From Nannocystis bainbridge (GTDB lineage: Bacteria > Myxococcota_A > Polyangia > Nannocystales > Nannocystaceae): 64,000 nt of DNA. Where the stretch lies: the NCBI RefSeq assembly GCF_028368995.1, contig NZ_JAQNDL010000002.1, positions 128,001-192,000 of the forward strand, in the 5' to 3' direction. Made by a program: the position numbers and the translations under genes. The notes under the pieces are model-generated. The model was not told where the DNA came from. It made no database searches and saw nothing but the letters and a program-made list of their open reading frames with translations. Shown piece after piece: positions 1 through 64,000 of the stretch (position 1 is its first letter; every line of letters begins with the position of its first letter).

Positions 1-327
1 GGGACGCTGCGCATCGAAGGCACGGCCGACAAGCCGGTGCAGATGTTCGGGGTCACCGACCGCCGCGGGACGTGGGACGCGATCCGCCTGTACGAGAAGG
101 CCCGCGGCAACGTGTTCGAGCACGTGCAGCTGCGCAACGCCGGCGGCGAGGGGGCGATCAACGTGGCCATCGGGGTCGACGCGACCGTCCGCGACGTGTC
201 CTGCGTGCGCTGCTTCAGCCCGACGCTGACGTGGGCCTGCGGCTCGAAGGTGACCTCCGAGCGGGTCACCGGCGGGGCCGAGACGCCGGCAGCGACGCTG
301 CCGCCGTTCGGCTGCGACCCGGCGTAA
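1..327 (+). CDS. C-terminal part of a probable right-handed beta-helix (pectin-lyase-like) secreted protein, truncated by the window edge
   Basis: Frame open from base 1 (GTLRIEGTADKPV...GTWDAIRL...NVFEHVQLRNAGG), a pattern typical of beta-helix repeat proteins; TAA at 325-327. Confidence 0.55.
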   Translation, partial: GTLRIEGTADKPVQMFGVTDRRGTWDAIRLYEKARGNVFEHVQLRNAGGEGAINVAIGVDATVRDVSCVRCFSPTLTWACGSKVTSERVTGGAETPAATLPPFGCDPA

Positions 328-366
328 TACGCAGAGGCGCGGCCGGGTGAGGGCGCCGTGACAGGG

Positions 367-421
367 GCTAATTTGTGATCCCTTGGGGGCTGTTTGGGCC
401 CACAAAGGATCATAAATTGGC
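367..421. repeat. AT-rich imperfect inverted repeat/hairpin
   Basis: GCTAATTTGTGATCC...GGATCATAAATTGGC arms with an inner partial stem; downstream of the first CDS. Confidence 0.6.
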
Positions 422-445
422 TGGTATTTTTCGCTGCCGATGGGC

Positions 446-531
446 GCGTGACGATGCCCGCGCGTGGGTCCCGAGGGATGTCTCCTCTGCCGACAGGGGC
501 GTGACGATGCCCGCGTGGGTCCCGAGGAATG
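446..531. repeat. Two-copy ~33-bp direct repeat
   Basis: GCGTGACGATGCCCGCG(CG)TGGGTCCCGAGGRATG at ~446-480 and ~499-531. Confidence 0.75.
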
Positions 532-624
532 CTCTGCGGCCTGCGAGCAGCGTCGAAGTCGCGGCAGGCGTGGCAGCGCGTCGGCTCGAGCTCTGAGCTC
601 CGCGGGCGTTCTGCCTTCGGAAGA

Positions 625-718
625 CTCCATGGCGAAATGGACAGGTCGAAATGGATATGGTGAAAAGGACATGGCGGATGCGCCATGTCCTGTTCGCCAT
701 GTCCTTGCGGTCATGGCC
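625..718. repeat. 14-bp-period CATG array (TGTCY-N4-RGACA family)
   Basis: Junction tetramers at 628, 642 (CAGG), 656 (TATG), 670, 684, 698, 712; between convergent genes. Confidence 0.85.
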
Positions 719-3485
719 GCGGAGGCGGCTTCGGGCGGGCGGCGGCGCGGGTCAGCAGGCGCTCGCTGGCGGCCAGCTGGCGGGCGAAGCTGGCGCCGGC
801 GCTGCGGTAGAACGCCAGCGCGGCGCCGAGGTGCGGGCGGGCGGCGGCGATGGCGGGAGGCGTGGCGGTCAGCATGGCCTCGGCGAGGGTGCGGTGGGCG
901 CGAGCGAGGCGCGGGGCCCAGTGCGGGTCGGCCTCGGCGAGCGGGGTGAGCTCGGCGACGGCGGCGGCGAGCGGGACGCGGGCCTCGAGCGGGCGATCGC
1001 GCATGAGCAAGTTCTGGCCGAGGACGAGGTGCAGCTCGGCGAGCTCGTCGCTCGACCAGGTGGCGTCCGGCAGGCGGTCCAGCGTGGCCCGCAGGTGCTC
1101 GACGGCGGTGTCGTCGTCGAACGGGCCGGCCAGGCCGCGATAGCCGGCCAGGAGCGTGGCCTCGGGGCCGAACAGGCGGGTGCCGGACAGCTCCGACAGC
1201 TCGGCGGCGGCGCGGAAGACGGAGGCGGCGTCGTCGTCGTCGCCGATCTCGATGGCGGCGCGGCCGAGGTGAAAGAGGCACCGCGTGCGCCGCACGAGGT
1301 CGTCGGGCAAGAACCGCTCGAGCGCGACGCAGCCGCTCTGGAGGATCGACCACGCCTCGCCAGGCTCGGCCAGCTGAGCCGCGGTGATCCGGGCCTCGAT
1401 GGTGGCGGGGTGGACGACGCCGAGCTCGGCGTCGAAGATCTCGAGCGCGCGGGCGAGCAGCTCGTCGCGCGGGCGGCCCGGATCGGTGACGGCGGCGAGG
1501 TCGAGCAGGGTGGAGCCGACGTCGCGGTGGCCGACCGACAGCGCGGCCTGGCGCACGCCGAGGGCCTCGGTGAAGTAGCGCCGGGCCTCGACGGTGTTGC
1601 GCTGGGCGAGGTGGGCGACGCCGAGGTTGTGGAGGACGAGGCCGCGCAGGGCGTCGGGGTCGGCGCCGCGCGAGGCGAGGGCGAGGGCGAGGGGCTCGTC
1701 GGCGAGGGCGCGGCCGACTGTCTCGGGACGCCGACCGACAGCGACGATCCGCAAGGCGACGGCCTCGGCCGCGATCGCGTCGCCGCGCGACTCGATGCCG
1801 CTGCGCATGGCCCGGGTGAGCCACTCGAGCTCCTGGCCGGTCTCCTCGGCGGTGTTGAGCGAGAGCCGCCCGCGCAGCAAGGCGACCTCGGCGCGCAGCG
1901 GGGCGTAGCCGACCTGCTCGGCGGCGGCCTCGATGTCGACGGCCTCCTCGACGGCCTCGTGGACCCGACCGAGCCGGGCCAGCGCCTCGGCCCGGGCCAT
2001 GTGATCGCGGAGGTCGGCGACCCGCTCGCCGAGGTCGGGGTCGTCGGGCGCAGGCGGCTCGGCCTTGAGGAAGGCGAGGTTGTGGCAGGCGGAGGGCGGC
2101 ACGAGGTCGCTGGCAGCGCCGAGCGCCCGCGGGGCCATGTCCATGTCGGCGATCGAGAGCGCTTTGACGGTGGCGTCGAAGGCGTCGCGCCGGCGCTCGA
2201 GGCAGCGCCGCTGGCGATCGAGGAGGGCCTCGGTGTAGCGGCCCTGGTGCTCGGCGAGGCAGGTGTCGCGGTGGTTCTCGGCCCAGGCGGCGGCGAACCG
2301 ATCGAGCTTGTCGGCGACCTTCGGCCACAGCACGGCGGCGTAGTGAGGAGCCGCGTCGCGCAGGGCGGTGGCGACGGCGTTGCGCTGAGCAGGACCCCAG
2401 ACGCGGGCGATCTCGGCGTCGGCGTCGGCACACGGCGATTCGGCGGAGGCCTCGGGCACGACGGCGAGACCGGCGGCGCCGGCGGTGAGGGCGAGCGCCA
2501 CGGCGGCGCCGACGAGCCGCCAGGTCCGACCGTGCGACGGGGCGAGCGCGCCGAGCAGGGCCTCCATCGACGGGTAGCGATCACGCGGCTCGGTCTTGAG
2601 GCCGCGCATGAGGGCGCCGACCAACCAGGCGGGCACGCCATGGTTGCGCGGAGGTGGCCGCGGCGGGCCGCTGGTGATCGCGTGGGAGAGGGCGAGGATG
2701 TCGTTGCCGGCGAACGGCGGCAGGCCGAACAGGGCCTCGTAGAGCGCGACGCAGAAGCTGAACTGATCGGAGGCGGGCTGGGCCGGGCCGCCGCGCCAGC
2801 GCTCGGGCGCGAGATAAGCGGGGGTGCCGAGGATGTCGTCGTCGTCCTCGCCAGTGAGGCGCGCGCGCATGCTCTGGTTGGCGCTCTGGCCCGACAGCTC
2901 GAGCAGGCTCGGACGATCGGGGGTGGCGCGCACGAGGCCGAAATCGAGGACGCAGGCGCGACCGGTGGCGTCGATCATGACGTTGCCGGGCTTGAAGTCG
3001 CGATGCAAAAGGCCGACGCCGTGCGCGGCGGCGAGGCCCCGCGCGGCCTGGGTGAAGATGTCGTGGATCTCGCGCCAGGTGCGTGGGCCGGCGGCGAGCC
3101 AGGCAGGCAAGGCAGCGCCGCGGATCAGCTCCATGGCGATGTAGACCTGACCCTTGACGACGCCGGCTTCGAGCACGGTGATGACGTTGGGGTGGCTGAC
3201 CCCGGCCATCGCCTGGGCCTCGCGCAGCAGCCGGATCTGGCCCCTGGAGCCGGTGTCGGGCAAGACCTTGATGGCGATCTTGCGATCGAGGAGCTCGTCG
3301 TAGGCGGCGTAGACGGCCGCCGTTCCGCCGCCGAGCCGCTCGAGGATGGTGAACCGACCGAGCCGCGGAGGCAGGGTCGCAGGGATGATCGCGACACCAG
3401 GCAGCGACTGCGTGATGTCCACCGAGATCCCCGACGCGTCCGTATCGGGAATGATGACGCTCATGGGATTCGACCAGTCTTGCAC
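711..3485 (-). CDS. Ser/Thr protein kinase with TM segment and C-terminal TPR-like helical repeats
   Basis: IAIK, HRDFKPGN, DFG, GTPAYLAPE and DQFS motifs; hydrophobic segment; TPR-like repeats; start may be 3464. Confidence 0.9.
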   Translation of the reverse strand: MQDWSNPMSVIIPDTDASGISVDITQSLPGVAIIPATLPPRLGRFTILERLGGGTAAVYAAYDELLDRKIAIKVLPDTGSRGQIRLLREAQAMAGVSHPNVITVLEAGVVKGQVYIAMELIRGAALPAWLAAGPRTWREIHDIFTQAARGLAAAHGVGLLHRDFKPGNVMIDATGRACVLDFGLVRATPDRPSLLELSGQSANQSMRARLTGEDDDDILGTPAYLAPERWRGGPAQPASDQFSFCVALYEALFGLPPFAGNDILALSHAITSGPPRPPPRNHGVPAWLVGALMRGLKTEPRDRYPSMEALLGALAPSHGRTWRLVGAAVALALTAGAAGLAVVPEASAESPCADADAEIARVWGPAQRNAVATALRDAAPHYAAVLWPKVADKLDRFAAAWAENHRDTCLAEHQGRYTEALLDRQRRCLERRRDAFDATVKALSIADMDMAPRALGAASDLVPPSACHNLAFLKAEPPAPDDPDLGERVADLRDHMARAEALARLGRVHEAVEEAVDIEAAAEQVGYAPLRAEVALLRGRLSLNTAEETGQELEWLTRAMRSGIESRGDAIAAEAVALRIVAVGRRPETVGRALADEPLALALASRGADPDALRGLVLHNLGVAHLAQRNTVEARRYFTEALGVRQAALSVGHRDVGSTLLDLAAVTDPGRPRDELLARALEIFDAELGVVHPATIEARITAAQLAEPGEAWSILQSGCVALERFLPDDLVRRTRCLFHLGRAAIEIGDDDDAASVFRAAAELSELSGTRLFGPEATLLAGYRGLAGPFDDDTAVEHLRATLDRLPDATWSSDELAELHLVLGQNLLMRDRPLEARVPLAAAVAELTPLAEADPHWAPRLARAHRTLAEAMLTATPPAIAAARPHLGAALAFYRSAGASFARQLAASERLLTRAAARPKPPPRP

Positions 3486-3975
3486 CGACCTCCACGTACG
3501 CCGGGACCACGGGGTCGCGGGGCCGATGTAGGCCGTTCAAGCGGCGCGGCGGCCTCGTGGGGCGCGTCCGCTCGATGGTCACGCGCAGCGGGCGCTCGTC
3601 ATGACCTGTCCTCGAGTTCTAAAAATCGGGCGTTGGTGGAATGGCGGCAGAGGGCCGCGCAAGGCGGTGTGGGCGCGATCTGTGGTTGATGGGGTGCGGC
3701 GTATGTGCGCCGGATCAATTCGATCGCGCGGACGCGAGATGTGGATCGTGGCACGGCGATTTCCGTCGCCGACGCTCCGTCGCGGCGCTCGCGTCGCGGT
3801 CGCGTCCGCGATCGCGGCGGGCCTCGTGATCGCGCCGAAGCCGAGGCCGGGGCCGCGCGCCCGGGGGCGCGACGGCGAAGGGCGGTACCGGTGTTCCGCC
3901 GCCGCGCGGCGCGTGCGGAGGATGGCCGCCGGTCCGGATTGCGCGCGGCGGCGGCAACGGGCACCTTCGGCCCGG

Positions 3976-5271
3976 ATGTCGAAGGTCTCCGACGGCCCCG
4001 CGAAAACTCCGTCCCGCGCCCGCGTGCTGCGAGGTCGCCTGCTGTGCCCCGATCCGCGGCAGGCGAAGATCGAGCGCATCGCCGACGGCCTGCTGACGAT
4101 CGGCGAGGACGGCCGGATCGTGTCGATCGCGCCGGCGCCGGAGGATTGCCCGCTGCCGCCGTCGTACCCGGGCGCGGTGATCCTGCCCGGCTTCGTCGAC
4201 ACCCACGTGCATTTCCCGCAGACGCGCGTGATCGGCAGCGCGAGCGGGCCGCTGCTGCGCTGGCTCGAGCGGTCCGTGTTCCCGGAGGAGCTGCGGTTTC
4301 ACAGCCTGCGCTACGCGGCGGCGGTGGCGTGGGAGTTCTGCGAGGCGCTGATCCGCCAGGGCACCACGTGCGCGGCGATCTACGCCTCGAGCCACGAGGC
4401 GGCCACCGACGTGCTGTTCCACGAGCTCGACCGCTGCGGGCTGCGAGCATTGGTCGGCATGACGCTGATGGACCGCGGGGCGCCGGAGGGGCTGCTGGTC
4501 GGCGTCGACGAGGCGATGGCGGGCTGCGAGCGGCTGATCGCGCGCTGGCACGGTCACGACGGGCGGCTCGGCTTCTGCGTCACGCCGCGGTTCGCCCTCA
4601 GCTGCACGCCGGGGCTGCTGCGCGCGGCGGGGCGGCTGGCCGAGACCCACGGCCTGCATGTCCAGACGCACCTGTCCGAAAATACAGACGAGCTGCGGCA
4701 CACGGCGGCGGCGTTCCCGGCGGCGCGTGATTATCTCGAGGTGTACGAGTCGCACGGGCTCAGCGGGCCGCGCTCGTTGTTCGCGCACTGCGTGCACCTG
4801 TCGGACGGCGAGTGGGACCGACTGGCGGCGACCGGCGGCGCGGTGGCCCATTGCCCCGACAGCAACTTCTTCCTCGGCAGCGGCTGCATGCGCCTGCGCG
4901 CGGCCACCGGGCGATCGATCCGCGTCGGCCTCGGCACCGACGTGGGCGCGGGCCGCAGCTTCTCGCTGCGCCAGGTGATCGCGAGCGCCTACGACGCGAG
5001 CCTCATCGCGGGGGCGCCCGCGACGGCCGAGGAACTGCTGTGGCTGGCGACGCGGGGCGGAGCCTGCGCGTTGGGGATGGCGGACGAGCTCGGTTGCCTG
5101 CAGCCCGGTCACGCGGCCGATCTGGCGGTGATCGACGCGCCCGAGATCGCGGGCGCCGAGGGGCTGTTCGACGCGCTGGCGTTCCGCCGCGACGCGGCGC
5201 CCGCTCGCGCGGTGTTCGTGCGCGGGGCGCTGCTCCGCGGGGCGGTCGCTGCGGGTCCCGAGGTGGTGTAA
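3976..5271 (+). CDS. guaD: Guanine deaminase (amidohydrolase superfamily)
   Basis: PGFVDTHVHFPQ, TPRFALSC, QTHLSEN, AHCPDSN, GLGTDVGAG; start uncertain (3922 or 3976). Confidence 0.85.
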   Translation: MSKVSDGPAKTPSRARVLRGRLLCPDPRQAKIERIADGLLTIGEDGRIVSIAPAPEDCPLPPSYPGAVILPGFVDTHVHFPQTRVIGSASGPLLRWLERSVFPEELRFHSLRYAAAVAWEFCEALIRQGTTCAAIYASSHEAATDVLFHELDRCGLRALVGMTLMDRGAPEGLLVGVDEAMAGCERLIARWHGHDGRLGFCVTPRFALSCTPGLLRAAGRLAETHGLHVQTHLSENTDELRHTAAAFPAARDYLEVYESHGLSGPRSLFAHCVHLSDGEWDRLAATGGAVAHCPDSNFFLGSGCMRLRAATGRSIRVGLGTDVGAGRSFSLRQVIASAYDASLIAGAPATAEELLWLATRGGACALGMADELGCLQPGHAADLAVIDAPEIAGAEGLFDALAFRRDAAPARAVFVRGALLRGAVAAGPEVV

Positions 5272-5279
5272 ACCGGAGC

Positions 5280-6701
5280 ATGCTCCGCGAGACGTATCCC
5301 CTGTTCCTCGGCGGCCGCGCGGTGCAGGCCAACTTCGACCTGCCCGTGTTGGACAAGTTCTCCGGCGAGGAGGCGGCCCGGGTGGCCCAGGCCGACGCGG
5401 GCACGCTCGACGCGGCGATCGCCGCCGCCGCAGGGACGACGCGGGCGACCGCCGCGATGCCGCCGTACGCCCGCCAGGCGGCGCTCGAGCACTGCGTGCG
5501 GCGGTTCGAGGAGCGCGCGGCGGAGCTGGCGATGGTGCTGTGCATCGAGGCGGGCAAGCCGATCCGCGACGCCCGCGGCGAGGTTGGTCGCCTGATCGAG
5601 ACGTTCAAGGCGGCCGCGGCCGAGGTGACGCGGCCGGCCGGCGAGGTGCTGGCGATGGCCTCGAGCCCGCGCCTGCACGGCTACCGCGGGCAGTGGAAGC
5701 GGGTGCCCATCGGCGCGTGCTCGCTGATCTCGCCGTTCAACTTCCCGCTCAACCTGGCGGCCCACAAGATCGCGCCGGCGATCGCGGCGGGCTGCCCGTT
5801 CGTGCTCAAGCCGGCCAGCGCGACCCCGATCTCGGCGCTGCTGATCGGCGAGGTGCTGGCCGAGACCGAGCTGCCCGAAGGGTCATGGTCGATCGTGCCG
5901 TGCCCGCGCGCCGGCGCCGACGCGCTGGCCAGCGACGAGCGCCTGAAGCTGCTCAGCTTCACCGGCTCGCCGGCGGTCGGCTGGGCGATGAAGGCCCGCG
6001 CCGGCAAGAAGAAGGTGGTGCTCGAGCTCGGCGGCAACGCGGCCTGCGTGATCGACGAGACGGCGGACCTCGAGAAGGTGGTGCCGCGGCTCATCACGGG
6101 GGTGTTCTATCAGTCGGGCCAGAGCTGCATCAGCGTGCAGCGGATCCTCGCCCACGCGTCGATCTACGCGGAGCTGCGCGACCGGCTGGTGGCGGCGACG
6201 GCCGAGCTCAAGGTCGGCGACCCACGCGACGAGGACACGTTCATCGGCCCCATCATCTCGGAGAAGGAGGCGCGCCGGATCGCCGCGTGGATCGAGGCCG
6301 CGGTGCAGGCCGGGGCGCGGCGGCTGTGCGGGGGCGGGCGCGACGGGGTGATGGTAGCGCCGACGCTGCTCGAGCGCGTGCCGCGAGACCAGCCGATCGC
6401 CGCCGAGGAGGCGTTCGGGCCGGTGGCGCTGCTGCAGGAGTTCGCTACGTTCGACGAGGCGCTGCAGCAGGTCAACGACAGCAAGTTCGGGCTGCAGGCG
6501 GGGGTGTTCACCCGCGACATCGAGCGCATGCACCAGGCCTGGGACTCGCTCGAGGTCGGCGGGGTGATCGTGAACGACGTGCCGTCGTTCCGCGCCGACC
6601 CGATGCCCTACGGCGGGGTCAAGGACTCGGGCCTCGGCCGCGAGGGGCTGCGCTTCGCCATCGAGGACATGTCGGAGATCCGGATGCTGGTGGTGCGCTG
6701 A
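5280..6701 (+). CDS. Aldehyde dehydrogenase family protein
   Basis: ISPFNFP, LKPA, FTGS, LELGGN, GQSCISVQR, EEAFGP, PYGGVKDSG. Confidence 0.92.
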   Translation: MLRETYPLFLGGRAVQANFDLPVLDKFSGEEAARVAQADAGTLDAAIAAAAGTTRATAAMPPYARQAALEHCVRRFEERAAELAMVLCIEAGKPIRDARGEVGRLIETFKAAAAEVTRPAGEVLAMASSPRLHGYRGQWKRVPIGACSLISPFNFPLNLAAHKIAPAIAAGCPFVLKPASATPISALLIGEVLAETELPEGSWSIVPCPRAGADALASDERLKLLSFTGSPAVGWAMKARAGKKKVVLELGGNAACVIDETADLEKVVPRLITGVFYQSGQSCISVQRILAHASIYAELRDRLVAATAELKVGDPRDEDTFIGPIISEKEARRIAAWIEAAVQAGARRLCGGGRDGVMVAPTLLERVPRDQPIAAEEAFGPVALLQEFATFDEALQQVNDSKFGLQAGVFTRDIERMHQAWDSLEVGGVIVNDVPSFRADPMPYGGVKDSGLGREGLRFAIEDMSEIRMLVVR

Positions 6702-6713
6702 GGCTGGCCTTTG

Positions 6714-6751
6714 GCGCATGTCGTGAGGGACATGCGCGAAGGGACATGTAC
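6714..6751. repeat. 14-bp-period CATG array
   Basis: CATG at 6717, 6731, 6745; fills the gap between the convergent ALDH and SDR genes. Confidence 0.8.
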
Positions 6752-6756
6752 CACTG

Positions 6757-7554
6757 TCAGACGACCGGGACGGTGCCGCCGTCGATGGTGGTCTCGCTGC
6801 CGTGGATCGAGCCGGCGCGGTCGGAGACGAGGAAGGCGACCAACTCGGCGACCTCCTCGGGCCGGCCGGGGCGGCCGATGGGGATGCCGCCGAGCGAGGT
6901 CATGAGGCCGTTGCGGGCGGTGGCCTCGTCGGTGCCGGACTCGGCGGCGAGGCGGACGACGAGGGCGTGGGCGGCGGCGGTCTCGATGAAGCCGGGGGCG
7001 ATGCTGTTGACGCGCACGCCCTGGGGGCCGAACTCCCGCGCCAGGCCCTTGCTGTAGGTGCTGAGGGCGGCCTTGGCGGCGGCGTAGGCGAGCGTGGCCT
7101 CGGGCAGCGGCATGCGGCGCTGGATCGAGGAGACGTGGAGGATGACGCCGGAGCGCTGGGCGACCATGCCGGGCAAAAAGGCGCGGTCGAAGCGGACGGC
7201 GGCGAGGAGGTTGAGGTCGAGGTCATGACGCCAGTGGTCGTCGTCGAGGGCGAGGGCGCCGCCGCCGGGAGCGGACGAACCGCCGGCGTTGTCGACGAGG
7301 ATGTCGACGCCGCCGAAGGCGTCGGTCACGGCCCGCACGACCCGCTCGACGCCCTCACGGGTGGCGATGTCGGCCTGCACGAACAGGGCGGGCTCCTGGC
7401 CTTCGGGCAAGGCGGAGCGCGCGGTGGTGGCGACCGTCGCGCCGCCGGCGGCGAGCCGACGCACGACGGCGGCGCCCATGCCCTGGGTGCCGCCGGTGAC
7501 GAGGACGCGCTTGCCGGTGAACTCGCGGGAGTCGTAGAAGAAAGGCTGGGTCAT
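6757..7554 (-). CDS. Short-chain dehydrogenase/reductase
   Basis: TGGTQGMG, NAG, YAAAK, VNSIAPG motifs. Confidence 0.92.
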   Translation of the reverse strand: MTQPFFYDSREFTGKRVLVTGGTQGMGAAVVRRLAAGGATVATTARSALPEGQEPALFVQADIATREGVERVVRAVTDAFGGVDILVDNAGGSSAPGGGALALDDDHWRHDLDLNLLAAVRFDRAFLPGMVAQRSGVILHVSSIQRRMPLPEATLAYAAAKAALSTYSKGLAREFGPQGVRVNSIAPGFIETAAAHALVVRLAAESGTDEATARNGLMTSLGGIPIGRPGRPEEVAELVAFLVSDRAGSIHGSETTIDGGTVPVV

Positions 7555-7642
7555 TGGATCGATCTCCGATCGAGCACACGCGCGGCGCGACGTTCGCCGC
7601 CGACGATTGCCCGGACCGCGAAGATGGGCCCAGTATGCAGGG

Positions 7643-8113
7643 GTGACAAGGACGCACGAAGAAGTGAGCCGCTCACCTGCAGGTAAGTCGGAGCCGTGGA
7701 CGCCGGAGACCGCGGCGGAGGCCGTGAGCGAGGCGCTGGCGCTGCTCGAGGGGCGCTGGAAGCTGCGCATCTTGTTCCACCTGTTCGGTGGCAAGGTGCT
7801 GCGCTACTCGGAGCTGGAGCGCGCCATCCCGGAGGTGTCGCAGAAGATGCTGGCGCAGCAGCTGCGCAAGCTCGAGAGCGACGGGCTGGTCCGCCGCGAG
7901 GTGTTCGGCGAGGTGCCGCCGCGCGTGGAGTATCGCCTCACGGAGTGGGGGCAGTCGCTGTGCCCGGTGCTCGATGCGCTGCTGCAGTGGCACGCGCGGC
8001 GGGAGGGGAGCGATGCGGAGACCGCCGACGCTGCGGGCGAGGCGGTCGCGGTCTCGTCAGGGGCAGGGCGGCAGAGATGTCCTGAAGGCCAGGTCGATGA
8101 CGCGAGGCGGTGA
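7643..8113 (+). CDS. HxlR-family winged-helix transcriptional regulator, divergent from the SDR
   Basis: GRWKLRIL...RYSELERAIPEVSQKMLAQQLRKLESDGLV...PPRVEYRLT; start approximate. Confidence 0.88.
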   Translation: MTRTHEEVSRSPAGKSEPWTPETAAEAVSEALALLEGRWKLRILFHLFGGKVLRYSELERAIPEVSQKMLAQQLRKLESDGLVRREVFGEVPPRVEYRLTEWGQSLCPVLDALLQWHARREGSDAETADAAGEAVAVSSGAGRQRCPEGQVDDARR

Positions 8114-8285
8114 TGTCGAGGCTGAGTTCGCGGCCGGTCGTCGGCGGCGGGCCGGAGCGGGCAGGTCGAAGTGGCTGTCCTGAAGGCCAGGTCGACGGCG
8201 GCGAGTCGGAGCTGGGAACTCGATGCGGCCGGCTGTGCTCGCGGCCGGGCGGGAGCGAAATAAGCTGTCTCTCAGGACAGGTCGA
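8073..8285. repeat. Loose cluster of TGTCY-N4-RGACA-like units
   Basis: TGTCCtgaaGGCCA twice and TGTCTctcaGGACA. Confidence 0.65.
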
Positions 8286-8330
8286 TGCTCGGCCGGCCCG
8301 GGCCCGCCAGGGCGTGCGGTCGCGACGAAG

Positions 8331-8358
8331 CCGCCCGGAGTCGCGAGACGCCGGGCGG
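8331..8358 (-). terminator. GC-rich hairpin, putative terminator
   Basis: CCGCCCGG-A-GTC-GCGA-GAC-G-CCGGGCGG, ~20 bp past the stop of the 8380-8763 gene; weak U-tract. Confidence 0.45.
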
Positions 8359-8379
8359 GACGGAGGGCCGGCGCGCCGA

Positions 8380-8763
8380 TTACTTCAGCGAGTTGCGCAG
8401 CCGCGGGATGGCGTCCGGGAGGACGACGCTGACGAGGATGCCGAGGGGCGCCTTGACGCAGTCGACGGCCATACCCATGCGGTACTTGTCGGTCAGGTCG
8501 ACGACGATGATCATGACGTTGCCCTCGTCGCCGAGGCGCAGGAGCGTCTGGTAGACGAAGTCGGGCACCGGCAGCTGCGACTTCTTGAGCGCCTCGGTGA
8601 TCCTCTCGCAGAGGATGTTGAAGAGGGCGCACGCCTTGGGCGAGCTGCGAATACCGGCGACGGACATACCGGAGGTCTTGCTGAAGACGTCGATGGTGGC
8701 GAGGCCGCCCATCAGGCCGTCTTCGATCTCGGTGAGGGTCGCATTCACGTCTTTCAGGTTCAT
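8380..8763 (-). CDS. Small hypothetical protein, possibly Roadblock/LC7 (profilin-like) fold
   Basis: 127 aa, coding-like codon usage, GAGAGG RBS; helix-strand-strand-helix-strand-strand-strand-helix pattern. Confidence 0.6.
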   Translation of the reverse strand: MNLKDVNATLTEIEDGLMGGLATIDVFSKTSGMSVAGIRSSPKACALFNILCERITEALKKSQLPVPDFVYQTLLRLGDEGNVMIIVVDLTDKYRMGMAVDCVKAPLGILVSVVLPDAIPRLRNSLK

Positions 8764-9139
8764 CTCGGTGTGCCTCTCGGCCGCGATCAGCGAGCGCGAC
8801 GACCACACTACCTGGAGCCGGGGTCGGTGCTCGCGCGATCGAAAGGGCGAGCGTGAAAAACCGACCCCCGCAGTCCGCGGGCGTGTGCGCGGCGCGCCTT
8901 TCACGCCGGACACCGAAGCGGCCGTAGAGCGGTGCTCGTATCGTTCTGACGCATCGCGGGGTGCGCGCGGCAGATCCGAGGCGGCGAGAAATCCCGGGGA
9001 ACCTGGGGGGATCCAGGATCGGGGCCTGCCGACGGCTGTAGATCACCCCGCACCGGGTTCGGGTGGACCAGGCGTCCAGATGTCCGCCGGTCAAGCCGAG
9101 GGGCCGGTCCCGGGACGGCGCGGAACCGCGGTCCGGGGG

Positions 9140-9360
9140 GCAGGTGAGAGCTGGCCTTCGGGACAGGTCGAAGCCGCGACCCGCTGGCCTTCGGGGCGGT
9201 CGGAGGGACGATAGACGCCGCGTATGGCTGTCTTTCGAGACAGGTGGCGAGTCGCCGGGGCAGCGCCGAAGCTGTCCTTCGGGACAGATTTATAATCGCG
9301 ACGACGGCGAGGCCGACACAAAGGCCGACCTCGCCGCGGGGCTGTCTTTCGGGTCAGGTG
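9140..9360. repeat. Loose cluster of TGTCY-N4-RGACA-like units
   Basis: TGGCCttcgGGACA, TGTCTttcgAGACA, TGTCCttcgGGACA, TGTCTttcgGGTCA. Confidence 0.7.
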
Positions 9361-9364
9361 CTGC

Positions 9365-10747
9365 TCAGGCCAGGAGGGCGGCGCACGGGGTGTTGGAGTA
9401 GCCGTCGCCGTCGCCGTTGGTGGCGCCGACCTCGGTGGCCTCGGGCACGACCGACTGCAGGCACGCGAGCAGGATGTCCGACGTGTTCTCGCTCGAGGGC
9501 GAGTGGTAGTGCTCGGCGGGGTAGCGCAGGGCGCCGCCGCCGCGGCCGGCGACGATGCACGGCTGGTCGAACACGCTGTGGGTGTAGCCCGAGGCGGCGT
9601 CGCTGCCGAGGATCACGCACGAGTTGTCGAGCAGGTTGCCGTCGCCCTCGGGCGTCTCCTTGAGGCGATTGAGCAGGACGGCGAAGCACTCGACGGTCTT
9701 GATCGTGGACTGGTCGACCGCCTCGTTGTCGGCGGTGTCGTGGGTCATGTCGTGGTGACCCTTGCTGTGGCCGAGGCTCTTGAACACGTGATAACCGACC
9801 GAGCCCGAGAACTGGATGCTGACGATCCGGGTCAGGTCGCAGCGGAACGCCTCGATGATGATGTCGACCATCGCCGCGTTGACGAGCTCGATCGGCTCGG
9901 CGCCGTCCATGTCGCTGTTGGTCTCGATCGGCATGCCCGGCAGGATGCAGGCCGGCGGCAGGGTCTCGATCTGCTTCTTGATCTGCTCGACGCTGGCGAG
10001 GTGAGCGTCGAGGCGCAGCTTGTCGGCGCTGCCGACCCGCAGCTTGAGCGCCTTCACGTCCTCGCGCACGGCGTCGAGGATGTCGACGCGCGGGCCCTTG
10101 GTCGGATCGTCGGGCGGGACGAAGCTCTCGAACAGGGCGGCGAAGGCCAGCTGCGGGTTGAAGAACGGCGGCAGCGGCTGGTCCGGGCCCTTGTGCGACA
10201 GGTACTGCAGGGTCGGGCCCTCGCCGCCGATGACGCGCTTCGAGATGGCGAGCTGCAGCGACGGCATGAAGGTCTGGGCGCCGACGGCGGCGGCGGCGAC
10301 CTGATCGATCGAGGGGCCGCCGAACTTGGAGGAGTAGCTGTTCTCGGCGTGCGGCAGCTCGATGAACGGGTAGCCGGAGAAGAAGCCGGCGCAGCCGTCG
10401 TGGTGGCCGCGGCGGTGCTTGGACGCGGCCTTGATGTCGAAGCCGGTCAGCAGGTTGCAGTACTCGCGCACGCCCTCGAGCGCGGCCAGCTGCGGGGTCA
10501 GCGGGTAGCCCGGACCGGTCTCGGCGGGGGCCCAGCGGTTGCCCTTGCCGACGTCGGCGGGGTCGACGAGGGCGACGCCGTTGCCGAAGTGCCAGGTGAT
10601 CATGCGCCGCGGCAGGGCGGTGCCGTCGGCGTGGGCGGTGCCGTTCGAGTTGAGCATGACCTCGAGCAGCGGGAGCGCGAGCGCGACGGAGGTGCCGCCG
10701 GCGACGCCGCGGAGCATGGTGCGACGGCTGAGTTGATGGCGCTTCAT
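9365..10747 (-). CDS. DUF1552 (HXXSHH-type) domain protein with Tat-like signal
   Basis: SRRTMLRG N-terminus, ALPLLE, GPSIDQ, DKLRLDAHL, CDLTRIVS, GHHDMTHD, NLLDNS; AAGGAG RBS. Confidence 0.85.
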   Translation of the reverse strand: MKRHQLSRRTMLRGVAGGTSVALALPLLEVMLNSNGTAHADGTALPRRMITWHFGNGVALVDPADVGKGNRWAPAETGPGYPLTPQLAALEGVREYCNLLTGFDIKAASKHRRGHHDGCAGFFSGYPFIELPHAENSYSSKFGGPSIDQVAAAAVGAQTFMPSLQLAISKRVIGGEGPTLQYLSHKGPDQPLPPFFNPQLAFAALFESFVPPDDPTKGPRVDILDAVREDVKALKLRVGSADKLRLDAHLASVEQIKKQIETLPPACILPGMPIETNSDMDGAEPIELVNAAMVDIIIEAFRCDLTRIVSIQFSGSVGYHVFKSLGHSKGHHDMTHDTADNEAVDQSTIKTVECFAVLLNRLKETPEGDGNLLDNSCVILGSDAASGYTHSVFDQPCIVAGRGGGALRYPAEHYHSPSSENTSDILLACLQSVVPEATEVGATNGDGDGYSNTPCAALLA

Positions 10748-10761
10748 GACTCGTGCTCCTT

Positions 10762-12531
10762 TCACTCGGGGGTGCCCACGCGCAGGAAGGCGGGGCTGGC
10801 GACGAGCTCGGCGAGGAGCTCCTTCATGCGGTACTCGTTGTCCTCGAACACCTGGTCGAGGTCTTTCAGCGCGTCGGCCTCGCCGGGCAATTCGAGGTGG
10901 CCGGTGGCGTGGCGGAACAGGTTGCGCACGAGGCAGCGGGTGACCGCGGGGCTCTCGCGCAGGAGGCCGCCGAGCTGGCGGGCGCCGTCGAACTCGCCGC
11001 CGTCGAGCACGCTCTTGGTGTCGAGGTCGACGCCGTTCTCGGTCAGGCGGAAGGCGCCGATGCCGTCGAAGTTCTCGAGGCCGAAGCCGATGTCGTCCAT
11101 GAGCTTGTGGCAGCCGGAGCAGGACGGGTTGGTCTGGTGCTCGGCGAGGCGGTCGCGCATCGTCTTGTACTCCTCGCCGTTCGGCAGCTCGGTGACGATG
11201 TCGGGCGGCGGCGCCGGGATGCCCTGGCACATCAAGACCTCGCGCACGAACTTGCCGCGCAGGGTCGGCGAGCTGCTGCTGATGTGGGCGTAGGCGGCGA
11301 GGAAGCCGCCCTGGCCGAGCAGACCGCCGCGCTTGCCCTCGACCGGGAGGTCGAACTTCTGCCACACGTCGCCGAGCACGCCCGCGTCGGGGATGAGGCC
11401 GTAGAGCTGGGCCAGCGGGCCGTTGGCGAAGGTGTAGGGGGCGTCGAGGAAGTCGCGGAAGTCGGCCTCGCGGGTGAAGGCGATGTCGTCGATGAGCTTC
11501 AACGCCTCGTCGCGCATGCTGGCCCCGAGCGCGGGCGTCCAGGCCGGGAACACGCCCGGGTCCTTCGGCAGGGCCTCGAGGGTGCGCAGGCGCAGGACCT
11601 CGGCGAAGAACCCGCCGAGAGCGCCGCGCGCGGCCGGGGTCTCGAGCATGGTCCAGGCGACGCCGCGCACGGCGTCGGCCGTGGCGAGCCCGTCAGTCTC
11701 GCCGAGGTCGATAAGCTCGCGGGTCGGCGTGGTGTCGAGGAGGAAGAAGCTGAGCCGCGTGGCGAGCTCGACGCCGGTGAGCACGCGCTGGCCCGGAGCG
11801 TCGGGGTCGGGCTCGCCGACCTCGACCTGATAAAGGAAGTAGGGCGACTGCAGCATGCCGGCGACGGCGAACTCGCGGCCCGACTCCCAGTTGCCGAACG
11901 CGAGCGCGGCGTCGCGACCGACCGCGCCGTAGCGATCGATCTCGGCCTGCGTGAGGCTGCGGCGCCAGGCGACGCGGCCGAAGTTGGCGACGAACTCCTT
12001 GTGACAGGCGTCGTCGTCGGCGCCGGTCGGGACGCAGGTGTGGTAGCTGGCGAGGATGGCGTCGTCGGCGGCGGCGGCGACCTTGCGCGCCGATTTCTCG
12101 TAGGTGTCGACGGCCTGGTCGTTGAGCGCGAGCTGGGCGGCGCCGATCGCCTCGAAGCCGTTGAGCGCGCTGTCCGGCGGGGTCTCGGCCTCGGCTACCG
12201 CGGCGTCGCCGAGCAGGTAGGCGACCGAGCTCCGGTACTGGCGGGCGAGCAGGATGCGCAGGCGGGCCGGAGCCGGGGCGAACTCTTCCCCACCGCCGTC
12301 AGTCGGGTCGGTGCCCTCGGTCGGATCGCCGTCGGTGCCGGCGGAATTGGCCCCGCCGGTCTCGGTGGGATCCTCGCCGCCGGTGAGGGTGGGGTTGCTG
12401 GCGCTCTGGTCCTGGCCGGCGCCGTGATAGCAACCGCCGGCGAGGCTCGCCGTGAGGGTGAGGAGGACCGCGAGACCGCCCGGACCTTGCGGCCGGGATG
12501 GTGTGCGGGCGAAACGACGCTGCCTGGGCAT
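10762..12531 (-). CDS. DUF1592/DUF1588/DUF1585/DUF1595 lipoprotein with CxxCH heme-binding motif
   Basis: Lipobox LAGGC, LQSPYFLY, ELATRLSFFL, RGGLLGQ, SSPTLRGKFV, CSGCH, GFGLENFDGIG; AAGGAG RBS. Confidence 0.88.
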   Translation of the reverse strand: MPRQRRFARTPSRPQGPGGLAVLLTLTASLAGGCYHGAGQDQSASNPTLTGGEDPTETGGANSAGTDGDPTEGTDPTDGGGEEFAPAPARLRILLARQYRSSVAYLLGDAAVAEAETPPDSALNGFEAIGAAQLALNDQAVDTYEKSARKVAAAADDAILASYHTCVPTGADDDACHKEFVANFGRVAWRRSLTQAEIDRYGAVGRDAALAFGNWESGREFAVAGMLQSPYFLYQVEVGEPDPDAPGQRVLTGVELATRLSFFLLDTTPTRELIDLGETDGLATADAVRGVAWTMLETPAARGALGGFFAEVLRLRTLEALPKDPGVFPAWTPALGASMRDEALKLIDDIAFTREADFRDFLDAPYTFANGPLAQLYGLIPDAGVLGDVWQKFDLPVEGKRGGLLGQGGFLAAYAHISSSSPTLRGKFVREVLMCQGIPAPPPDIVTELPNGEEYKTMRDRLAEHQTNPSCSGCHKLMDDIGFGLENFDGIGAFRLTENGVDLDTKSVLDGGEFDGARQLGGLLRESPAVTRCLVRNLFRHATGHLELPGEADALKDLDQVFEDNEYRMKELLAELVASPAFLRVGTPE

Positions 12532-12702
12532 GGGCGGCTCCTTGCGGGGGACGATCCACCATAAAGGGGTCCCAGGATCTGCGTCCACGGCGCGCACGTG
12601 AGGGGGACTGTCTGCTGAGATTCCCTGTCCGCAGAAGACCCCACGCGCCGAGGTCGCGTCGTGACGCGCGCGTGAAAGCGTTGTATTACCGATCCCGGAG
12701 CG

Positions 12703-13233
12703 ATGAACCTCCTCCCACCGACGTACATCTGCCTCGACCTGCCCGAGCCGCAGGCGTCGGAAGTGATGGCGCTGCGTCGCCGCTACTGCCAGCGGCTCAA
12801 GGACTTCCCGCCGGAGATCACGGTCACCGGCTCGAGCGGCGTGGGAGCGATGCTGCCGCAGCCCGAGTGGGACCGCGTCGAGCCCAAGCTCGAGGCGCTG
12901 GCGCAGGAGTGGGCGCCGATCCGCGCGAGCCTCGGCGGGATGGTCCGCTTCCCGGACACCGACATCTTCTGCCTCAGCATGTCGGACCCGATGCCGTTCA
13001 TGGCCCTCCACGAGGCGCTCAAGCACTCGGGCATCGCGTTCGAGGACAGCCAGTTCCCGTTCTTCCCCCACTGCACGATCCGCATGGCGGGGCCGCTCAC
13101 CGACGCGGACATCAGCGCGCTGTTCTCGTTGACCGTGCCCGGCGAGTTCGTGATCGCCGAGCTGGCCCTGTATCAGCGCACGAGCGACGACCGGATCGTG
13201 CGCGTGTGGTCGCGGCCGCTCGCGGGCGCGTGA
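12703..13233 (+). CDS. 2H phosphoesterase / 2'-5' RNA ligase-like protein with degenerate first motif
   Basis: PEITV and FFPHCTI about 85 aa apart; 176 aa. Confidence 0.65.
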   Translation: MNLLPPTYICLDLPEPQASEVMALRRRYCQRLKDFPPEITVTGSSGVGAMLPQPEWDRVEPKLEALAQEWAPIRASLGGMVRFPDTDIFCLSMSDPMPFMALHEALKHSGIAFEDSQFPFFPHCTIRMAGPLTDADISALFSLTVPGEFVIAELALYQRTSDDRIVRVWSRPLAGA

Positions 13234-13453
13234 CGCGAGCTCGCGGTCGGCTCGGGGGCTCGCCGGCAGGCTGCGCGTCCTCGTGGGCGGCGAGCCGCAG
13301 ACGAGCGACGCGCGGGCGCTGCGAGGACGCGCGACGTGGTCGCCGTTCGTGGGCTGCGCGATAAAAGCGGCGAGGAGATCCCGCGCCGCGGCCGTTCTGC
13401 GCGCAGCGCGAGGCCGGGGGCGTTCCTGCTCGAAGCGGAGGGCGCGGTCGAGA

Positions 13454-13519
13454 GGGCATGTCGCATCGGACATGTTTCATCGGACATGTCAACGAGGACA
13501 TGCCGCGAGGGACATGTCC
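13454..13519. repeat. 14-bp-period CATG array
   Basis: CATG at 13457, 13471, 13485, 13499, 13513; abuts the stop of the convergent gene. Confidence 0.9.
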
Positions 13520-15106
13520 TCAGCGCGCGGCTTGCAGGGTCGGCGCCAGCATGCCGGCGAGGCAGCCGAGGGCGGCGTTGTAATCGCTGTCGCAGACCGA
13601 CTCGATGCAGCAGCGCACGCCGCGTTCGTCGACGGCGGTGTCCGGGTCGTCGGGCAGGTCGAGCGACTGGCAGACCTCCTGGATCCGCCCGGGCGGGACC
13701 GCCTGGCCGGCCGGGCCGACGCAGCCGGGGCCGATGCCGAACTCGAACTGCTTGTCGGCCGGGGTGTCGGTGTCGCCGGGCAGGATGTCCTCGGGCCGCC
13801 AGTCGCGGTAGACGAGGGCCTCGGCGCCGCCGGACAGCGGTTCGAACGGCGGGTCGTCGCTGTGCGCGGTGACCTGCGGGACGCCGCCGAGCACCAGCAT
13901 GACGACCTCCTTGTCGTGGAGCTGGCGCAGGCTGGTCAGGGTCTCGACGTAGCGGGCGACCGGGTAGAGGACCTGCTTGTCCTCGGACATGCACCACTCG
14001 TACACGCCGTCGTCGTCGTCGTCGGCGCAGGTCATGCCGGCGTTCCAGCACACGGCGCTGGTCGGCTCGCGCTTCTGGCCGCTGTCGGGGTCGAGCGGCC
14101 AGTACTTGCCGAACTCGGGGTCGTCCTGCAGCTTGGGGTCGAAGTAGGCGAAGTTGAGGGTCGAGCAGTCGGTCTCGTCGGTGACGAGGACGATCGCCAG
14201 CGGCGCGCCAGGGCGCAGGAACGGCCGCTCGCCGCGGTTCCAGCGGGCGCCGAAGTCGAGCGCGCGGGTCATGGCCTCGAGCGGCGACTCCATGCCGCAG
14301 CCGTCGATGCCCTGGGGGCCGATGCAGGCGAGGGCGTCGGCGGCGGCGTCACCCAGACCGTCAGGGTCGATGACGTTGTGGGTGGTGGGGTTGAAGTGGA
14401 TGAACGGATCGGTCGGGACCGAGGGGGCGGCCTGCGAGCAGCGCGAGGTGCAGATCTCGGGCATCACCGGCGGGTCGGCGCCGAGGCCGGTAAACCGCGT
14501 CAGCCGCTCGGTGCAGGGAGTCTCGATCGGCTGGCCGTCAGCGGCGTCGTAGTCGGGCTTCTCGAACGGGGTGCACAGCGGGTGCGGCACGTCAGTGGTG
14601 GTGACCATGATGTGCACGTCGGCGCCGACGAGCTTGCCGTTGGCGTCGCTGAGGCCGCGCAGCAGCGAGACGAAGGCGGGGAAGCTGTCGGCGAGCTGGC
14701 TCTGCTCCTCGCCCATGGTGCCCGAGTTGTCGATGACGAACAGGACGTCGAGCTGATCGCACGAGCCGCCGTCGCTGCAGCCGAGCGGCGGCGGCGGCTC
14801 CTCGCCGGTGGTCACGGGCTCGCCGGTGGTGCCCACGGGCTCCTCGCCGGTGGTCACGGGATCGAAGGTGGTGGTCGGCGGCGGTCCGGCGGTGGTGTCG
14901 TCGACCGGCGGCGCGGTGACGACGAGGGTGCCCTGGCCGGTGGTGCCGTCGGTGTCGCTGGCGTGGGGGAACTCGCCGAGGCCGCTGGGATCGAGGAAGC
15001 AGGCGAGCTGTACCAAAGGACAGGTGAGAACCACGGCGCGGCAGACCCTCGCCGCGGAGGCGATGGTGCTGCGGTGCGTGCGGGGCGTGGGCACGGGGGG
15101 TCTCAC
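13520..15106 (-). CDS. Lipoprotein with Thr-rich stalk and Cys-rich vWA-like domain
   Basis: QLAC lipobox, TTGE repeats, LDVLFVIDNSGTM (MIDAS-like), IVLVTDETDCS. Confidence 0.8.
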   Translation of the reverse strand: MRPPVPTPRTHRSTIASAARVCRAVVLTCPLVQLACFLDPSGLGEFPHASDTDGTTGQGTLVVTAPPVDDTTAGPPPTTTFDPVTTGEEPVGTTGEPVTTGEEPPPPLGCSDGGSCDQLDVLFVIDNSGTMGEEQSQLADSFPAFVSLLRGLSDANGKLVGADVHIMVTTTDVPHPLCTPFEKPDYDAADGQPIETPCTERLTRFTGLGADPPVMPEICTSRCSQAAPSVPTDPFIHFNPTTHNVIDPDGLGDAAADALACIGPQGIDGCGMESPLEAMTRALDFGARWNRGERPFLRPGAPLAIVLVTDETDCSTLNFAYFDPKLQDDPEFGKYWPLDPDSGQKREPTSAVCWNAGMTCADDDDDGVYEWCMSEDKQVLYPVARYVETLTSLRQLHDKEVVMLVLGGVPQVTAHSDDPPFEPLSGGAEALVYRDWRPEDILPGDTDTPADKQFEFGIGPGCVGPAGQAVPPGRIQEVCQSLDLPDDPDTAVDERGVRCCIESVCDSDYNAALGCLAGMLAPTLQAAR

Positions 15107-15115
15107 CCGCCGCGG

Positions 15116-15826
15116 TCAGGGCTGCGCGGCCGGTTCATTACAAAGCGTGGCCGCCCGGTCGACCAGAGGCGAGCCCGGGAATTGTCGCGGGTAGCTGGTG
15201 GCGAGCTGGCGCGCGGCGTCGCGCTGGCCGAGGGCGCAGCGGGCCTCGATCTCGAGCAGGCCGCGCTCGGCCGCCAGGATCCCGCCGGGGAACCGCCTGG
15301 CGTGCTCCTCGAGGAGCTGCAGGCGCTCGGCGGGCCCGGCCAGCTTGGCCCGCCGTAGCAGGTCGACCTCGGCGGCGACGCTGTCCTCACGTGCAGGCCG
15401 GCGGGTCTTGGAGGTGTCCGAAGGGACAGGTTTGTCGGCGGGCGGCTCGTCAGGCGCGACCTCGAGGATGGGCTCGGGGGCCGGGGCGCGGGCCTCATCG
15501 GCGCGGCGGACGGGCTCGGCGGTGTGCGAGGCGTCGCCCTCGCGGGCCTGGTAGGGCGCGGCGACGTGGTTTTGCGGCGCCTCGCCGCCCCGCGTGACGG
15601 CCCAGGTCAGGGCCAGCAAGACGCCGGCGGCCAGAGCGAAGCCGGCGAACACGCGCGGGGCGAGGCGCGAACGAGGATGTGCTTCGTCGTCGAGGTCGTC
15701 GCTGCCGACCTCGTCGCGGCGCTGCTCGAGCGCGGCGAGGACACGATCGGCGATGGCGCGGTCGGGCGACTCGGCCCTGCGAAATGCGGCCAGGCGCGCC
15801 CGCGCCTCCGAACTCAGCGGTTCCAT
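15116..15826 (-). CDS. Putative membrane-anchored anti-sigma-like protein with C-terminal TPR-like helices
   Basis: Directly after the ECF sigma gene; one TM segment, Pro linker, EEHARRFPGGILAAER...CALG. Confidence 0.7.
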   Translation of the reverse strand: MEPLSSEARARLAAFRRAESPDRAIADRVLAALEQRRDEVGSDDLDDEAHPRSRLAPRVFAGFALAAGVLLALTWAVTRGGEAPQNHVAAPYQAREGDASHTAEPVRRADEARAPAPEPILEVAPDEPPADKPVPSDTSKTRRPAREDSVAAEVDLLRRAKLAGPAERLQLLEEHARRFPGGILAAERGLLEIEARCALGQRDAARQLATSYPRQFPGSPLVDRAATLCNEPAAQP

Positions 15827-16395
15827 GCAGCTTGCCTCCCATCCGTCCGCTCGGTCTCGGCGATGGCGCGCTCGAACTCGGCGCGAGCGGCCCGCAGACG
15901 CGAATAGACGGTGTTCAGTTTGACATCGAGGGCCTGGGAGATCTCCGGCGCCGTGAAGCCCTCGAGGTCGGCCAGGATGAAGACCATGCGCTTGTCGTTG
16001 TCGAGGCTGTCGAGGAAGCGCTGAACGAACTCAGCGGCCTCGGCGCGCTCGGCGTCGCGCTCGCGCGGTTGGTGGGTATGGACGACGGCGAACGCCTGGA
16101 TCCGGCGCTCGTGGCGCCGCAGGCCGCGGCGGAAATCGCTGGCGACCCGCCGGGCGGTGCCGAACAGCCAGCTCCGCAGCGAGATCTGCGGATCGAGGCC
16201 CGGGAGGCGGCGGTGGAGCACGAGGAACACGTCCTGGGCGGCGTCCTCGAGCTGGTCGTAAGGGACCCCGAGGCGACGGAGGATCCGCCAGACGAGGTCG
16301 AAGTAAGCGTAGTAGACGGTGGCGAACCCGCGCTGCGCGTGCTCCTCGGGGCCAGGGCCAGGTATGGGCGGCTGAAGCTTCAGCACGGCAGTCAC
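15814..16395 (-). CDS. ECF RNA polymerase sigma factor
   Basis: EDAAQDVF, LRSWLFG, VFILADLEG...EIS...NTVYSRLRAAR; GTG start overlaps the upstream TGA. Confidence 0.9.
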   Translation of the reverse strand: MTAVLKLQPPIPGPGPEEHAQRGFATVYYAYFDLVWRILRRLGVPYDQLEDAAQDVFLVLHRRLPGLDPQISLRSWLFGTARRVASDFRRGLRRHERRIQAFAVVHTHQPRERDAERAEAAEFVQRFLDSLDNDKRMVFILADLEGFTAPEISQALDVKLNTVYSRLRAARAEFERAIAETERTDGRQAAWNR

Positions 16396-17456
16396 TTGTT
16401 TCGTGGCCAAGCTCGGCCGCTTCCGTCACGGCGCGCGCCGGGGCCGAGACGAATCTCGACGCCGGCGCCGGCCCGGACGCCGACCGGCTGGGTGATGAAG
16501 ACGACCTGGTCGCTGATCGCAAACGGTGCGCGCAGAGGGGCGACCACGAATTCGGTGCGCAGGCCGAGGCCGACGCGCGGGTGCGGCGACCACACCAGGC
16601 CGACGCCGAGCAGGGCGGCGAGCCAGGGCGGGCGGGCCCGTCGCGGGTCGACGGTGATGCCGGCGCCCTCGGCCAGCAGCTGGCCGGCTTCGATGCCGAG
16701 GCACAGCGGGATCTCGAGCACGCCGCGGACGAATCGGCCGCAACCGCGGGCCCCGAGCGCCCAGCGGGCGACCATGCCGACGCGAGCGTCCTCGAAGGTC
16801 AGCGGGCGGGCCGGCATGTAGTGACCGAAGACCTCGAAGCGGAGGCGGCGGTGGAGGAGGCCGACGGCCGCGCCGATGTCCCCGGCGATCGTCGGCGTGG
16901 CGCCGGCGTCGATGGCCCCGTCGACCCGCAGCAGCGCGGTGAGCCGGCGTGGGGGCGGGCGCGGGGACGGGGGCGGGGCCGCGGGTGATGCGGGCTCGGG
17001 CTCGGGCTCGGGCGCGGGCGCGGGCGGGGTCGGCGTGGGCGCGACGACCTCGGGCGGCGGGGGGACCGGGGTCGGCGGGGCGGGCTCGGGCACAGGCTCG
17101 GGCGCGGGCTCGGGGGCTGGCGCGGGCGGGGCGAGCTGGCCGGCGAACTCGAGCGGGTCGATGGCGATGGCGATGATCAGGGCGGCGGCGCCGTCGAGCG
17201 ACTCGCAGGCGTCGGCGCGCTCGATCCGTCGCTGGGTGAGCTGGGGGGTGTGGATGTCGAGCCGCAGCTCGTAGCGCCCGGAGATCCGGCGGACGACGCC
17301 GCGCACGCGCACGCCCTCGAGGTCGGGCGGCCGCGTGAGGGCGGCGAGGGCGCCGAGGACGTCGTCGCGGGTCGGACAGCCGGCGGGGGCGCGCCACTCG
17401 ATCGCGGGCGGTCCGGCCAGCGAGAGGAGGAGCAATCCGGAGGTCGGCCCGAGCAT
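16392..17456 (-). CDS. Secreted or outer-membrane hypothetical protein (Cys-pair N-domain, Pro linker, beta-barrel-like C-terminus)
   Basis: Signal peptide, WRAPAGCP..C, alternating beta-strand pattern ending VRAGAGVEIRL. Confidence 0.7.
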   Translation of the reverse strand: MLGPTSGLLLLSLAGPPAIEWRAPAGCPTRDDVLGALAALTRPPDLEGVRVRGVVRRISGRYELRLDIHTPQLTQRRIERADACESLDGAAALIIAIAIDPLEFAGQLAPPAPAPEPAPEPVPEPAPPTPVPPPPEVVAPTPTPPAPAPEPEPEPASPAAPPPSPRPPPRRLTALLRVDGAIDAGATPTIAGDIGAAVGLLHRRLRFEVFGHYMPARPLTFEDARVGMVARWALGARGCGRFVRGVLEIPLCLGIEAGQLLAEGAGITVDPRRARPPWLAALLGVGLVWSPHPRVGLGLRTEFVVAPLRAPFAISDQVVFITQPVGVRAGAGVEIRLGPGARRDGSGRAWPRNK

Positions 17457-17733
17457 GAGCGCAGCAGCGTCGGATGGTAGGCCCGAGCGCGGTCGGGACG
17501 CCAGGGGCTGGGGCGGGGTCCGTGGGCCGTTCGGCGGCGAGGTTGCGATCTGTCTCTCGGGACATGTGATTGCCGGGCCTGCCGGAGGTCAGGGCGGTTC
17601 CGAGCCGGCTCGCCGGCGCGCTCGCAGGCAGGCCGCGGGGGTGTCAGCGCGGGCGAGGCGGCGGCGTTGTGGGGCTGCACGCCGGGACCCGGGGCTGTCA
17701 AGCTGACCCGAGTCCCGGCCCAAGGAGACGCGC

Positions 17734-19890
17734 ATGAACCCGTGGATGAAGTGGATCCTCCTGGCGACCCCGATCGCGCTGACGCAGTGCCGCTCGAGCG
17801 CGGTGACCCCGATCGGCACCGTGACGCCCGACGGCAACAACAACGTGATGCTGGCGCACGGGCAAGGGGACGTGGCTTACGAGGCGCCGCCACACACGTT
17901 CTCGCCGCGCCCGCACCCGCCGCGCAGCCGCGGTGACGCGCCGCCGCCGAACCTGGCGGCGCTGCCGAAGATGGTGTCGCGGATCGATCAGTGCTACGGG
18001 CCGAGCGGTGGGGCGGTGGCGACGGGGTCGAGCCCGATCGCCCGGCCGGCGAAGAAGCCGGCGCCGGCGCAGCCGAAATACAAGCAGGTGCCCTACAACC
18101 AGGGCGGGGCCTCGCCGCCGCCGGCGCCCTCGCCGATCCAGAGCTCGCCGTCCGGCGGGGTGCTCGGCAAGGGCAGCGCCGGGCTCGGGGAAGGTCGCGC
18201 CAGCAGCCGCGGGTATGGGGACGCCGGGGGCGGTCCGCCGCCGCCGCCGACCACAGCTTCCAAGTCGGCGGCGCCGAAGCCGGAGTCGGCGGCCGACGTG
18301 CGCGCCGAGAAGAAGAAGCAGAAGGACGCCGAACGCCGGCGCGACAAGTCGGCCGAGATGGCGCCGTCGGCGAGCCCGCCGGCCGAGGCGCCGCTGGCCG
18401 CCCGCGAAGAGGCGGAGGACGCGAGCTCGGTGGCGTACGAGCCGGTCCGCCCGACCGACGGCGACCAGGAGCAGCAGTACAGCGACTGGGGTCAGGCGAC
18501 GTACCTCTCGAACGACGACACGATGAGCCTGTCGTCGGCGCAGCGGGTGATCTTCGCCATCGACAAGTTCTTGCCGGTGCCGCTCGAGCACATCCGCCCG
18601 CACGAGCTGCTCAACTACTTCTCGTTCGAGACGGCCGAGGTGGCGCCGACCGACGACTTCTCGGTGCTGCCCGAGGTCACCAAAGATCCGAAGCAGGAGG
18701 GCATCTACAACCTCGCGCTGGCGATCCGCGGGCGCCCGGTCGACAAGCAGGCGCGGCGCAACGGCAACCTGACGTTCGTGGTCGACCGCTCGGGCTCGAT
18801 GAGCGACGAGGGCCGCATGGACTACCTCAAGCGCGGCATGCGGAAGATGCTCGGCGAGCTCAAGACCGGCGACCTCGTCAACGTGGTGCTGTTCGACCAC
18901 GAGGTGTGCGTGCCGGTCGAGAACTTCGTGGTCGGGCGCGACAAGCCGGAGGCGCTCGAGAAGGCGATCGACAGGATGAAGCCGCGCGGGTCGACCGACG
19001 TGCACGCGGGCCTGACCCGCGGCTACGAGCTGGCCGACCGGGGCTACCAGCCGACCTACAACAACCGGGTGGTGCTGGTCACCGACGCGCTCGCCAACAC
19101 CGGCAACACCGACCCGCGGACCATGGCGATGGTCAGCAAGTACTACGACCAGCGGAAGATCCGCCTGTCGGGCGTCGGCGTCGGCACCGAGTTCAACGAC
19201 GCGCTGCTCGACAAGCTGACCGAGCGCGGCAAGGGGGCCTACGTGTTCCTCGGCTCGGAGGCGGAGGTCGACGCGGTGTTCGGCCCGCGCTTCATCTCGC
19301 TGCTCGAGACGACGGCGATGGACGTCCACTTCCAGCTGCACCTGCCGCCGTCGCTGCGCATGAACGTGTTCTACGGCGAAGAGAGCTCGGCGGTGAAAGA
19401 GGACGTGCAGGCGATCCACTACTTCGCCAACACCTCGCAGCTGTTCCTGGTCGACGTGATGGCCCGCGGCGACAAGAAGCTGCGGCCGCAGGACCAGATC
19501 ATGCTGACGATCGAGTACGAGGACCCGGAGTCGGGGCAGAAGATGCTCGAGGAGCGGGCGTTCTCGCTGGGGGAGATCGAGCGCGAGGCCTACAACATCC
19601 GCAAGGGCCGGCTGCTGATGGCGTGGGCCGACCGGCTGGCGCTGATGGCCTCGCGGCCGCAGCCGATCGGCACGGCGCCGGTGGCGGGCGCGTGGATCGA
19701 CGCCGACGGCTGGCAGCAGTGCGAGCAGGGCAAGGCGGACCTGCGCGACATGGCCCAGGGCATGAACGACCCCGAGGTCACGCGCGTGGTGTCGCTGTGG
19801 GACAAGTTCTGCGCGCGCTACGAGCAGCCGCGCAACCCGGTGCGCCGCACGCCGGCGTCCGGGCCCGACGCCTGGCCGTCGGCCCGCTGA
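17734..19890 (+). CDS. vWA-domain (YfbK-like) lipoprotein
   Basis: LTQC lipobox, IRPHELLNYF, FVVDRSGSM, GSTD..AGL, VLVTDALAN; AAGGAG RBS. Confidence 0.85.
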   Translation: MNPWMKWILLATPIALTQCRSSAVTPIGTVTPDGNNNVMLAHGQGDVAYEAPPHTFSPRPHPPRSRGDAPPPNLAALPKMVSRIDQCYGPSGGAVATGSSPIARPAKKPAPAQPKYKQVPYNQGGASPPPAPSPIQSSPSGGVLGKGSAGLGEGRASSRGYGDAGGGPPPPPTTASKSAAPKPESAADVRAEKKKQKDAERRRDKSAEMAPSASPPAEAPLAAREEAEDASSVAYEPVRPTDGDQEQQYSDWGQATYLSNDDTMSLSSAQRVIFAIDKFLPVPLEHIRPHELLNYFSFETAEVAPTDDFSVLPEVTKDPKQEGIYNLALAIRGRPVDKQARRNGNLTFVVDRSGSMSDEGRMDYLKRGMRKMLGELKTGDLVNVVLFDHEVCVPVENFVVGRDKPEALEKAIDRMKPRGSTDVHAGLTRGYELADRGYQPTYNNRVVLVTDALANTGNTDPRTMAMVSKYYDQRKIRLSGVGVGTEFNDALLDKLTERGKGAYVFLGSEAEVDAVFGPRFISLLETTAMDVHFQLHLPPSLRMNVFYGEESSAVKEDVQAIHYFANTSQLFLVDVMARGDKKLRPQDQIMLTIEYEDPESGQKMLEERAFSLGEIEREAYNIRKGRLLMAWADRLALMASRPQPIGTAPVAGAWIDADGWQQCEQGKADLRDMAQGMNDPEVTRVVSLWDKFCARYEQPRNPVRRTPASGPDAWPSAR

Positions 19891-19941
19891 GCCGGGTACG
19901 AACGAGGGCCGCGCGCCGCAGCTCGTAGGAGCGGCGGCCGC

Positions 19942-20021
19942 GGCCCTGGCCTTTGGGGCATGTCCTCAAAGACCTGGCGCGAGGAGCATGTCCCGGGGGA
20001 CATGCCCCTTCGGACTAGATG
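19942..20021. repeat. 14-bp-period CATG array
   Basis: Junctions at 19945 (CCTG), 19959, 19973 (CCTG), 19987, 20001, 20015 (CTAG). Confidence 0.85.
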
Positions 20022-20770
20022 CAGGGCGGCGAGGCCTCGATGGTGTGGCCGCAGTGGACCTCGGCCTCGGCGGGACCGGTGGCGGCGATCGTCAGGTGGT
20101 AGAGGCGGCAGGCGAGCGTGTTGCCGGTGGCGTCCTCGGCGTTGTACGGCTCGGTGTCCATGAAGTTGGCGCAGGTGGCCATGCACTCGCCGGGGCTCGC
20201 ATGCTCGCCCGGGCACAGCGCGGTGGCGATGGCGCAGAAGCCCTCGCAGTTCTGGCCGCACGCGCCGGCGCCGCCCGGGCCGGCGTGCACGCAGTGGACG
20301 GTCGGCTCGATCGAGGCCATGCCGGCGTGGTAGGCCCGGCAAGCCAGCGAGTTGCCCGAGGTCTCGCCCGGCGAGCCCTGCGGCAGGCCGCTGCAGGCGC
20401 CGAGGCAGCTCTCCAGGCTCGGGTACTGGGCGTCGACGAGGGTGCAGCTGCCCATCATCGCCGCGCAGTACATCATGCAGCCGGCGTCGGGATCGCCGCC
20501 GGTGGTGGTGGTGCCGGTGGTCGGATCGACGGGGCCGGTGGTCGGATCGGCGGGGCCCGTCGAGGTCGAGGTCGGCTCGTCGGTGGTCCAGCCGGTCGAG
20601 GAGGTCGTGGTGCTCGTGGTGGTCGTGAGGTCGCCGCTGGCCTGGGTCGCGGTCGTGATCACGGCGGTGCCGGCGGAGGTCGAGCCGGTGTCGTCGCCGC
20701 GCGAGTCGTCGAAGCAGGCGGAGGACAGGAGGGCACCGAGGAGGGGGAGGACGAGGACGCGAGAGATCAT
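20015..20770 (-). CDS. Lipoprotein with Thr-rich stalk and duplicated Cys/His-rich domain
   Basis: SSAC lipobox; two GNxLACRxYH...HCxH repeats. Confidence 0.8.
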   Translation of the reverse strand: MISRVLVLPLLGALLSSACFDDSRGDDTGSTSAGTAVITTATQASGDLTTTTSTTTSSTGWTTDEPTSTSTGPADPTTGPVDPTTGTTTTGGDPDAGCMMYCAAMMGSCTLVDAQYPSLESCLGACSGLPQGSPGETSGNSLACRAYHAGMASIEPTVHCVHAGPGGAGACGQNCEGFCAIATALCPGEHASPGECMATCANFMDTEPYNAEDATGNTLACRLYHLTIAATGPAEAEVHCGHTIEASPPCI

Positions 20771-21020
20771 GCGTGGGCCTTGCGTGGCGGGGTGAACCGG
20801 CGTGGACAGGTCACACGCCGCCGCTGCTCGCTTCCGTCGAGCGCGAGGCGTGCGCGATCCTGGCCTTGTCGATGGCGATCCGAGTCTGCGGCCCGCGCGA
20901 TCGGGTTGTCAACCGCGGGGCGTGGGGCTTTGGGGCCGCAGAGGCGCGGTGAAGAACCTGTCTGCAAGGACATGTGAACGCGGTAGACCGGGGCCGCGCG
21001 GCGAGTCGCGCGGGCCCGCG

Positions 21021-21341
21021 TCAGCGCAGGCAGACGTGGCTGATCTCCTCGGTCGAGGTCGCCCGGGCGATGCAGTCGCGCGCGCCCGGCGGCAGCGACA
21101 GGCCCTCGCAGCGCTGCAGCTCGGGCACGAACCGGCGGGCGAACTCCTGCTGCTTGCGCCGCGTCAGCACGGGGTCGCTGTAGCCCTGCTCGGCGAGCTC
21201 GAGGGCGACGATGCGGTCGAGGATGACGGCGCAGTCGTCGGCGCCGGCCCGCTCCGAGCGGCACGTCAGCAGCAACAGCGCCAGGCCGAGCGGGGCGAGG
21301 CGAGGCGAGCGCGGCGGCGGCGTGGGCTGCGGGTCGGTCAT
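21021..21341 (-). CDS. Small Cys-containing lipoprotein
   Basis: LLLLTC lipobox, four further Cys, helical. Confidence 0.65.
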   Translation of the reverse strand: MTDPQPTPPPRSPRLAPLGLALLLLTCRSERAGADDCAVILDRIVALELAEQGYSDPVLTRRKQQEFARRFVPELQRCEGLSLPPGARDCIARATSTEEISHVCLR

Positions 21342-21357
21342 GGCCGGGTGGTCGATG

Positions 21358-21438
21358 GGACATGTCCTCGAGGACAGTCCGGATAAAGCTGCTCGGTGAA
21401 GCTGAGGATGTCCCTCAGGACATGTCTTCGAGGACGGG
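21358..21438. repeat. Cluster of TGTCY-N4-RGACA units
   Basis: TGTCCtcgaGGACA at 21363; TGTCCctcaGGACA-TGTCTtcgaGGACG at 21409-21436. Confidence 0.75.
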
Positions 21439-21451
21439 TGGCAGCGAGAGA

Positions 21452-22288
21452 TCAGCGGTCGCGGGTGAAGTGGACGCGGATGGCGGGCGAGCGGGCGCGG
21501 ACTGGCCGGCCGTCGCGGTCGAGCGCGGGGGTGAAGCGGGTCCGGCGGGCGCAGGCGAGGGCGGCGGCGCCGAAGCCGTCGCCGGGGTCGGCGACGAGCT
21601 CGGCCTTTTCGACGACGCCGCGCTCGTCGACGAGGACCCGGATGGTGGCGACCTGCTCGTCGAGCGCCAGGCCGTCGGCCTCGAGCGGCCACGGGCAGTT
21701 CCATTCGCTGCTGGCGAGCGCGACCGGGCGCGAGCGATCGGCGGCGGTCGGAGCGGCGGGCGGTGGCTTGATCGGCGCGGGCTGGGGCGGCGGGGCGGTC
21801 GGCTGCGAGCTGGCGTTCGGGACAGGTCGGGTGCCGGTGCCGGTCGAAGTGGTGGCGCCGCCGACGTACGCGCTGGCTCCGCCGACGATGACGACGTCGC
21901 CGGTCAGATCGAGGGCGCCCGGCGGCGCGGCGACGACCCGGCCGGCGCGTGCGGGCGCGGGACGGGCAGGTTTGGCGGGCGCGGGCACGGCGGCGGCGAC
22001 GGCCGGGGCGGGCTCGCTGGCGGCCGGCGGAGGTTCGGGCGCGGCTGGCTCAGGGGGCGGCGGGGGCGGCTCGGTGCGCTCGACGTCGGCGAGCTGCAGG
22101 CGGGTAAGCTCGTCGTGCACGCGCGCGGCCATGGTGGCGCTCCAGGTCTCGAGCGTGGGCTGGGCCCGCAAGATCATGACGGCGAGGCCGAGGTGCAGGA
22201 CGACGGCGACGATGATCGCGTGGTGCCGCCGCGAGGCCGGCGGGGCGGCGGCGGCGAACACCTGGGCGGCGATGCCGGGCCGGGTCAC
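21452..22288 (-). CDS. tonB: Energy transducer TonB
   Basis: N-terminal TM segment with His (VLHLG), Pro-rich linker, C-terminal TonB domain (VDERGVV...GFGAAA...RFTPA); start approximate. Confidence 0.8.
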   Translation of the reverse strand: MTRPGIAAQVFAAAAPPASRRHHAIIVAVVLHLGLAVMILRAQPTLETWSATMAARVHDELTRLQLADVERTEPPPPPPEPAAPEPPPAASEPAPAVAAAVPAPAKPARPAPARAGRVVAAPPGALDLTGDVVIVGGASAYVGGATTSTGTGTRPVPNASSQPTAPPPQPAPIKPPPAAPTAADRSRPVALASSEWNCPWPLEADGLALDEQVATIRVLVDERGVVEKAELVADPGDGFGAAALACARRTRFTPALDRDGRPVRARSPAIRVHFTRDR

Positions 22289-22305
22289 GCGCGGGCCTCC
22301 GGGCA

Positions 22306-22450
22306 GGATGTCCCGCGGGACAGGTGAGAGAGGCGCGGGGCCGGGGCGAGCGGGGTCGGGCAGGATGTCCCGTGAGGCAGGTCGAGACACCGGTGAGACA
22401 GGGGCGTGTTCGCGCAGGATGTCCCACGGGACATGTCTTCTTGGACGTGT
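22306..22450. repeat. Cluster of TGTCY-N4-RGACA units between exbD and tonB
   Basis: TGTCCcgcgGGACA, TGTCCcgtgAGGCA, TGTCCcacgGGACA-TGTCTtcttGGACG. Confidence 0.75.
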
Positions 22451-22469
22451 GCGGAGGACGCCTGGCGAG

Positions 22470-22901
22470 TCACGGGGTCGCCTCCGGGGCTGGCGCGGGG
22501 GCCAGGGTGGCGAAGGCGACGCGGTAGACGCCGCCGCGCTGGAGGGCATCGATGGTGGCGATGACGCGGCGGTGGGCGACCTCGCCGTCGGCGTGGATGA
22601 CGGCGCGGACCTGGGGGCTGCGGGCGCGCACGGCGGCGGCGCGGCGGACGAGGTCGTCGTCGCCGGCGAGCGGCTCGCCGTCGACGAGGGTGGCACCGCG
22701 CTCGGGGACGATGACGCTCAGCACGACCTGGACCTCGCCGGCGGTGCTGGCCTCCGGCAGGTCCATCTCGACCGCGGGGGTGACGATGATCTTGGCGGTG
22801 ACGATGAAGATGATGAGCAGGACCAGGACGACGTCGACCATCGGCGTGACGTTGATGCCGACGATGAGGCCGCCCGGGTCGCCGCTGGAGTGACCGGCCA
22901 T
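22470..22901 (-). CDS. exbD: Biopolymer transport protein ExbD/TolR
   Basis: INVTPMVDVVLVLLIIF, VIHAD. Confidence 0.9.
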   Translation of the reverse strand: MAGHSSGDPGGLIVGINVTPMVDVVLVLLIIFIVTAKIIVTPAVEMDLPEASTAGEVQVVLSVIVPERGATLVDGEPLAGDDDLVRRAAAVRARSPQVRAVIHADGEVAHRRVIATIDALQRGGVYRVAFATLAPAPAPEATP

Positions 22902-23590
22902 CAGCGCGCCTCCGCCGGGCCTTCGGGACCTGGCTTTTCGGACATGTAGGCGAGGACGAGGTTGGTGAGCGCCTCGCTGCCCTGGCACAGCGAGGTGATC
23001 CGGCGCTGGAAGGCGTTGTAGGCGGCGACGGCGGGGAGGGCGACGAGGAGGCCGACGGCGGTGGCGACGAGGGCCTCGGCGATGCTCGACATGACGGCGT
23101 TGGAGGCGACCTGCGAGGCGGCGCCGGTGCCCCCGCCGTGGCCGGGCGCGGCGTGGCCGAGCTCCTCGAAGGCCGCGATGACGCCGATGACGGTGCCGAG
23201 CAGGCCGACGAAGGGGGCGTTGTTGCCGAGGGTGCCGAGGAATATAAGCCCGCGCTCGAGCTGGCCGCGCTCGAGCGCGAGGGCGCTCTGCATCGCGTAC
23301 TCGGCGGCCTTGGGGCCGCGGTCGGCGAGGCGCAGACCAGCAGCGGCGATCGCCGCGGCGACGCTGGGCGAGTCGGCGAGCAGCCGCAAGGCGCCGTCGC
23401 GGTCGCCGGCCTGCAAGAGGTTGCCGACGCGGCCGGCGAGCAGGCGCAGGTCGCCGCCGCGGGCGCGCAGGACCAACCAGCGCTCGACGGTGAGGGCGAC
23501 GCTGACGACCGAGAGCAGGCCGAGCAGCCACAGCACCCAGCCGGCGCCGGCGCGGAGGAAGAGCTGCTGGAGGGCGTCGATCGGGGTCAT
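22901..23590 (-). CDS. exbB: MotA/TolQ/ExbB proton channel protein
   Basis: APFVGLLGTVIG, IAEALVATAVGL.VA.PA. Confidence 0.9.
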   Translation of the reverse strand: MTPIDALQQLFLRAGAGWVLWLLGLLSVVSVALTVERWLVLRARGGDLRLLAGRVGNLLQAGDRDGALRLLADSPSVAAAIAAAGLRLADRGPKAAEYAMQSALALERGQLERGLIFLGTLGNNAPFVGLLGTVIGVIAAFEELGHAAPGHGGGTGAASQVASNAVMSSIAEALVATAVGLLVALPAVAAYNAFQRRITSLCQGSEALTNLVLAYMSEKPGPEGPAEAR

Positions 23591-23594
23591 GGGG

Positions 23595-24323
23595 TCACTC
23601 CTCGGCGGTCCAGGCCAGCCGCGGCGGGACGGCGATCATGGCGAAGCGCACGGCCGCCAGGGCGTCGGCGGCGGGCGAGGCCGGGTCTTCGGCGGCGAGG
23701 GCGTTGAGGTCGTGCGGGCCGGGGCCGAGCGCCGCGAGCTCGTCGAACTCGACGCCGGCCCACCAGGCGGCGCCGTCGACGGTGACCTCGAGCGCGCCGC
23801 CAGGGTCGAGCTCGAACGGGCCGATCCGCAGGCCCTCGAGGGTGCGGCTGCCGCGGAGCACGGGGGCGACGTCGAGGTCGGCGGTGAACTCGAAGGACAT
23901 GTCCCCGGAGACAGCCGTGCCGGCGAACCGCGCCGCGCGCCCGCCGGGGGCGCCCTCCTGCGCGCGCGGCTTGGCCTGCGTCTTGAGCCAGGTGACGCCG
24001 TAGTCGAGCATGGCCGAGCGGACCTGGCCGGGCAGGACCTCGAGCTCGCCGAGCGGCTGCGGCTGGGGGTCGAGCAGGTCGACGGCGGCGACGGCGGCGA
24101 ACTCGGCGGCCGCGGTGGCGCACAGCTCGGAGGACGCGGCCGCGGTGGCGCACAGGTAGAGCGGGCCGAGGCCGAGCTCGGCGCGCGTGAGGGTGACGGT
24201 CCAGGCGCCCACGGTCAGCTCGGTCGCGGCCCCGCGCGCCCGCAGCGGGGCCCGAAAGGCCGGCTCGCCGGTGGCGCCGCAGGCGGCGCAGAGCAGCAGG
24301 AGGATGGCTGGTCGAAGGGACAT
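23595..24323 (-). CDS. Lipoprotein associated with the TonB-dependent receptor
   Basis: LCAAC lipobox; beta-rich; lies between the TBDR and exbB. Confidence 0.75.
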   Translation of the reverse strand: MSLRPAILLLLCAACGATGEPAFRAPLRARGAATELTVGAWTVTLTRAELGLGPLYLCATAAASSELCATAAAEFAAVAAVDLLDPQPQPLGELEVLPGQVRSAMLDYGVTWLKTQAKPRAQEGAPGGRAARFAGTAVSGDMSFEFTADLDVAPVLRGSRTLEGLRIGPFELDPGGALEVTVDGAAWWAGVEFDELAALGPGPHDLNALAAEDPASPAADALAAVRFAMIAVPPRLAWTAEE

Positions 24324-24381
24324 GCGCGAAAGGACCGGTGACGAGGGACAGGTGTGAGAGGACAGGTCCGAAGAGGCAGGT
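24304..24381. repeat. 14-bp-period array filling the TBDR-lipoprotein spacer
   Basis: Junctions at 24321 (CATG), 24335, 24349, 24363, 24377 (mostly GGACAGGT). Confidence 0.75.
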
Positions 24382-24383
24382 GG

Positions 24384-27002
24384 CTAGAAGTGGAGGGTGA
24401 GGGTGCCCATGACGCTGAGCGGGGGGCCGGCGGCGAAGTGGCGGGCAGGCAGGAGGGAGGGGATCGGGCGGGTGCCCCAGTCGGAGACGAAGTTGTACTC
24501 GGTGGCGGCCCAGCGGCGGGCGAGCAGGTTGAAGACCTCGACGCCGACTTCGACGACCCTCCAGCGGACGGCGGCGCTGGCGTCGAGGAGGTGGACGGGG
24601 TCGGCGAACTGTCCGTAAGGCAAGGGCCGCGGGGACAGGTAGGAGTAGCCGAGGCCGACGCGCAGGCCGAGCGGGTGGCCCCCGAGCTCCACGAGGTCCT
24701 TGTCGATGCCGATGTCGCCGCGCACGACCACCGGCGGGACGTAGGGCAGCAGCTGGCCGGGGACGTAAGGCGGCGAGGGGTTCTCGGCGGTGGCCGGCGG
24801 CGGGGCGCGCAGGACGGCGTGCACGTAGGTGACGCTGCCGGCGGCGACCAGCCATGGGAGAGGGCGGGCGATCAACTGGAGGGCGGCGCCGGCCCGGCGG
24901 GTGGGGCCGACTTTCTCGAGCCGGCCCTCCTCGGGATCGAAGGCGAGGTCCTGGGCGAGGAAGGTGGCGAAGCCGGCGGCGCTGAGCTGGAGGCGACCGC
25001 CGAGCGGGCTCATGCGCACGCCACCCTCGGTGCTGTGGACCTTGGCGAACGGGGCCCGCTCGCCCTCGTCGAGCTGGCGCGCCTGCGGCGAGCGGTAGCC
25101 CTGGCCGTAGGCGGCGAACAAGCTGACCCAAGGGACAGGCGCGACCTCGAGGCTGACGCGCGGGCCGGCGGCCACGCCGGTGGCGGTGCGGCGGTGACCG
25201 ACGAGGTGGCTCTCGATCTGGTAGGGGGCGATGAAGTTGCCGAGGCGATCGTCGATGTCGTAGTGGAGGACGTCGGCCCGGCCGCCGCCGCGCAGGCGCA
25301 CGCGCTTGCCGAAGCGGAGGTCGAGGTCGCCGTAGAGGCCGACGTCGCTGGCGAGCACGGTGGCGTCGACGCGGCGGTCCCAGGTCTCGTTCTGCGGGGC
25401 CTGCAGCAGGTTCTGGGCCTGCTGGATGTTGTGAATCCGGGCCGAGGCGCCGACCTCGAAGGCGGCGTGGAACCACGGGGCGGGGCGCCAGCCGGCTGTC
25501 CGATGGGACAGGCGCATGCCGCCGCCGAAGTCGCGGTTCTGCTGCTCGATGAGGTCGCCGCGGCCGACCCACATCGGCATGACGACGCCGCGCTGGGTGT
25601 AGCCGGTGAAGTTCTCGCGGCTGTGAAAGTCGACGAGGGCGGTCCACACGGCCATGCGCGTGACGGCCCCGCGCTCGCCGCGGCGCTCGAGCTCGAGCGA
25701 GAGGTGGCCGCGCGCGGCGGAGGCGGACTGACTGTTGGCGGAGGGGTCGCCGTAGCTGTCGTAAAAGCCGACGTCGCCGGCGGCGACGTCGTCGCGGCGG
25801 AGGACCCCGGCGAGGCCGGCCCGCGCGGCGTAGGCGGCGACGTGGACCTTGCCGCGCCAGCCACCGGCGGCCGAGAAGGCGAACTGGCCCATGGCCATGC
25901 CCGAGAGGCCGCCGCGGTTGATGCCGAAGCCGCGGGTGCGGCGGACGGCGGCGGCGGCGAAGGTCTCGTCCTCCTGACCCTTGGGGGCCCACAGCACGAG
26001 CTGGCGGAAGGTGGCGAAGGAGCCGCCGGTGCTGCGCAGCTGGACGCCGCGGCGGGGGACGGCGAGGTCGAAGTCGATGCTGCCGGCGACGGCGAAGTCG
26101 CCCTGCCGCGGGTCGTAGACGCCCTCGGTGACGCGGATCGATCGCACGGTCTCGGGCACGATCCAGTTGAGGTCGGCGTAGCCCTGGCCGTGCAGGTGCG
26201 AGACCTGGTTGAGCGGCAAGGCGCCGGCGGTGATCTCGATGTCCTGACCGTGCGCCGCGTTGAAGCCGCGCAGGGTGATCTCGTGGGCGACGGCCTCGCC
26301 CTCGGCGCGGGCGACGTAGACGCCAGGGGCGCTGCTCAGCATGTCGGCGGCGCTCTGCCGCGGCGGGGCGGCGAGGATGTCGCGCTCGACGACAAAGTCG
26401 CTGGCGGCCCGCGGCGGAGGCCGGCGGCTGCGAGCGGCGACGTCGAGGACGGGCTCGCTATCGCTGGGGGCGCCCGGCGGGGTGGTCGAAGGGGCAGGTG
26501 AGGTGGTCGAAGGGACAGGTTGCTTCGGGGTGGCCGAAGGGGCAGGTTGGCTGTCCGAAGAGGCAGGTTGCGCGGGGCTGTCCGAGGGGGCAGGTGATGG
26601 GTCCGAAGGAGCAGGTTGAGCGGGGCTGTCCGAAGGAGCAGGTTCGACGTCCGCGGGCTGGACCGGGGGGGCGAAGCTGAAGGGGACGCGGATCTTGACG
26701 GCCACCGGGAGGTCGCCGCGGCGCGCCGGCTCGAACCGCCACTGCTTGACGGCGGCCACGGCGGCGTCGTCGAAGGCGGCCCCGCCGCTCTTGAGCACCT
26801 CGGTGGCGCCGACCCGGCCGTCGGCCTCGACGGTGACGGCGAGCTCGACGGCGACGGTGTCGCTGCGCGCCTCGGCGAGCGGGTAGACGGCGTCGACGCG
26901 GTGCCGCGGGCTCGGCGGGACGACGGCAGGCGCGGCCCACCCCGGAGCGGCCCACAGGCACGCCGCGAGGCAGGCGCAGAGGGTGACGCGAGCGCGTGAC
27001 AC
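24384..27002 (-). CDS. TonB-dependent outer-membrane receptor with fused N-terminal TonB-C domain
   Basis: Signal peptide, TonB-C domain (FDDAAVAAVKQWRFEPA), plug domain (LRGF..HGQGYADLN), barrel ending in F. Confidence 0.9.
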   Translation of the reverse strand: MSRARVTLCACLAACLWAAPGWAAPAVVPPSPRHRVDAVYPLAEARSDTVAVELAVTVEADGRVGATEVLKSGGAAFDDAAVAAVKQWRFEPARRGDLPVAVKIRVPFSFAPPVQPADVEPAPSDSPAQPAPSDPSPAPSDSPAQPASSDSQPAPSATPKQPVPSTTSPAPSTTPPGAPSDSEPVLDVAARSRRPPPRAASDFVVERDILAAPPRQSAADMLSSAPGVYVARAEGEAVAHEITLRGFNAAHGQDIEITAGALPLNQVSHLHGQGYADLNWIVPETVRSIRVTEGVYDPRQGDFAVAGSIDFDLAVPRRGVQLRSTGGSFATFRQLVLWAPKGQEDETFAAAAVRRTRGFGINRGGLSGMAMGQFAFSAAGGWRGKVHVAAYAARAGLAGVLRRDDVAAGDVGFYDSYGDPSANSQSASAARGHLSLELERRGERGAVTRMAVWTALVDFHSRENFTGYTQRGVVMPMWVGRGDLIEQQNRDFGGGMRLSHRTAGWRPAPWFHAAFEVGASARIHNIQQAQNLLQAPQNETWDRRVDATVLASDVGLYGDLDLRFGKRVRLRGGGRADVLHYDIDDRLGNFIAPYQIESHLVGHRRTATGVAAGPRVSLEVAPVPWVSLFAAYGQGYRSPQARQLDEGERAPFAKVHSTEGGVRMSPLGGRLQLSAAGFATFLAQDLAFDPEEGRLEKVGPTRRAGAALQLIARPLPWLVAAGSVTYVHAVLRAPPPATAENPSPPYVPGQLLPYVPPVVVRGDIGIDKDLVELGGHPLGLRVGLGYSYLSPRPLPYGQFADPVHLLDASAAVRWRVVEVGVEVFNLLARRWAATEYNFVSDWGTRPIPSLLPARHFAAGPPLSVMGTLTLHF

Positions 27003-27091
27003 CGGGATCGAACGGTTAAGAGATCGAGGCCGAGGCCGTCAAGCGAGCGGGCCGCTCCCGCACTCGAGTCGCTGTTGTCAGCCGACTGCAA

Positions 27092-27108
27092 TTGCAATGC
27101 GAGTGCAT
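27092..27108 (-). promoter_or_regulatory. Putative Fur/Zur-family metal-repressor box upstream of the TBDR operon
   Basis: TTGCAAT-gcg-AGTGCAT (TGCA-N7-TGCA), AT-richer than its surroundings, 90 bp upstream of the start. Confidence 0.4.
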
Positions 27109-27221
27109 GTGCGGATTGTGCGCGAAGTGGCTTCGGGCGGCCCCAGGCGGCGCGCACGGGCGCCAGGGGACTTACGCGGCGAGACCGTGGGCGGCGAACG
27201 GGCCGTCCGGTCGGAGTTAGG

Positions 27222-28655
27222 TCACGGGTCCGGAGGCCGGTCGCCGCCAGCGACGTCGGGCGCGCCGGCGGTGGCGGGCCGCGCATCGCCGTCGATGTCG
27301 GTCTGCGGGTCGCCCGGCTGCCAGCGGGCGCGGCCGGCGAGCGCGCCGCCGTCGCCCGCGAGGTGGAGCAGGCCGGCGTCCCAGCCGGCGAAGATCGGCG
27401 AGACCTCGTTGGCCTGGATCAAGTGGGTGTTCTTGTCGGGGTTGGCGAACGGCCCGAGGGTCACGACCGAGTCGCGGATGTCGACGGCGCTGGGGACACA
27501 ATCGAAGGTGTCGACGAGGACGTGGCTGAGGAGGGCGGAGTTGCGGGCGACGAGGGTGGCGGTGCCGTCGAGGCAGGTGAAGAGGCCGAACATGTGCTGG
27601 GTGATGTCGCCGAGCGTGGTGTAGACGAGGTCGGCCGCGGCGGCGCTGCCGATCGCCAGCGCCGGGCCCATGTTGAGGTGGGCGACGAGGCTGTTCTCGA
27701 GCCGCAAGGTGCCGCCGTCCTCGACGAGCATGCCCTCGAGGTTGAGCCGGAGCTCGCTGCGGCGCAGCACGACGTCGCAGTCGGACACGGCGACGGCGCG
27801 GCCGGTGAAGCCGAGGATGGCGGAGTCGTCGAGCCAAAGATCGGCGGCGGCGCTGCAGCGGACGGCGGCGCTGCCCTGGCCGCCCTCGATCACGATCTGC
27901 GAGAGATAGAGCTCGCTGTCGATCGGCGGGCGAGCGAGGCCGAGGCGGATCACGGGGTCGGCGTCGACGGTGAACACGACGCCAGGCCCGCCGAGCACGG
28001 CGATCCGGCGCCCGCCTTCGCTCACCTCGATGCCGGCCTGGTAGAGGCCGGGGGCGAGGTGGAACACGAGGTGGGTGGTGTCGAAGAACTGGCCGTGCGC
28101 CTGGGCGACCGAGCAGCACGGCTGGGCGAACGAGCACGGCTGATCGCTGCAGGCGCTGCTCGGGTCGACGTAGGCGTGCGAGGTGGCTTCGTCCGGGAAG
28201 CAGAGGCCGTCGTCGAGCTCGCAGGCGGTCTCGGGGCATTCGGCGTGCTCGCGGCAGCCGCGGCAGACGTGGTCCACCGGGTCGCACACGCGGCCGCCGC
28301 AGGTGGCGCTGTCGATGCACTCGACGCACTGGCCGGCGTGACACTGCAGGCCGGGCTCGCAGTCGACGTCGCCCTGGCAGGGACAGATGTCGAGGGTGCA
28401 GGGCTCGAGGGTGGTGCTGGTGCCGGTCGGCGGCTCGGTGGCGACGCCGGTGGTGGTAGTGGTGGTGGTGTCGGTGTCGGCCTCGCCGGTGGTCGGCTCG
28501 ACGGCGGTGGTGCCGGGCTCGGTGGCGGTGGCCGGCGGCTCGGTGGTGTCGCCGCTGGTCGGCCCGGCGGTGCCCGGGTCGCTGCCGGTGGGGCTGAAGC
28601 AGGCGGTCAGGAGGAGGGCTGAACCGAAGGACAGGTAGGATGTCTTCACGGTCAT
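27222..28655 (-). CDS. Lipoprotein: Thr-rich stalk, Cys-rich repeats, right-handed beta-helix domain
   Basis: LLTAC lipobox, poly-Thr, Cys repeats, C-terminal DIDGDARP..PDVAGGD motif. Confidence 0.8.
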   Translation of the reverse strand: MTVKTSYLSFGSALLLTACFSPTGSDPGTAGPTSGDTTEPPATATEPGTTAVEPTTGEADTDTTTTTTTGVATEPPTGTSTTLEPCTLDICPCQGDVDCEPGLQCHAGQCVECIDSATCGGRVCDPVDHVCRGCREHAECPETACELDDGLCFPDEATSHAYVDPSSACSDQPCSFAQPCCSVAQAHGQFFDTTHLVFHLAPGLYQAGIEVSEGGRRIAVLGGPGVVFTVDADPVIRLGLARPPIDSELYLSQIVIEGGQGSAAVRCSAAADLWLDDSAILGFTGRAVAVSDCDVVLRRSELRLNLEGMLVEDGGTLRLENSLVAHLNMGPALAIGSAAAADLVYTTLGDITQHMFGLFTCLDGTATLVARNSALLSHVLVDTFDCVPSAVDIRDSVVTLGPFANPDKNTHLIQANEVSPIFAGWDAGLLHLAGDGGALAGRARWQPGDPQTDIDGDARPATAGAPDVAGGDRPPDP

Positions 28656-28700
28656 GCTCTTGAGGACAGGGTCATCGGGTCATGGATCGAGGGACAGGCG
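28636..28700. repeat. 14-bp-period array overlapping a start codon
   Basis: Junctions at 28639, 28653, 28667, 28681, 28695. Confidence 0.7.
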
Positions 28701-28815
28701 AGGCAAGCCGCGTCGACGGCACGGCGCCGGTCGCGGCAGCGCGAAGCGACGAAGGTGAGGCGTGGCCGAGCGCGAGCATGCCGGCATGCCTCGGCGTCAG
28801 CGCGAGAGGGCAAGC

Positions 28816-30519
<1,704 letters not shown>

Positions 30520-31090
30520 GCGTAGACTGGCTTACCTACACCAGCCGTGGCCGATCTGCACGCTAGAACGGAGTCCGCTTCTGGAGCGAGGCGCAGAACG
30601 GGCGCGCCGGCGTCAGCGGGCGGATCTGCGCTGAAACGGCGCCTGCGGGGGCGCTGCAGCGAATCGTCCGCGGCGCGGGACGAGCCGGCGTGCGGGCCTC
30701 GAGCGGCCGGTGGGTGTGCGGGATCCTCCTCCCGCGACGCGGTGCGAAGGCCGTCCAGGCGCGTGGCTGCAGGGCGCCAGCGACCGCCGCGCCGGCGTCA
30801 CGGGCCGCAGCGATCCGCGGGCGAAGCACGGGCGCGCCGAGCTCGAGGGCATGGCACAGGCCAGGCGCGAGCGGATCGGGCGGGTCGAGGTGATGTACAC
30901 TCCCGCCGGTTTCTCCCCGGATGCCGCTTCGCCCGCAACCCGCTCGCCGCCGTCGTCCACGGCCGCGGCGGCCCCCTTCGGCCCCGCTCGCAGCCCGGCG
31001 GCGCTCTCGTTGCCACGTGTCGTCCGGCTCGCGGCGGCGCGGCTGACCGGACCGTTCCGACATGTCCTTTCGGACACCTCCCCCCACGCC

Positions 31091-31981
31091 ATGAAGCACG
31101 CCACGCGTCCCTCCCGCGTCCTGTCCCTCGTCACCGCGCTGGCCCTGCTGGCGCCGCCGCCGGCGCTGGCGGCCCCGGCCCAGGACGCCAAGGCGCTGGC
31201 GGCCTTCGAGTCCGGGTTCAACGAGGGGCAGGCGAAGTTCGACCGCGGCGAGCATCTCGAGGCGGCGCGCACGTGGATCGCGGCCGCGGCCAACCTCAAG
31301 GAGACGAACGCCCACCGCGACAACCGCACGGCGGTCTACGAGTACGTGGTCGACGCGTTCACCCGCGGGCTGCAGGGCGAGACCCAGCCGGAGGCGCTGC
31401 GCGAGGCGGCCCAGGCGCTCGACGCCTACTGCGACGGCTTCACGCGCGCGTACGGGACCGAGACGCCGCTGAGCCCCAAGATCGTGGCGGCGCGCGACGA
31501 GTTCAAGCAGCGGCTCGCCAACGCCGAGGCCGCGGCGGCCGCTGCGGCGGCGCCGGTCGATCCGACGCCGGAGGGGCCCGAGGACCTGCCGCCGCCGCCG
31601 CCGCCGGACGAGACGCGGGGAGCGGGGAAGCCGTGGAAGGGCCTGGCGATCGGCGGCGGGGTGATGATCGGCCTCGGGGTCGGCGCGGCGGTGGTGGCCG
31701 GGTTCGGGGCGGCGCGCGGCAAGTCGCTGGCGAAGGAGGTCGACGATCCGGCCAACATGTGTGTGATCGCGATGCCGTCGCCGTCGTGCCAGGACCTGCT
31801 GGACCGCGGCAAGGCGGCCAACGCGATGGGCGTCGCCGGGGTGGTGCTGGCCCCGCTGCTGCTCGGCGCGGGCGTGGCCCTGCTGGCCGTCGGGCTGAAG
31901 CGCCGCTCGCGGGCGAACACCGCGTTCGCGCCGGCGCTCGCGCCGGGGTTCGCGGGGCTGAGCCTGCGCGGGTCGTTCTGA
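31091..31981 (+). CDS. Secreted/membrane hypothetical protein (TPR-like N-terminus, C-terminal hydrophobic segments)
   Basis: Signal peptide, helical domain, Pro linker, two hydrophobic stretches, ends LSLRGSF. Confidence 0.75.
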   Translation: MKHATRPSRVLSLVTALALLAPPPALAAPAQDAKALAAFESGFNEGQAKFDRGEHLEAARTWIAAAANLKETNAHRDNRTAVYEYVVDAFTRGLQGETQPEALREAAQALDAYCDGFTRAYGTETPLSPKIVAARDEFKQRLANAEAAAAAAAAPVDPTPEGPEDLPPPPPPDETRGAGKPWKGLAIGGGVMIGLGVGAAVVAGFGAARGKSLAKEVDDPANMCVIAMPSPSCQDLLDRGKAANAMGVAGVVLAPLLLGAGVALLAVGLKRRSRANTAFAPALAPGFAGLSLRGSF

Positions 31982-31993
31982 GGCGGTCTGGAG

Positions 31994-32075
31994 GGGCATG
32001 TCTGGAGGGGCATGTCCCCAGGGGCATGTCTGCGGGGACATGTCTCAGAAGGGGCATGTCTGATGGGACATGTTC
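31994..32075. repeat. 14-bp-period CATG array
   Basis: CATG at 31997, 32011, 32025, 32039, then 32055 (16-bp step), 32069. Confidence 0.9.
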
Positions 32076-32169
32076 CAGAGGAACAGCAGCGGGCGTCACG
32101 CCTGGCGGCGCCATCGCGTCACGCGTGGAGCGCGGGCGCCATCGCGTAGAGCGGCCTTCGGGGAGCGCC

Positions 32170-32288
32170 GGAGCTGTTCACAGGGACATGCTCGATCGAG
32201 CATGCCCTGGCGGGCATGTCTGAACAGACATGTCCTGGCGGACATGTCTGAACGGCCATGTCCTGGCGGACATGCCCGTTCGGGCAGC
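32170..32288. repeat. 14-bp-period CATG array (longest in the window)
   Basis: CATG at 32187, 32201, 32215, 32229, 32243, 32257, 32271; degenerate ends at 32173 and 32285. Confidence 0.92.
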
Positions 32289-33902
32289 TCACTCGCCGCC
32301 GAGGCAGACGCCGTCGCGGCGGGGGTCGCCGAAGCCGACCAGGCGGCCGTCCCGGGTGCGCTGGACGGTGTGCACGCCGCCGAAGAACATGTTGAGCTCG
32401 GGCCAGGCGGTGGTGCGGGCGAACAGGCCGGCGAGGGCCTCGGCGGCGGCGGGCGAGAAGCCGGCCTCGAAGCTGACGTGGTCGTCCTCGACGTGGATCC
32501 GCGGGGCGGCGATCGCCTCGGCCAGCGGCATGCCGAAGTCGAGCACGTTGGAGACGACCTGCAGGACGGCGGTGCGGATCCGCTTGGAGCCGCCGCTGCC
32601 GCACACGAGCAGGCTGCCGTCGTCGCCGACGATCGCGGTCGGCGACATCATCGACGCCAGCCGCTGGTCGAGCGGCCAGGCGTGCGGGCCGGGCGGGTTC
32701 ACGTCGTCCTCGCCGAGCATGTTGTTGAGCATCATGCCGGTGCCGGGCACGATCTCGCCGCAGCCCTCGCCGTTGCTGACGGTCACCGAAGCGGCGTTGC
32801 CGGCGGCGTCGATGACGCTGATGTGGGTGGTGCCGCGGCTGCGCAGCGGGCCGGCCAGGGCGGCGGCGTGGGCCGCCAGCAGGTCGCCGCCGAGCCAGAC
32901 CGCCTCGATGCCCTCGCGCGGCGGGCCGGCGGCCGCGCGGGCGCGCACGGTCTCGGCCTGGACGCGGGCCAGCAGGGCCGCGTGCTCGGCTGTCTGAAAG
33001 CCCATGGCCTTCGGGTCATGTCCCGAGAGCAAGGCGAGGGCAAAGGCGATCATCAGCCCGCCGGCGGCCGGCGGCGGGTTGGTCAGCAGGGTGGCGTCGC
33101 GGTAGCGCAGGCGCAGCGGGGCGCGGGCCTGGACGCGGTAGGCGGCGAGGTCGTCGGCGGTGAGGTGACCGCCGGCCTCGCGGTTCTGGCGGACGATCGC
33201 GGCGGCGACGTCGCCGCGGTAGAACAGGTCCTCGCCCTCGCGCGCGAGCTGCTCGAGCATGTCCCCGAGGACAGGATTGAAGAGGCGCGCGCCGGCCTTG
33301 GGCGGCGCCGGGGCGCCGCTCAGCGTGGCCGTGGGGTCGCCGAAGATCGCGCGCGCGGCCGGCTGCTCGAGGTAGATCGGCGCGACCAGCGTCATGAGGT
33401 ACGCCATGAACGGCGACACGGCGATGCCGTCGCGGGCAGCCTGCACGGCCGGGGCGGTGATGACGGGCATCGGCAGGCGCGCGAGCTCGCGGTGGACCGC
33501 GAACATGCCGGCGACGAGGCCCGGCGTGGCGGCGCAGCCGACCCCGACGTGGAACGCCTGCTGCGCGGTGCCCCAGTCGGTGACCACCTCGCGCGCGCAC
33601 GCCTCGGCCTGCGGCCGGCGCACCCGCGGGGTGTGCACGAAGGCGTCGTAGAGCCGCGGCTCCTGGCCGGCCGGGAGCGCGAGGATGAAGCCGCCGCCGC
33701 CGGGCGAGGCGAGCACCGGCTCGGCGACGCAGGCGGCCATCAGCGCCGCGAGCACGGCGTCGAACGCGTTGCCACCGGCCGCGAGCGCGTGCATCGCGGC
33801 CGCGGCGGTGACGGGGTGACCGGCAGCGACGCAGCCGCGGCGGTCGTGATGGATCTCGGGTGGCGTGTCCGGTGTGTAACGTGCGTGAGGGGTCGCGCGC
33901 AA
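32289..33902 (-). CDS. ggt: Gamma-glutamyltransferase family protein
   Basis: GCVAAGHP, GGNAFDA, GGGGF, TTHISVID (autocleavage Thr), NNMLGE, SMMSPT, GSGGS; TTG start. Confidence 0.88.
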   Translation of the reverse strand: MRATPHARYTPDTPPEIHHDRRGCVAAGHPVTAAAAMHALAAGGNAFDAVLAALMAACVAEPVLASPGGGGFILALPAGQEPRLYDAFVHTPRVRRPQAEACAREVVTDWGTAQQAFHVGVGCAATPGLVAGMFAVHRELARLPMPVITAPAVQAARDGIAVSPFMAYLMTLVAPIYLEQPAARAIFGDPTATLSGAPAPPKAGARLFNPVLGDMLEQLAREGEDLFYRGDVAAAIVRQNREAGGHLTADDLAAYRVQARAPLRLRYRDATLLTNPPPAAGGLMIAFALALLSGHDPKAMGFQTAEHAALLARVQAETVRARAAAGPPREGIEAVWLGGDLLAAHAAALAGPLRSRGTTHISVIDAAGNAASVTVSNGEGCGEIVPGTGMMLNNMLGEDDVNPPGPHAWPLDQRLASMMSPTAIVGDDGSLLVCGSGGSKRIRTAVLQVVSNVLDFGMPLAEAIAAPRIHVEDDHVSFEAGFSPAAAEALAGLFARTTAWPELNMFFGGVHTVQRTRDGRLVGFGDPRRDGVCLGGE

Positions 33903-33945
33903 CGGCGCTTGGCGCGTCGGGTAGGCGTCGGTATCCTCGCCGCCG

Positions 33946-34866
33946 ATGTCGACCCCGCATCCTGCTTCGCCCGAGGCCCGTGATCGTCTGGTGTTGGGAG
34001 TGGTCGGTGGCTCGGGGCTCTACGAGATCGAGGGGCTGCAGGAGGTCGAGCAGATCGCGCTCGAGACGCCGTTCGGACGACCGTCCGACTCCTACACCGT
34101 GGGGCTGCTGCCGCGGGACGGCGGGCTGCCGCCGGTGCGCGCGGTGTTCTTGCCGCGGCACGGGCGCGGGCACCTGTTGCTGCCGTCCGAGATCAACTTC
34201 CGCGCCAACGTCCACGGCTTCAAGCAGCTCGGCGTGACCCACCTGCTCAGCGTGTCGGCGGTCGGGTCGCTGCGCGAGGACATCGCCCCCGGCGACGTCG
34301 TCATCGCCGATCAGTTCATCGATCGCACGGCCGGTCGGGCCCAGACCTTCTTCGGCGGCGGGCTGGTCGCGCACGTGCAGATGGGCGACCCGGTCGACCC
34401 CGGCTTCTCGCGGCGGGTCGCCGGCGCGGCCGCGGCCGAGGGCGCGCGAGTCCACGAAGGCGGCACCTGCATCGTCATGGAGGGCCCGGCTTTCTCGACC
34501 CGCGCCGAGTCCAACCTGTACCGCTCGTGGGGCGCGCACGTGATCGGCATGACTGCGCTGCCGGAGGCCAAGCTGGCCCGCGAGGCCGAGATCGCCTACG
34601 CCGTGGTCGCGCTGGCCACCGACTACGACTGCTGGCACGAGGTCGAGGTCAGCGTCGAGGCCGTGATCGCGGTGGTCAAGGCCAACGTGGCGCTGTCGCG
34701 GCGGATCATCCGCCGCCTCGCGGCCGGGCTGCCCGAGGCCACCGCCGAGCTGCCGTACCCGCGCGCGCTGCAGTTCGCGACGATCACCGATCCGGCGCGC
34801 ATTCCGGCCGAGGCGCGCAGGCGGCTCGACCTGATCGCCGGCCACGTGCTGCCGCCGTCCGAATGA
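33946..34866 (+). CDS. mtnP: S-methyl-5'-thioadenosine phosphorylase
   Basis: GGSGLY, TPFG.PS, PRHG, SAVGSL, MEGPAFSTRAES, GMT..PEAKLAREAE, TDYDCW. Confidence 0.92.
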   Translation: MSTPHPASPEARDRLVLGVVGGSGLYEIEGLQEVEQIALETPFGRPSDSYTVGLLPRDGGLPPVRAVFLPRHGRGHLLLPSEINFRANVHGFKQLGVTHLLSVSAVGSLREDIAPGDVVIADQFIDRTAGRAQTFFGGGLVAHVQMGDPVDPGFSRRVAGAAAAEGARVHEGGTCIVMEGPAFSTRAESNLYRSWGAHVIGMTALPEAKLAREAEIAYAVVALATDYDCWHEVEVSVEAVIAVVKANVALSRRIIRRLAAGLPEATAELPYPRALQFATITDPARIPAEARRRLDLIAGHVLPPSE

Positions 34867-34940
34867 GATGTCCCGTGGGACATGCGCCGATGGCCATGTC
34901 CCGCAGCGCCTGTCCCTACAGGCATGTCTGAACGAACAGG
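34864..34940. repeat. 14-bp-period array in the mtnP-pfkB spacer
   Basis: Junctions at 34867, 34881, 34895, 34909, 34923, 34937. Confidence 0.85.
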
Positions 34941-34955
34941 AACGAAGAGAGAGCC

Positions 34956-35897
<942 letters not shown>

Positions 35898-35938
35898 GCT
35901 GGAGCGTCGGTCCGCGAATTGCCGACTGCGCCTCGCGG

Positions 35939-36039
35939 GGGGTCCGGGGAAGGGGCGGCCGCGAGTTAACCGGCAGGATGGCTGCTCGCTCCTCGCGCCG
36001 TCCTGCCTCTAATTCGCGTCCGCCCCTTCCCCGGACCCC
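35939..36039 (+). repeat. ~100-nt long stem-loop (REP/MITE-like element or structured RNA)
   Basis: 20-bp perfect outer arms GGGGTCCGGGGAAGGGGCGG/CCGCCCCTTCCCCGGACCCC plus inner helices with G-U pairs. Confidence 0.75.
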
Positions 36040-36240
36040 TGGCACGGCTACAGCCGTGAGGAGCCGCCGCGCCGAGTTCGGCTTCGATGGGGAGCCTGAT
36101 CTTTGCAGCAGGACGTCGGCGTCGATGCGACGGCCAGGTCTGGCCGGCGCATCGACGCTTTCTCGCGTCCTCGCCCGGCGTGGCCCAGTCCGCGGTGCGG
36201 CCGATCTGTCGCGCGTGGCGCTGCCCTGCGGCTGCGCGGA

Positions 36241-36789
36241 TCAGGCCGTGACCAGCGAGTCGCGGGTGATCGCGCCCTCGACGGTGTCGCCGCCGATCGA
36301 GACGTAGAGCCGGCCGTCGGTGCGCACGAGCTCGAGCTTGGCCTTGCGGTCGAGCCGGGCCTCGAGGGCGTCGAGGAAGGCGGGCTCGAGCAGCCACACG
36401 GCGATCGTGTCGGCCTTGTGGATCGCGCCGCCGGCGGCGTCGCGGCGCAATTGCGTGAGCGAGGCGGCGGTGAACAGCGAGACCTGGCGCGCGGCCTTGG
36501 TGGCCTTGTGGAGGCGCTCGGCGGCGGGGGTGCCGACGTCGATCCACTCGAGCAGGATGCCGGTCGGATCGCGGATGGCGATCGGCGGGTCGTCGGTCGA
36601 GGCGATGCCGTCCTTGCTGAACGCGATGCCCTCGGCGTGGCTCAGGCAGTAGGCGATCGTCCGCGTCCACATGAAGCGCGGGCTCTCCGACGGGTGCCGG
36701 GCGATCCGCAGGTCGAGGTCCTCGTAGACGCCGCGGTCGATGTCCGAGAGGTTGATGTGCAGGTTGTAGAGCGTCGCGGTCAACGCCAT
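36241..36789 (-). CDS. yaeQ: YaeQ family protein
   Basis: MALTAT...SDIDRGVY...ARHPSE...WIDVGTP..RLHKA. Confidence 0.88.
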   Translation of the reverse strand: MALTATLYNLHINLSDIDRGVYEDLDLRIARHPSESPRFMWTRTIAYCLSHAEGIAFSKDGIASTDDPPIAIRDPTGILLEWIDVGTPAAERLHKATKAARQVSLFTAASLTQLRRDAAGGAIHKADTIAVWLLEPAFLDALEARLDRKAKLELVRTDGRLYVSIGGDTVEGAITRDSLVTA

Positions 36790-37023
36790 GCGCATGACTA
36801 CCACGGATGGTGGCGCCGCCGCCGGGCCGCCGGGCGTTCGGCGTGCGAGGGCTGGCGTCGAAGGTCGCGGGCGGGCCGCTCGGCGGTGCACGGGCCCGAC
36901 GAGCCCTTCGGCGCAGCACGCGGACGGGCGGGAGGCGAAGCCCGAGCGGAGCCTTGACGGACCGAGCCGCGGGTCTCCTCGGGTCCGGTGGCCTTCGATC
37001 CGCGGCCGCGCCACGCTGCTCGC

Positions 37024-40000
37024 ATGGGCGACGCAGGGACAGCGGACCCAGCCAAGTACCTCGTCACCGGGCTGCTCCGCGAGAGCTCCGGCGCCTGCAT
37101 CTACCGCGCGGTTCGAGTCGAGGACGATCGCGCGGTGGTCATCAAGACGGTCGACCCGCGGCTCTGTCCGGCGCGGGAGCTCGAGCGGCTGCGGGCGGAG
37201 TACGAGCTCGGGCGCGCGCTGGACCTCGCGGTCACTGTCAAGCCGATCGCGCTCGACACCTATCGCGGGCTGCCGGCGCTGGTGCTCGAGCACTTCGACG
37301 GGGTGTTCCTCGAGCAGCTGCTGACGACAGAGCCGCTGGCGATCGAGCGCTTCCTGACGCTGGCGATCGCCATCGCCGGCGCGGTCGAGGCGCTGCACCG
37401 GCGCGACGTGGTCCACATGGATCTCCGGCCGGACAACATCGTGGTCGATCCGGAGCGCGGCGAGGTCAAGCTCGCCAACCTGGGGAGCCCCGGTACGCTG
37501 CAGGACGCCTCGCGGCCGGCGCAGAGCCCCGGGATCCCGACCGAATCACTGGCGTACATGTCGCCCGAGCAGACCGGGCGGCTGAACCGCCCGCTCGACT
37601 GCCGCACCGACCTTTATTCGCTGGGCGTCACGTTCTATCGGATGCTGACGGGGCGCCTACCGTTCCGCGCCCGCGATCCGCTCGAGTGGGTGCACTGCCA
37701 CCTGGCGCGACGGGTGACGCCGCCGGCGTCGCTGCGGCCGGCGGTGCCGGCGGCGGTGTCGGCGATCGTGGTCAAGCTGCTGGCCAAGGTGGCGGAGGAC
37801 CGCTACCAGAGCGCGCGCGGGCTCCGTTGCGATCTCGAGCGGTGCCTGGCCGAGTGGCGGGAGCACGGGCGCGTCGAGGCGTTCCCGCTCGGCGAAGATG
37901 ACCTGTCCGAACGGCCATCCGAGCCGCAGGAGCTGGTCGGCCGCGAGCGCGAGCTGGCCGCCCTGACCGGCGCGTTCGAGGCGATGCTCGAGACCGGCGC
38001 GCCGGGGCTGGTGTGCGTGTCGGGTTATTCGGGGATCGGCAAGTCGTCGCTGGTCCACCGGCTGCGGCGGCCGATCGCGCAGGCGCGCGGCTATTTTCTC
38101 GCCGGCAAGTTCGATCAGTACCAGCGCGGCATCCCGTACGCGACGATCTCACAGGCGTTCCGCGGGCTGGTTCACGACATCCTCGCCGAGCCGGAGGCGC
38201 GGGTGGGCGAGTGGCGCGCACGACTGACGGCGGCGCTCGGGCTGAACGCGCGGCTGTGCGTCGACATCATCCCGGAGCTGGCGCTCATCGTCGGCGAGCA
38301 GCCGCCGGTGTCGGAGCTGTCGGGGACGGAGGCGCAGCTCCGGTTTCACCGCGTGTTCCGACAATTCGTCGCGGTGTTCGCGGCCCGGGAGCATCCGGTG
38401 GCGCTGTTCCTCGACGACCTGCAGTGGGTCGATCCGGCCAGCCTCGCGCTGCTCGTCGATCTGATCACGCACCCCGACGTGCACCACTTCTTGTGGATCG
38501 CGGCGTACCGCGACAACGAGGTGACGACCGGGCACCCGTTGCTGGCGGCGCTGGACGAGGTGCGAGCGGCGAAGGTGCCGGTCCGCGTCATCGAGCTCGC
38601 TCCGCTGACCGAAGAGAACGTCGTAGCGATCGTCAGCGCGACCTTCGGCGGCCGCGTGCGCGGGGCGGAGGACCTGGCGCGGCTCGTGCACGACAAGACC
38701 GGCGGCAACCCGTTCTTCGCCTTGCAGTTCCTGAGCATGCTGCACCGGGAGGGGCTGGTCGCGCTCGACCTGTCCTCGGGGACATGGTCCGGAGACCTGC
38801 CGCGGATCCGCGCCAAGACCTCGACGAGCAACGTCGCCGAGCTGGTGGTGGGCAACCTGCAGCAGCTGTCCGCGTCGGCGCAGGAGGCCCTCGAGCTCGC
38901 CGCGTGCCTCGGCGGCGTGACCGAGGTCGAGCTGCTCGCGGCGCTCGGCGGGCGGTCCGCGGAGGCGGTGCAGGGCGACCTGAAGGCGGCGGTCCGCGCG
39001 GGCCTGATGCTGCGCGACGGCGACGCCTACAAGTTCGCGCACGACCGGGTGCAGGAGGCGGCGTTCTCCCTCATGCCGGCGCACGAGCGGGCGGCGGTGC
39101 ACCTGCGGGTCGGGCGGCTGCTGCTGGATCGCCTGTCGCACGAGCAGCTGGAGGCGCGGGTGTTCGAGGTCGCCGGTCACTTCGAGCGCGGCGGGCACCT
39201 GCTCGACGGCGCGGAGGAGCGGGTTCGGGTCGCCGAGGTCCAGCTGGCGGCCGGGCGCAAGGCGAGGGCCTCGACCGCCTACGCGGCGGCCGTGCGCTAC
39301 TTCTCGGCGGGGATCGAGCTGCTCGGGCCGGAGGCGTGGGCCGAGCAGCACGCGCTGGCGTTCGCGCTGGGGTTCGGCCAGGCCGAATGTGAGTACCTGC
39401 AGGGCCGATTCGAAGCGGCGGAGGAGCGATTCGCGGCGCTGTTCGAGCGCGCCCGCACGCGCGGCGAACGGGCGGAGATCCGGCGGGTGGAGGTCGATCT
39501 TTTCACCAGCCGGCAGGAGCTGCGCACGGCGGTCGAGCGCGGGCTCGACGGCCTGCGACTGCTCGGCGTCGAGGTGGCGCCGCACCCGACGCGGGCGCAG
39601 GTGCTGGCCGAGGTGCAGGCGATCTGGGACGCCATGGGCGAGCGACGGATCGAGGACCTGATCGATCTGCCGCCGCTCACGGACCCGGACATGCGCGCGG
39701 CGCTGGCGATCCTCGCGGTGCTGTTCGCGCCGACGCTCAACACCGATCCCCATCTGCCGGCGCTCTGTTACTGCCGCATGGTCGAGATCAGCCTCCGCCA
39801 CGGCAACGGCGACGGCTCCGCGCTCGGCTACGCGTACTTCGGGATGGTGCTGGGCCCGGCGTTCGGCCGCTATCACGCGGGCTATCGCTTCGGCGAGCTC
39901 GGGTACGCGCTGGCCGAGCGCAGCGGGGTGATGGCGTACCGCGCCAAGCTTCACTTTATCTTCGGCGATTGCATCCGCTTCTGGACGCGACACCTGCGGG

Positions 40001-42723
40001 GCGCGCTCCGCTACCTCGAGATCGCGTTCCAGTCGGCGCGCGAGACCGGCGACCTCACCTTCGCCTGCTACTGCTGCAATCACTACGTGACCGACCTGCT
40101 GGTCCTCGGCGAGCCGCTCGATCAGGTCGAGCGCGAGACGGAGCGGCGGCTGAAGTTCACGCGCGACGCCAGGTTCGCCGGCTCGTCGCAGGTGCTGATC
40201 GGGATCCAGCGGCTGGTCCGCAACCTCCAGGGGCGGACGTCGAGCCCGGCGAGCTTCGGCGACGAGGCGTTCGACGACGTGGCCTATCAGGCGATGATCG
40301 ACGATTCGCCGTGGCGGGTGGTCGCGTGCTGGTATGCCATCCAGAAGCTGCAGGCGCGGTTCTTGTGGGGTGACCACGCGGGGGCGCTGGCGGCGGGCGA
40401 TCGCGCGGCGCCGCTGCTGTGGTGCTCGCTGGCGCATATCCAGGAGCCGGAGTACTGGTATTATTATGCGCTGGCGCTGGCGGCTTCGGTGTCGGGCGGG
40501 ACGCCGCAGCGGCAGCAGGAGGCGCTCACGGTGCTCGCGCGGCACGAGGCGAAGCTGGCCGGGTGGGCGGCAGCGGGTCCGGAGAACTTCGGCCACAAGC
40601 ACGCGCTGGTGGCCGCCGAGATCGCCCGACTCGAGGGCCGGGACCACGACGCGCTGGCTTGCTACGACCGCGCGATCGCGGGGGCGCGCGCGCACGGCTT
40701 CGTCAACAATCAGGCGGTCGGCGACGAGCTGCTGGCCGGCTTCTACCGCGAGCGCGGGCTGGCGGCGCTGGCGGTGACGCACTTGCGGGCCGCCCGGGCC
40801 GGCTACGCGCGGTGGGGGGCGCACGGCAAGGTCCGCCAGCTCGACGCGCAGGATCCGGGCGCGATCGACGTCGGCCAGCGCCGCGGCGGATTCGGCGACA
40901 CGGTCACGGCGGAGCACATCGATCTGCTGGCGGTGGCCCAGGCGTCGCAGTCGATCTCCAGCGAGATGGTGGAGGAGAAGCTGCTCCGCCGGCTGCTCGC
41001 GGTGGTGCTCGAGCAGAGCGGGGCGCGTACGGCCCACCTGATCGCGGTCCGGCACGGCGAGCTGACGCTGACGGCGAGCGCGACGCTCGACGAGTCAGGG
41101 ATGCGCGCCGATCTGCGACCGCGAGGCCCCGGCGAGCTGGGTCGCGTGGTGCCGTCGTCGATCGTGCAGTACGTCCACCGCACCGGCGAGCAGGTGCTCC
41201 TCGACGACGCGCGCGCCGACCCGGGTCGATTTGGCCGCGACGAGTACGTGGCGCAAGCGCAGCCGCGCTCGCTGCTGTGCTTCCCCATCCGCCGCCGCGG
41301 GGCGGTGCAGGATGTCCTCTGTCTCGAGAACAGCCTGGTCCCGAGCGCGTTCCGCCGCGAGCAGCTGACGGTGCTGGAGCTGCTCGCGGCCCAGGCGGCC
41401 ATCTCGCTGGAGAACGCGACGCTGCTGGCCCAGGAGCAGGCGGCCCGCCAGGCGGCCGAGGCGGACCAGCGGCGCGCGACGTTCCTCGGCGACGCGAGCA
41501 AGCTGCTCGGCGAGTCGCTCGATCACGAGGAGGTGCTGCATCGATTGGCCGATATGTGCGTGCGATCGTTCGCCGACTGGTGCGTCATCGATGTCGTCGA
41601 GGACGGCGCGATCCGCCGCTTGACGTGGCCGCCGGCCGATCCGGCGCAGGCGGCCCTGCTGGCCGAATTGCGCTCGCGCTACCCGCCGGGCATGCATTCG
41701 CCGCACCCGTCCGCGCACGCGATCCGTACCGGCGAGGCGCTCCGCCTCGAGAGGAGCGAGGAGACGCTGACGCGCTACTGCGTCGACGCGGGCCACGCCC
41801 GGATCCTGCGCGAGCTCGGGGTCGAGTCGGCGATCGTCGCGCCGCTGACGGTGGGCTCGCGGATCGTCGGCGCCATCACGCTCGCCTCGGCTCGGCCGGG
41901 CTTCCGCTACGCGCCCGCGGACCTCGAGCTGCTGATCGAGCTGGCCCGGCGCGCGGCGATCGCGATCGACAACGCCCGGCTGTATCGCCAGACCCAGGCG
42001 GCGCTGCGGCTGCGCGACGAGTTCCTGTCGGTCGCCTCGCACGAGCTGCGCACGCCGATGACATCGCTGACGCTCGCGCTGCAGACGCTCGCCAGGCGGA
42101 CGCCGGCCGGCACGCCGCTCGATCCGCAGGTGGCGGGCAAGCTGATCGACCTGGCCATCCGGCAGTCGGGGCGGATGAACCGTCTGATCGGCGACCTCCT
42201 CGATGTCTCGCGCATCGAGACCTGGCAGCTGGCGCTGGCGCTGGCGGAGGTCGAGCTGTGCGGCCTGGTGCGCGAGGTCGTGGCCCGGTTCCAGCCCGAC
42301 CTGGTGCGCGCCCGGAGTGCCGCGAAGATCCGCGCCGAGGGGCCGGTGATCGGCCGCTGGGACCGTTCGCGGATCGAGCAGGTCATCTCCAACATTTTGG
42401 CCAACGCGGCCAAGTTCGGGGCCGGCGCGCCGATCGAGATCGCGGTCGAGCGGGTCGACGATGTCGCGCGGGTGACGGTCCGCGACCACGGGATCGGCAT
42501 CGAACCGGACCGCATGCCGCGGATCTTCGAGCGCTTCGAACGCGGCGTGTCGGCCCAGAACTACGGCGGACTGGGGCTGGGGCTGTACATCGCCCGGAGG
42601 ATCGTCGAGGGTCACGGCGGCTCGCTGCGCGCCACCAGCACGCCGGGCGAGGGCTCGACCTTCACGCTCGAGCTGCCGTGCGAGCGGTCGCCGGGCGCGG
42701 CGGAGGGGGGCCTCGCGGCATGA
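37024..42723 (+). CDS. Hybrid Ser/Thr kinase-AAA ATPase-GAF-GAF-histidine kinase (HstK-like)
   Basis: YMSPEQTGR, GYSGIGKS, FLDDLQW, GGNPFF, FAHDRVQEAA, two GAF domains, SHELRTP, GLGLGL; start 36988 or 37024. Confidence 0.92.
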   Translation: MGDAGTADPAKYLVTGLLRESSGACIYRAVRVEDDRAVVIKTVDPRLCPARELERLRAEYELGRALDLAVTVKPIALDTYRGLPALVLEHFDGVFLEQLLTTEPLAIERFLTLAIAIAGAVEALHRRDVVHMDLRPDNIVVDPERGEVKLANLGSPGTLQDASRPAQSPGIPTESLAYMSPEQTGRLNRPLDCRTDLYSLGVTFYRMLTGRLPFRARDPLEWVHCHLARRVTPPASLRPAVPAAVSAIVVKLLAKVAEDRYQSARGLRCDLERCLAEWREHGRVEAFPLGEDDLSERPSEPQELVGRERELAALTGAFEAMLETGAPGLVCVSGYSGIGKSSLVHRLRRPIAQARGYFLAGKFDQYQRGIPYATISQAFRGLVHDILAEPEARVGEWRARLTAALGLNARLCVDIIPELALIVGEQPPVSELSGTEAQLRFHRVFRQFVAVFAAREHPVALFLDDLQWVDPASLALLVDLITHPDVHHFLWIAAYRDNEVTTGHPLLAALDEVRAAKVPVRVIELAPLTEENVVAIVSATFGGRVRGAEDLARLVHDKTGGNPFFALQFLSMLHREGLVALDLSSGTWSGDLPRIRAKTSTSNVAELVVGNLQQLSASAQEALELAACLGGVTEVELLAALGGRSAEAVQGDLKAAVRAGLMLRDGDAYKFAHDRVQEAAFSLMPAHERAAVHLRVGRLLLDRLSHEQLEARVFEVAGHFERGGHLLDGAEERVRVAEVQLAAGRKARASTAYAAAVRYFSAGIELLGPEAWAEQHALAFALGFGQAECEYLQGRFEAAEERFAALFERARTRGERAEIRRVEVDLFTSRQELRTAVERGLDGLRLLGVEVAPHPTRAQVLAEVQAIWDAMGERRIEDLIDLPPLTDPDMRAALAILAVLFAPTLNTDPHLPALCYCRMVEISLRHGNGDGSALGYAYFGMVLGPAFGRYHAGYRFGELGYALAERSGVMAYRAKLHFIFGDCIRFWTRHLRGALRYLEIAFQSARETGDLTFACYCCNHYVTDLLVLGEPLDQVERETERRLKFTRDARFAGSSQVLIGIQRLVRNLQGRTSSPASFGDEAFDDVAYQAMIDDSPWRVVACWYAIQKLQARFLWGDHAGALAAGDRAAPLLWCSLAHIQEPEYWYYYALALAASVSGGTPQRQQEALTVLARHEAKLAGWAAAGPENFGHKHALVAAEIARLEGRDHDALACYDRAIAGARAHGFVNNQAVGDELLAGFYRERGLAALAVTHLRAARAGYARWGAHGKVRQLDAQDPGAIDVGQRRGGFGDTVTAEHIDLLAVAQASQSISSEMVEEKLLRRLLAVVLEQSGARTAHLIAVRHGELTLTASATLDESGMRADLRPRGPGELGRVVPSSIVQYVHRTGEQVLLDDARADPGRFGRDEYVAQAQPRSLLCFPIRRRGAVQDVLCLENSLVPSAFRREQLTVLELLAAQAAISLENATLLAQEQAARQAAEADQRRATFLGDASKLLGESLDHEEVLHRLADMCVRSFADWCVIDVVEDGAIRRLTWPPADPAQAALLAELRSRYPPGMHSPHPSAHAIRTGEALRLERSEETLTRYCVDAGHARILRELGVESAIVAPLTVGSRIVGAITLASARPGFRYAPADLELLIELARRAAIAIDNARLYRQTQAALRLRDEFLSVASHELRTPMTSLTLALQTLARRTPAGTPLDPQVAGKLIDLAIRQSGRMNRLIGDLLDVSRIETWQLALALAEVELCGLVREVVARFQPDLVRARSAAKIRAEGPVIGRWDRSRIEQVISNILANAAKFGAGAPIEIAVERVDDVARVTVRDHGIGIEPDRMPRIFERFERGVSAQNYGGLGLGLYIARRIVEGHGGSLRATSTPGEGSTFTLELPCERSPGAAEGGLAA

Positions 42724-43130
42724 CGGACGGCGATCAAGCGGGCGGCCTGGTGCTGGTCGTCGACGACGATCTGGACGTGTGCGAGACGCTGCAGACGGTG
42801 CTCGAGGTGTCGGGCTATCGGGTGGTGGCCGCGAGCAACGGCCGCGAAGCGTTGATGACGCTGCGCAGCGGGGTCCGCCCCTGCCTGGTGCTGCTCGACC
42901 TGATGATGCCGGTGATGAACGGGATCGAGTTCCGCGCCGAGCAACGCGGCGATCCGAAGCTCGCGGAGGTGCCGGTGGTGGTGGTGTCGGGCGATCACGG
43001 CGTGGCCGAGAAGGCGACGGCGATGGGCCTCGAAGGGTTGAGCAAGCCGATCGACATCGACGACCTGCTGCAGGTGGTGGGCCGCTTCTGCGGGCCCCCG
43101 GCGTGCACGTGCGGAGGGGCCGGGGAGTAG
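42720..43130 (+). CDS. Single-domain response regulator
   Basis: LVVDDD, LLDLMMP, SKP; ATGA overlap with the kinase gene. Confidence 0.9.
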   Translation: MTDGDQAGGLVLVVDDDLDVCETLQTVLEVSGYRVVAASNGREALMTLRSGVRPCLVLLDLMMPVMNGIEFRAEQRGDPKLAEVPVVVVSGDHGVAEKATAMGLEGLSKPIDIDDLLQVVGRFCGPPACTCGGAGE

Positions 43131-43143
43131 CTGATTCGCGCGC

Positions 43144-43172
43144 TTGACAACTAATAAGCATTGGCTTATGAG
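43144..43172 (+). promoter_or_regulatory. Sigma70 promoter with overlapping ArsR-type operator
   Basis: TTGACA (43144)-17 bp-TATGAG (43167); palindrome ATAAGC-attg-GCTTAT at 43154-43169. Confidence 0.7.
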
Positions 43173-43178
43173 TTGGAC

Positions 43179-43508
43179 ATGCAGAGCGCGGCCGTGCTCG
43201 AGGACAGGGTTTTCCAGGCGCTGGCGGATCCCAGCCGTCGGGCCATCTTCGAGTCGCTCACGCGGGGCGAGGCGGCGGTGAAGGACCTCACCGCGCGCTT
43301 CGACATCTCGCAGCCCGCGGTGTCGCAGCACCTCGCCACGTTGAAGGACGCCGGCCTGGTCAACGGCCGGCGCGAGGGGCGTTGCGTCTACTACCGGGTC
43401 GAGCCGCGCGGCATGAAGCCTCTCATCGACTGGATCGAACACTACCGTGCCTTCTGGACGGAGCACGTCGATCGCCTCGATCAACTCCTCAAGAGGATGG
43501 AGCCATGA
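43179..43508 (+). CDS. ArsR/SmtB-family transcriptional regulator
   Basis: FQALADPSRRAI...SQPAVSQHL..L..AGLV..RREGR. Confidence 0.9.
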   Translation: MQSAAVLEDRVFQALADPSRRAIFESLTRGEAAVKDLTARFDISQPAVSQHLATLKDAGLVNGRREGRCVYYRVEPRGMKPLIDWIEHYRAFWTEHVDRLDQLLKRMEP

Positions 43509-43945
43509 GTCTCACCGACAAGACCGAAGCATCGCAGACGGAAGCCCTCACCTTCGAATTCGACCTGGCGCACCCGCCCGAGAAGGTGTGGCGCGCGCTC
43601 ACCGACCCGGAGCTGCTCGCGGAGTGGCTCTTGCCCGTGACCGGGTTCCGGCTCGCGCCGGGGGCGGCGTTCACGTTCAAGACACAGGCCTATCCCGGCT
43701 GGGACGGCACCGTGAACTGCCGGCTCGTCGAGATCGAGGCCCAGCGCAAGATCAGCTACACGTGGAGCGTCCCGTTCCTCGACACCGTCGTGACCTTCAC
43801 GATCACGCCGACGACCGCGGGGACGCGGCTGTCGCTGGTGCAGTCGGGCTTCAAGTCGGACCAGAAGCAGGAATTCGGCGGCGCCCGCTACGGCTGGAAG
43901 ATGATGGGCGGCAGGCTCGTCGAGCTGCTCGACAAGATCGCGTGA
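43505..43945 (+). CDS. SRPBCC/AHSA1-like ligand-binding domain protein
   Basis: HPPEKVWRALTDPELLAEW, ISYTW, GTRLSL, GW; ATGA overlap with arsR. Confidence 0.88.
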   Translation: MSLTDKTEASQTEALTFEFDLAHPPEKVWRALTDPELLAEWLLPVTGFRLAPGAAFTFKTQAYPGWDGTVNCRLVEIEAQRKISYTWSVPFLDTVVTFTITPTTAGTRLSLVQSGFKSDQKQEFGGARYGWKMMGGRLVELLDKIA

Positions 43946-44103
43946 GCCGTCCGCGGCTCGCATCGATGACATGATCAAGGTCGGGCGTGGGGGCCACGAT
44001 GTTCGTGGTCCACGCGTCCCGTGCCCATGTACTGGGGTCGATCGGCGAGGCGCTCGGGTCCTCGTCGTGACTCCGCTTCACGCGTGTTCACAAGGAGGTT
44101 GCA

Positions 44104-44322
44104 ATGCGAACGAACAACTGGATTCGGCAGACCCATCGCTGGCTGTCGATCGCCTTCACGGTGGCTGTGCTCGTCAACATCATCGCCATGGGCGTCGGCT
44201 CGCAGGCGGTCTGGATCGGCCTCGTGGCCCTGTTTCCGTTGATCCTGCTGATGATCAGCGGGCTCTACCTGTTTGTGCTGCCGTACCTCGCCAAGGGACG
44301 CGGCGCCGCGGCTCGCGGGTGA
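44104..44322 (+). CDS. Small two-TM membrane protein
   Basis: AAGGAGG RBS; WIRQTHRWLSI..., SGLYLFVLPY. Confidence 0.75.
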   Translation: MRTNNWIRQTHRWLSIAFTVAVLVNIIAMGVGSQAVWIGLVALFPLILLMISGLYLFVLPYLAKGRGAAARG

Positions 44323-44369
44323 CCTGCGAAGTCAATCCGCACTTGACACTCCCCTGAGACTCGACGTTC

Positions 44370-46766
<2,397 letters not shown>

Positions 46767-46865
46767 GCTCGGAGGCGAGTGAGCGTCCCTGGACGCTCAC
46801 CGCGTGAGGCCGCGGCTCGCCGCGGAGTCGCGGATTGCCGGCGCTCCGTGGGCGCCCGCGGCTGC

Positions 46866-48722
46866 TCACGAGGGGTGCGTGGTCGAGGCTGGGGGAGCGT
46901 CGCGGAGGCGGGCCGGGAGGCCGACGCGCCAGAGGCTCGCCTGCAAATGCCAGCGCGCGCCCCCGTCGAGCTCCTGGGCGTCGAGGAAGGCGGTGATACG
47001 CGCGGGACCCAGCTCGGTGCAGCGCTTGACGGCTTGCTCGTGCTCGCGGGCTCGCTTGCGATCGGCCCACGGTTCGAGATCGTCGGCGCGGTGCAACATC
47101 GCCAGCCACAGCCGCGGGAGGGCCGCGGCGGGCAGTGACTCACTGCTGCGCTCGAGGGAGCGGCGGGCTGCGTCCGCGAGCTCGCGCGCGGCGTCGATGC
47201 GGCTCGCGGGCGCCCCCTCGAGGACGGGCAGTTGGTCGAGCCACTCGAGCGTCGCAACCACGCCGAAGGCGAGGTGGAAGGTCGGCGAGGCGAGGACCGG
47301 CGATTCGGCGAGCGCGCGGCCGAACGCGAGGATGATGCGAGGCTCGCGGGTGCGCTCCAGCAGGTCGAAGAGGTGCTCGCAAGCGAGATCGCGGACGGGG
47401 GCGCGGGGCGTCGCGCGGAGGGTCGCCATGGCCGCGTCGGCCCGCTTGCGGACGGCCGCGCGGCGTTTGGCCTCGCCGTCGTCGCGGTGGACGCTGGCGG
47501 CGAACAGCAGATCGACGGCCGCGTCGGCCGTGTCGCCGCGGGCCAGCGCGACGGCGGCCCGGCGTTCGGCGAGCTCGCGCGCGAGGTCGAGGAACCACCA
47601 GTCGCGCTTCTGCTTGCGGGCCGCGGCGAGCAATTGCTCGAGCTCCGCCGCGAGCCCGCCGGCGCCCTGCGGGGCGAGCTCGGCGAGGATCGCCGGCACC
47701 TCGGGTTGCTCGCCGGCGATCAGCGATCCGACGACCGCCGCCGCGTCGACGGTCGGCAGGGCGCGGAACTCGTCCCGCGTCCACACGCGCAATTCGCCGG
47801 CGTCGCCCTCGCAGAGCAGCGTGCCGCCGGCCGCGAGCGCGACGCGAGCCGCGGGCTTCGGCAACTGACGCGCGACCCGGCGACCCTGCGCGTCGACGAC
47901 CTCGACGAGCTGTGACCGGGCGCGCACGGCCGCCCAGCCGTTGGCGGCGAAGCAGGCGTGCTGCGGCGCGAACGGGACGGACAGCCAGGTGATCGCGGGG
48001 GTGCGGCCGCCGAGGCGCACGAGCGCCAGCGCGTCGGCGGTGCCGAGGAGCAGCTCGCGCTCGCGGACGGCGAAGATCCGCGGCGCGACCAGGCGCTTGT
48101 CATCGAAGCGGACCTCGGCGCCGCGATCGGGGCGCAGGAGCGCCTCCCCGGTCGCGCCGAAGATCACCAGCGCGCCGTCGACGAGGGCCAGCGCCGCGGC
48201 GGTGACATCGAGCGGGAGCTCGCGCGCGCCGGCAGGCGTGACCTCGAACAGCCGCGAGCCGGAGGCAGCCCTTCGTCGCGCGCCGCGAGGCTTCCGCTCG
48301 TCCGCCGCCGGGCTGACGCAGGCGAGGACGCGGGGCGCGGTGGCGTCGACGGCGAGCGCGACGAGCTCGGGCAAGCCGGCCTCGTCATCCCACTCCAGCG
48401 GGAGCGCGCCGCGGAGCTCCAGCTCGCCTGCGGGCCCGAAGCGCTCGATCCAGAGCTGCTGCTCGTCCCAGTACACGATCGCAAACGAGCGGCCGTCGGC
48501 GGCGTGGGCGAGCGCGAGGACCTCGCCGTGATAGGTGTCGCCGTCGCGCACGACGCGGCGGCGCCAGCGATCGCCGTCGCGTCGGTGATGCACGACGTCG
48601 CCGCCGCGGTGGTGCGGCACGAAGGCGTGGACGGCGACCAGTGATTCGCCGACCGGCAGCAGGTCGAGCAGCGCAGGGCTGCGGACGCCCGAGCGGAGGA
48701 TGGTTCGGGGGCGAGTGGGCAT
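46866..48722 (-). CDS. Hypothetical protein (beta-rich N-terminal half, helical C-terminal half)
   Basis: Coding-like composition from MPTRPR onward; GAGG RBS. Confidence 0.6.
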   Translation of the reverse strand: MPTRPRTILRSGVRSPALLDLLPVGESLVAVHAFVPHHRGGDVVHHRRDGDRWRRRVVRDGDTYHGEVLALAHAADGRSFAIVYWDEQQLWIERFGPAGELELRGALPLEWDDEAGLPELVALAVDATAPRVLACVSPAADERKPRGARRRAASGSRLFEVTPAGARELPLDVTAAALALVDGALVIFGATGEALLRPDRGAEVRFDDKRLVAPRIFAVRERELLLGTADALALVRLGGRTPAITWLSVPFAPQHACFAANGWAAVRARSQLVEVVDAQGRRVARQLPKPAARVALAAGGTLLCEGDAGELRVWTRDEFRALPTVDAAAVVGSLIAGEQPEVPAILAELAPQGAGGLAAELEQLLAAARKQKRDWWFLDLARELAERRAAVALARGDTADAAVDLLFAASVHRDDGEAKRRAAVRKRADAAMATLRATPRAPVRDLACEHLFDLLERTREPRIILAFGRALAESPVLASPTFHLAFGVVATLEWLDQLPVLEGAPASRIDAARELADAARRSLERSSESLPAAALPRLWLAMLHRADDLEPWADRKRAREHEQAVKRCTELGPARITAFLDAQELDGGARWHLQASLWRVGLPARLRDAPPASTTHPS

Positions 48723-48757
48723 GCGACCTCGCCATTGTATGGCGCGAGGCCGTCCGG

Positions 48758-50221
48758 TCAGTCGAGTCGGCCGTGCCAGATCGATCGGTCGCCGACCTGG
48801 TACTGGCCGCACACCGCGAACTCGAGCGCGCCGGCCTGGCCCTGCTGATAGGTTGGAGATTCGACGTAGATGGCCGAGGGCGCGGCGAAGCCGGGGCCGG
48901 GGCTGGCGACCTCGAGGACCTCGGCGTCCGCCCACGCGACCGGGCCGCCCGGCGCGGGGGCCCGCAACAGCTCGACGCCCTGGCCACTGAGGCTGCCGCG
49001 GATCAGCCACAGGGGAGCGCCGGCCGGCCGGGCGAAGCGGGCGCGGTAGGTGTCGGCGAACACGTGCAGCGGGGAGGTGTGGGTGTCCCAGGCGGCGCCG
49101 GCGGGGCGGTGGTAGTAGGCGACGACGTCGTCGAAGTAGGCCAGCACGTGGGTGTCGCCGGCCGGATCGTGGAACAGATCGGCGCCGCTCTGGACCTGGG
49201 CGGCTGGATCGGGTGGCTCCAAGGACATGTACTTCGGGACCTGTCCCATGGTGACATCGGCGACCACCGCGGCGTAGCTGCCGTCGGGGTAGTTGCCGGT
49301 GAAGGTCTGGCCGACCAGCGCCAATTCGCCGCCGGGCGTGGCCATGGCGTGCACGTAGCCGAGGTCGTTGGCGCCGCCGAGATCGACCTGGACCGGGCCG
49401 TTCCAGCCGCCGCCGTAATTGTACGTGTAGATCCATTGACCGGGCCCGCCGCCCGCGCCGACGACGGTAAACCACACGACCCGCGCGCCCGGGCCGAGCA
49501 CCGCGGCGCCGACGTAATTGGAGGAGGGCGGGGTGGTGTAGACATTGCCGCTGACGAGCACCGCGTTGCAGGCCCGCAGCGCCGGATCGGCGGTGTCCAG
49601 ATAGCACTCCTCGAGGAACTGCTGCTGAATGTTGACGCCGTAGGTGTAGAGCATCGAGCCGACGAGGATGCTGGCGGCGTTCTGCTGCACGCCGTCGGTG
49701 TGCGGCTGCTCGGCGACGAGGCTCCACGCGGGTTCGTCGGGGCCGCGGCGGAAGTAGCGGATGGTGCGGTTGTGAAGCACGTCCTCGCCGGCGTCGACGT
49801 GGAACCACAGGCTGCCGTCGGGCGCGCGCATGAGGCCGCGCAGGTGCGGGCCCCAGCCGCCGTGCATCTCGACGTAGGCGCGGTTGTCGTCGGTGATGAG
49901 CGTCAGCGCGACGTTCGGCGGCGGCTCGGTCCCGGTGGTGCTCGTTGTTGAAGTGTCGGTGGTGGCAGTGCCCGTGGTGGTTGCATCGGGCCCGTCGCTG
50001 GTGGTGGTGGGAGCCGCGGTGGTGGTCGTGCTGGTCGTCGTCGTGGTGTCGGCGCTGGTGCTGGGCGGAGCGGTCGCGGTGGTGGTCGTGGTCGTCGGTG
50101 TGTCGGTGGTGCCCGCGTCGCCGGCGGGGCAGGCGGTGAGCCCCACGGCGAGGCATGCACCTGCGGCCAGGCCGGCGAGGGTTTCACGAGGGGGGCGCAG
50201 GCCAGCCGCGGCGAGGGTCAT
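48758..50221 (-). CDS. Lipoprotein with Thr-rich stalk and probable beta-propeller domain
   Basis: LTAC lipobox, poly-Thr, aromatic beta-rich domain with YNYGGGW (Asp-box-like). Confidence 0.75.
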   Translation of the reverse strand: MTLAAAGLRPPRETLAGLAAGACLAVGLTACPAGDAGTTDTPTTTTTTATAPPSTSADTTTTTSTTTTAAPTTTSDGPDATTTGTATTDTSTTSTTGTEPPPNVALTLITDDNRAYVEMHGGWGPHLRGLMRAPDGSLWFHVDAGEDVLHNRTIRYFRRGPDEPAWSLVAEQPHTDGVQQNAASILVGSMLYTYGVNIQQQFLEECYLDTADPALRACNAVLVSGNVYTTPPSSNYVGAAVLGPGARVVWFTVVGAGGGPGQWIYTYNYGGGWNGPVQVDLGGANDLGYVHAMATPGGELALVGQTFTGNYPDGSYAAVVADVTMGQVPKYMSLEPPDPAAQVQSGADLFHDPAGDTHVLAYFDDVVAYYHRPAGAAWDTHTSPLHVFADTYRARFARPAGAPLWLIRGSLSGQGVELLRAPAPGGPVAWADAEVLEVASPGPGFAAPSAIYVESPTYQQGQAGALEFAVCGQYQVGDRSIWHGRLD

Positions 50222-50284
50222 GGCGCCATGGTGACGCGTCGCCGGGCGCGAGGGCGCGCCCGGCGACATGCGAAAAAACCGGCG

Positions 50285-51031
50285 TCAGAAGCCGCAGCAG
50301 CGAGCGGCCTCGGCGAGCACCGCGTCGCCCGTGGCGCACACGTCCTCGGAGGCGCACTCACCGAGCTCCACGCCGCCCTCGAGGCAGGTGCAGGTCGAGC
50401 CGTCGCAGATCATCTGCCGCAGCGGCGCATCCATGCACTCGATCTGCAACTCGCACGCGTCGTCGCTGGTGGACATGCTCTGCGAGCATTCGTCCCCGGC
50501 GCAGACGTCGGTCACGGCGGCCTCCTGCTCGCTGCACGGCCCGCCTTGCTCGATCGAGCCCAGCAGATCTTCGCAGCCGAGGGCGGTGAAGCAGCCGAGG
50601 ACTTCGAGGTTGGCCTGCTTGCAAGCGCCGGCGAGGCCGATCTGGTTGTCGGCGCAGCCTTCGATGCAGCCGGCGAGGTCGGGCTGAAAGCCGCACGCCT
50701 CCCACCGCTCGCAGTAGGCCTGGCAGGCGCTCAGGGCGTCGGGATCGACCTCGCCGGTGGTGGTGTCGGGCCCGGTGGTGGCGTCGCCGGTGGTGGCGTC
50801 GCCGGTGGTGGTGTCACCGGTGGTGCCGTCGCCGGTAGTCTCGCCGTCCTCGGTGGTCGAGGTGGTGGGCGCTTCGGTGGTGGTGGGCGCGGTCTCGGTC
50901 GTGGAAGACGCCGCGTCGGTGGTCGATGCTTCGGCGGTCGCGTCGGTGGTCTCCGGGGCGTCGTCGTCGTCGCCGCACGCGCCGGTGAAGAGGAGCAGGG
51001 CGAGGGTGGATACGTAGGATCGTGAGGTCAT
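50285..51031 (-). CDS. Cys-rich lipoprotein with Thr-rich stalk
   Basis: TGAC lipobox, TTGD repeats, many Cys, ends CCGF. Confidence 0.8.
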   Translation of the reverse strand: MTSRSYVSTLALLLFTGACGDDDDAPETTDATAEASTTDAASSTTETAPTTTEAPTTSTTEDGETTGDGTTGDTTTGDATTGDATTGPDTTTGEVDPDALSACQAYCERWEACGFQPDLAGCIEGCADNQIGLAGACKQANLEVLGCFTALGCEDLLGSIEQGGPCSEQEAAVTDVCAGDECSQSMSTSDDACELQIECMDAPLRQMICDGSTCTCLEGGVELGECASEDVCATGDAVLAEAARCCGF

Positions 51032-51328
51032 GATAATTCCAGGCGGTGCCGCGATTCGCGGGGCCATCGGGCCCCCGTCGCTGCGCCGCACGGGAGTAGC
51101 TGCGTCGGTAGCGACGAAGGATCACGGCGGTGATGCGGAGCGGCCGTTCGCAGCCGCACGTCGAAAGCGTGGGCGAACGAGCCGAGCCAGTGAAACCAAT
51201 CGGGCCGGGTCGAGGGCGGCGAAAGGTTTCGCGCGGAGGTCGAAGTTTGCCGCTCGCTCGCGTTCGTGGACGGGTCGAGCGGTCGAGAGCGCGAGCTCGA
51301 CGAAGGTGAGCCGACGATGTCGAGGTAG

Positions 51329-51406
51329 CGGCATGTCCACGAGGACATGTCTAAAAAGAAATGTGCTTAGGAGCATGTCGATGAAGACATGTCGAATGGG
51401 ACATAC
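51329..51406. repeat. 14-bp-period CATG array
   Basis: Junctions at 51332, 51346, 51360 (AATG), 51374, 51388, 51402 (CATA); in a divergent intergenic region. Confidence 0.85.
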
Positions 51407-51560
51407 TGGTGCGTTCGTCCGTGCGGCGATCCGGCATTAAAGGAGGGATGCCGGAGGGCTGCGCTGGATGCGCGTCGACAGCGCGACCTGCCCGAAAGAG
51501 CAGGTCGGAGCGTAACCGCCCACCTGCTCTGGAAGGCCGCGAGGGGCCACAGATTCTCGC

Positions 51561-51592
51561 TTGACGCCTTACTACACCTGTAGTACTACGCT
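51561..51592 (+). promoter_or_regulatory. Promoter with BlaI/CopY-type operator
   Basis: TTGACG at 51561; palindrome TACTACA-cc-TGTAGTA at 51570-51585 (TACA-N2-TGTA core). Confidence 0.75.
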
Positions 51593-51600
51593 TGTCGTTC

Positions 51601-52002
51601 ATGGGTGAGGACCACCAGCTCAGCGACTCGCAGCTCGGCCTGCTGCGGATCTTGTGGGGCCGCGGCGAGGCGACGGCGCTCGAGGTGCACGCCGTTCTGG
51701 CCGAGGGGGACCTCGGGCTCGCGCCGACCACCGTGTCGACGATGCTGTCGCGGCTGGAGAAGAAGGGGCTCCTCGCCCACCGAACGGAGGGCCGGCAATT
51801 CATCTATCGCGCGCTCGTCTGCGAGGCGGATGTGCGGCGGTCGATGCTCGGTCGGGTCACTGATTTTTTCTTCGGCGGGGACGTGCCATTGCTGGTCAGT
51901 CACCTCGTCGAGGGCCGCGGCGTCGATCCGGACGACCTCGCGCGCCTGCAACAATGTTTGGCGGAACGATCCGGTGAAGCTGAGGAACACGACGATGCTT
52001 GA
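51601..52002 (+). CDS. BlaI/MecI/CopY-family repressor
   Basis: LRILW..GEAT..EV...APTTVSTMLSRLEKKG...GRQFIY...FFGG. Confidence 0.9.
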   Translation: MGEDHQLSDSQLGLLRILWGRGEATALEVHAVLAEGDLGLAPTTVSTMLSRLEKKGLLAHRTEGRQFIYRALVCEADVRRSMLGRVTDFFFGGDVPLLVSHLVEGRGVDPDDLARLQQCLAERSGEAEEHDDA

Positions 52003-54193
52003 CCTTGCGATCGATCCTGCCGGCCTCGCCGGTCTCGCCGCGCCTGCGGCTCACAAGACGGTGAGCTGGCTCGGCACCTACTTCGTCCACAGCACCGTGA
52101 TGATCGGCGGCGTGTGGGCGTTCAGCCGCTTTTTGCCGCTCGACGCGCTGACCCGCAGCTTGCTGTGGAAGATGTCGCTGGTCGGCGGGCTGTTCACGGC
52201 GACGCTGCAGACCGGGCTCGGGGTCGAGCCGATGTTCGGCCGCGTCAACGTGGCTACCAACGAGGCGCCGACCACGGCCCCGCCGATGATCGCCGCGCCG
52301 CCGCCCCCGCTCGTGGAGGAGCCAGCGACGCTGCTGCTGCCGTTCACGCGCGCGTGCGTCGGTTGTGAGTCGCACCTGGTGGTGATCAGCGACGACGACA
52401 TGACGGCGGTGTTCGCCGCGCCGCCGCTGTTCGTCGACGTGCCGGGGTGGGCGGTCGCGCCGCCGCAGCCGCCGATGGCCGCGCCGGCGCCGCTCCAGAT
52501 GGCGACCGCGGGGCCGGTCGGGGGCGTGAGCGCGGCGGTGTGGGCGTTCGCGGGGCTGTTCGTGTTCGGGGCTGCGGCCTCGCTCGGGCGGGTCGGGCTG
52601 TCGTTCCGTCGCATGCGTCGCGGGCTCGCCGACCGGCGGGTGCTGGGCTCGGGTCCGCTGCGCGAGCGGCTGACGCGGCTCCTGGCCTCCGCGCGGGCCC
52701 CGGGCGCGAGCGTGCAGCTCAGCATGTCGGACGTGATCACCTCGCCGATCGCCATGGCGGGCCGCGAGATCGTGGTGCCGGAGCAGGCGCGCGAGCTGGC
52801 GCCGCGGCAACAGGAGGCGATGTTGGCCCACGAGCTGGCCCACGTGCTGCGCCGCGATCCGGCGTGGCAGATGCTGGCGGCGGTGGTCGAGGCGGTGCTG
52901 TTCTTCCAGCCGCTCAATCGCGTGGCCCGCCGCGGGATGCAGGAGGCGGCCGAGGAGCTGTGCGACGACTGGGCGGTGCGCCACACCGGCTCGGAGGTGC
53001 ACCTGGCGCGCTGCCTGGCCGAGGTCGCGGCGTGGCCTGGTCATCGGGACATGTCGACGTTCGCCAGCCCGATGGCGGGGCACGCGTCACAGCTGGCGCG
53101 GCGGGTGCAGCGGCTGCTGCACGTGCACCTGCGCGACCGCGGGCAGTGGGCCCGCCGCTGGCGCGTGGGCCTGGCGGCGGCGCTGCTGATGATGGTGACG
53201 TTCGGCGCGCCGGGGCTGTCGATCGCGGCGACGACCGGGCCGCACGAGCCGCAGGAGTGGCCGACGGCGCCCGACAACGGGCCGGCGCCGCAGCCTTCGC
53301 TGGCGTTCGTGCACGTGCCCGAGTCGCCGGTCGTGGTCGTGCGCACGCCCCACGATCACGCGGTGCACGGGCACGAGGTCATCGTCGTCCAGCAGTCGCA
53401 GGAGCTGACGCGCAAGCAGAAGCGACTGCTGCGCCGCGCCGAGCGTCACGCCAAGAAGGCGGCCAAGCTGCGGGCCAAGAGCGGGTACTACGCGGCGCCG
53501 GCGGTGTACGTGCCGGTGTCGCACGTCTCGCACGTCTCGCACGTCTCGCACGTCTCGCACGTGGCACCGCCGACGCCGCCGACGCCGCCCAGGCCGCCGA
53601 CGCCGCCGACGCCGCCGACGCCGCCGAGCTTCAAGGTGGTGATCGGGCACGACCACGACGACTGCGACGACGACGATCACGACGTGATGGCGCTGGCGGT
53701 GCCGCACGTGGCGGTGCATCCGGGGGCGTTCCACGTCTCGGGCTTCGACGAGGAGGCGCTGGCGGCCCATGCCGAGGCGCTGGCCGCCCAGGTCGACGCG
53801 CAGCTCCAGGGCCTCGACGAACAGATCGAGCGCGAGCTGGCCGGGGTCGATTTCGAGAAGATCGCGGCGGACGTCCAGCGCGGGGTCGCAGCCTCGCTCC
53901 AGGGAGTCCAGCGGGCGCGCGAGCAGGCGGATCGGGCCCGCGAGCAGGCGGACCGGGCGCGCGAGCAGGGCGAGCGGGCGCGCGAGCGGGGCGAGCGAGC
54001 GCGTGAGCGGGCCGAGCGGGCGCGCGAGCGGGCCGAGCAGCACTCCGACCGGGATCGCCGGCGGGGCGAGGCGGCCAGGGCCGCCGGCGCGGCCGTGCGC
54101 AGCGCGGTCGACGAGGCGCTGCGCGACGGGGTGATCGACGCCGAGGAGCAGCGCAAGATCAGCGAGGCGGCCCGCAAGGCCCGCGCGAAGTGA
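51995..54193 (+). CDS. M56-family (BlaR1-like) metallopeptidase with His-rich, Pro-rich and coiled-coil C-terminus
   Basis: TM segments, AHELAH..RRD, FFQPL, EELCDDWA. Confidence 0.88.
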   Translation: MLDLAIDPAGLAGLAAPAAHKTVSWLGTYFVHSTVMIGGVWAFSRFLPLDALTRSLLWKMSLVGGLFTATLQTGLGVEPMFGRVNVATNEAPTTAPPMIAAPPPPLVEEPATLLLPFTRACVGCESHLVVISDDDMTAVFAAPPLFVDVPGWAVAPPQPPMAAPAPLQMATAGPVGGVSAAVWAFAGLFVFGAAASLGRVGLSFRRMRRGLADRRVLGSGPLRERLTRLLASARAPGASVQLSMSDVITSPIAMAGREIVVPEQARELAPRQQEAMLAHELAHVLRRDPAWQMLAAVVEAVLFFQPLNRVARRGMQEAAEELCDDWAVRHTGSEVHLARCLAEVAAWPGHRDMSTFASPMAGHASQLARRVQRLLHVHLRDRGQWARRWRVGLAAALLMMVTFGAPGLSIAATTGPHEPQEWPTAPDNGPAPQPSLAFVHVPESPVVVVRTPHDHAVHGHEVIVVQQSQELTRKQKRLLRRAERHAKKAAKLRAKSGYYAAPAVYVPVSHVSHVSHVSHVSHVAPPTPPTPPRPPTPPTPPTPPSFKVVIGHDHDDCDDDDHDVMALAVPHVAVHPGAFHVSGFDEEALAAHAEALAAQVDAQLQGLDEQIERELAGVDFEKIAADVQRGVAASLQGVQRAREQADRAREQADRAREQGERARERGERARERAERARERAEQHSDRDRRRGEAARAAGAAVRSAVDEALRDGVIDAEEQRKISEAARKARAK
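53516..53563 (+). repeat. In-frame 9-bp tandem repeat encoding (SHV)5
   Basis: TCGCACGTC x4 plus TCGCACGTG. Confidence 0.9.
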
Positions 54194-54198
54194 TCTCG

Positions 54199-54276
54199 TA
54201 AGGTGTCGGAAGGGACATGCTCGTGAGAGCATGTCCCTTTATTTATGGTCGAAGGGGCATGCCCGATGGGGCAGCC
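54199..54276. repeat. 14-bp-period CATG array
   Basis: Junctions at 54202, 54216, 54230, 54244, 54258, 54272. Confidence 0.85.
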
Positions 54277-54384
54277 TTCGCGGACTGTCGCAATGTGGCG
54301 GCGCTCCGGAGGCCGTCGAGCGCGGCGGCCCCGGCGAATCCCGGCCGGACTTTCGCCGCGGGGCGTCCGCTCACGCGGGCGCGG

Positions 54385-54939
54385 TCACGGAGACTTCCAG
54401 GTGCACGGATCGGGCGTGGCCTCGCCGCCGGCGTCCGGGTCGGCGGGCAGGTCGAGGGCGACGACCAGGCGGTCCTGCAGCTTGATCGCGCCGGCCAGCG
54501 CCTTGTAGGGCGCGATGCCCCACTGCGAGGGCACGAGGGTGAACTCGGCGTGCAGGCGATCGCCTTCGACGCGGACGGGGGCGCGGACCGGGACGGTCTT
54601 GCCGAGCATGACCAGCCGGCCGTCCAGGACCCCGCCCGGGGTGAGCGCGCCGGCGAAGCTGACCTCCGGGTGCTGCGCCGTCAGCAAGATCTCGTCGGTG
54701 ATGTTGCGCTGGATCTTGGCCTTGTCGCTGGCGCCGAGGCCCTCGACGTCGACCCGGCCGTCCTTGCCGACGACGCCGTCGACCTTCAGCGAGGCCGGCC
54801 AGAAGCGACCGCTGAGCGCGGTGCCATCGCGGCGGATCTCGAAGCGCCCCAGCGACAGCCGCAGATCGTGGGCGAGCCGCGCGAGCAGGCCGTCCTTGAA
54901 CGTGAACACCGTGATCTGGGCCGGTTCTGGCGTGCTCAT
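54385..54939 (-). CDS. YceI-like domain protein
   Basis: FKDGLLARLAHDL, HPEVSF, SQWGIAPYKALAGAIKLQD. Confidence 0.75.
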   Translation of the reverse strand: MSTPEPAQITVFTFKDGLLARLAHDLRLSLGRFEIRRDGTALSGRFWPASLKVDGVVGKDGRVDVEGLGASDKAKIQRNITDEILLTAQHPEVSFAGALTPGGVLDGRLVMLGKTVPVRAPVRVEGDRLHAEFTLVPSQWGIAPYKALAGAIKLQDRLVVALDLPADPDAGGEATPDPCTWKSP

Positions 54940-55109
54940 CGAAATCCCCTGTCCGTGGCTCGGTCGCCGACGGGGGCCGGCGAGCGTGTGGCCGAAGGCT
55001 AGCACAGCCCGGGCGGGGCGCGACCGTCGGGCCGGTCGTCGGCGGCGCGAGGCGTCGAGGGTCGGGGCGGGTACGGGGCTCATCCGTGGCTCGCAGGGGA
55101 CCGCGCGAT

Positions 55110-55220
55110 CGGGATGCTTCATGGGACATGTAGAGAGGCATGTTTGATAGGACATGTCTTTAAGGGCATGTCTTTGGAGGCGTCGAATAATGTCCTTAAG
55201 GACATGTTCCGAAGGTCACG
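55110..55220. repeat. 14-bp-period CATG array in three registers
   Basis: 55113, 55127; then 55139, 55153, 55167; then 55189, 55203, 55217. Confidence 0.85.
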
Positions 55221-55538
55221 CTCGCGCGGCGGTACGACCCGCGACGATCGCCTCGGGGACGCGCGGGCCTCGACGCGGCCGGGGTGCCGGCGCGGCAGGT
55301 CCTGCGGGGTCTCCATGCGCGCGAAACGATCACGACCGCCGATGTGGACGCGGCGCGTGACGCGTCCGCGGATGGGTCGCGTCGTGCTCCAGATTTGGGC
55401 GCCGCCGTTGGGATCCCGCGTACGGTGAATCCGGTGCACGCGGCTTCATCGGGCCTGCTCCGAGCCTGCGGGCGGCAGCGGTCGGAGCGCTGGCCACGCC
55501 GGGGGTCATCGTCGACGGATCGTGATACGTAGGGGCAC

Positions 55539-57962
<2,424 letters not shown>

Positions 57963-58014
57963 ATCTCGCCGCCGTTGCCAGCGCCGCGGTCATGGCCTAT
58001 GACCGGGCGTGCGC

Positions 58015-59160
58015 ATGCTTTGTCGGATCCGTCATTCGTCGTTGTGGGCAGCGCTGGCCGTCGCCGCCCCCGGTTGCTTCCTGCTGGACGGTGAAGCGAG
58101 CCCCGTCGAGCACACCCTCGCGCTCTCGACCGGCATCGACCTGGCCTACCACGAGCTCGGCGATCCCGACGGCGACGCGGTCATCTTCCTCCACGGGTAC
58201 ACCGACACCTCGCGCTCGTTCATGCCGACGGCGCTGGCGCTGCATGAGCTCGACGACGACTATCGCCTGTACGTGCTCGACCAGCGCGGCCACGGCGGCT
58301 CGTCGATGCCGCCGGCGTCAGCGTGCGCGGCCGCGCCGGAGCAGTGCTTCGCGCCGGCCGAGCTCGCCGCCGACGTGATCGCGTTCATGGACGCCAAGGG
58401 CATCGCCCGCGCCTCGATCGTCGGCCACTCGATGGGCAGCTTCGTGGCCCAGGAGCTGGGCCTGTCGCACCCGCAGCGGGTCGACAAGCTGGTCCTGATC
58501 GGCACCGCGGCGGGCGTGGCCGGCAACGTGGTGCTGCAGGACTACGTGCTCGCCGATCCGGTCGAGGGCGCGTGGAAGGCCGGCTTCGAGGCCCAGGGCC
58601 TGCAGTTCCCGGAGGACGTGTACGAGCTCGATCCGCTCGACGCCGAGGCCGACGCGCAGGCGTGGATCGAGGGCGCGTGGGTGGTCGACCCGGCGGCCGA
58701 CCCGGCGTTCCTGGCCGCGATCGCGGCGGAGACGGCGGCGACGCGCATGGGCACGTGGATCGGCGCGGCCCGGGCGCTGCTGCAGACCGACAACACCACC
58801 CGCCTGCACGACCTGAGCGTGCCGACGCTGATCCTGTGGGCCACCCAGGACGGCTTCTTCCCCGACGACCCCGACCAGCAGGCGCTGCGCGCCGCCCTCG
58901 ACGTCGCGGTCGACGCCTGCAAGCTCGAGTACTGGTTCAAGCAGTACGGCAAGCGCCCGCTCGCGCCCGACGGGGTGCAGGTCGACGACCTCGGCCACAA
59001 CACGCAGTGGGCCGCGCCCGCCGAGGTGGCCCGCGACCTCAGGGCCTACCTCGACACCGGCAAGCCGACGAAGGACTGGTACTACTCGGCCGACGGCGAT
59101 CCGCAGGACATCGTCACCCAGAAGAAGGCCGCGCCGCTGATCCACGGCAAGTGCGAGTGA
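58015..59160 (+). CDS. Alpha/beta hydrolase, probable lipoprotein
   Basis: APGC lipobox, FLHG, DQRGHG, GHSMG, QD, GHN. Confidence 0.87.
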   Translation: MLCRIRHSSLWAALAVAAPGCFLLDGEASPVEHTLALSTGIDLAYHELGDPDGDAVIFLHGYTDTSRSFMPTALALHELDDDYRLYVLDQRGHGGSSMPPASACAAAPEQCFAPAELAADVIAFMDAKGIARASIVGHSMGSFVAQELGLSHPQRVDKLVLIGTAAGVAGNVVLQDYVLADPVEGAWKAGFEAQGLQFPEDVYELDPLDAEADAQAWIEGAWVVDPAADPAFLAAIAAETAATRMGTWIGAARALLQTDNTTRLHDLSVPTLILWATQDGFFPDDPDQQALRAALDVAVDACKLEYWFKQYGKRPLAPDGVQVDDLGHNTQWAAPAEVARDLRAYLDTGKPTKDWYYSADGDPQDIVTQKKAAPLIHGKCE

Positions 59161-59193
59161 CTCGCGGGCGCCTGGCGCGCTCGCTCATGAAAC

Positions 59194-59285
59194 CGAGATG
59201 TCCGAAAGGACATGTTTGATGAGGCATGTCGCTTCGAGCATGGCTCTTCGGACATGCCTGAACAGGCATGTCCGAAAGCCCAGGC
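59194..59285. repeat. 14-bp-period CATG array
   Basis: Junctions at 59197, 59211, 59225, 59239, 59253, 59267, 59281; between convergent genes. Confidence 0.9.
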
Positions 59286-59289
59286 GGCC

Positions 59290-60267
59290 TCAGACGTACT
59301 CGATCTCGATCGCCAGGTCCGGGCCCGCGGGCAGGCGGGTCACGCGGCAGTCGTACGGGTACGTCGCGTGCCAGCGGGCGAACCCGTGGCACAGCGTCTG
59401 GACCGCGCGCAGCCAGCGGGTCACCGCCTCGACGCGGGGGAACTCGGCGCGCAGCAGCTGCGACGCGCCGGTCAGGCCACACAGGCTCTCGTCGTGCAGC
59501 GCCTCGACCTCGGCGGCGGCGGCGGCCGGGCTCAGGCCCTCGTTGTAGAGCATGCAGCCGAGCAGGTTGGGGCGGTGCGAGGCCAGGTCCTCGGCCACGC
59601 CGACCAGGTCGTCCTGGACGGCGACCAGGCGGGCGGCGTAGCGGCGGACCGCGGCGTGGGCCGGGTGGCTGCGGACCGCCAGCGGCAGCGGACAGTCGCC
59701 GACGTACTCGAGGAAATCGATGGCCGGGGCCACGCCGACGCTGGCGACCCGGATCGGCAGCAGGTCCTGGCGCGCCGGGTAGGCCGCGTCGGCCTCGAGC
59801 TTGGCGCGCCAGTGCGCCTCGCAGCGGCCCGCGTCGAGCCAGTCGGCGAAGTCCTCGGCCAGCCGGCCGCACCAGGCCGGGCCCATCGCCGTGCGGCAGC
59901 GCCGGGCCACCTCCCACCACGCGCGCAGAGCCGCCGGGGTGCTCGTCGGCAGGTCGTCGCTGCCGCGCACCGCCGCCAGCAGCTCGGCCTCGGGGAAGCC
60001 GACCTCCTCGCCGAGGAGAGCCCAGAAGGTCAAAAATCGCAGGGCCGTGGCGGCGCGCTGCGGGTCGGCGGCGAGCGTCGGCCAGCCGCCGAGGCGGGCG
60101 ACCGCGAGGCCGCGGAAGCCGGAGCCGCCGAGCAGACGCGGGCCCGGGCTCAGGAGCTCTTGCAGGCCGAGGTCGCCGGGTGAAAACCAAGGCAACGGAT
60201 AACGCAGCGTCACCTCGATCGCCAGCTCGGCCGTCATCCGTGATCGATCGTCGCTTGGGAACTTCAT
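59290..60267 (-). CDS. Class I terpene synthase-like protein with degenerate metal-binding motifs
   Basis: 325 aa, helical; IRVASVG, LEYVGDCPLP..VRSHP, QDDLVGVAED, NL, G...WH..Y. Confidence 0.65.
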   Translation of the reverse strand: MKFPSDDRSRMTAELAIEVTLRYPLPWFSPGDLGLQELLSPGPRLLGGSGFRGLAVARLGGWPTLAADPQRAATALRFLTFWALLGEEVGFPEAELLAAVRGSDDLPTSTPAALRAWWEVARRCRTAMGPAWCGRLAEDFADWLDAGRCEAHWRAKLEADAAYPARQDLLPIRVASVGVAPAIDFLEYVGDCPLPLAVRSHPAHAAVRRYAARLVAVQDDLVGVAEDLASHRPNLLGCMLYNEGLSPAAAAAEVEALHDESLCGLTGASQLLRAEFPRVEAVTRWLRAVQTLCHGFARWHATYPYDCRVTRLPAGPDLAIEIEYV

Positions 60268-60654
60268 GCTGGGAGGAGGTGGGGAGGGAGGGTCCGCCCC
60301 GACGCCCGAGACCGGCGCCCTCGGGCCCGGAGCGCCGGCGAATTGTCCTCGGCTGGATCGATGGCCAGGACGTGGTCGAACCCGTGCGAGTCCGGGTCAC
60401 GACACGAGAAATGCTCCCGGTCGTCCAGTGAGCGACACCACCGGGCCTTTCGGATCACGGCGATCACGGGTCCGCGAGGCGGAGACGTTGGGAAGCCAAT
60501 TTGTCGCTCCAAGCCCCCATTTAGGGGCTTTGCGTGCATTCTGTCGCGAAGGCGAGACGACGCAAGTTTTTCGACCGGACGTCGTGTCGCAGATCAGACC
60601 GAGGTTCACGGTCGCCGCGGACGGCTGTCCTCCGGGCGAGGACTGAGCGGCCGA

Positions 60655-61788
60655 TCAGGGCGCCGACAGAGGCCCGGCGGACGTCGTCGAGGTGTCGGCC
60701 GTCGCGGAGGGTACGTGGACCACCCGCTGTGGCAGCGGGATCACGAGGCCCTCGCGGCGCAGGCGGATCAGCAGGCGCTTGACCATGGCGGTGGTCAGCG
60801 GGTTGCGGTCGACGAAGTTCTGGATCGGCACGAACAGGCGGACCTCGAGCGACCACTCGCCGACGCGCAGGCGCATGGCCGGGGCCACCTCGCGCAGGCC
60901 GGGCAGGACCTCGCGGGCCTTCCGGACCTCGTCGAGCAGGATCGCCTCGAGCGCCTCGGGGTCGACGTCGAGGCCGACGCGGAACGGGACCTCGATCCAC
61001 ATGGTCGGGTCCGGCCGGCTGAAGTTGGTCATCATCGCCTCGCCGAGGCGCTTGTTGGGGATGAAGATCAGCAGGTCGTCGAGCGTGCGCAGGGTCGTGG
61101 TGCGCCAGCCGATGTCGGCGACGAAGCCCTCCATCTTGGCGTCGACGCTGATGAAGTCGCCGACCCGGATCTGCCGCGAGGCGGTCAGGTTGACGCCCGC
61201 GAACACGTTGGCGAGCGTGTCCTGGAAGGCCAGCGCGACCGCGAGGCCGCCGACCCCGAGGGCCGTCAGGGCCGGGAACACCGACACGCCGAACAGGCCG
61301 AGGATCGCGCCGCCGCCGAGCAGCAGCAGCACCGAGTTGATGATGTACTTGATGAGGGTCGTGCCGCCGCCGGCCGGCGATTGATTGCGGCCGACGACCT
61401 CGGACACGATCCGCATCAGCGTCAGCGTCACCGACAGGGCCAGCAGCGCGAACGTGACCTTCTCGCCGAAGGCGATCGAGCGGGCCTTCCACGGCATGTC
61501 GGGCAGCGCCGAGAGCAGGCCGCCGAGCAGCGCCCACAGCAGAGCCCGGTCGCGCAGGCGCGCCGTGATGATGTCGTCGATGACCCACTCGTTCTTGGCG
61601 CTGGCGCGGACCAGCAGCGGCAAGACGATGAACCGCAGCAGGAGTCCGAGCAGCAGCGCGAACGTCAGCTCGGCCGCGACGTCGGCGTAGCCGCGCGCAG
61701 CCTTGGGCAAGATCTCGAGCGCGACCCATTGCAGCTGCGGCAACGGGAAGATCGCGTCGTCCATCGGGGCGGTCAGAAATTCGATCAC
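60655..61788 (-). CDS. Small-conductance mechanosensitive channel (MscS family)
   Basis: LGVGGLAVALAFQDTLANVFAG, IRVGDFI, IGWRTT, IPNK; GTG start overlaps the pilD stop. Confidence 0.9.
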   Translation of the reverse strand: MIEFLTAPMDDAIFPLPQLQWVALEILPKAARGYADVAAELTFALLLGLLLRFIVLPLLVRASAKNEWVIDDIITARLRDRALLWALLGGLLSALPDMPWKARSIAFGEKVTFALLALSVTLTLMRIVSEVVGRNQSPAGGGTTLIKYIINSVLLLLGGGAILGLFGVSVFPALTALGVGGLAVALAFQDTLANVFAGVNLTASRQIRVGDFISVDAKMEGFVADIGWRTTTLRTLDDLLIFIPNKRLGEAMMTNFSRPDPTMWIEVPFRVGLDVDPEALEAILLDEVRKAREVLPGLREVAPAMRLRVGEWSLEVRLFVPIQNFVDRNPLTTAMVKRLLIRLRREGLVIPLPQRVVHVPSATADTSTTSAGPLSAP

Positions 61789-62750
61789 GGCGAAACGAGC
61801 GCGGCCCACAGGCCTTCGATGTGCTCGCGGAGGAACATATACTCGAAGGCCGCGAGCGCCAGGAAGGGCCCGAACGGGACGCGCGCCCCGAGCACGCCGT
61901 CGTCCGGGTCTTCGTCGCCGAGCTCGGGGTCGTCGCCGTGGACCTCGGCGAGCGCGGTGTTGGCCACGCCCCGCCCGAGCAGCAGCATCGGCACGGCGAC
62001 GAGGAGGCCCTGGATCGCCCCGGCCGCGAGGGTCCACATCAGCCCGCGCGCGCCGGCGAAGGCGCCGACCATGCACAGCAGCTTGCCGTCGCCGAGCCCG
62101 AGCGCCTCGATGCCGCGGAAGCGCAGGTAGACCCAGCGCAGCCCGGCGATCAGCAAGTAACCGCACGCGGCCGCGAGGCCCGCCTCGAGGATGCCGACGC
62201 CGAGCGTGGCCGGGCTGGCCGCGGCGACCACCAGGCCGAGGCCGGCGATCGGCAGCACGACCTCGTCGGGGATGATCCACACGTCGAGGTCGGTGTACGT
62301 GGCGATCAGCAGGCCGAGGCCGAAGCAGAACCACAGCAGCCACGCGAGCAGGCCGGGTGGGCCGCCCTGGACCATCGGCCGCAGCACGAACTGCAGGTAG
62401 AGCGTGAAGCTGAGCACGCCGCCGAGCAGCTCGACGACGAGGTAGCGCAGGGCGAACGGCTCGCCGCAGCGGCGGCAGCGCCCGCGCAGCAACAGGTACG
62501 AGAGGATCGGGATGTTGTCGTACCAGGCGATCGGGTGCTCGCACGCGGGGCAGGCCGAGCCCGGACGGACGACCGACAGTCCGCGCGGCAGGCGCCAGAT
62601 CGCCACGTTGGCGAAGCTGCCCCACAGCGAACCGAAGAGAAACGCCAACCACGGCGCCCAGGGGGCCATCAGGGCCTGCACCAGGACCGGATGGGTCTCG
62701 ACCAATTCGAGGGTCTCCGGGCCCTGGAACATCAGCAGCGGCTCGAGCAT
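61785..62750 (-). CDS. pilD: Prepilin peptidase/N-methyltransferase (A24)
   Basis: GSFANV.IWRLP, CPAC...CRRC, TDLD, GLGDGKL, PFGPFL. Confidence 0.92.
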   Translation of the reverse strand: MLEPLLMFQGPETLELVETHPVLVQALMAPWAPWLAFLFGSLWGSFANVAIWRLPRGLSVVRPGSACPACEHPIAWYDNIPILSYLLLRGRCRRCGEPFALRYLVVELLGGVLSFTLYLQFVLRPMVQGGPPGLLAWLLWFCFGLGLLIATYTDLDVWIIPDEVVLPIAGLGLVVAAASPATLGVGILEAGLAAACGYLLIAGLRWVYLRFRGIEALGLGDGKLLCMVGAFAGARGLMWTLAAGAIQGLLVAVPMLLLGRGVANTALAEVHGDDPELGDEDPDDGVLGARVPFGPFLALAAFEYMFLREHIEGLWAALVSP

Positions 62751-62807
62751 CGGGTGGCCCGGATCCTACGCGATCCGGCCCGCGCTTGTTCCTGTTATCC
62801 TCCGCGC

Positions 62808-63779
62808 GTGCCAGCGCCCTCGATCCGGCCGGTCCGCGGCCTCGCCCTCGCGCTCGTGCTCGCGGGCGGGCCCGCCTGCGGCGGCGACGACGACGACAAC
62901 CTGCCGGTCGCCGAACCCGCCGCCCTGCCGCCCCGCCCCGGGGCCGAGCACAAGAGCCAGGAGGAGCAGGCCCGCGCCGGGGTCGACGCCCTGCTGGCGA
63001 CCCCGAGCCCGGCGACCCTGCTGGCGGTGCTCGGCCAGAGCCACGCCGTCGCCCGCGCGCTGCTCGGCCGCCACACCCTCAAGTACACCGCGGAGTTCAG
63101 CCTCACGCCGGTCGAGCCGGTGCGTCCCGCGGTCGATACGCCGGTGCTGCTGGCGCAGAAGGTCGTCGACGAGCTCGATCTGCAGTGGGCCGCCGGGGCC
63201 GGTGAACCTGTCCGTTTCTACCTGTCCCAACATACCGATCAGCACCGCGGCCGCGAGCTCGTGGTGATCGACGAGACGGCCTACACGCGGCTGATGCACC
63301 GCGCCTGGCACGTGCGCCCGCTCGACGCCGACCTCCACCAGCGCTGGCTCGACGAGGCCCAGCGCAGCGTGCACGACGTGGTCGAGCTGGCCGCGCCGGC
63401 GCTGGCCGTGGCCGCGGCCGACGAGGGCGAGACGGTGCGGGTGACGCTGTCGCTGGCCGAGCCGGGCGCGCGCGTGCCGGTGCCCGCGGGTGCGGCGCCT
63501 GGCCGGGAGTGGCGTGAGAAGGCCGAGCTCACCGCGATCGAGGGCACGCTGACGATCGAGCGCGCCACGGGGCTGTGGCAGTCGGCCGAGGTCCGCGTCG
63601 GCTACGGCGTCCGCGACGAGCTCGAGCGAGCGCTGGTCGGCGAGACCCACCTCACCGGCACCGCGGCTCGCACCCCGGAGCTCGAGCTCCAGGCGCCCGA
63701 GCACGTCCTGCCGCTGCCCGAGCGGGTCCGCTACGAGAGCGAGCGACGGCGGCTGCTCGACGGCCTCGCCGGCACCTGA
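62808..63779 (+). CDS. Hypothetical lipoprotein
   Basis: GGPAC lipobox followed by GGDDDD; coding-like composition. Confidence 0.7.
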   Translation: MPAPSIRPVRGLALALVLAGGPACGGDDDDNLPVAEPAALPPRPGAEHKSQEEQARAGVDALLATPSPATLLAVLGQSHAVARALLGRHTLKYTAEFSLTPVEPVRPAVDTPVLLAQKVVDELDLQWAAGAGEPVRFYLSQHTDQHRGRELVVIDETAYTRLMHRAWHVRPLDADLHQRWLDEAQRSVHDVVELAAPALAVAAADEGETVRVTLSLAEPGARVPVPAGAAPGREWREKAELTAIEGTLTIERATGLWQSAEVRVGYGVRDELERALVGETHLTGTAARTPELELQAPEHVLPLPERVRYESERRRLLDGLAGT

Positions 63780-64000
63780 GCGCGAGCTCGCGTGACGCGG
63801 GCGCGGCCCGAGGGCGCGAGGAGCCTGCACCGCGTCGGCGAGGTCGGGCGTGAGCGGGCGCGGGCCCGAGGGCGAGCGAGGCTCCGCCACGAAGCCACGG
63901 CTCCCGCGGGGGAGCGGGCGCCTCCGCGTGAGCTGACGCGCCCGCGTCCGAACCGGGGGCCTTTGCGGCGCCGCTCGCCCGCGCTAAAAGGCCACGCGTG

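Follow-up and report, generated by a model that had tools for sequence, protein, structure and literature searches.

MetJ metboxes, omega-repressor heptads and ParR-parC are cooperative arrays of short repeats that abut in exact register. Arrays of the metbox/parC type occupy few loci per replicon and govern one operon or one plasmid. RacA ram sites and sites of the ParB/Noc type number in the tens and are confined to a region of the chromosome. The arrays described here come from a 64,000-nucleotide stretch of the Nannocystis bainbridge genome (the window). They are like metbox/parC arrays in that they abut in register, have a variable unit number and show a geometry that fits protein-protein contacts, and they differ in lying at thousands of gene ends. 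With RacA ram and with ParB/Noc-type sites they share 14-bp length, two-fold symmetry and outer TG...CA, a likeness drawn by an earlier sequence-only reading of the window. That comparison did not hold up: about 12,600 sites on all five contigs rule out a regional organiser of the RacA ram, ParB parS, Noc NBS or MatP matS type, and it is gene ends, not a chromosome region, that dominate their placement.

Two kinds of dispersed repeat are also comparable. REP, BIME and REPIN sequences, which with their RAYT transposases are the subject of PMC3337134 and PMC3116915, are short palindromes that number hundreds to thousands per genome. They are lineage-specific and clustered, lying mostly behind genes and especially between convergent genes, and the Nannocystis units share these features. 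They differ from REPs in four respects. A RAYT was not found in the Nannocystis genome searched; the units, 14-18 bp long, overlap into a 14-bp lattice, whereas REPs are built as spaced inverted doublets; the loop varies freely and no covariation links the arms; and 39% of the units lie in genes and were made by substitution, whereas extragenic position is a criterion for REPs. The uptake sequences USS of Pasteurellaceae and DUS of Neisseriaceae occur about once per kb genome-wide in genic and intergenic DNA, with inverted gene-end copies, variants in related genera and fewer copies in foreign-looking DNA. All this is found here as well, but the Nannocystis unit is a palindrome with a fixed spacer, its lone half-sites are barely enriched, and it polymerises in exact register.

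The strict motif TGTCYNNNNRGACA has 27 matches in the window. The mean was 0.14 and the maximum 2 in 100 dinucleotide-preserving shuffles, none of which reached 27; the earlier rough estimate was ca. 0.1 chance matches against well over a dozen seen. Genome-wide there are 2,982 matches to strict TGTCY-N4-RGACA in 11.05 Mb. Scanning spacers from N0 to N12 gave this number at N4 only, and 3-29 matches at each other length. With the 18-bp profile C(A/C)TGTCC-N4-GGACA(T/G)G, 12,630 units were found in the genome compared with 131 in the reversed-sequence control, which is about one unit per kb and about 1.6% of the genome; the abundance noted earlier was thus real but understated. The most conserved bases of the unit are the outer TG...CA. 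The central 4 bp vary freely, as had been claimed, with 206 of the 256 possible tetramers present among the strict genome matches. The intergenic placement described earlier applies to 61% of the units, but 7 of the 27 strict matches in the window and 1,083 of the 2,982 in the genome lie in called coding sequence.

Units and arrays in the window were called as profile matches of at least 11 bits. All twelve arrays named in the sequence-only reading correspond to a profile-defined cluster no more than 5 bp from the start given there, except the one at 28636, which lies inside the cluster 28618-28698. Its looser clusters near 8073, 9140, 21358 and 22306 are present as well. The features are as follows.

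628..715, array of 4 units with gaps of 28, 28 and 14 bp, convergent intergenic region (profile, sequence read)
6717..6748, 2-unit array between convergent genes; each of the 5 sister genomes has 1-3 units there
8076..8281, three single units (8076, 8174, 8264) behind an HxlR-type gene
9150..9358, loose cluster with units at 9150, 9227-9288 (gap 44 bp) and 9341 (profile)
13457..13516, 4-unit array, exact 14-bp register (profile)
17549..17566, single unit in a divergent intergenic region, a conserved island in 6 of 6 genomes with unconserved flanks
19945..20004, 3-unit array, convergent region, with 3-4 units in sister genomes
21347..21438, two arrays of 2 units each (profile)
22307..22449, loose cluster with units at 22307, 22364 and 22418-22449 (profile)
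24307..24380, two single units only (24307, 24363), the weakest of the twelve named arrays
28618..28698, array of 4 units with gaps of 21, 14 and 28 bp (profile)
29125..29184, pair of units within a Ser/Thr-kinase-like gene, separated by 42 bp
31061..31078, lone unit whose end lies 12 bp before the called start codon at 31091, conserved in 6 of 6 genomes
31997..32072, array of 4 units just past the stop codon of a + strand gene ending at 31981
32173..32288, array of 8 units abutting the stop codon of a gamma-glutamyltranspeptidase gene (32289-33794, - strand)
32989..33034, 3-unit array within the gamma-glutamyltranspeptidase gene (profile and orthologue comparison)
34867..34940, 3-unit array that begins at a stop codon; the region is 87-89 bp long and separates co-directional genes
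51332..51405, 5-unit array, exact register (profile)
54202..54275, 4-unit array, convergent region (profile)
55113..55220, five units in three registers with gaps of 26, 14, 36 and 14 bp (profile)
59197..59284, 6-unit array, exact register, flanked by convergent genes (hydrolase, terpene synthase)

The array 32173..32288 contains the seven CATG reported at exact 14-bp steps (32187, 32201, 32215, 32229, 32243, 32257 and 32271). It has a counterpart in 5 of 5 close sister genomes, with 2-6 units and different spacers. The gaps of the cluster 55113-55220 make it multi-register, in agreement with the three-register array reported near 55110. Unit positions in the array 34867..34940 are identical in six genomes while the N4 centres differ. 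Inside genes, the two units at 29125..29184 encode PVP(S/A)D in a low-complexity linker of the kinase-like protein. The array 32989..33034 shows no insertion or deletion relative to distant orthologues, and was therefore made by substitutions.

The 14-bp lattice is a property of the whole genome. Among the profile matches, 4,841 unit pairs are 14 bp apart, compared with none at 13 bp and one at 15 bp, and the spacing series runs 14, 28, 42 bp and so on. Clusters contain 1 to 20 units, and of the 5,724 distances between neighbours within them, 5,147 are multiples of 14 bp. The symmetry centre of the unit is the free N4, and CATG is the junction between units. The 14-bp unit occurs alone in 1,145 of 1,987 cases compared with 196 of 956 for the 10-bp junction GGACATGTCC, and palindromy around CATG does not extend beyond GGA/TCC (1,648 observed, 1,592 +/- 31 expected).

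All location figures rest on our own crude gene calls, the start codons of which are unreliable. About a third of the genes (29.5% of 6,547) have a unit starting within 50 bp past the stop codon. Two peaks are seen at gene ends, one with TGA inside a half-site (152 genes) and one with the unit directly after the stop (139 genes). Occupied gene ends carry one row of units each, the first of which abuts the stop codon. Convergent intergenic regions are occupied in 832 of 1,240 cases (67%), and unit density per kb is 10.1 in convergent, 3.5 in tandem, and 1.2 in divergent intergenic regions. Called coding sequence holds 4,895 of the 12,630 units (about 39%; 0.54 per kb), which are spread evenly along genes, occupy all three reading frames and fall in variable protein segments. 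Units occur on all five contigs, mostly at about 50-200 per 100 kb, and the longest arrays (span of at least 7) are concentrated, with 39 of 72 on contig C3.

Comparison with five sister species shows which bases are kept. Of 122 orthologous intergenic unit pairs that were aligned, 7 contained gaps; in the other 115, identity is 93-99% at the arm positions T3, G4, C15, and A16, compared with 53-63% across the central four bases. Inside genes, third-codon identity is 92.2% at core bases (166/180), 84.3% at flanking bases (2,738/3,249), and 66.0% in the loop (66/100). Across the six species, empty intergenic regions mostly remain empty and occupied ones remain occupied, while the unit number at one orthologous gene end varies from 2 to 8 among close species. 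Spacers within one array are identical in 3-5% of pairs (3.1% of adjacent pairs) versus 1.7% of random pairs, which bears out the earlier view that the arrays are not plain slippage products. No conserved flanks were found around arrays. Among relatives, three genera of the family show enrichment of the motif, and the arrays are essentially a Nannocystis feature; the sister-genus variants are mostly of CCTG...CAGG types and mostly inside genes.

The explanation that we favour, tentatively and just short of calling it probable, is that the units are sites of a putative dimeric DNA-binding protein that polymerises at the ends of transcription units. Free spacers, independent arms, conserved arms, and exact register all fit the selected tandem sites for a cooperative dimer that the sequence-only reading had proposed. 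The two-fold symmetric word with its 14-bp core would be read by sequence and not by fold, and the reader would be an abundant, lineage-specific dimer on double-stranded DNA. Each monomer may take one TGTCC half-site with its near-invariant TG, leaving the four central bases without contact. Since adjacent sites share their CATG ends, 14 bp would be the only spacing open to the dimers. Each 14-bp step would turn the helix by about 120 degrees, and three steps would complete four helical turns. The protein would load cooperatively on rows of 2-6 sites, and rows behind stop codons may mark or insulate the ends of transcription units. Because the sites are symmetric, they could work in both directions, either halting read-through transcription as a roadblock would or forming a supercoiling barrier. 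Sites standing alone in genes and promoters would be copies of lower occupancy and represent the older state, common to two sister genera. A more far-reaching version seems doubtful to us, namely a dedicated system in which cooperative dimer filaments on 14-bp arrays, behind about a third of all genes, form two-way transcription roadblocks or supercoil insulators that replace classical terminators, the system having grown from a dispersed single-site motif.

Roadblock terminators and insulators are known from eukaryotes and organelles. If the protein-site explanation is true, the arrays would be their bacterial counterpart, an 'end of gene' signal used across the genome and recognised on DNA by its sequence, and would bear on how very G+C-rich bacteria without hairpin-plus-U terminators end their transcripts. 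The motif is sharp and cultured strains exist for several named Nannocystis species, which makes the system experimentally tractable. The literature search found no description of the motif or of its arrays, as the sequence-only reading had supposed for myxobacteria, and the use of such arrays as genome punctuation has apparently not been described before.

As that reading had also said, no cognate protein stands out in the window, here among the 30 of its 46 called genes that were scanned; the DNA-binding proteins among them are an HxlR-type protein, an ECF sigma factor and an ArsR-type protein. PadR-family operators have the form ATGT-N8-ACAT. This family was rejected as the reader, as PF03551 has 0 matches in the genome with 13 candidates scored, while 14 of 14 control genomes were positive. 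Ranking the genes by codon adaptation gave no informative candidate for the reader, and small genes with an upstream site show no DNA-binding theme. That these searches found no cognate protein counts against the protein-site explanation, and about 12,600 sites would demand a very abundant protein.

The strongest competitor, which we consider unlikely, is a REP-like hairpin repeat. Its stem-loops, as single-stranded DNA or RNA, would protect transcript 3' ends or stop transcription. As a semi-selfish element, the units would be propagated and held uniform by gene conversion between copies or by an enzyme specific for their sequence. The strong bias to gene ends, above all convergent ones, agrees with it, and so do the high copy number in a lineage-specific distribution, the variation from 2 to 8 units at one orthologous gene end and the chance-level number of canonical terminators. 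The first unit adjoins the stop codon, a placement that RNA-level 3'-end elements show too. Folding was examined at several levels. The predicted fold of an array transcript is strong (-78.7 kcal/mol, z = -7.4), as a hairpin repeat would have it. Within arrays, however, the arms vary independently: mirrored positions 3-7 of the two arms share no more than 0.01 bit of mutual information (14,074 units), array units form 4.965 of 7 Watson-Crick pairs compared with 4.966 for shuffled arms, and a perfect 5-bp core stem is found in 14.0% of 6,117 intergenic array units versus 14.0 +/- 0.4% after arm shuffling. Uncompensated stem mismatches occur in over half of the units. As any left arm in an array can pair with any right arm, the missing covariation within units is weaker evidence against folding than it would otherwise be. 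Pairing is slightly above expectation in gene-end singletons (38.3% have a perfect 5-bp core, versus 33.7 +/- 1.1%), and perfect 7-bp palindromes are rarer than expected among coding singletons (2.8% versus 5.3 +/- 0.4%), which suggests that hairpin potential matters somewhere. Both observations, like the predicted fold, speak for hairpins and against protein sites. Sense-strand mismatches in gene-end singletons show no strand asymmetry (137 G.U-type versus 153 A.C-type), contrary to what an RNA hairpin would favour; array units have 763 G.U-type versus 573 A.C-type, a surplus that could reflect RNA tolerance or mutational skew.

Further findings speak against a REP-like element. The Y1/RAYT transposase (PF01797) has 0 matches in the 90.5%-complete genome (3 candidates scored), with matches in 6 of 14 control genomes. 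Spacers are nearly all different, gene-internal copies were made by substitution and not by indels, and site positions are conserved across six species. Only one isolated match was found in 2.9 million viral contigs. Lower-G+C, island-like 100-kb stretches, which a mobile element should colonise quickly, hold 12-32 units compared with a genome mean of about 115. Even on a conservative reading, the units are a new, very large dispersed repeat family making up about 1.6% of the genome, set apart from REPs by the RAYT that was not found, the lack of a pairing constraint in arrays, the free spacers, the exact lattice, and the copies made by point substitution.

An uptake-signal-like motif, with a DNA-level drive of own-species uptake and recombination accumulating the word wherever it is tolerated, appears improbable. 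It would account for about one unit per kb over all contigs, for the 39% in coding sequence in three frames and variable protein segments, for the CCTG...CAGG variants inside genes of sister genera, and for the low density in island-like stretches. Gene-internal density also climbs with gene length, from 0.23 to 0.75 per kb. The symmetric copies at gene ends have a parallel in Haemophilus, where PMC5217627 describes USS pairs in terminators. However, the working unit is a fixed-N4 palindrome and not a single oriented word. A lattice partner is present for 3,067 of 3,806 CATGTCC half-sites (81%); the other 739 are isolated, compared with about 300 for a control word, or only about 2.5x background. 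Clusters are over-dispersed (coefficient of variation 1.38), their spacing being uneven, and the exact 14-bp lattice and the rule of one row per gene end are left unexplained. The motif can serve annotation in these natural-product-rich genomes by marking transcription-unit ends, and its absence flags foreign DNA.

Ordinary intrinsic terminators that share a sequence merely by descent are very improbable: each unit is indeed a short G+C-rich inverted repeat with a 4-base loop, 0-50 bp past stop codons, in a genome where hairpin-plus-T-run terminators are otherwise at chance level (6 found in 20 kb, 3.1 +/- 1.8 expected), but units have no T-run, their mismatched stems are uncompensated, TG and CA are kept at 93-99% though any pairing bases would serve, 4,895 units are inside genes, and only one of the six terminator-like sites, at 22419, coincides with a unit.

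The strict motif, TGTCYNNNNRGACA, has 27 matches within the window, against a mean of 0.14 in dinucleotide-preserving shuffles, and none of 100 shuffles reached 27. The Nannocystis bainbridge genome (11.05 Mb, five contigs, G+C 71.5%), in which the window is C3:128001–192000, contains 2,982 matches, compared with 3–29 for the same half-sites at other spacers from 0 to 12. The motif flanks widen the 14-bp core to an 18-bp palindrome, C(A/C)TGTCC-N4-GGACA(T/G)G, which is referred to as the unit. With a symmetrised profile obtained in four refinement rounds and a threshold of at least 11 bits, we found 12,630 units in the genome and 131 in the reversed, non-complemented genome. This control is blind to codon structure, and for copies in coding sequence the spacer comparison is the safer one. 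Profile information is highest at T3/G4 (mirror C15/A16), lower at position 5, and approximately zero in the central four bases, where 206 of the 256 tetramers are seen. There are two unit subtypes. CATG...CATG accounts for 70% of 6,117 array units, while CCTG...CAGG accounts for 49% of 3,203 single units within genes and also predominates in the sister genus g4.

Neighboring units are held in an exact register. The distances between unit pairs are 14 bp (4,841 pairs), 28 bp (2,577), 42 bp (1,561), and 56 bp (813), with none at 13 bp and one at 15 bp. The CATG overlap of adjacent units makes the junction GGACATGTCC, present in 956 exact copies. Palindromes centred on CATG are absent, the centre of symmetry being the N4. 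The basic object is the unit rather than the junction: of 1,987 exact TGTCC-N4-GGACA units, 1,145 are flanked on neither side by a complete junction, and a partner half-site is missing from just 196 of the 956 exact junctions. Isolated half-sites are scarcely enriched: 739 of 3,806 CATGTCC copies stand without a lattice partner, compared with roughly 300 in the case of a control word. The genome has 6,906 clusters, comprising 4,231 single units and others of 2–20 units. Lattice-span counts drop from one to four units, rise slightly at five (343, versus 286 at four), and collapse beyond six (178 at six, 46 at seven, and 11 at eight). This non-monotonic distribution may point to complexes that favor a size near 70–85 bp. 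Outside the lattice, the information content is zero in the 343 five-unit and 178 six-unit arrays; having no conserved flanks, the arrays are not part of a larger composite element such as a MITE. Adjacent spacers within arrays are identical in 3.1% of pairs, compared with 1.7% of random pairs, and recent tandem amplification thus accounts for only a small share of the arrays. A 28-bp period at 91% match is present at window 32201–32274. Each array listed by the sequence-only reading matches a cluster of profile units, and the seven CATG from 32187 to 32271 indeed stand at exact 14-bp steps.

We then located the units relative to genes, using our own simple gene caller based on codon statistics. 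It is crude, and its 7,717 genes (82% coding) have exact stops and approximate starts.

Location of units in the N. bainbridge genome
Convergent intergenic regions: 832 of 1,240 occupied, 10.1 units per kb
Tandem intergenic regions: 1,267 of 3,476 occupied, 3.5 units per kb
Divergent intergenic regions: 336 of 1,413 occupied, 1.2 units per kb
Called coding sequence: 4,895 of 12,630 units, 0.54 units per kb

In tandem regions, the median distance of a unit is 77 bp to the upstream stop and 215 bp to the downstream start. A unit starts at most 50 bp past the stop codon in 29.5% of 6,547 confident genes. Two peaks are seen: the stop TGA serves as TG-plus-one of the first half-site in 152 genes, and the unit directly follows the stop in 139 genes. 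Past these peaks, the unit frequency decays in about 20 bp. The convergent region 31982–32288 exemplifies this arrangement: both genes have a separate array, each abutting the respective stop codon. Some predicted starts lie on the CATG junction, the ATG being unit positions 16–18 in 79 genes and 2–4 in 77 genes; this coincidence echoes at +14-bp steps, and part of it may be an artefact of start-codon choice.

Units inside genes are spread evenly along the genes and over all three frames, and are mainly single and of the CCTG...CAGG subtype. Called genes contain 1,083 matches to TGTCYNNNNRGACA, which is not a codon-usage effect, because the frame-equivalent spacers N1, N7, and N10 yield only 9, 3, and 12 matches genome-wide. 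Between species, third-codon positions on core bases are 92.2% identical, compared with 84.3% at flanking third positions. Those falling in the free N4 centre of in-gene units of the window are identical in 66 of 100 cases, again versus 84.3% nearby. A 3-unit array within the gamma-glutamyltranspeptidase gene (window 32289–33794, minus strand) has no indel relative to orthologues of 60% identity, and was therefore written by substitutions. Tandem Repeats Finder also reported a separate GGTGGTCGAAGGGGCAGGTGA-like repeat of 48-bp/27-bp period at 26477–26644 in an 872-aa gene; it holds two or three profile matches at 27-bp spacing, off the 14-bp lattice.

Orthologous intergenic regions reveal what is conserved in a unit. 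In the syntenic stretch of five close relatives, where flanking genes share 92–94% identity, regions with units in N. bainbridge also have them in the relatives, and in similar numbers. The regions empty in N. bainbridge are also empty in the five relatives, the exceptions being 3465–4023 and a single unit of one relative (G007) at 7555–7723. Alignments of orthologous sites show arms kept and centres free: over 115 gap-free intergenic unit pairs, identity is 93–99% at TG/CA, 66–93% at other arm positions, and 53–63% in the centre. Some arrays turn over. The one behind the gamma-glutamyltranspeptidase gene varies from 2 to 8 units across six genomes with unalignable spacers, and is absent in three more distant genomes of the genus (G009, G006, and G008). 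The corresponding array-less loci (L085, L086, and L087, respectively) have in common a conserved TTGCA-type repeat, ...GATGTTTGTTGCAG...ATTGCAAGAGCA..., upstream of the neighbor of that gene, which is a possible operator.

Beyond these species, the double-unit pattern was searched in one genome per prokaryote species. Nearly all matches are titled Nannocystis, Nannocystaceae, or Myxococcales, with three isolated ones elsewhere among the 78 loci returned. The 18-mer occurs in all 10 same-genus genomes (2–266 copies, with 369 in N. bainbridge) and in two other genera (2–5 copies), and has no copy in 17 further genomes. The family-wide count covered 41 genomes of 17 genera.

Counts of TGTCCN4GGACA and of the control across the family
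Nannocystis (g1): 333–1,987; control 2–5
Genus g2: 87–169; control 2–10
Genus g4: 67–295; control 1–4
Genus g28: 6–20; control 2–7
13 other genera: 0–10; control 0–6

Five genomes outside Nannocystis have 0, 0, 4, 0, and 0 double units, compared with 144 in N. bainbridge. In 400 kb of the g4 genome G013, we found 122 units versus 3 control matches; 100 are in genes, and the intergenic ones, chiefly single, lie 1–35 bp past stop codons. Since G013 shows both the single-site motif and the gene-end placement, these predate Nannocystis, and polymerisation into arrays is the innovation of that genus.

Along the chromosome, units are present on all contigs. Regular chromosomal spacing was rejected, the coefficient of variation of cluster spacing being 1.38. 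The unit-poorest 100-kb bins have 12–32 units, versus a genome mean of about 115, and a lower G+C of 68.6–71.1%. Three stretches, C1:1.1–1.3 Mb, C1:0.5–0.6 Mb, and C5:0.4–0.5 Mb, have 12–26 units per 100 kb instead of about 115, a G+C of 68.6–70.7%, and a poorer codon-model fit; these are probably islands of acquired DNA, as yet unpopulated by the motif. Concentration is confined to the longest arrays: of the 72 that span at least 7 units, 39 are on contig C3, which makes up 18% of the genome. The cumulative GC skew has its maximum at C3:1,471,158, the probable replication terminus. Arrays of 10–21 units gather near this maximum (C3 ~0.99–1.93 Mb, outside the window). They are more A+T-rich and degenerate, chiefly keeping ACATG every 14 bp, and are scarce in four sister genomes (1–9 pattern matches each).

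Whether the unit acts as a fold or as a sequence was assessed from its two arms. Mutual information between mirror positions 3–7 is at most 0.01 bit, and Watson–Crick frequencies equal the independent expectation. The 6,117 intergenic array units form 4.965 of 7 pairs per unit, versus 4.966 with shuffled arms. The sole marked covariation, at positions 2/17, reflects the two subtypes. On the sense strand, array units have 763 G.U-type and 573 A.C-type mismatches, an excess that could stem from mutational strand skew as well as from tolerance in RNA; gene-end singletons (n = 883) show no preference for G.U (137 versus 153 A.C). The predicted RNA fold of the 8-unit array at 32173–32288 reaches −78.7 kcal/mol (z = −7.4), and that of the 3-unit array at 34867 has a z of −2.5. 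As pairing alone leaves the 99% conservation of G4/C15 beside free centres unexplained, a sequence-recognising reader must exist. Our preferred, still tentative reading is that the units may be sites of a dimeric protein binding duplex DNA with side-by-side cooperativity, which is based on the symmetric word, the independently varying halves, the fixed spacer, and the exact polymerisation register. Selection by such a dimer would yield the fixed spacer and the 14-bp register, and the gene-end rule suggests that the reader would have a role at the ends of transcription units.

It is rather unlikely that the unit is instead a REP-like hairpin element. Placement at stop codons would fit, as would the small excess of perfect 5-bp cores in gene-end singletons (38.3% versus 33.7 ± 1.1%) and the avoidance of perfect 7-bp palindromes by coding singletons (2.8%, below the expected 5.3%); the covariation test is also weaker in arrays, where pairing is open to every combination of arms. 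However, RAYT, the Y1 transposase of REP/REPIN systems (Pfam PF01797), is absent from the N. bainbridge genome, spacers are free, positions are conserved, in-gene copies were made by substitution, and island-like DNA is poor in units. An uptake signal, improbable in our view, would account for genome-wide dispersal, even into genes, and for subtypes differing between genera, but fits neither a palindromic unit nor a lattice. Plain terminators are very improbable, leaving both the sequence conservation and the in-gene copies unexplained; hairpin-plus-T-run terminators are not above chance over 20 kb (6 versus 3.1 ± 1.8).

The likeness to RacA and ParB sites proposed by the sequence-only reading breaks down on how many sites there are and where they lie; in geometry, with outer TG...CA and a length of 14 bp, the sites are no more than similar. 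PadR operators have the motif ATGT-N8-ACAT; this lead was dropped, as the genome has no PadR-family gene. No Rfam family reaches its gathering score within the window. Viral contigs gave one isolated match, on a contig of 66% G+C without a second unit, which was judged a chance match. We found no paper describing the element in literature on Sorangium, Nannocystis, or myxobacterial repeats, REP, gene-end palindromes, and half-site operators. One article describes USS pairs within terminators, along with further, uncharacterised palindromes at gene ends (PMC5217627). The main text of RepRanger has neither Myxococc- nor Nannocystis, and its supplementary tables might list such genomes (PMC12306157).

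Gene content of the window
15814–16386: ECF sigma factor (annotation)
21452–23590, minus strand: TonB-C/ExbD/ExbB cluster (annotation)
37024–42723: 1,899-aa open frame
59290–60237: family-2 terpene synthase (annotation)
61785–62750: prepilin peptidase, A24 (annotation)

No cognate protein was found among the 30 of 46 called window genes scanned against Pfam. Genome-wide, a strong site lies at most 120 bp upstream of 46 small genes in divergent regions, as autoregulation would place it; these genes share no DNA-binding theme, the sole hint being one TetR-like N-terminus recognized by eye. Ranking by codon adaptation was uninformative, as the codon usage of the ribosomal-protein cluster scarcely departs from the genome average. 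Perfect sites in two low-copy genomes, G011 and G013, revealed no autoregulated regulator; they lie at or beside the starts of putative lipoprotein or secreted-protein genes. In G011, perfect sites overlap what are likely the start codons of lipoprotein genes.
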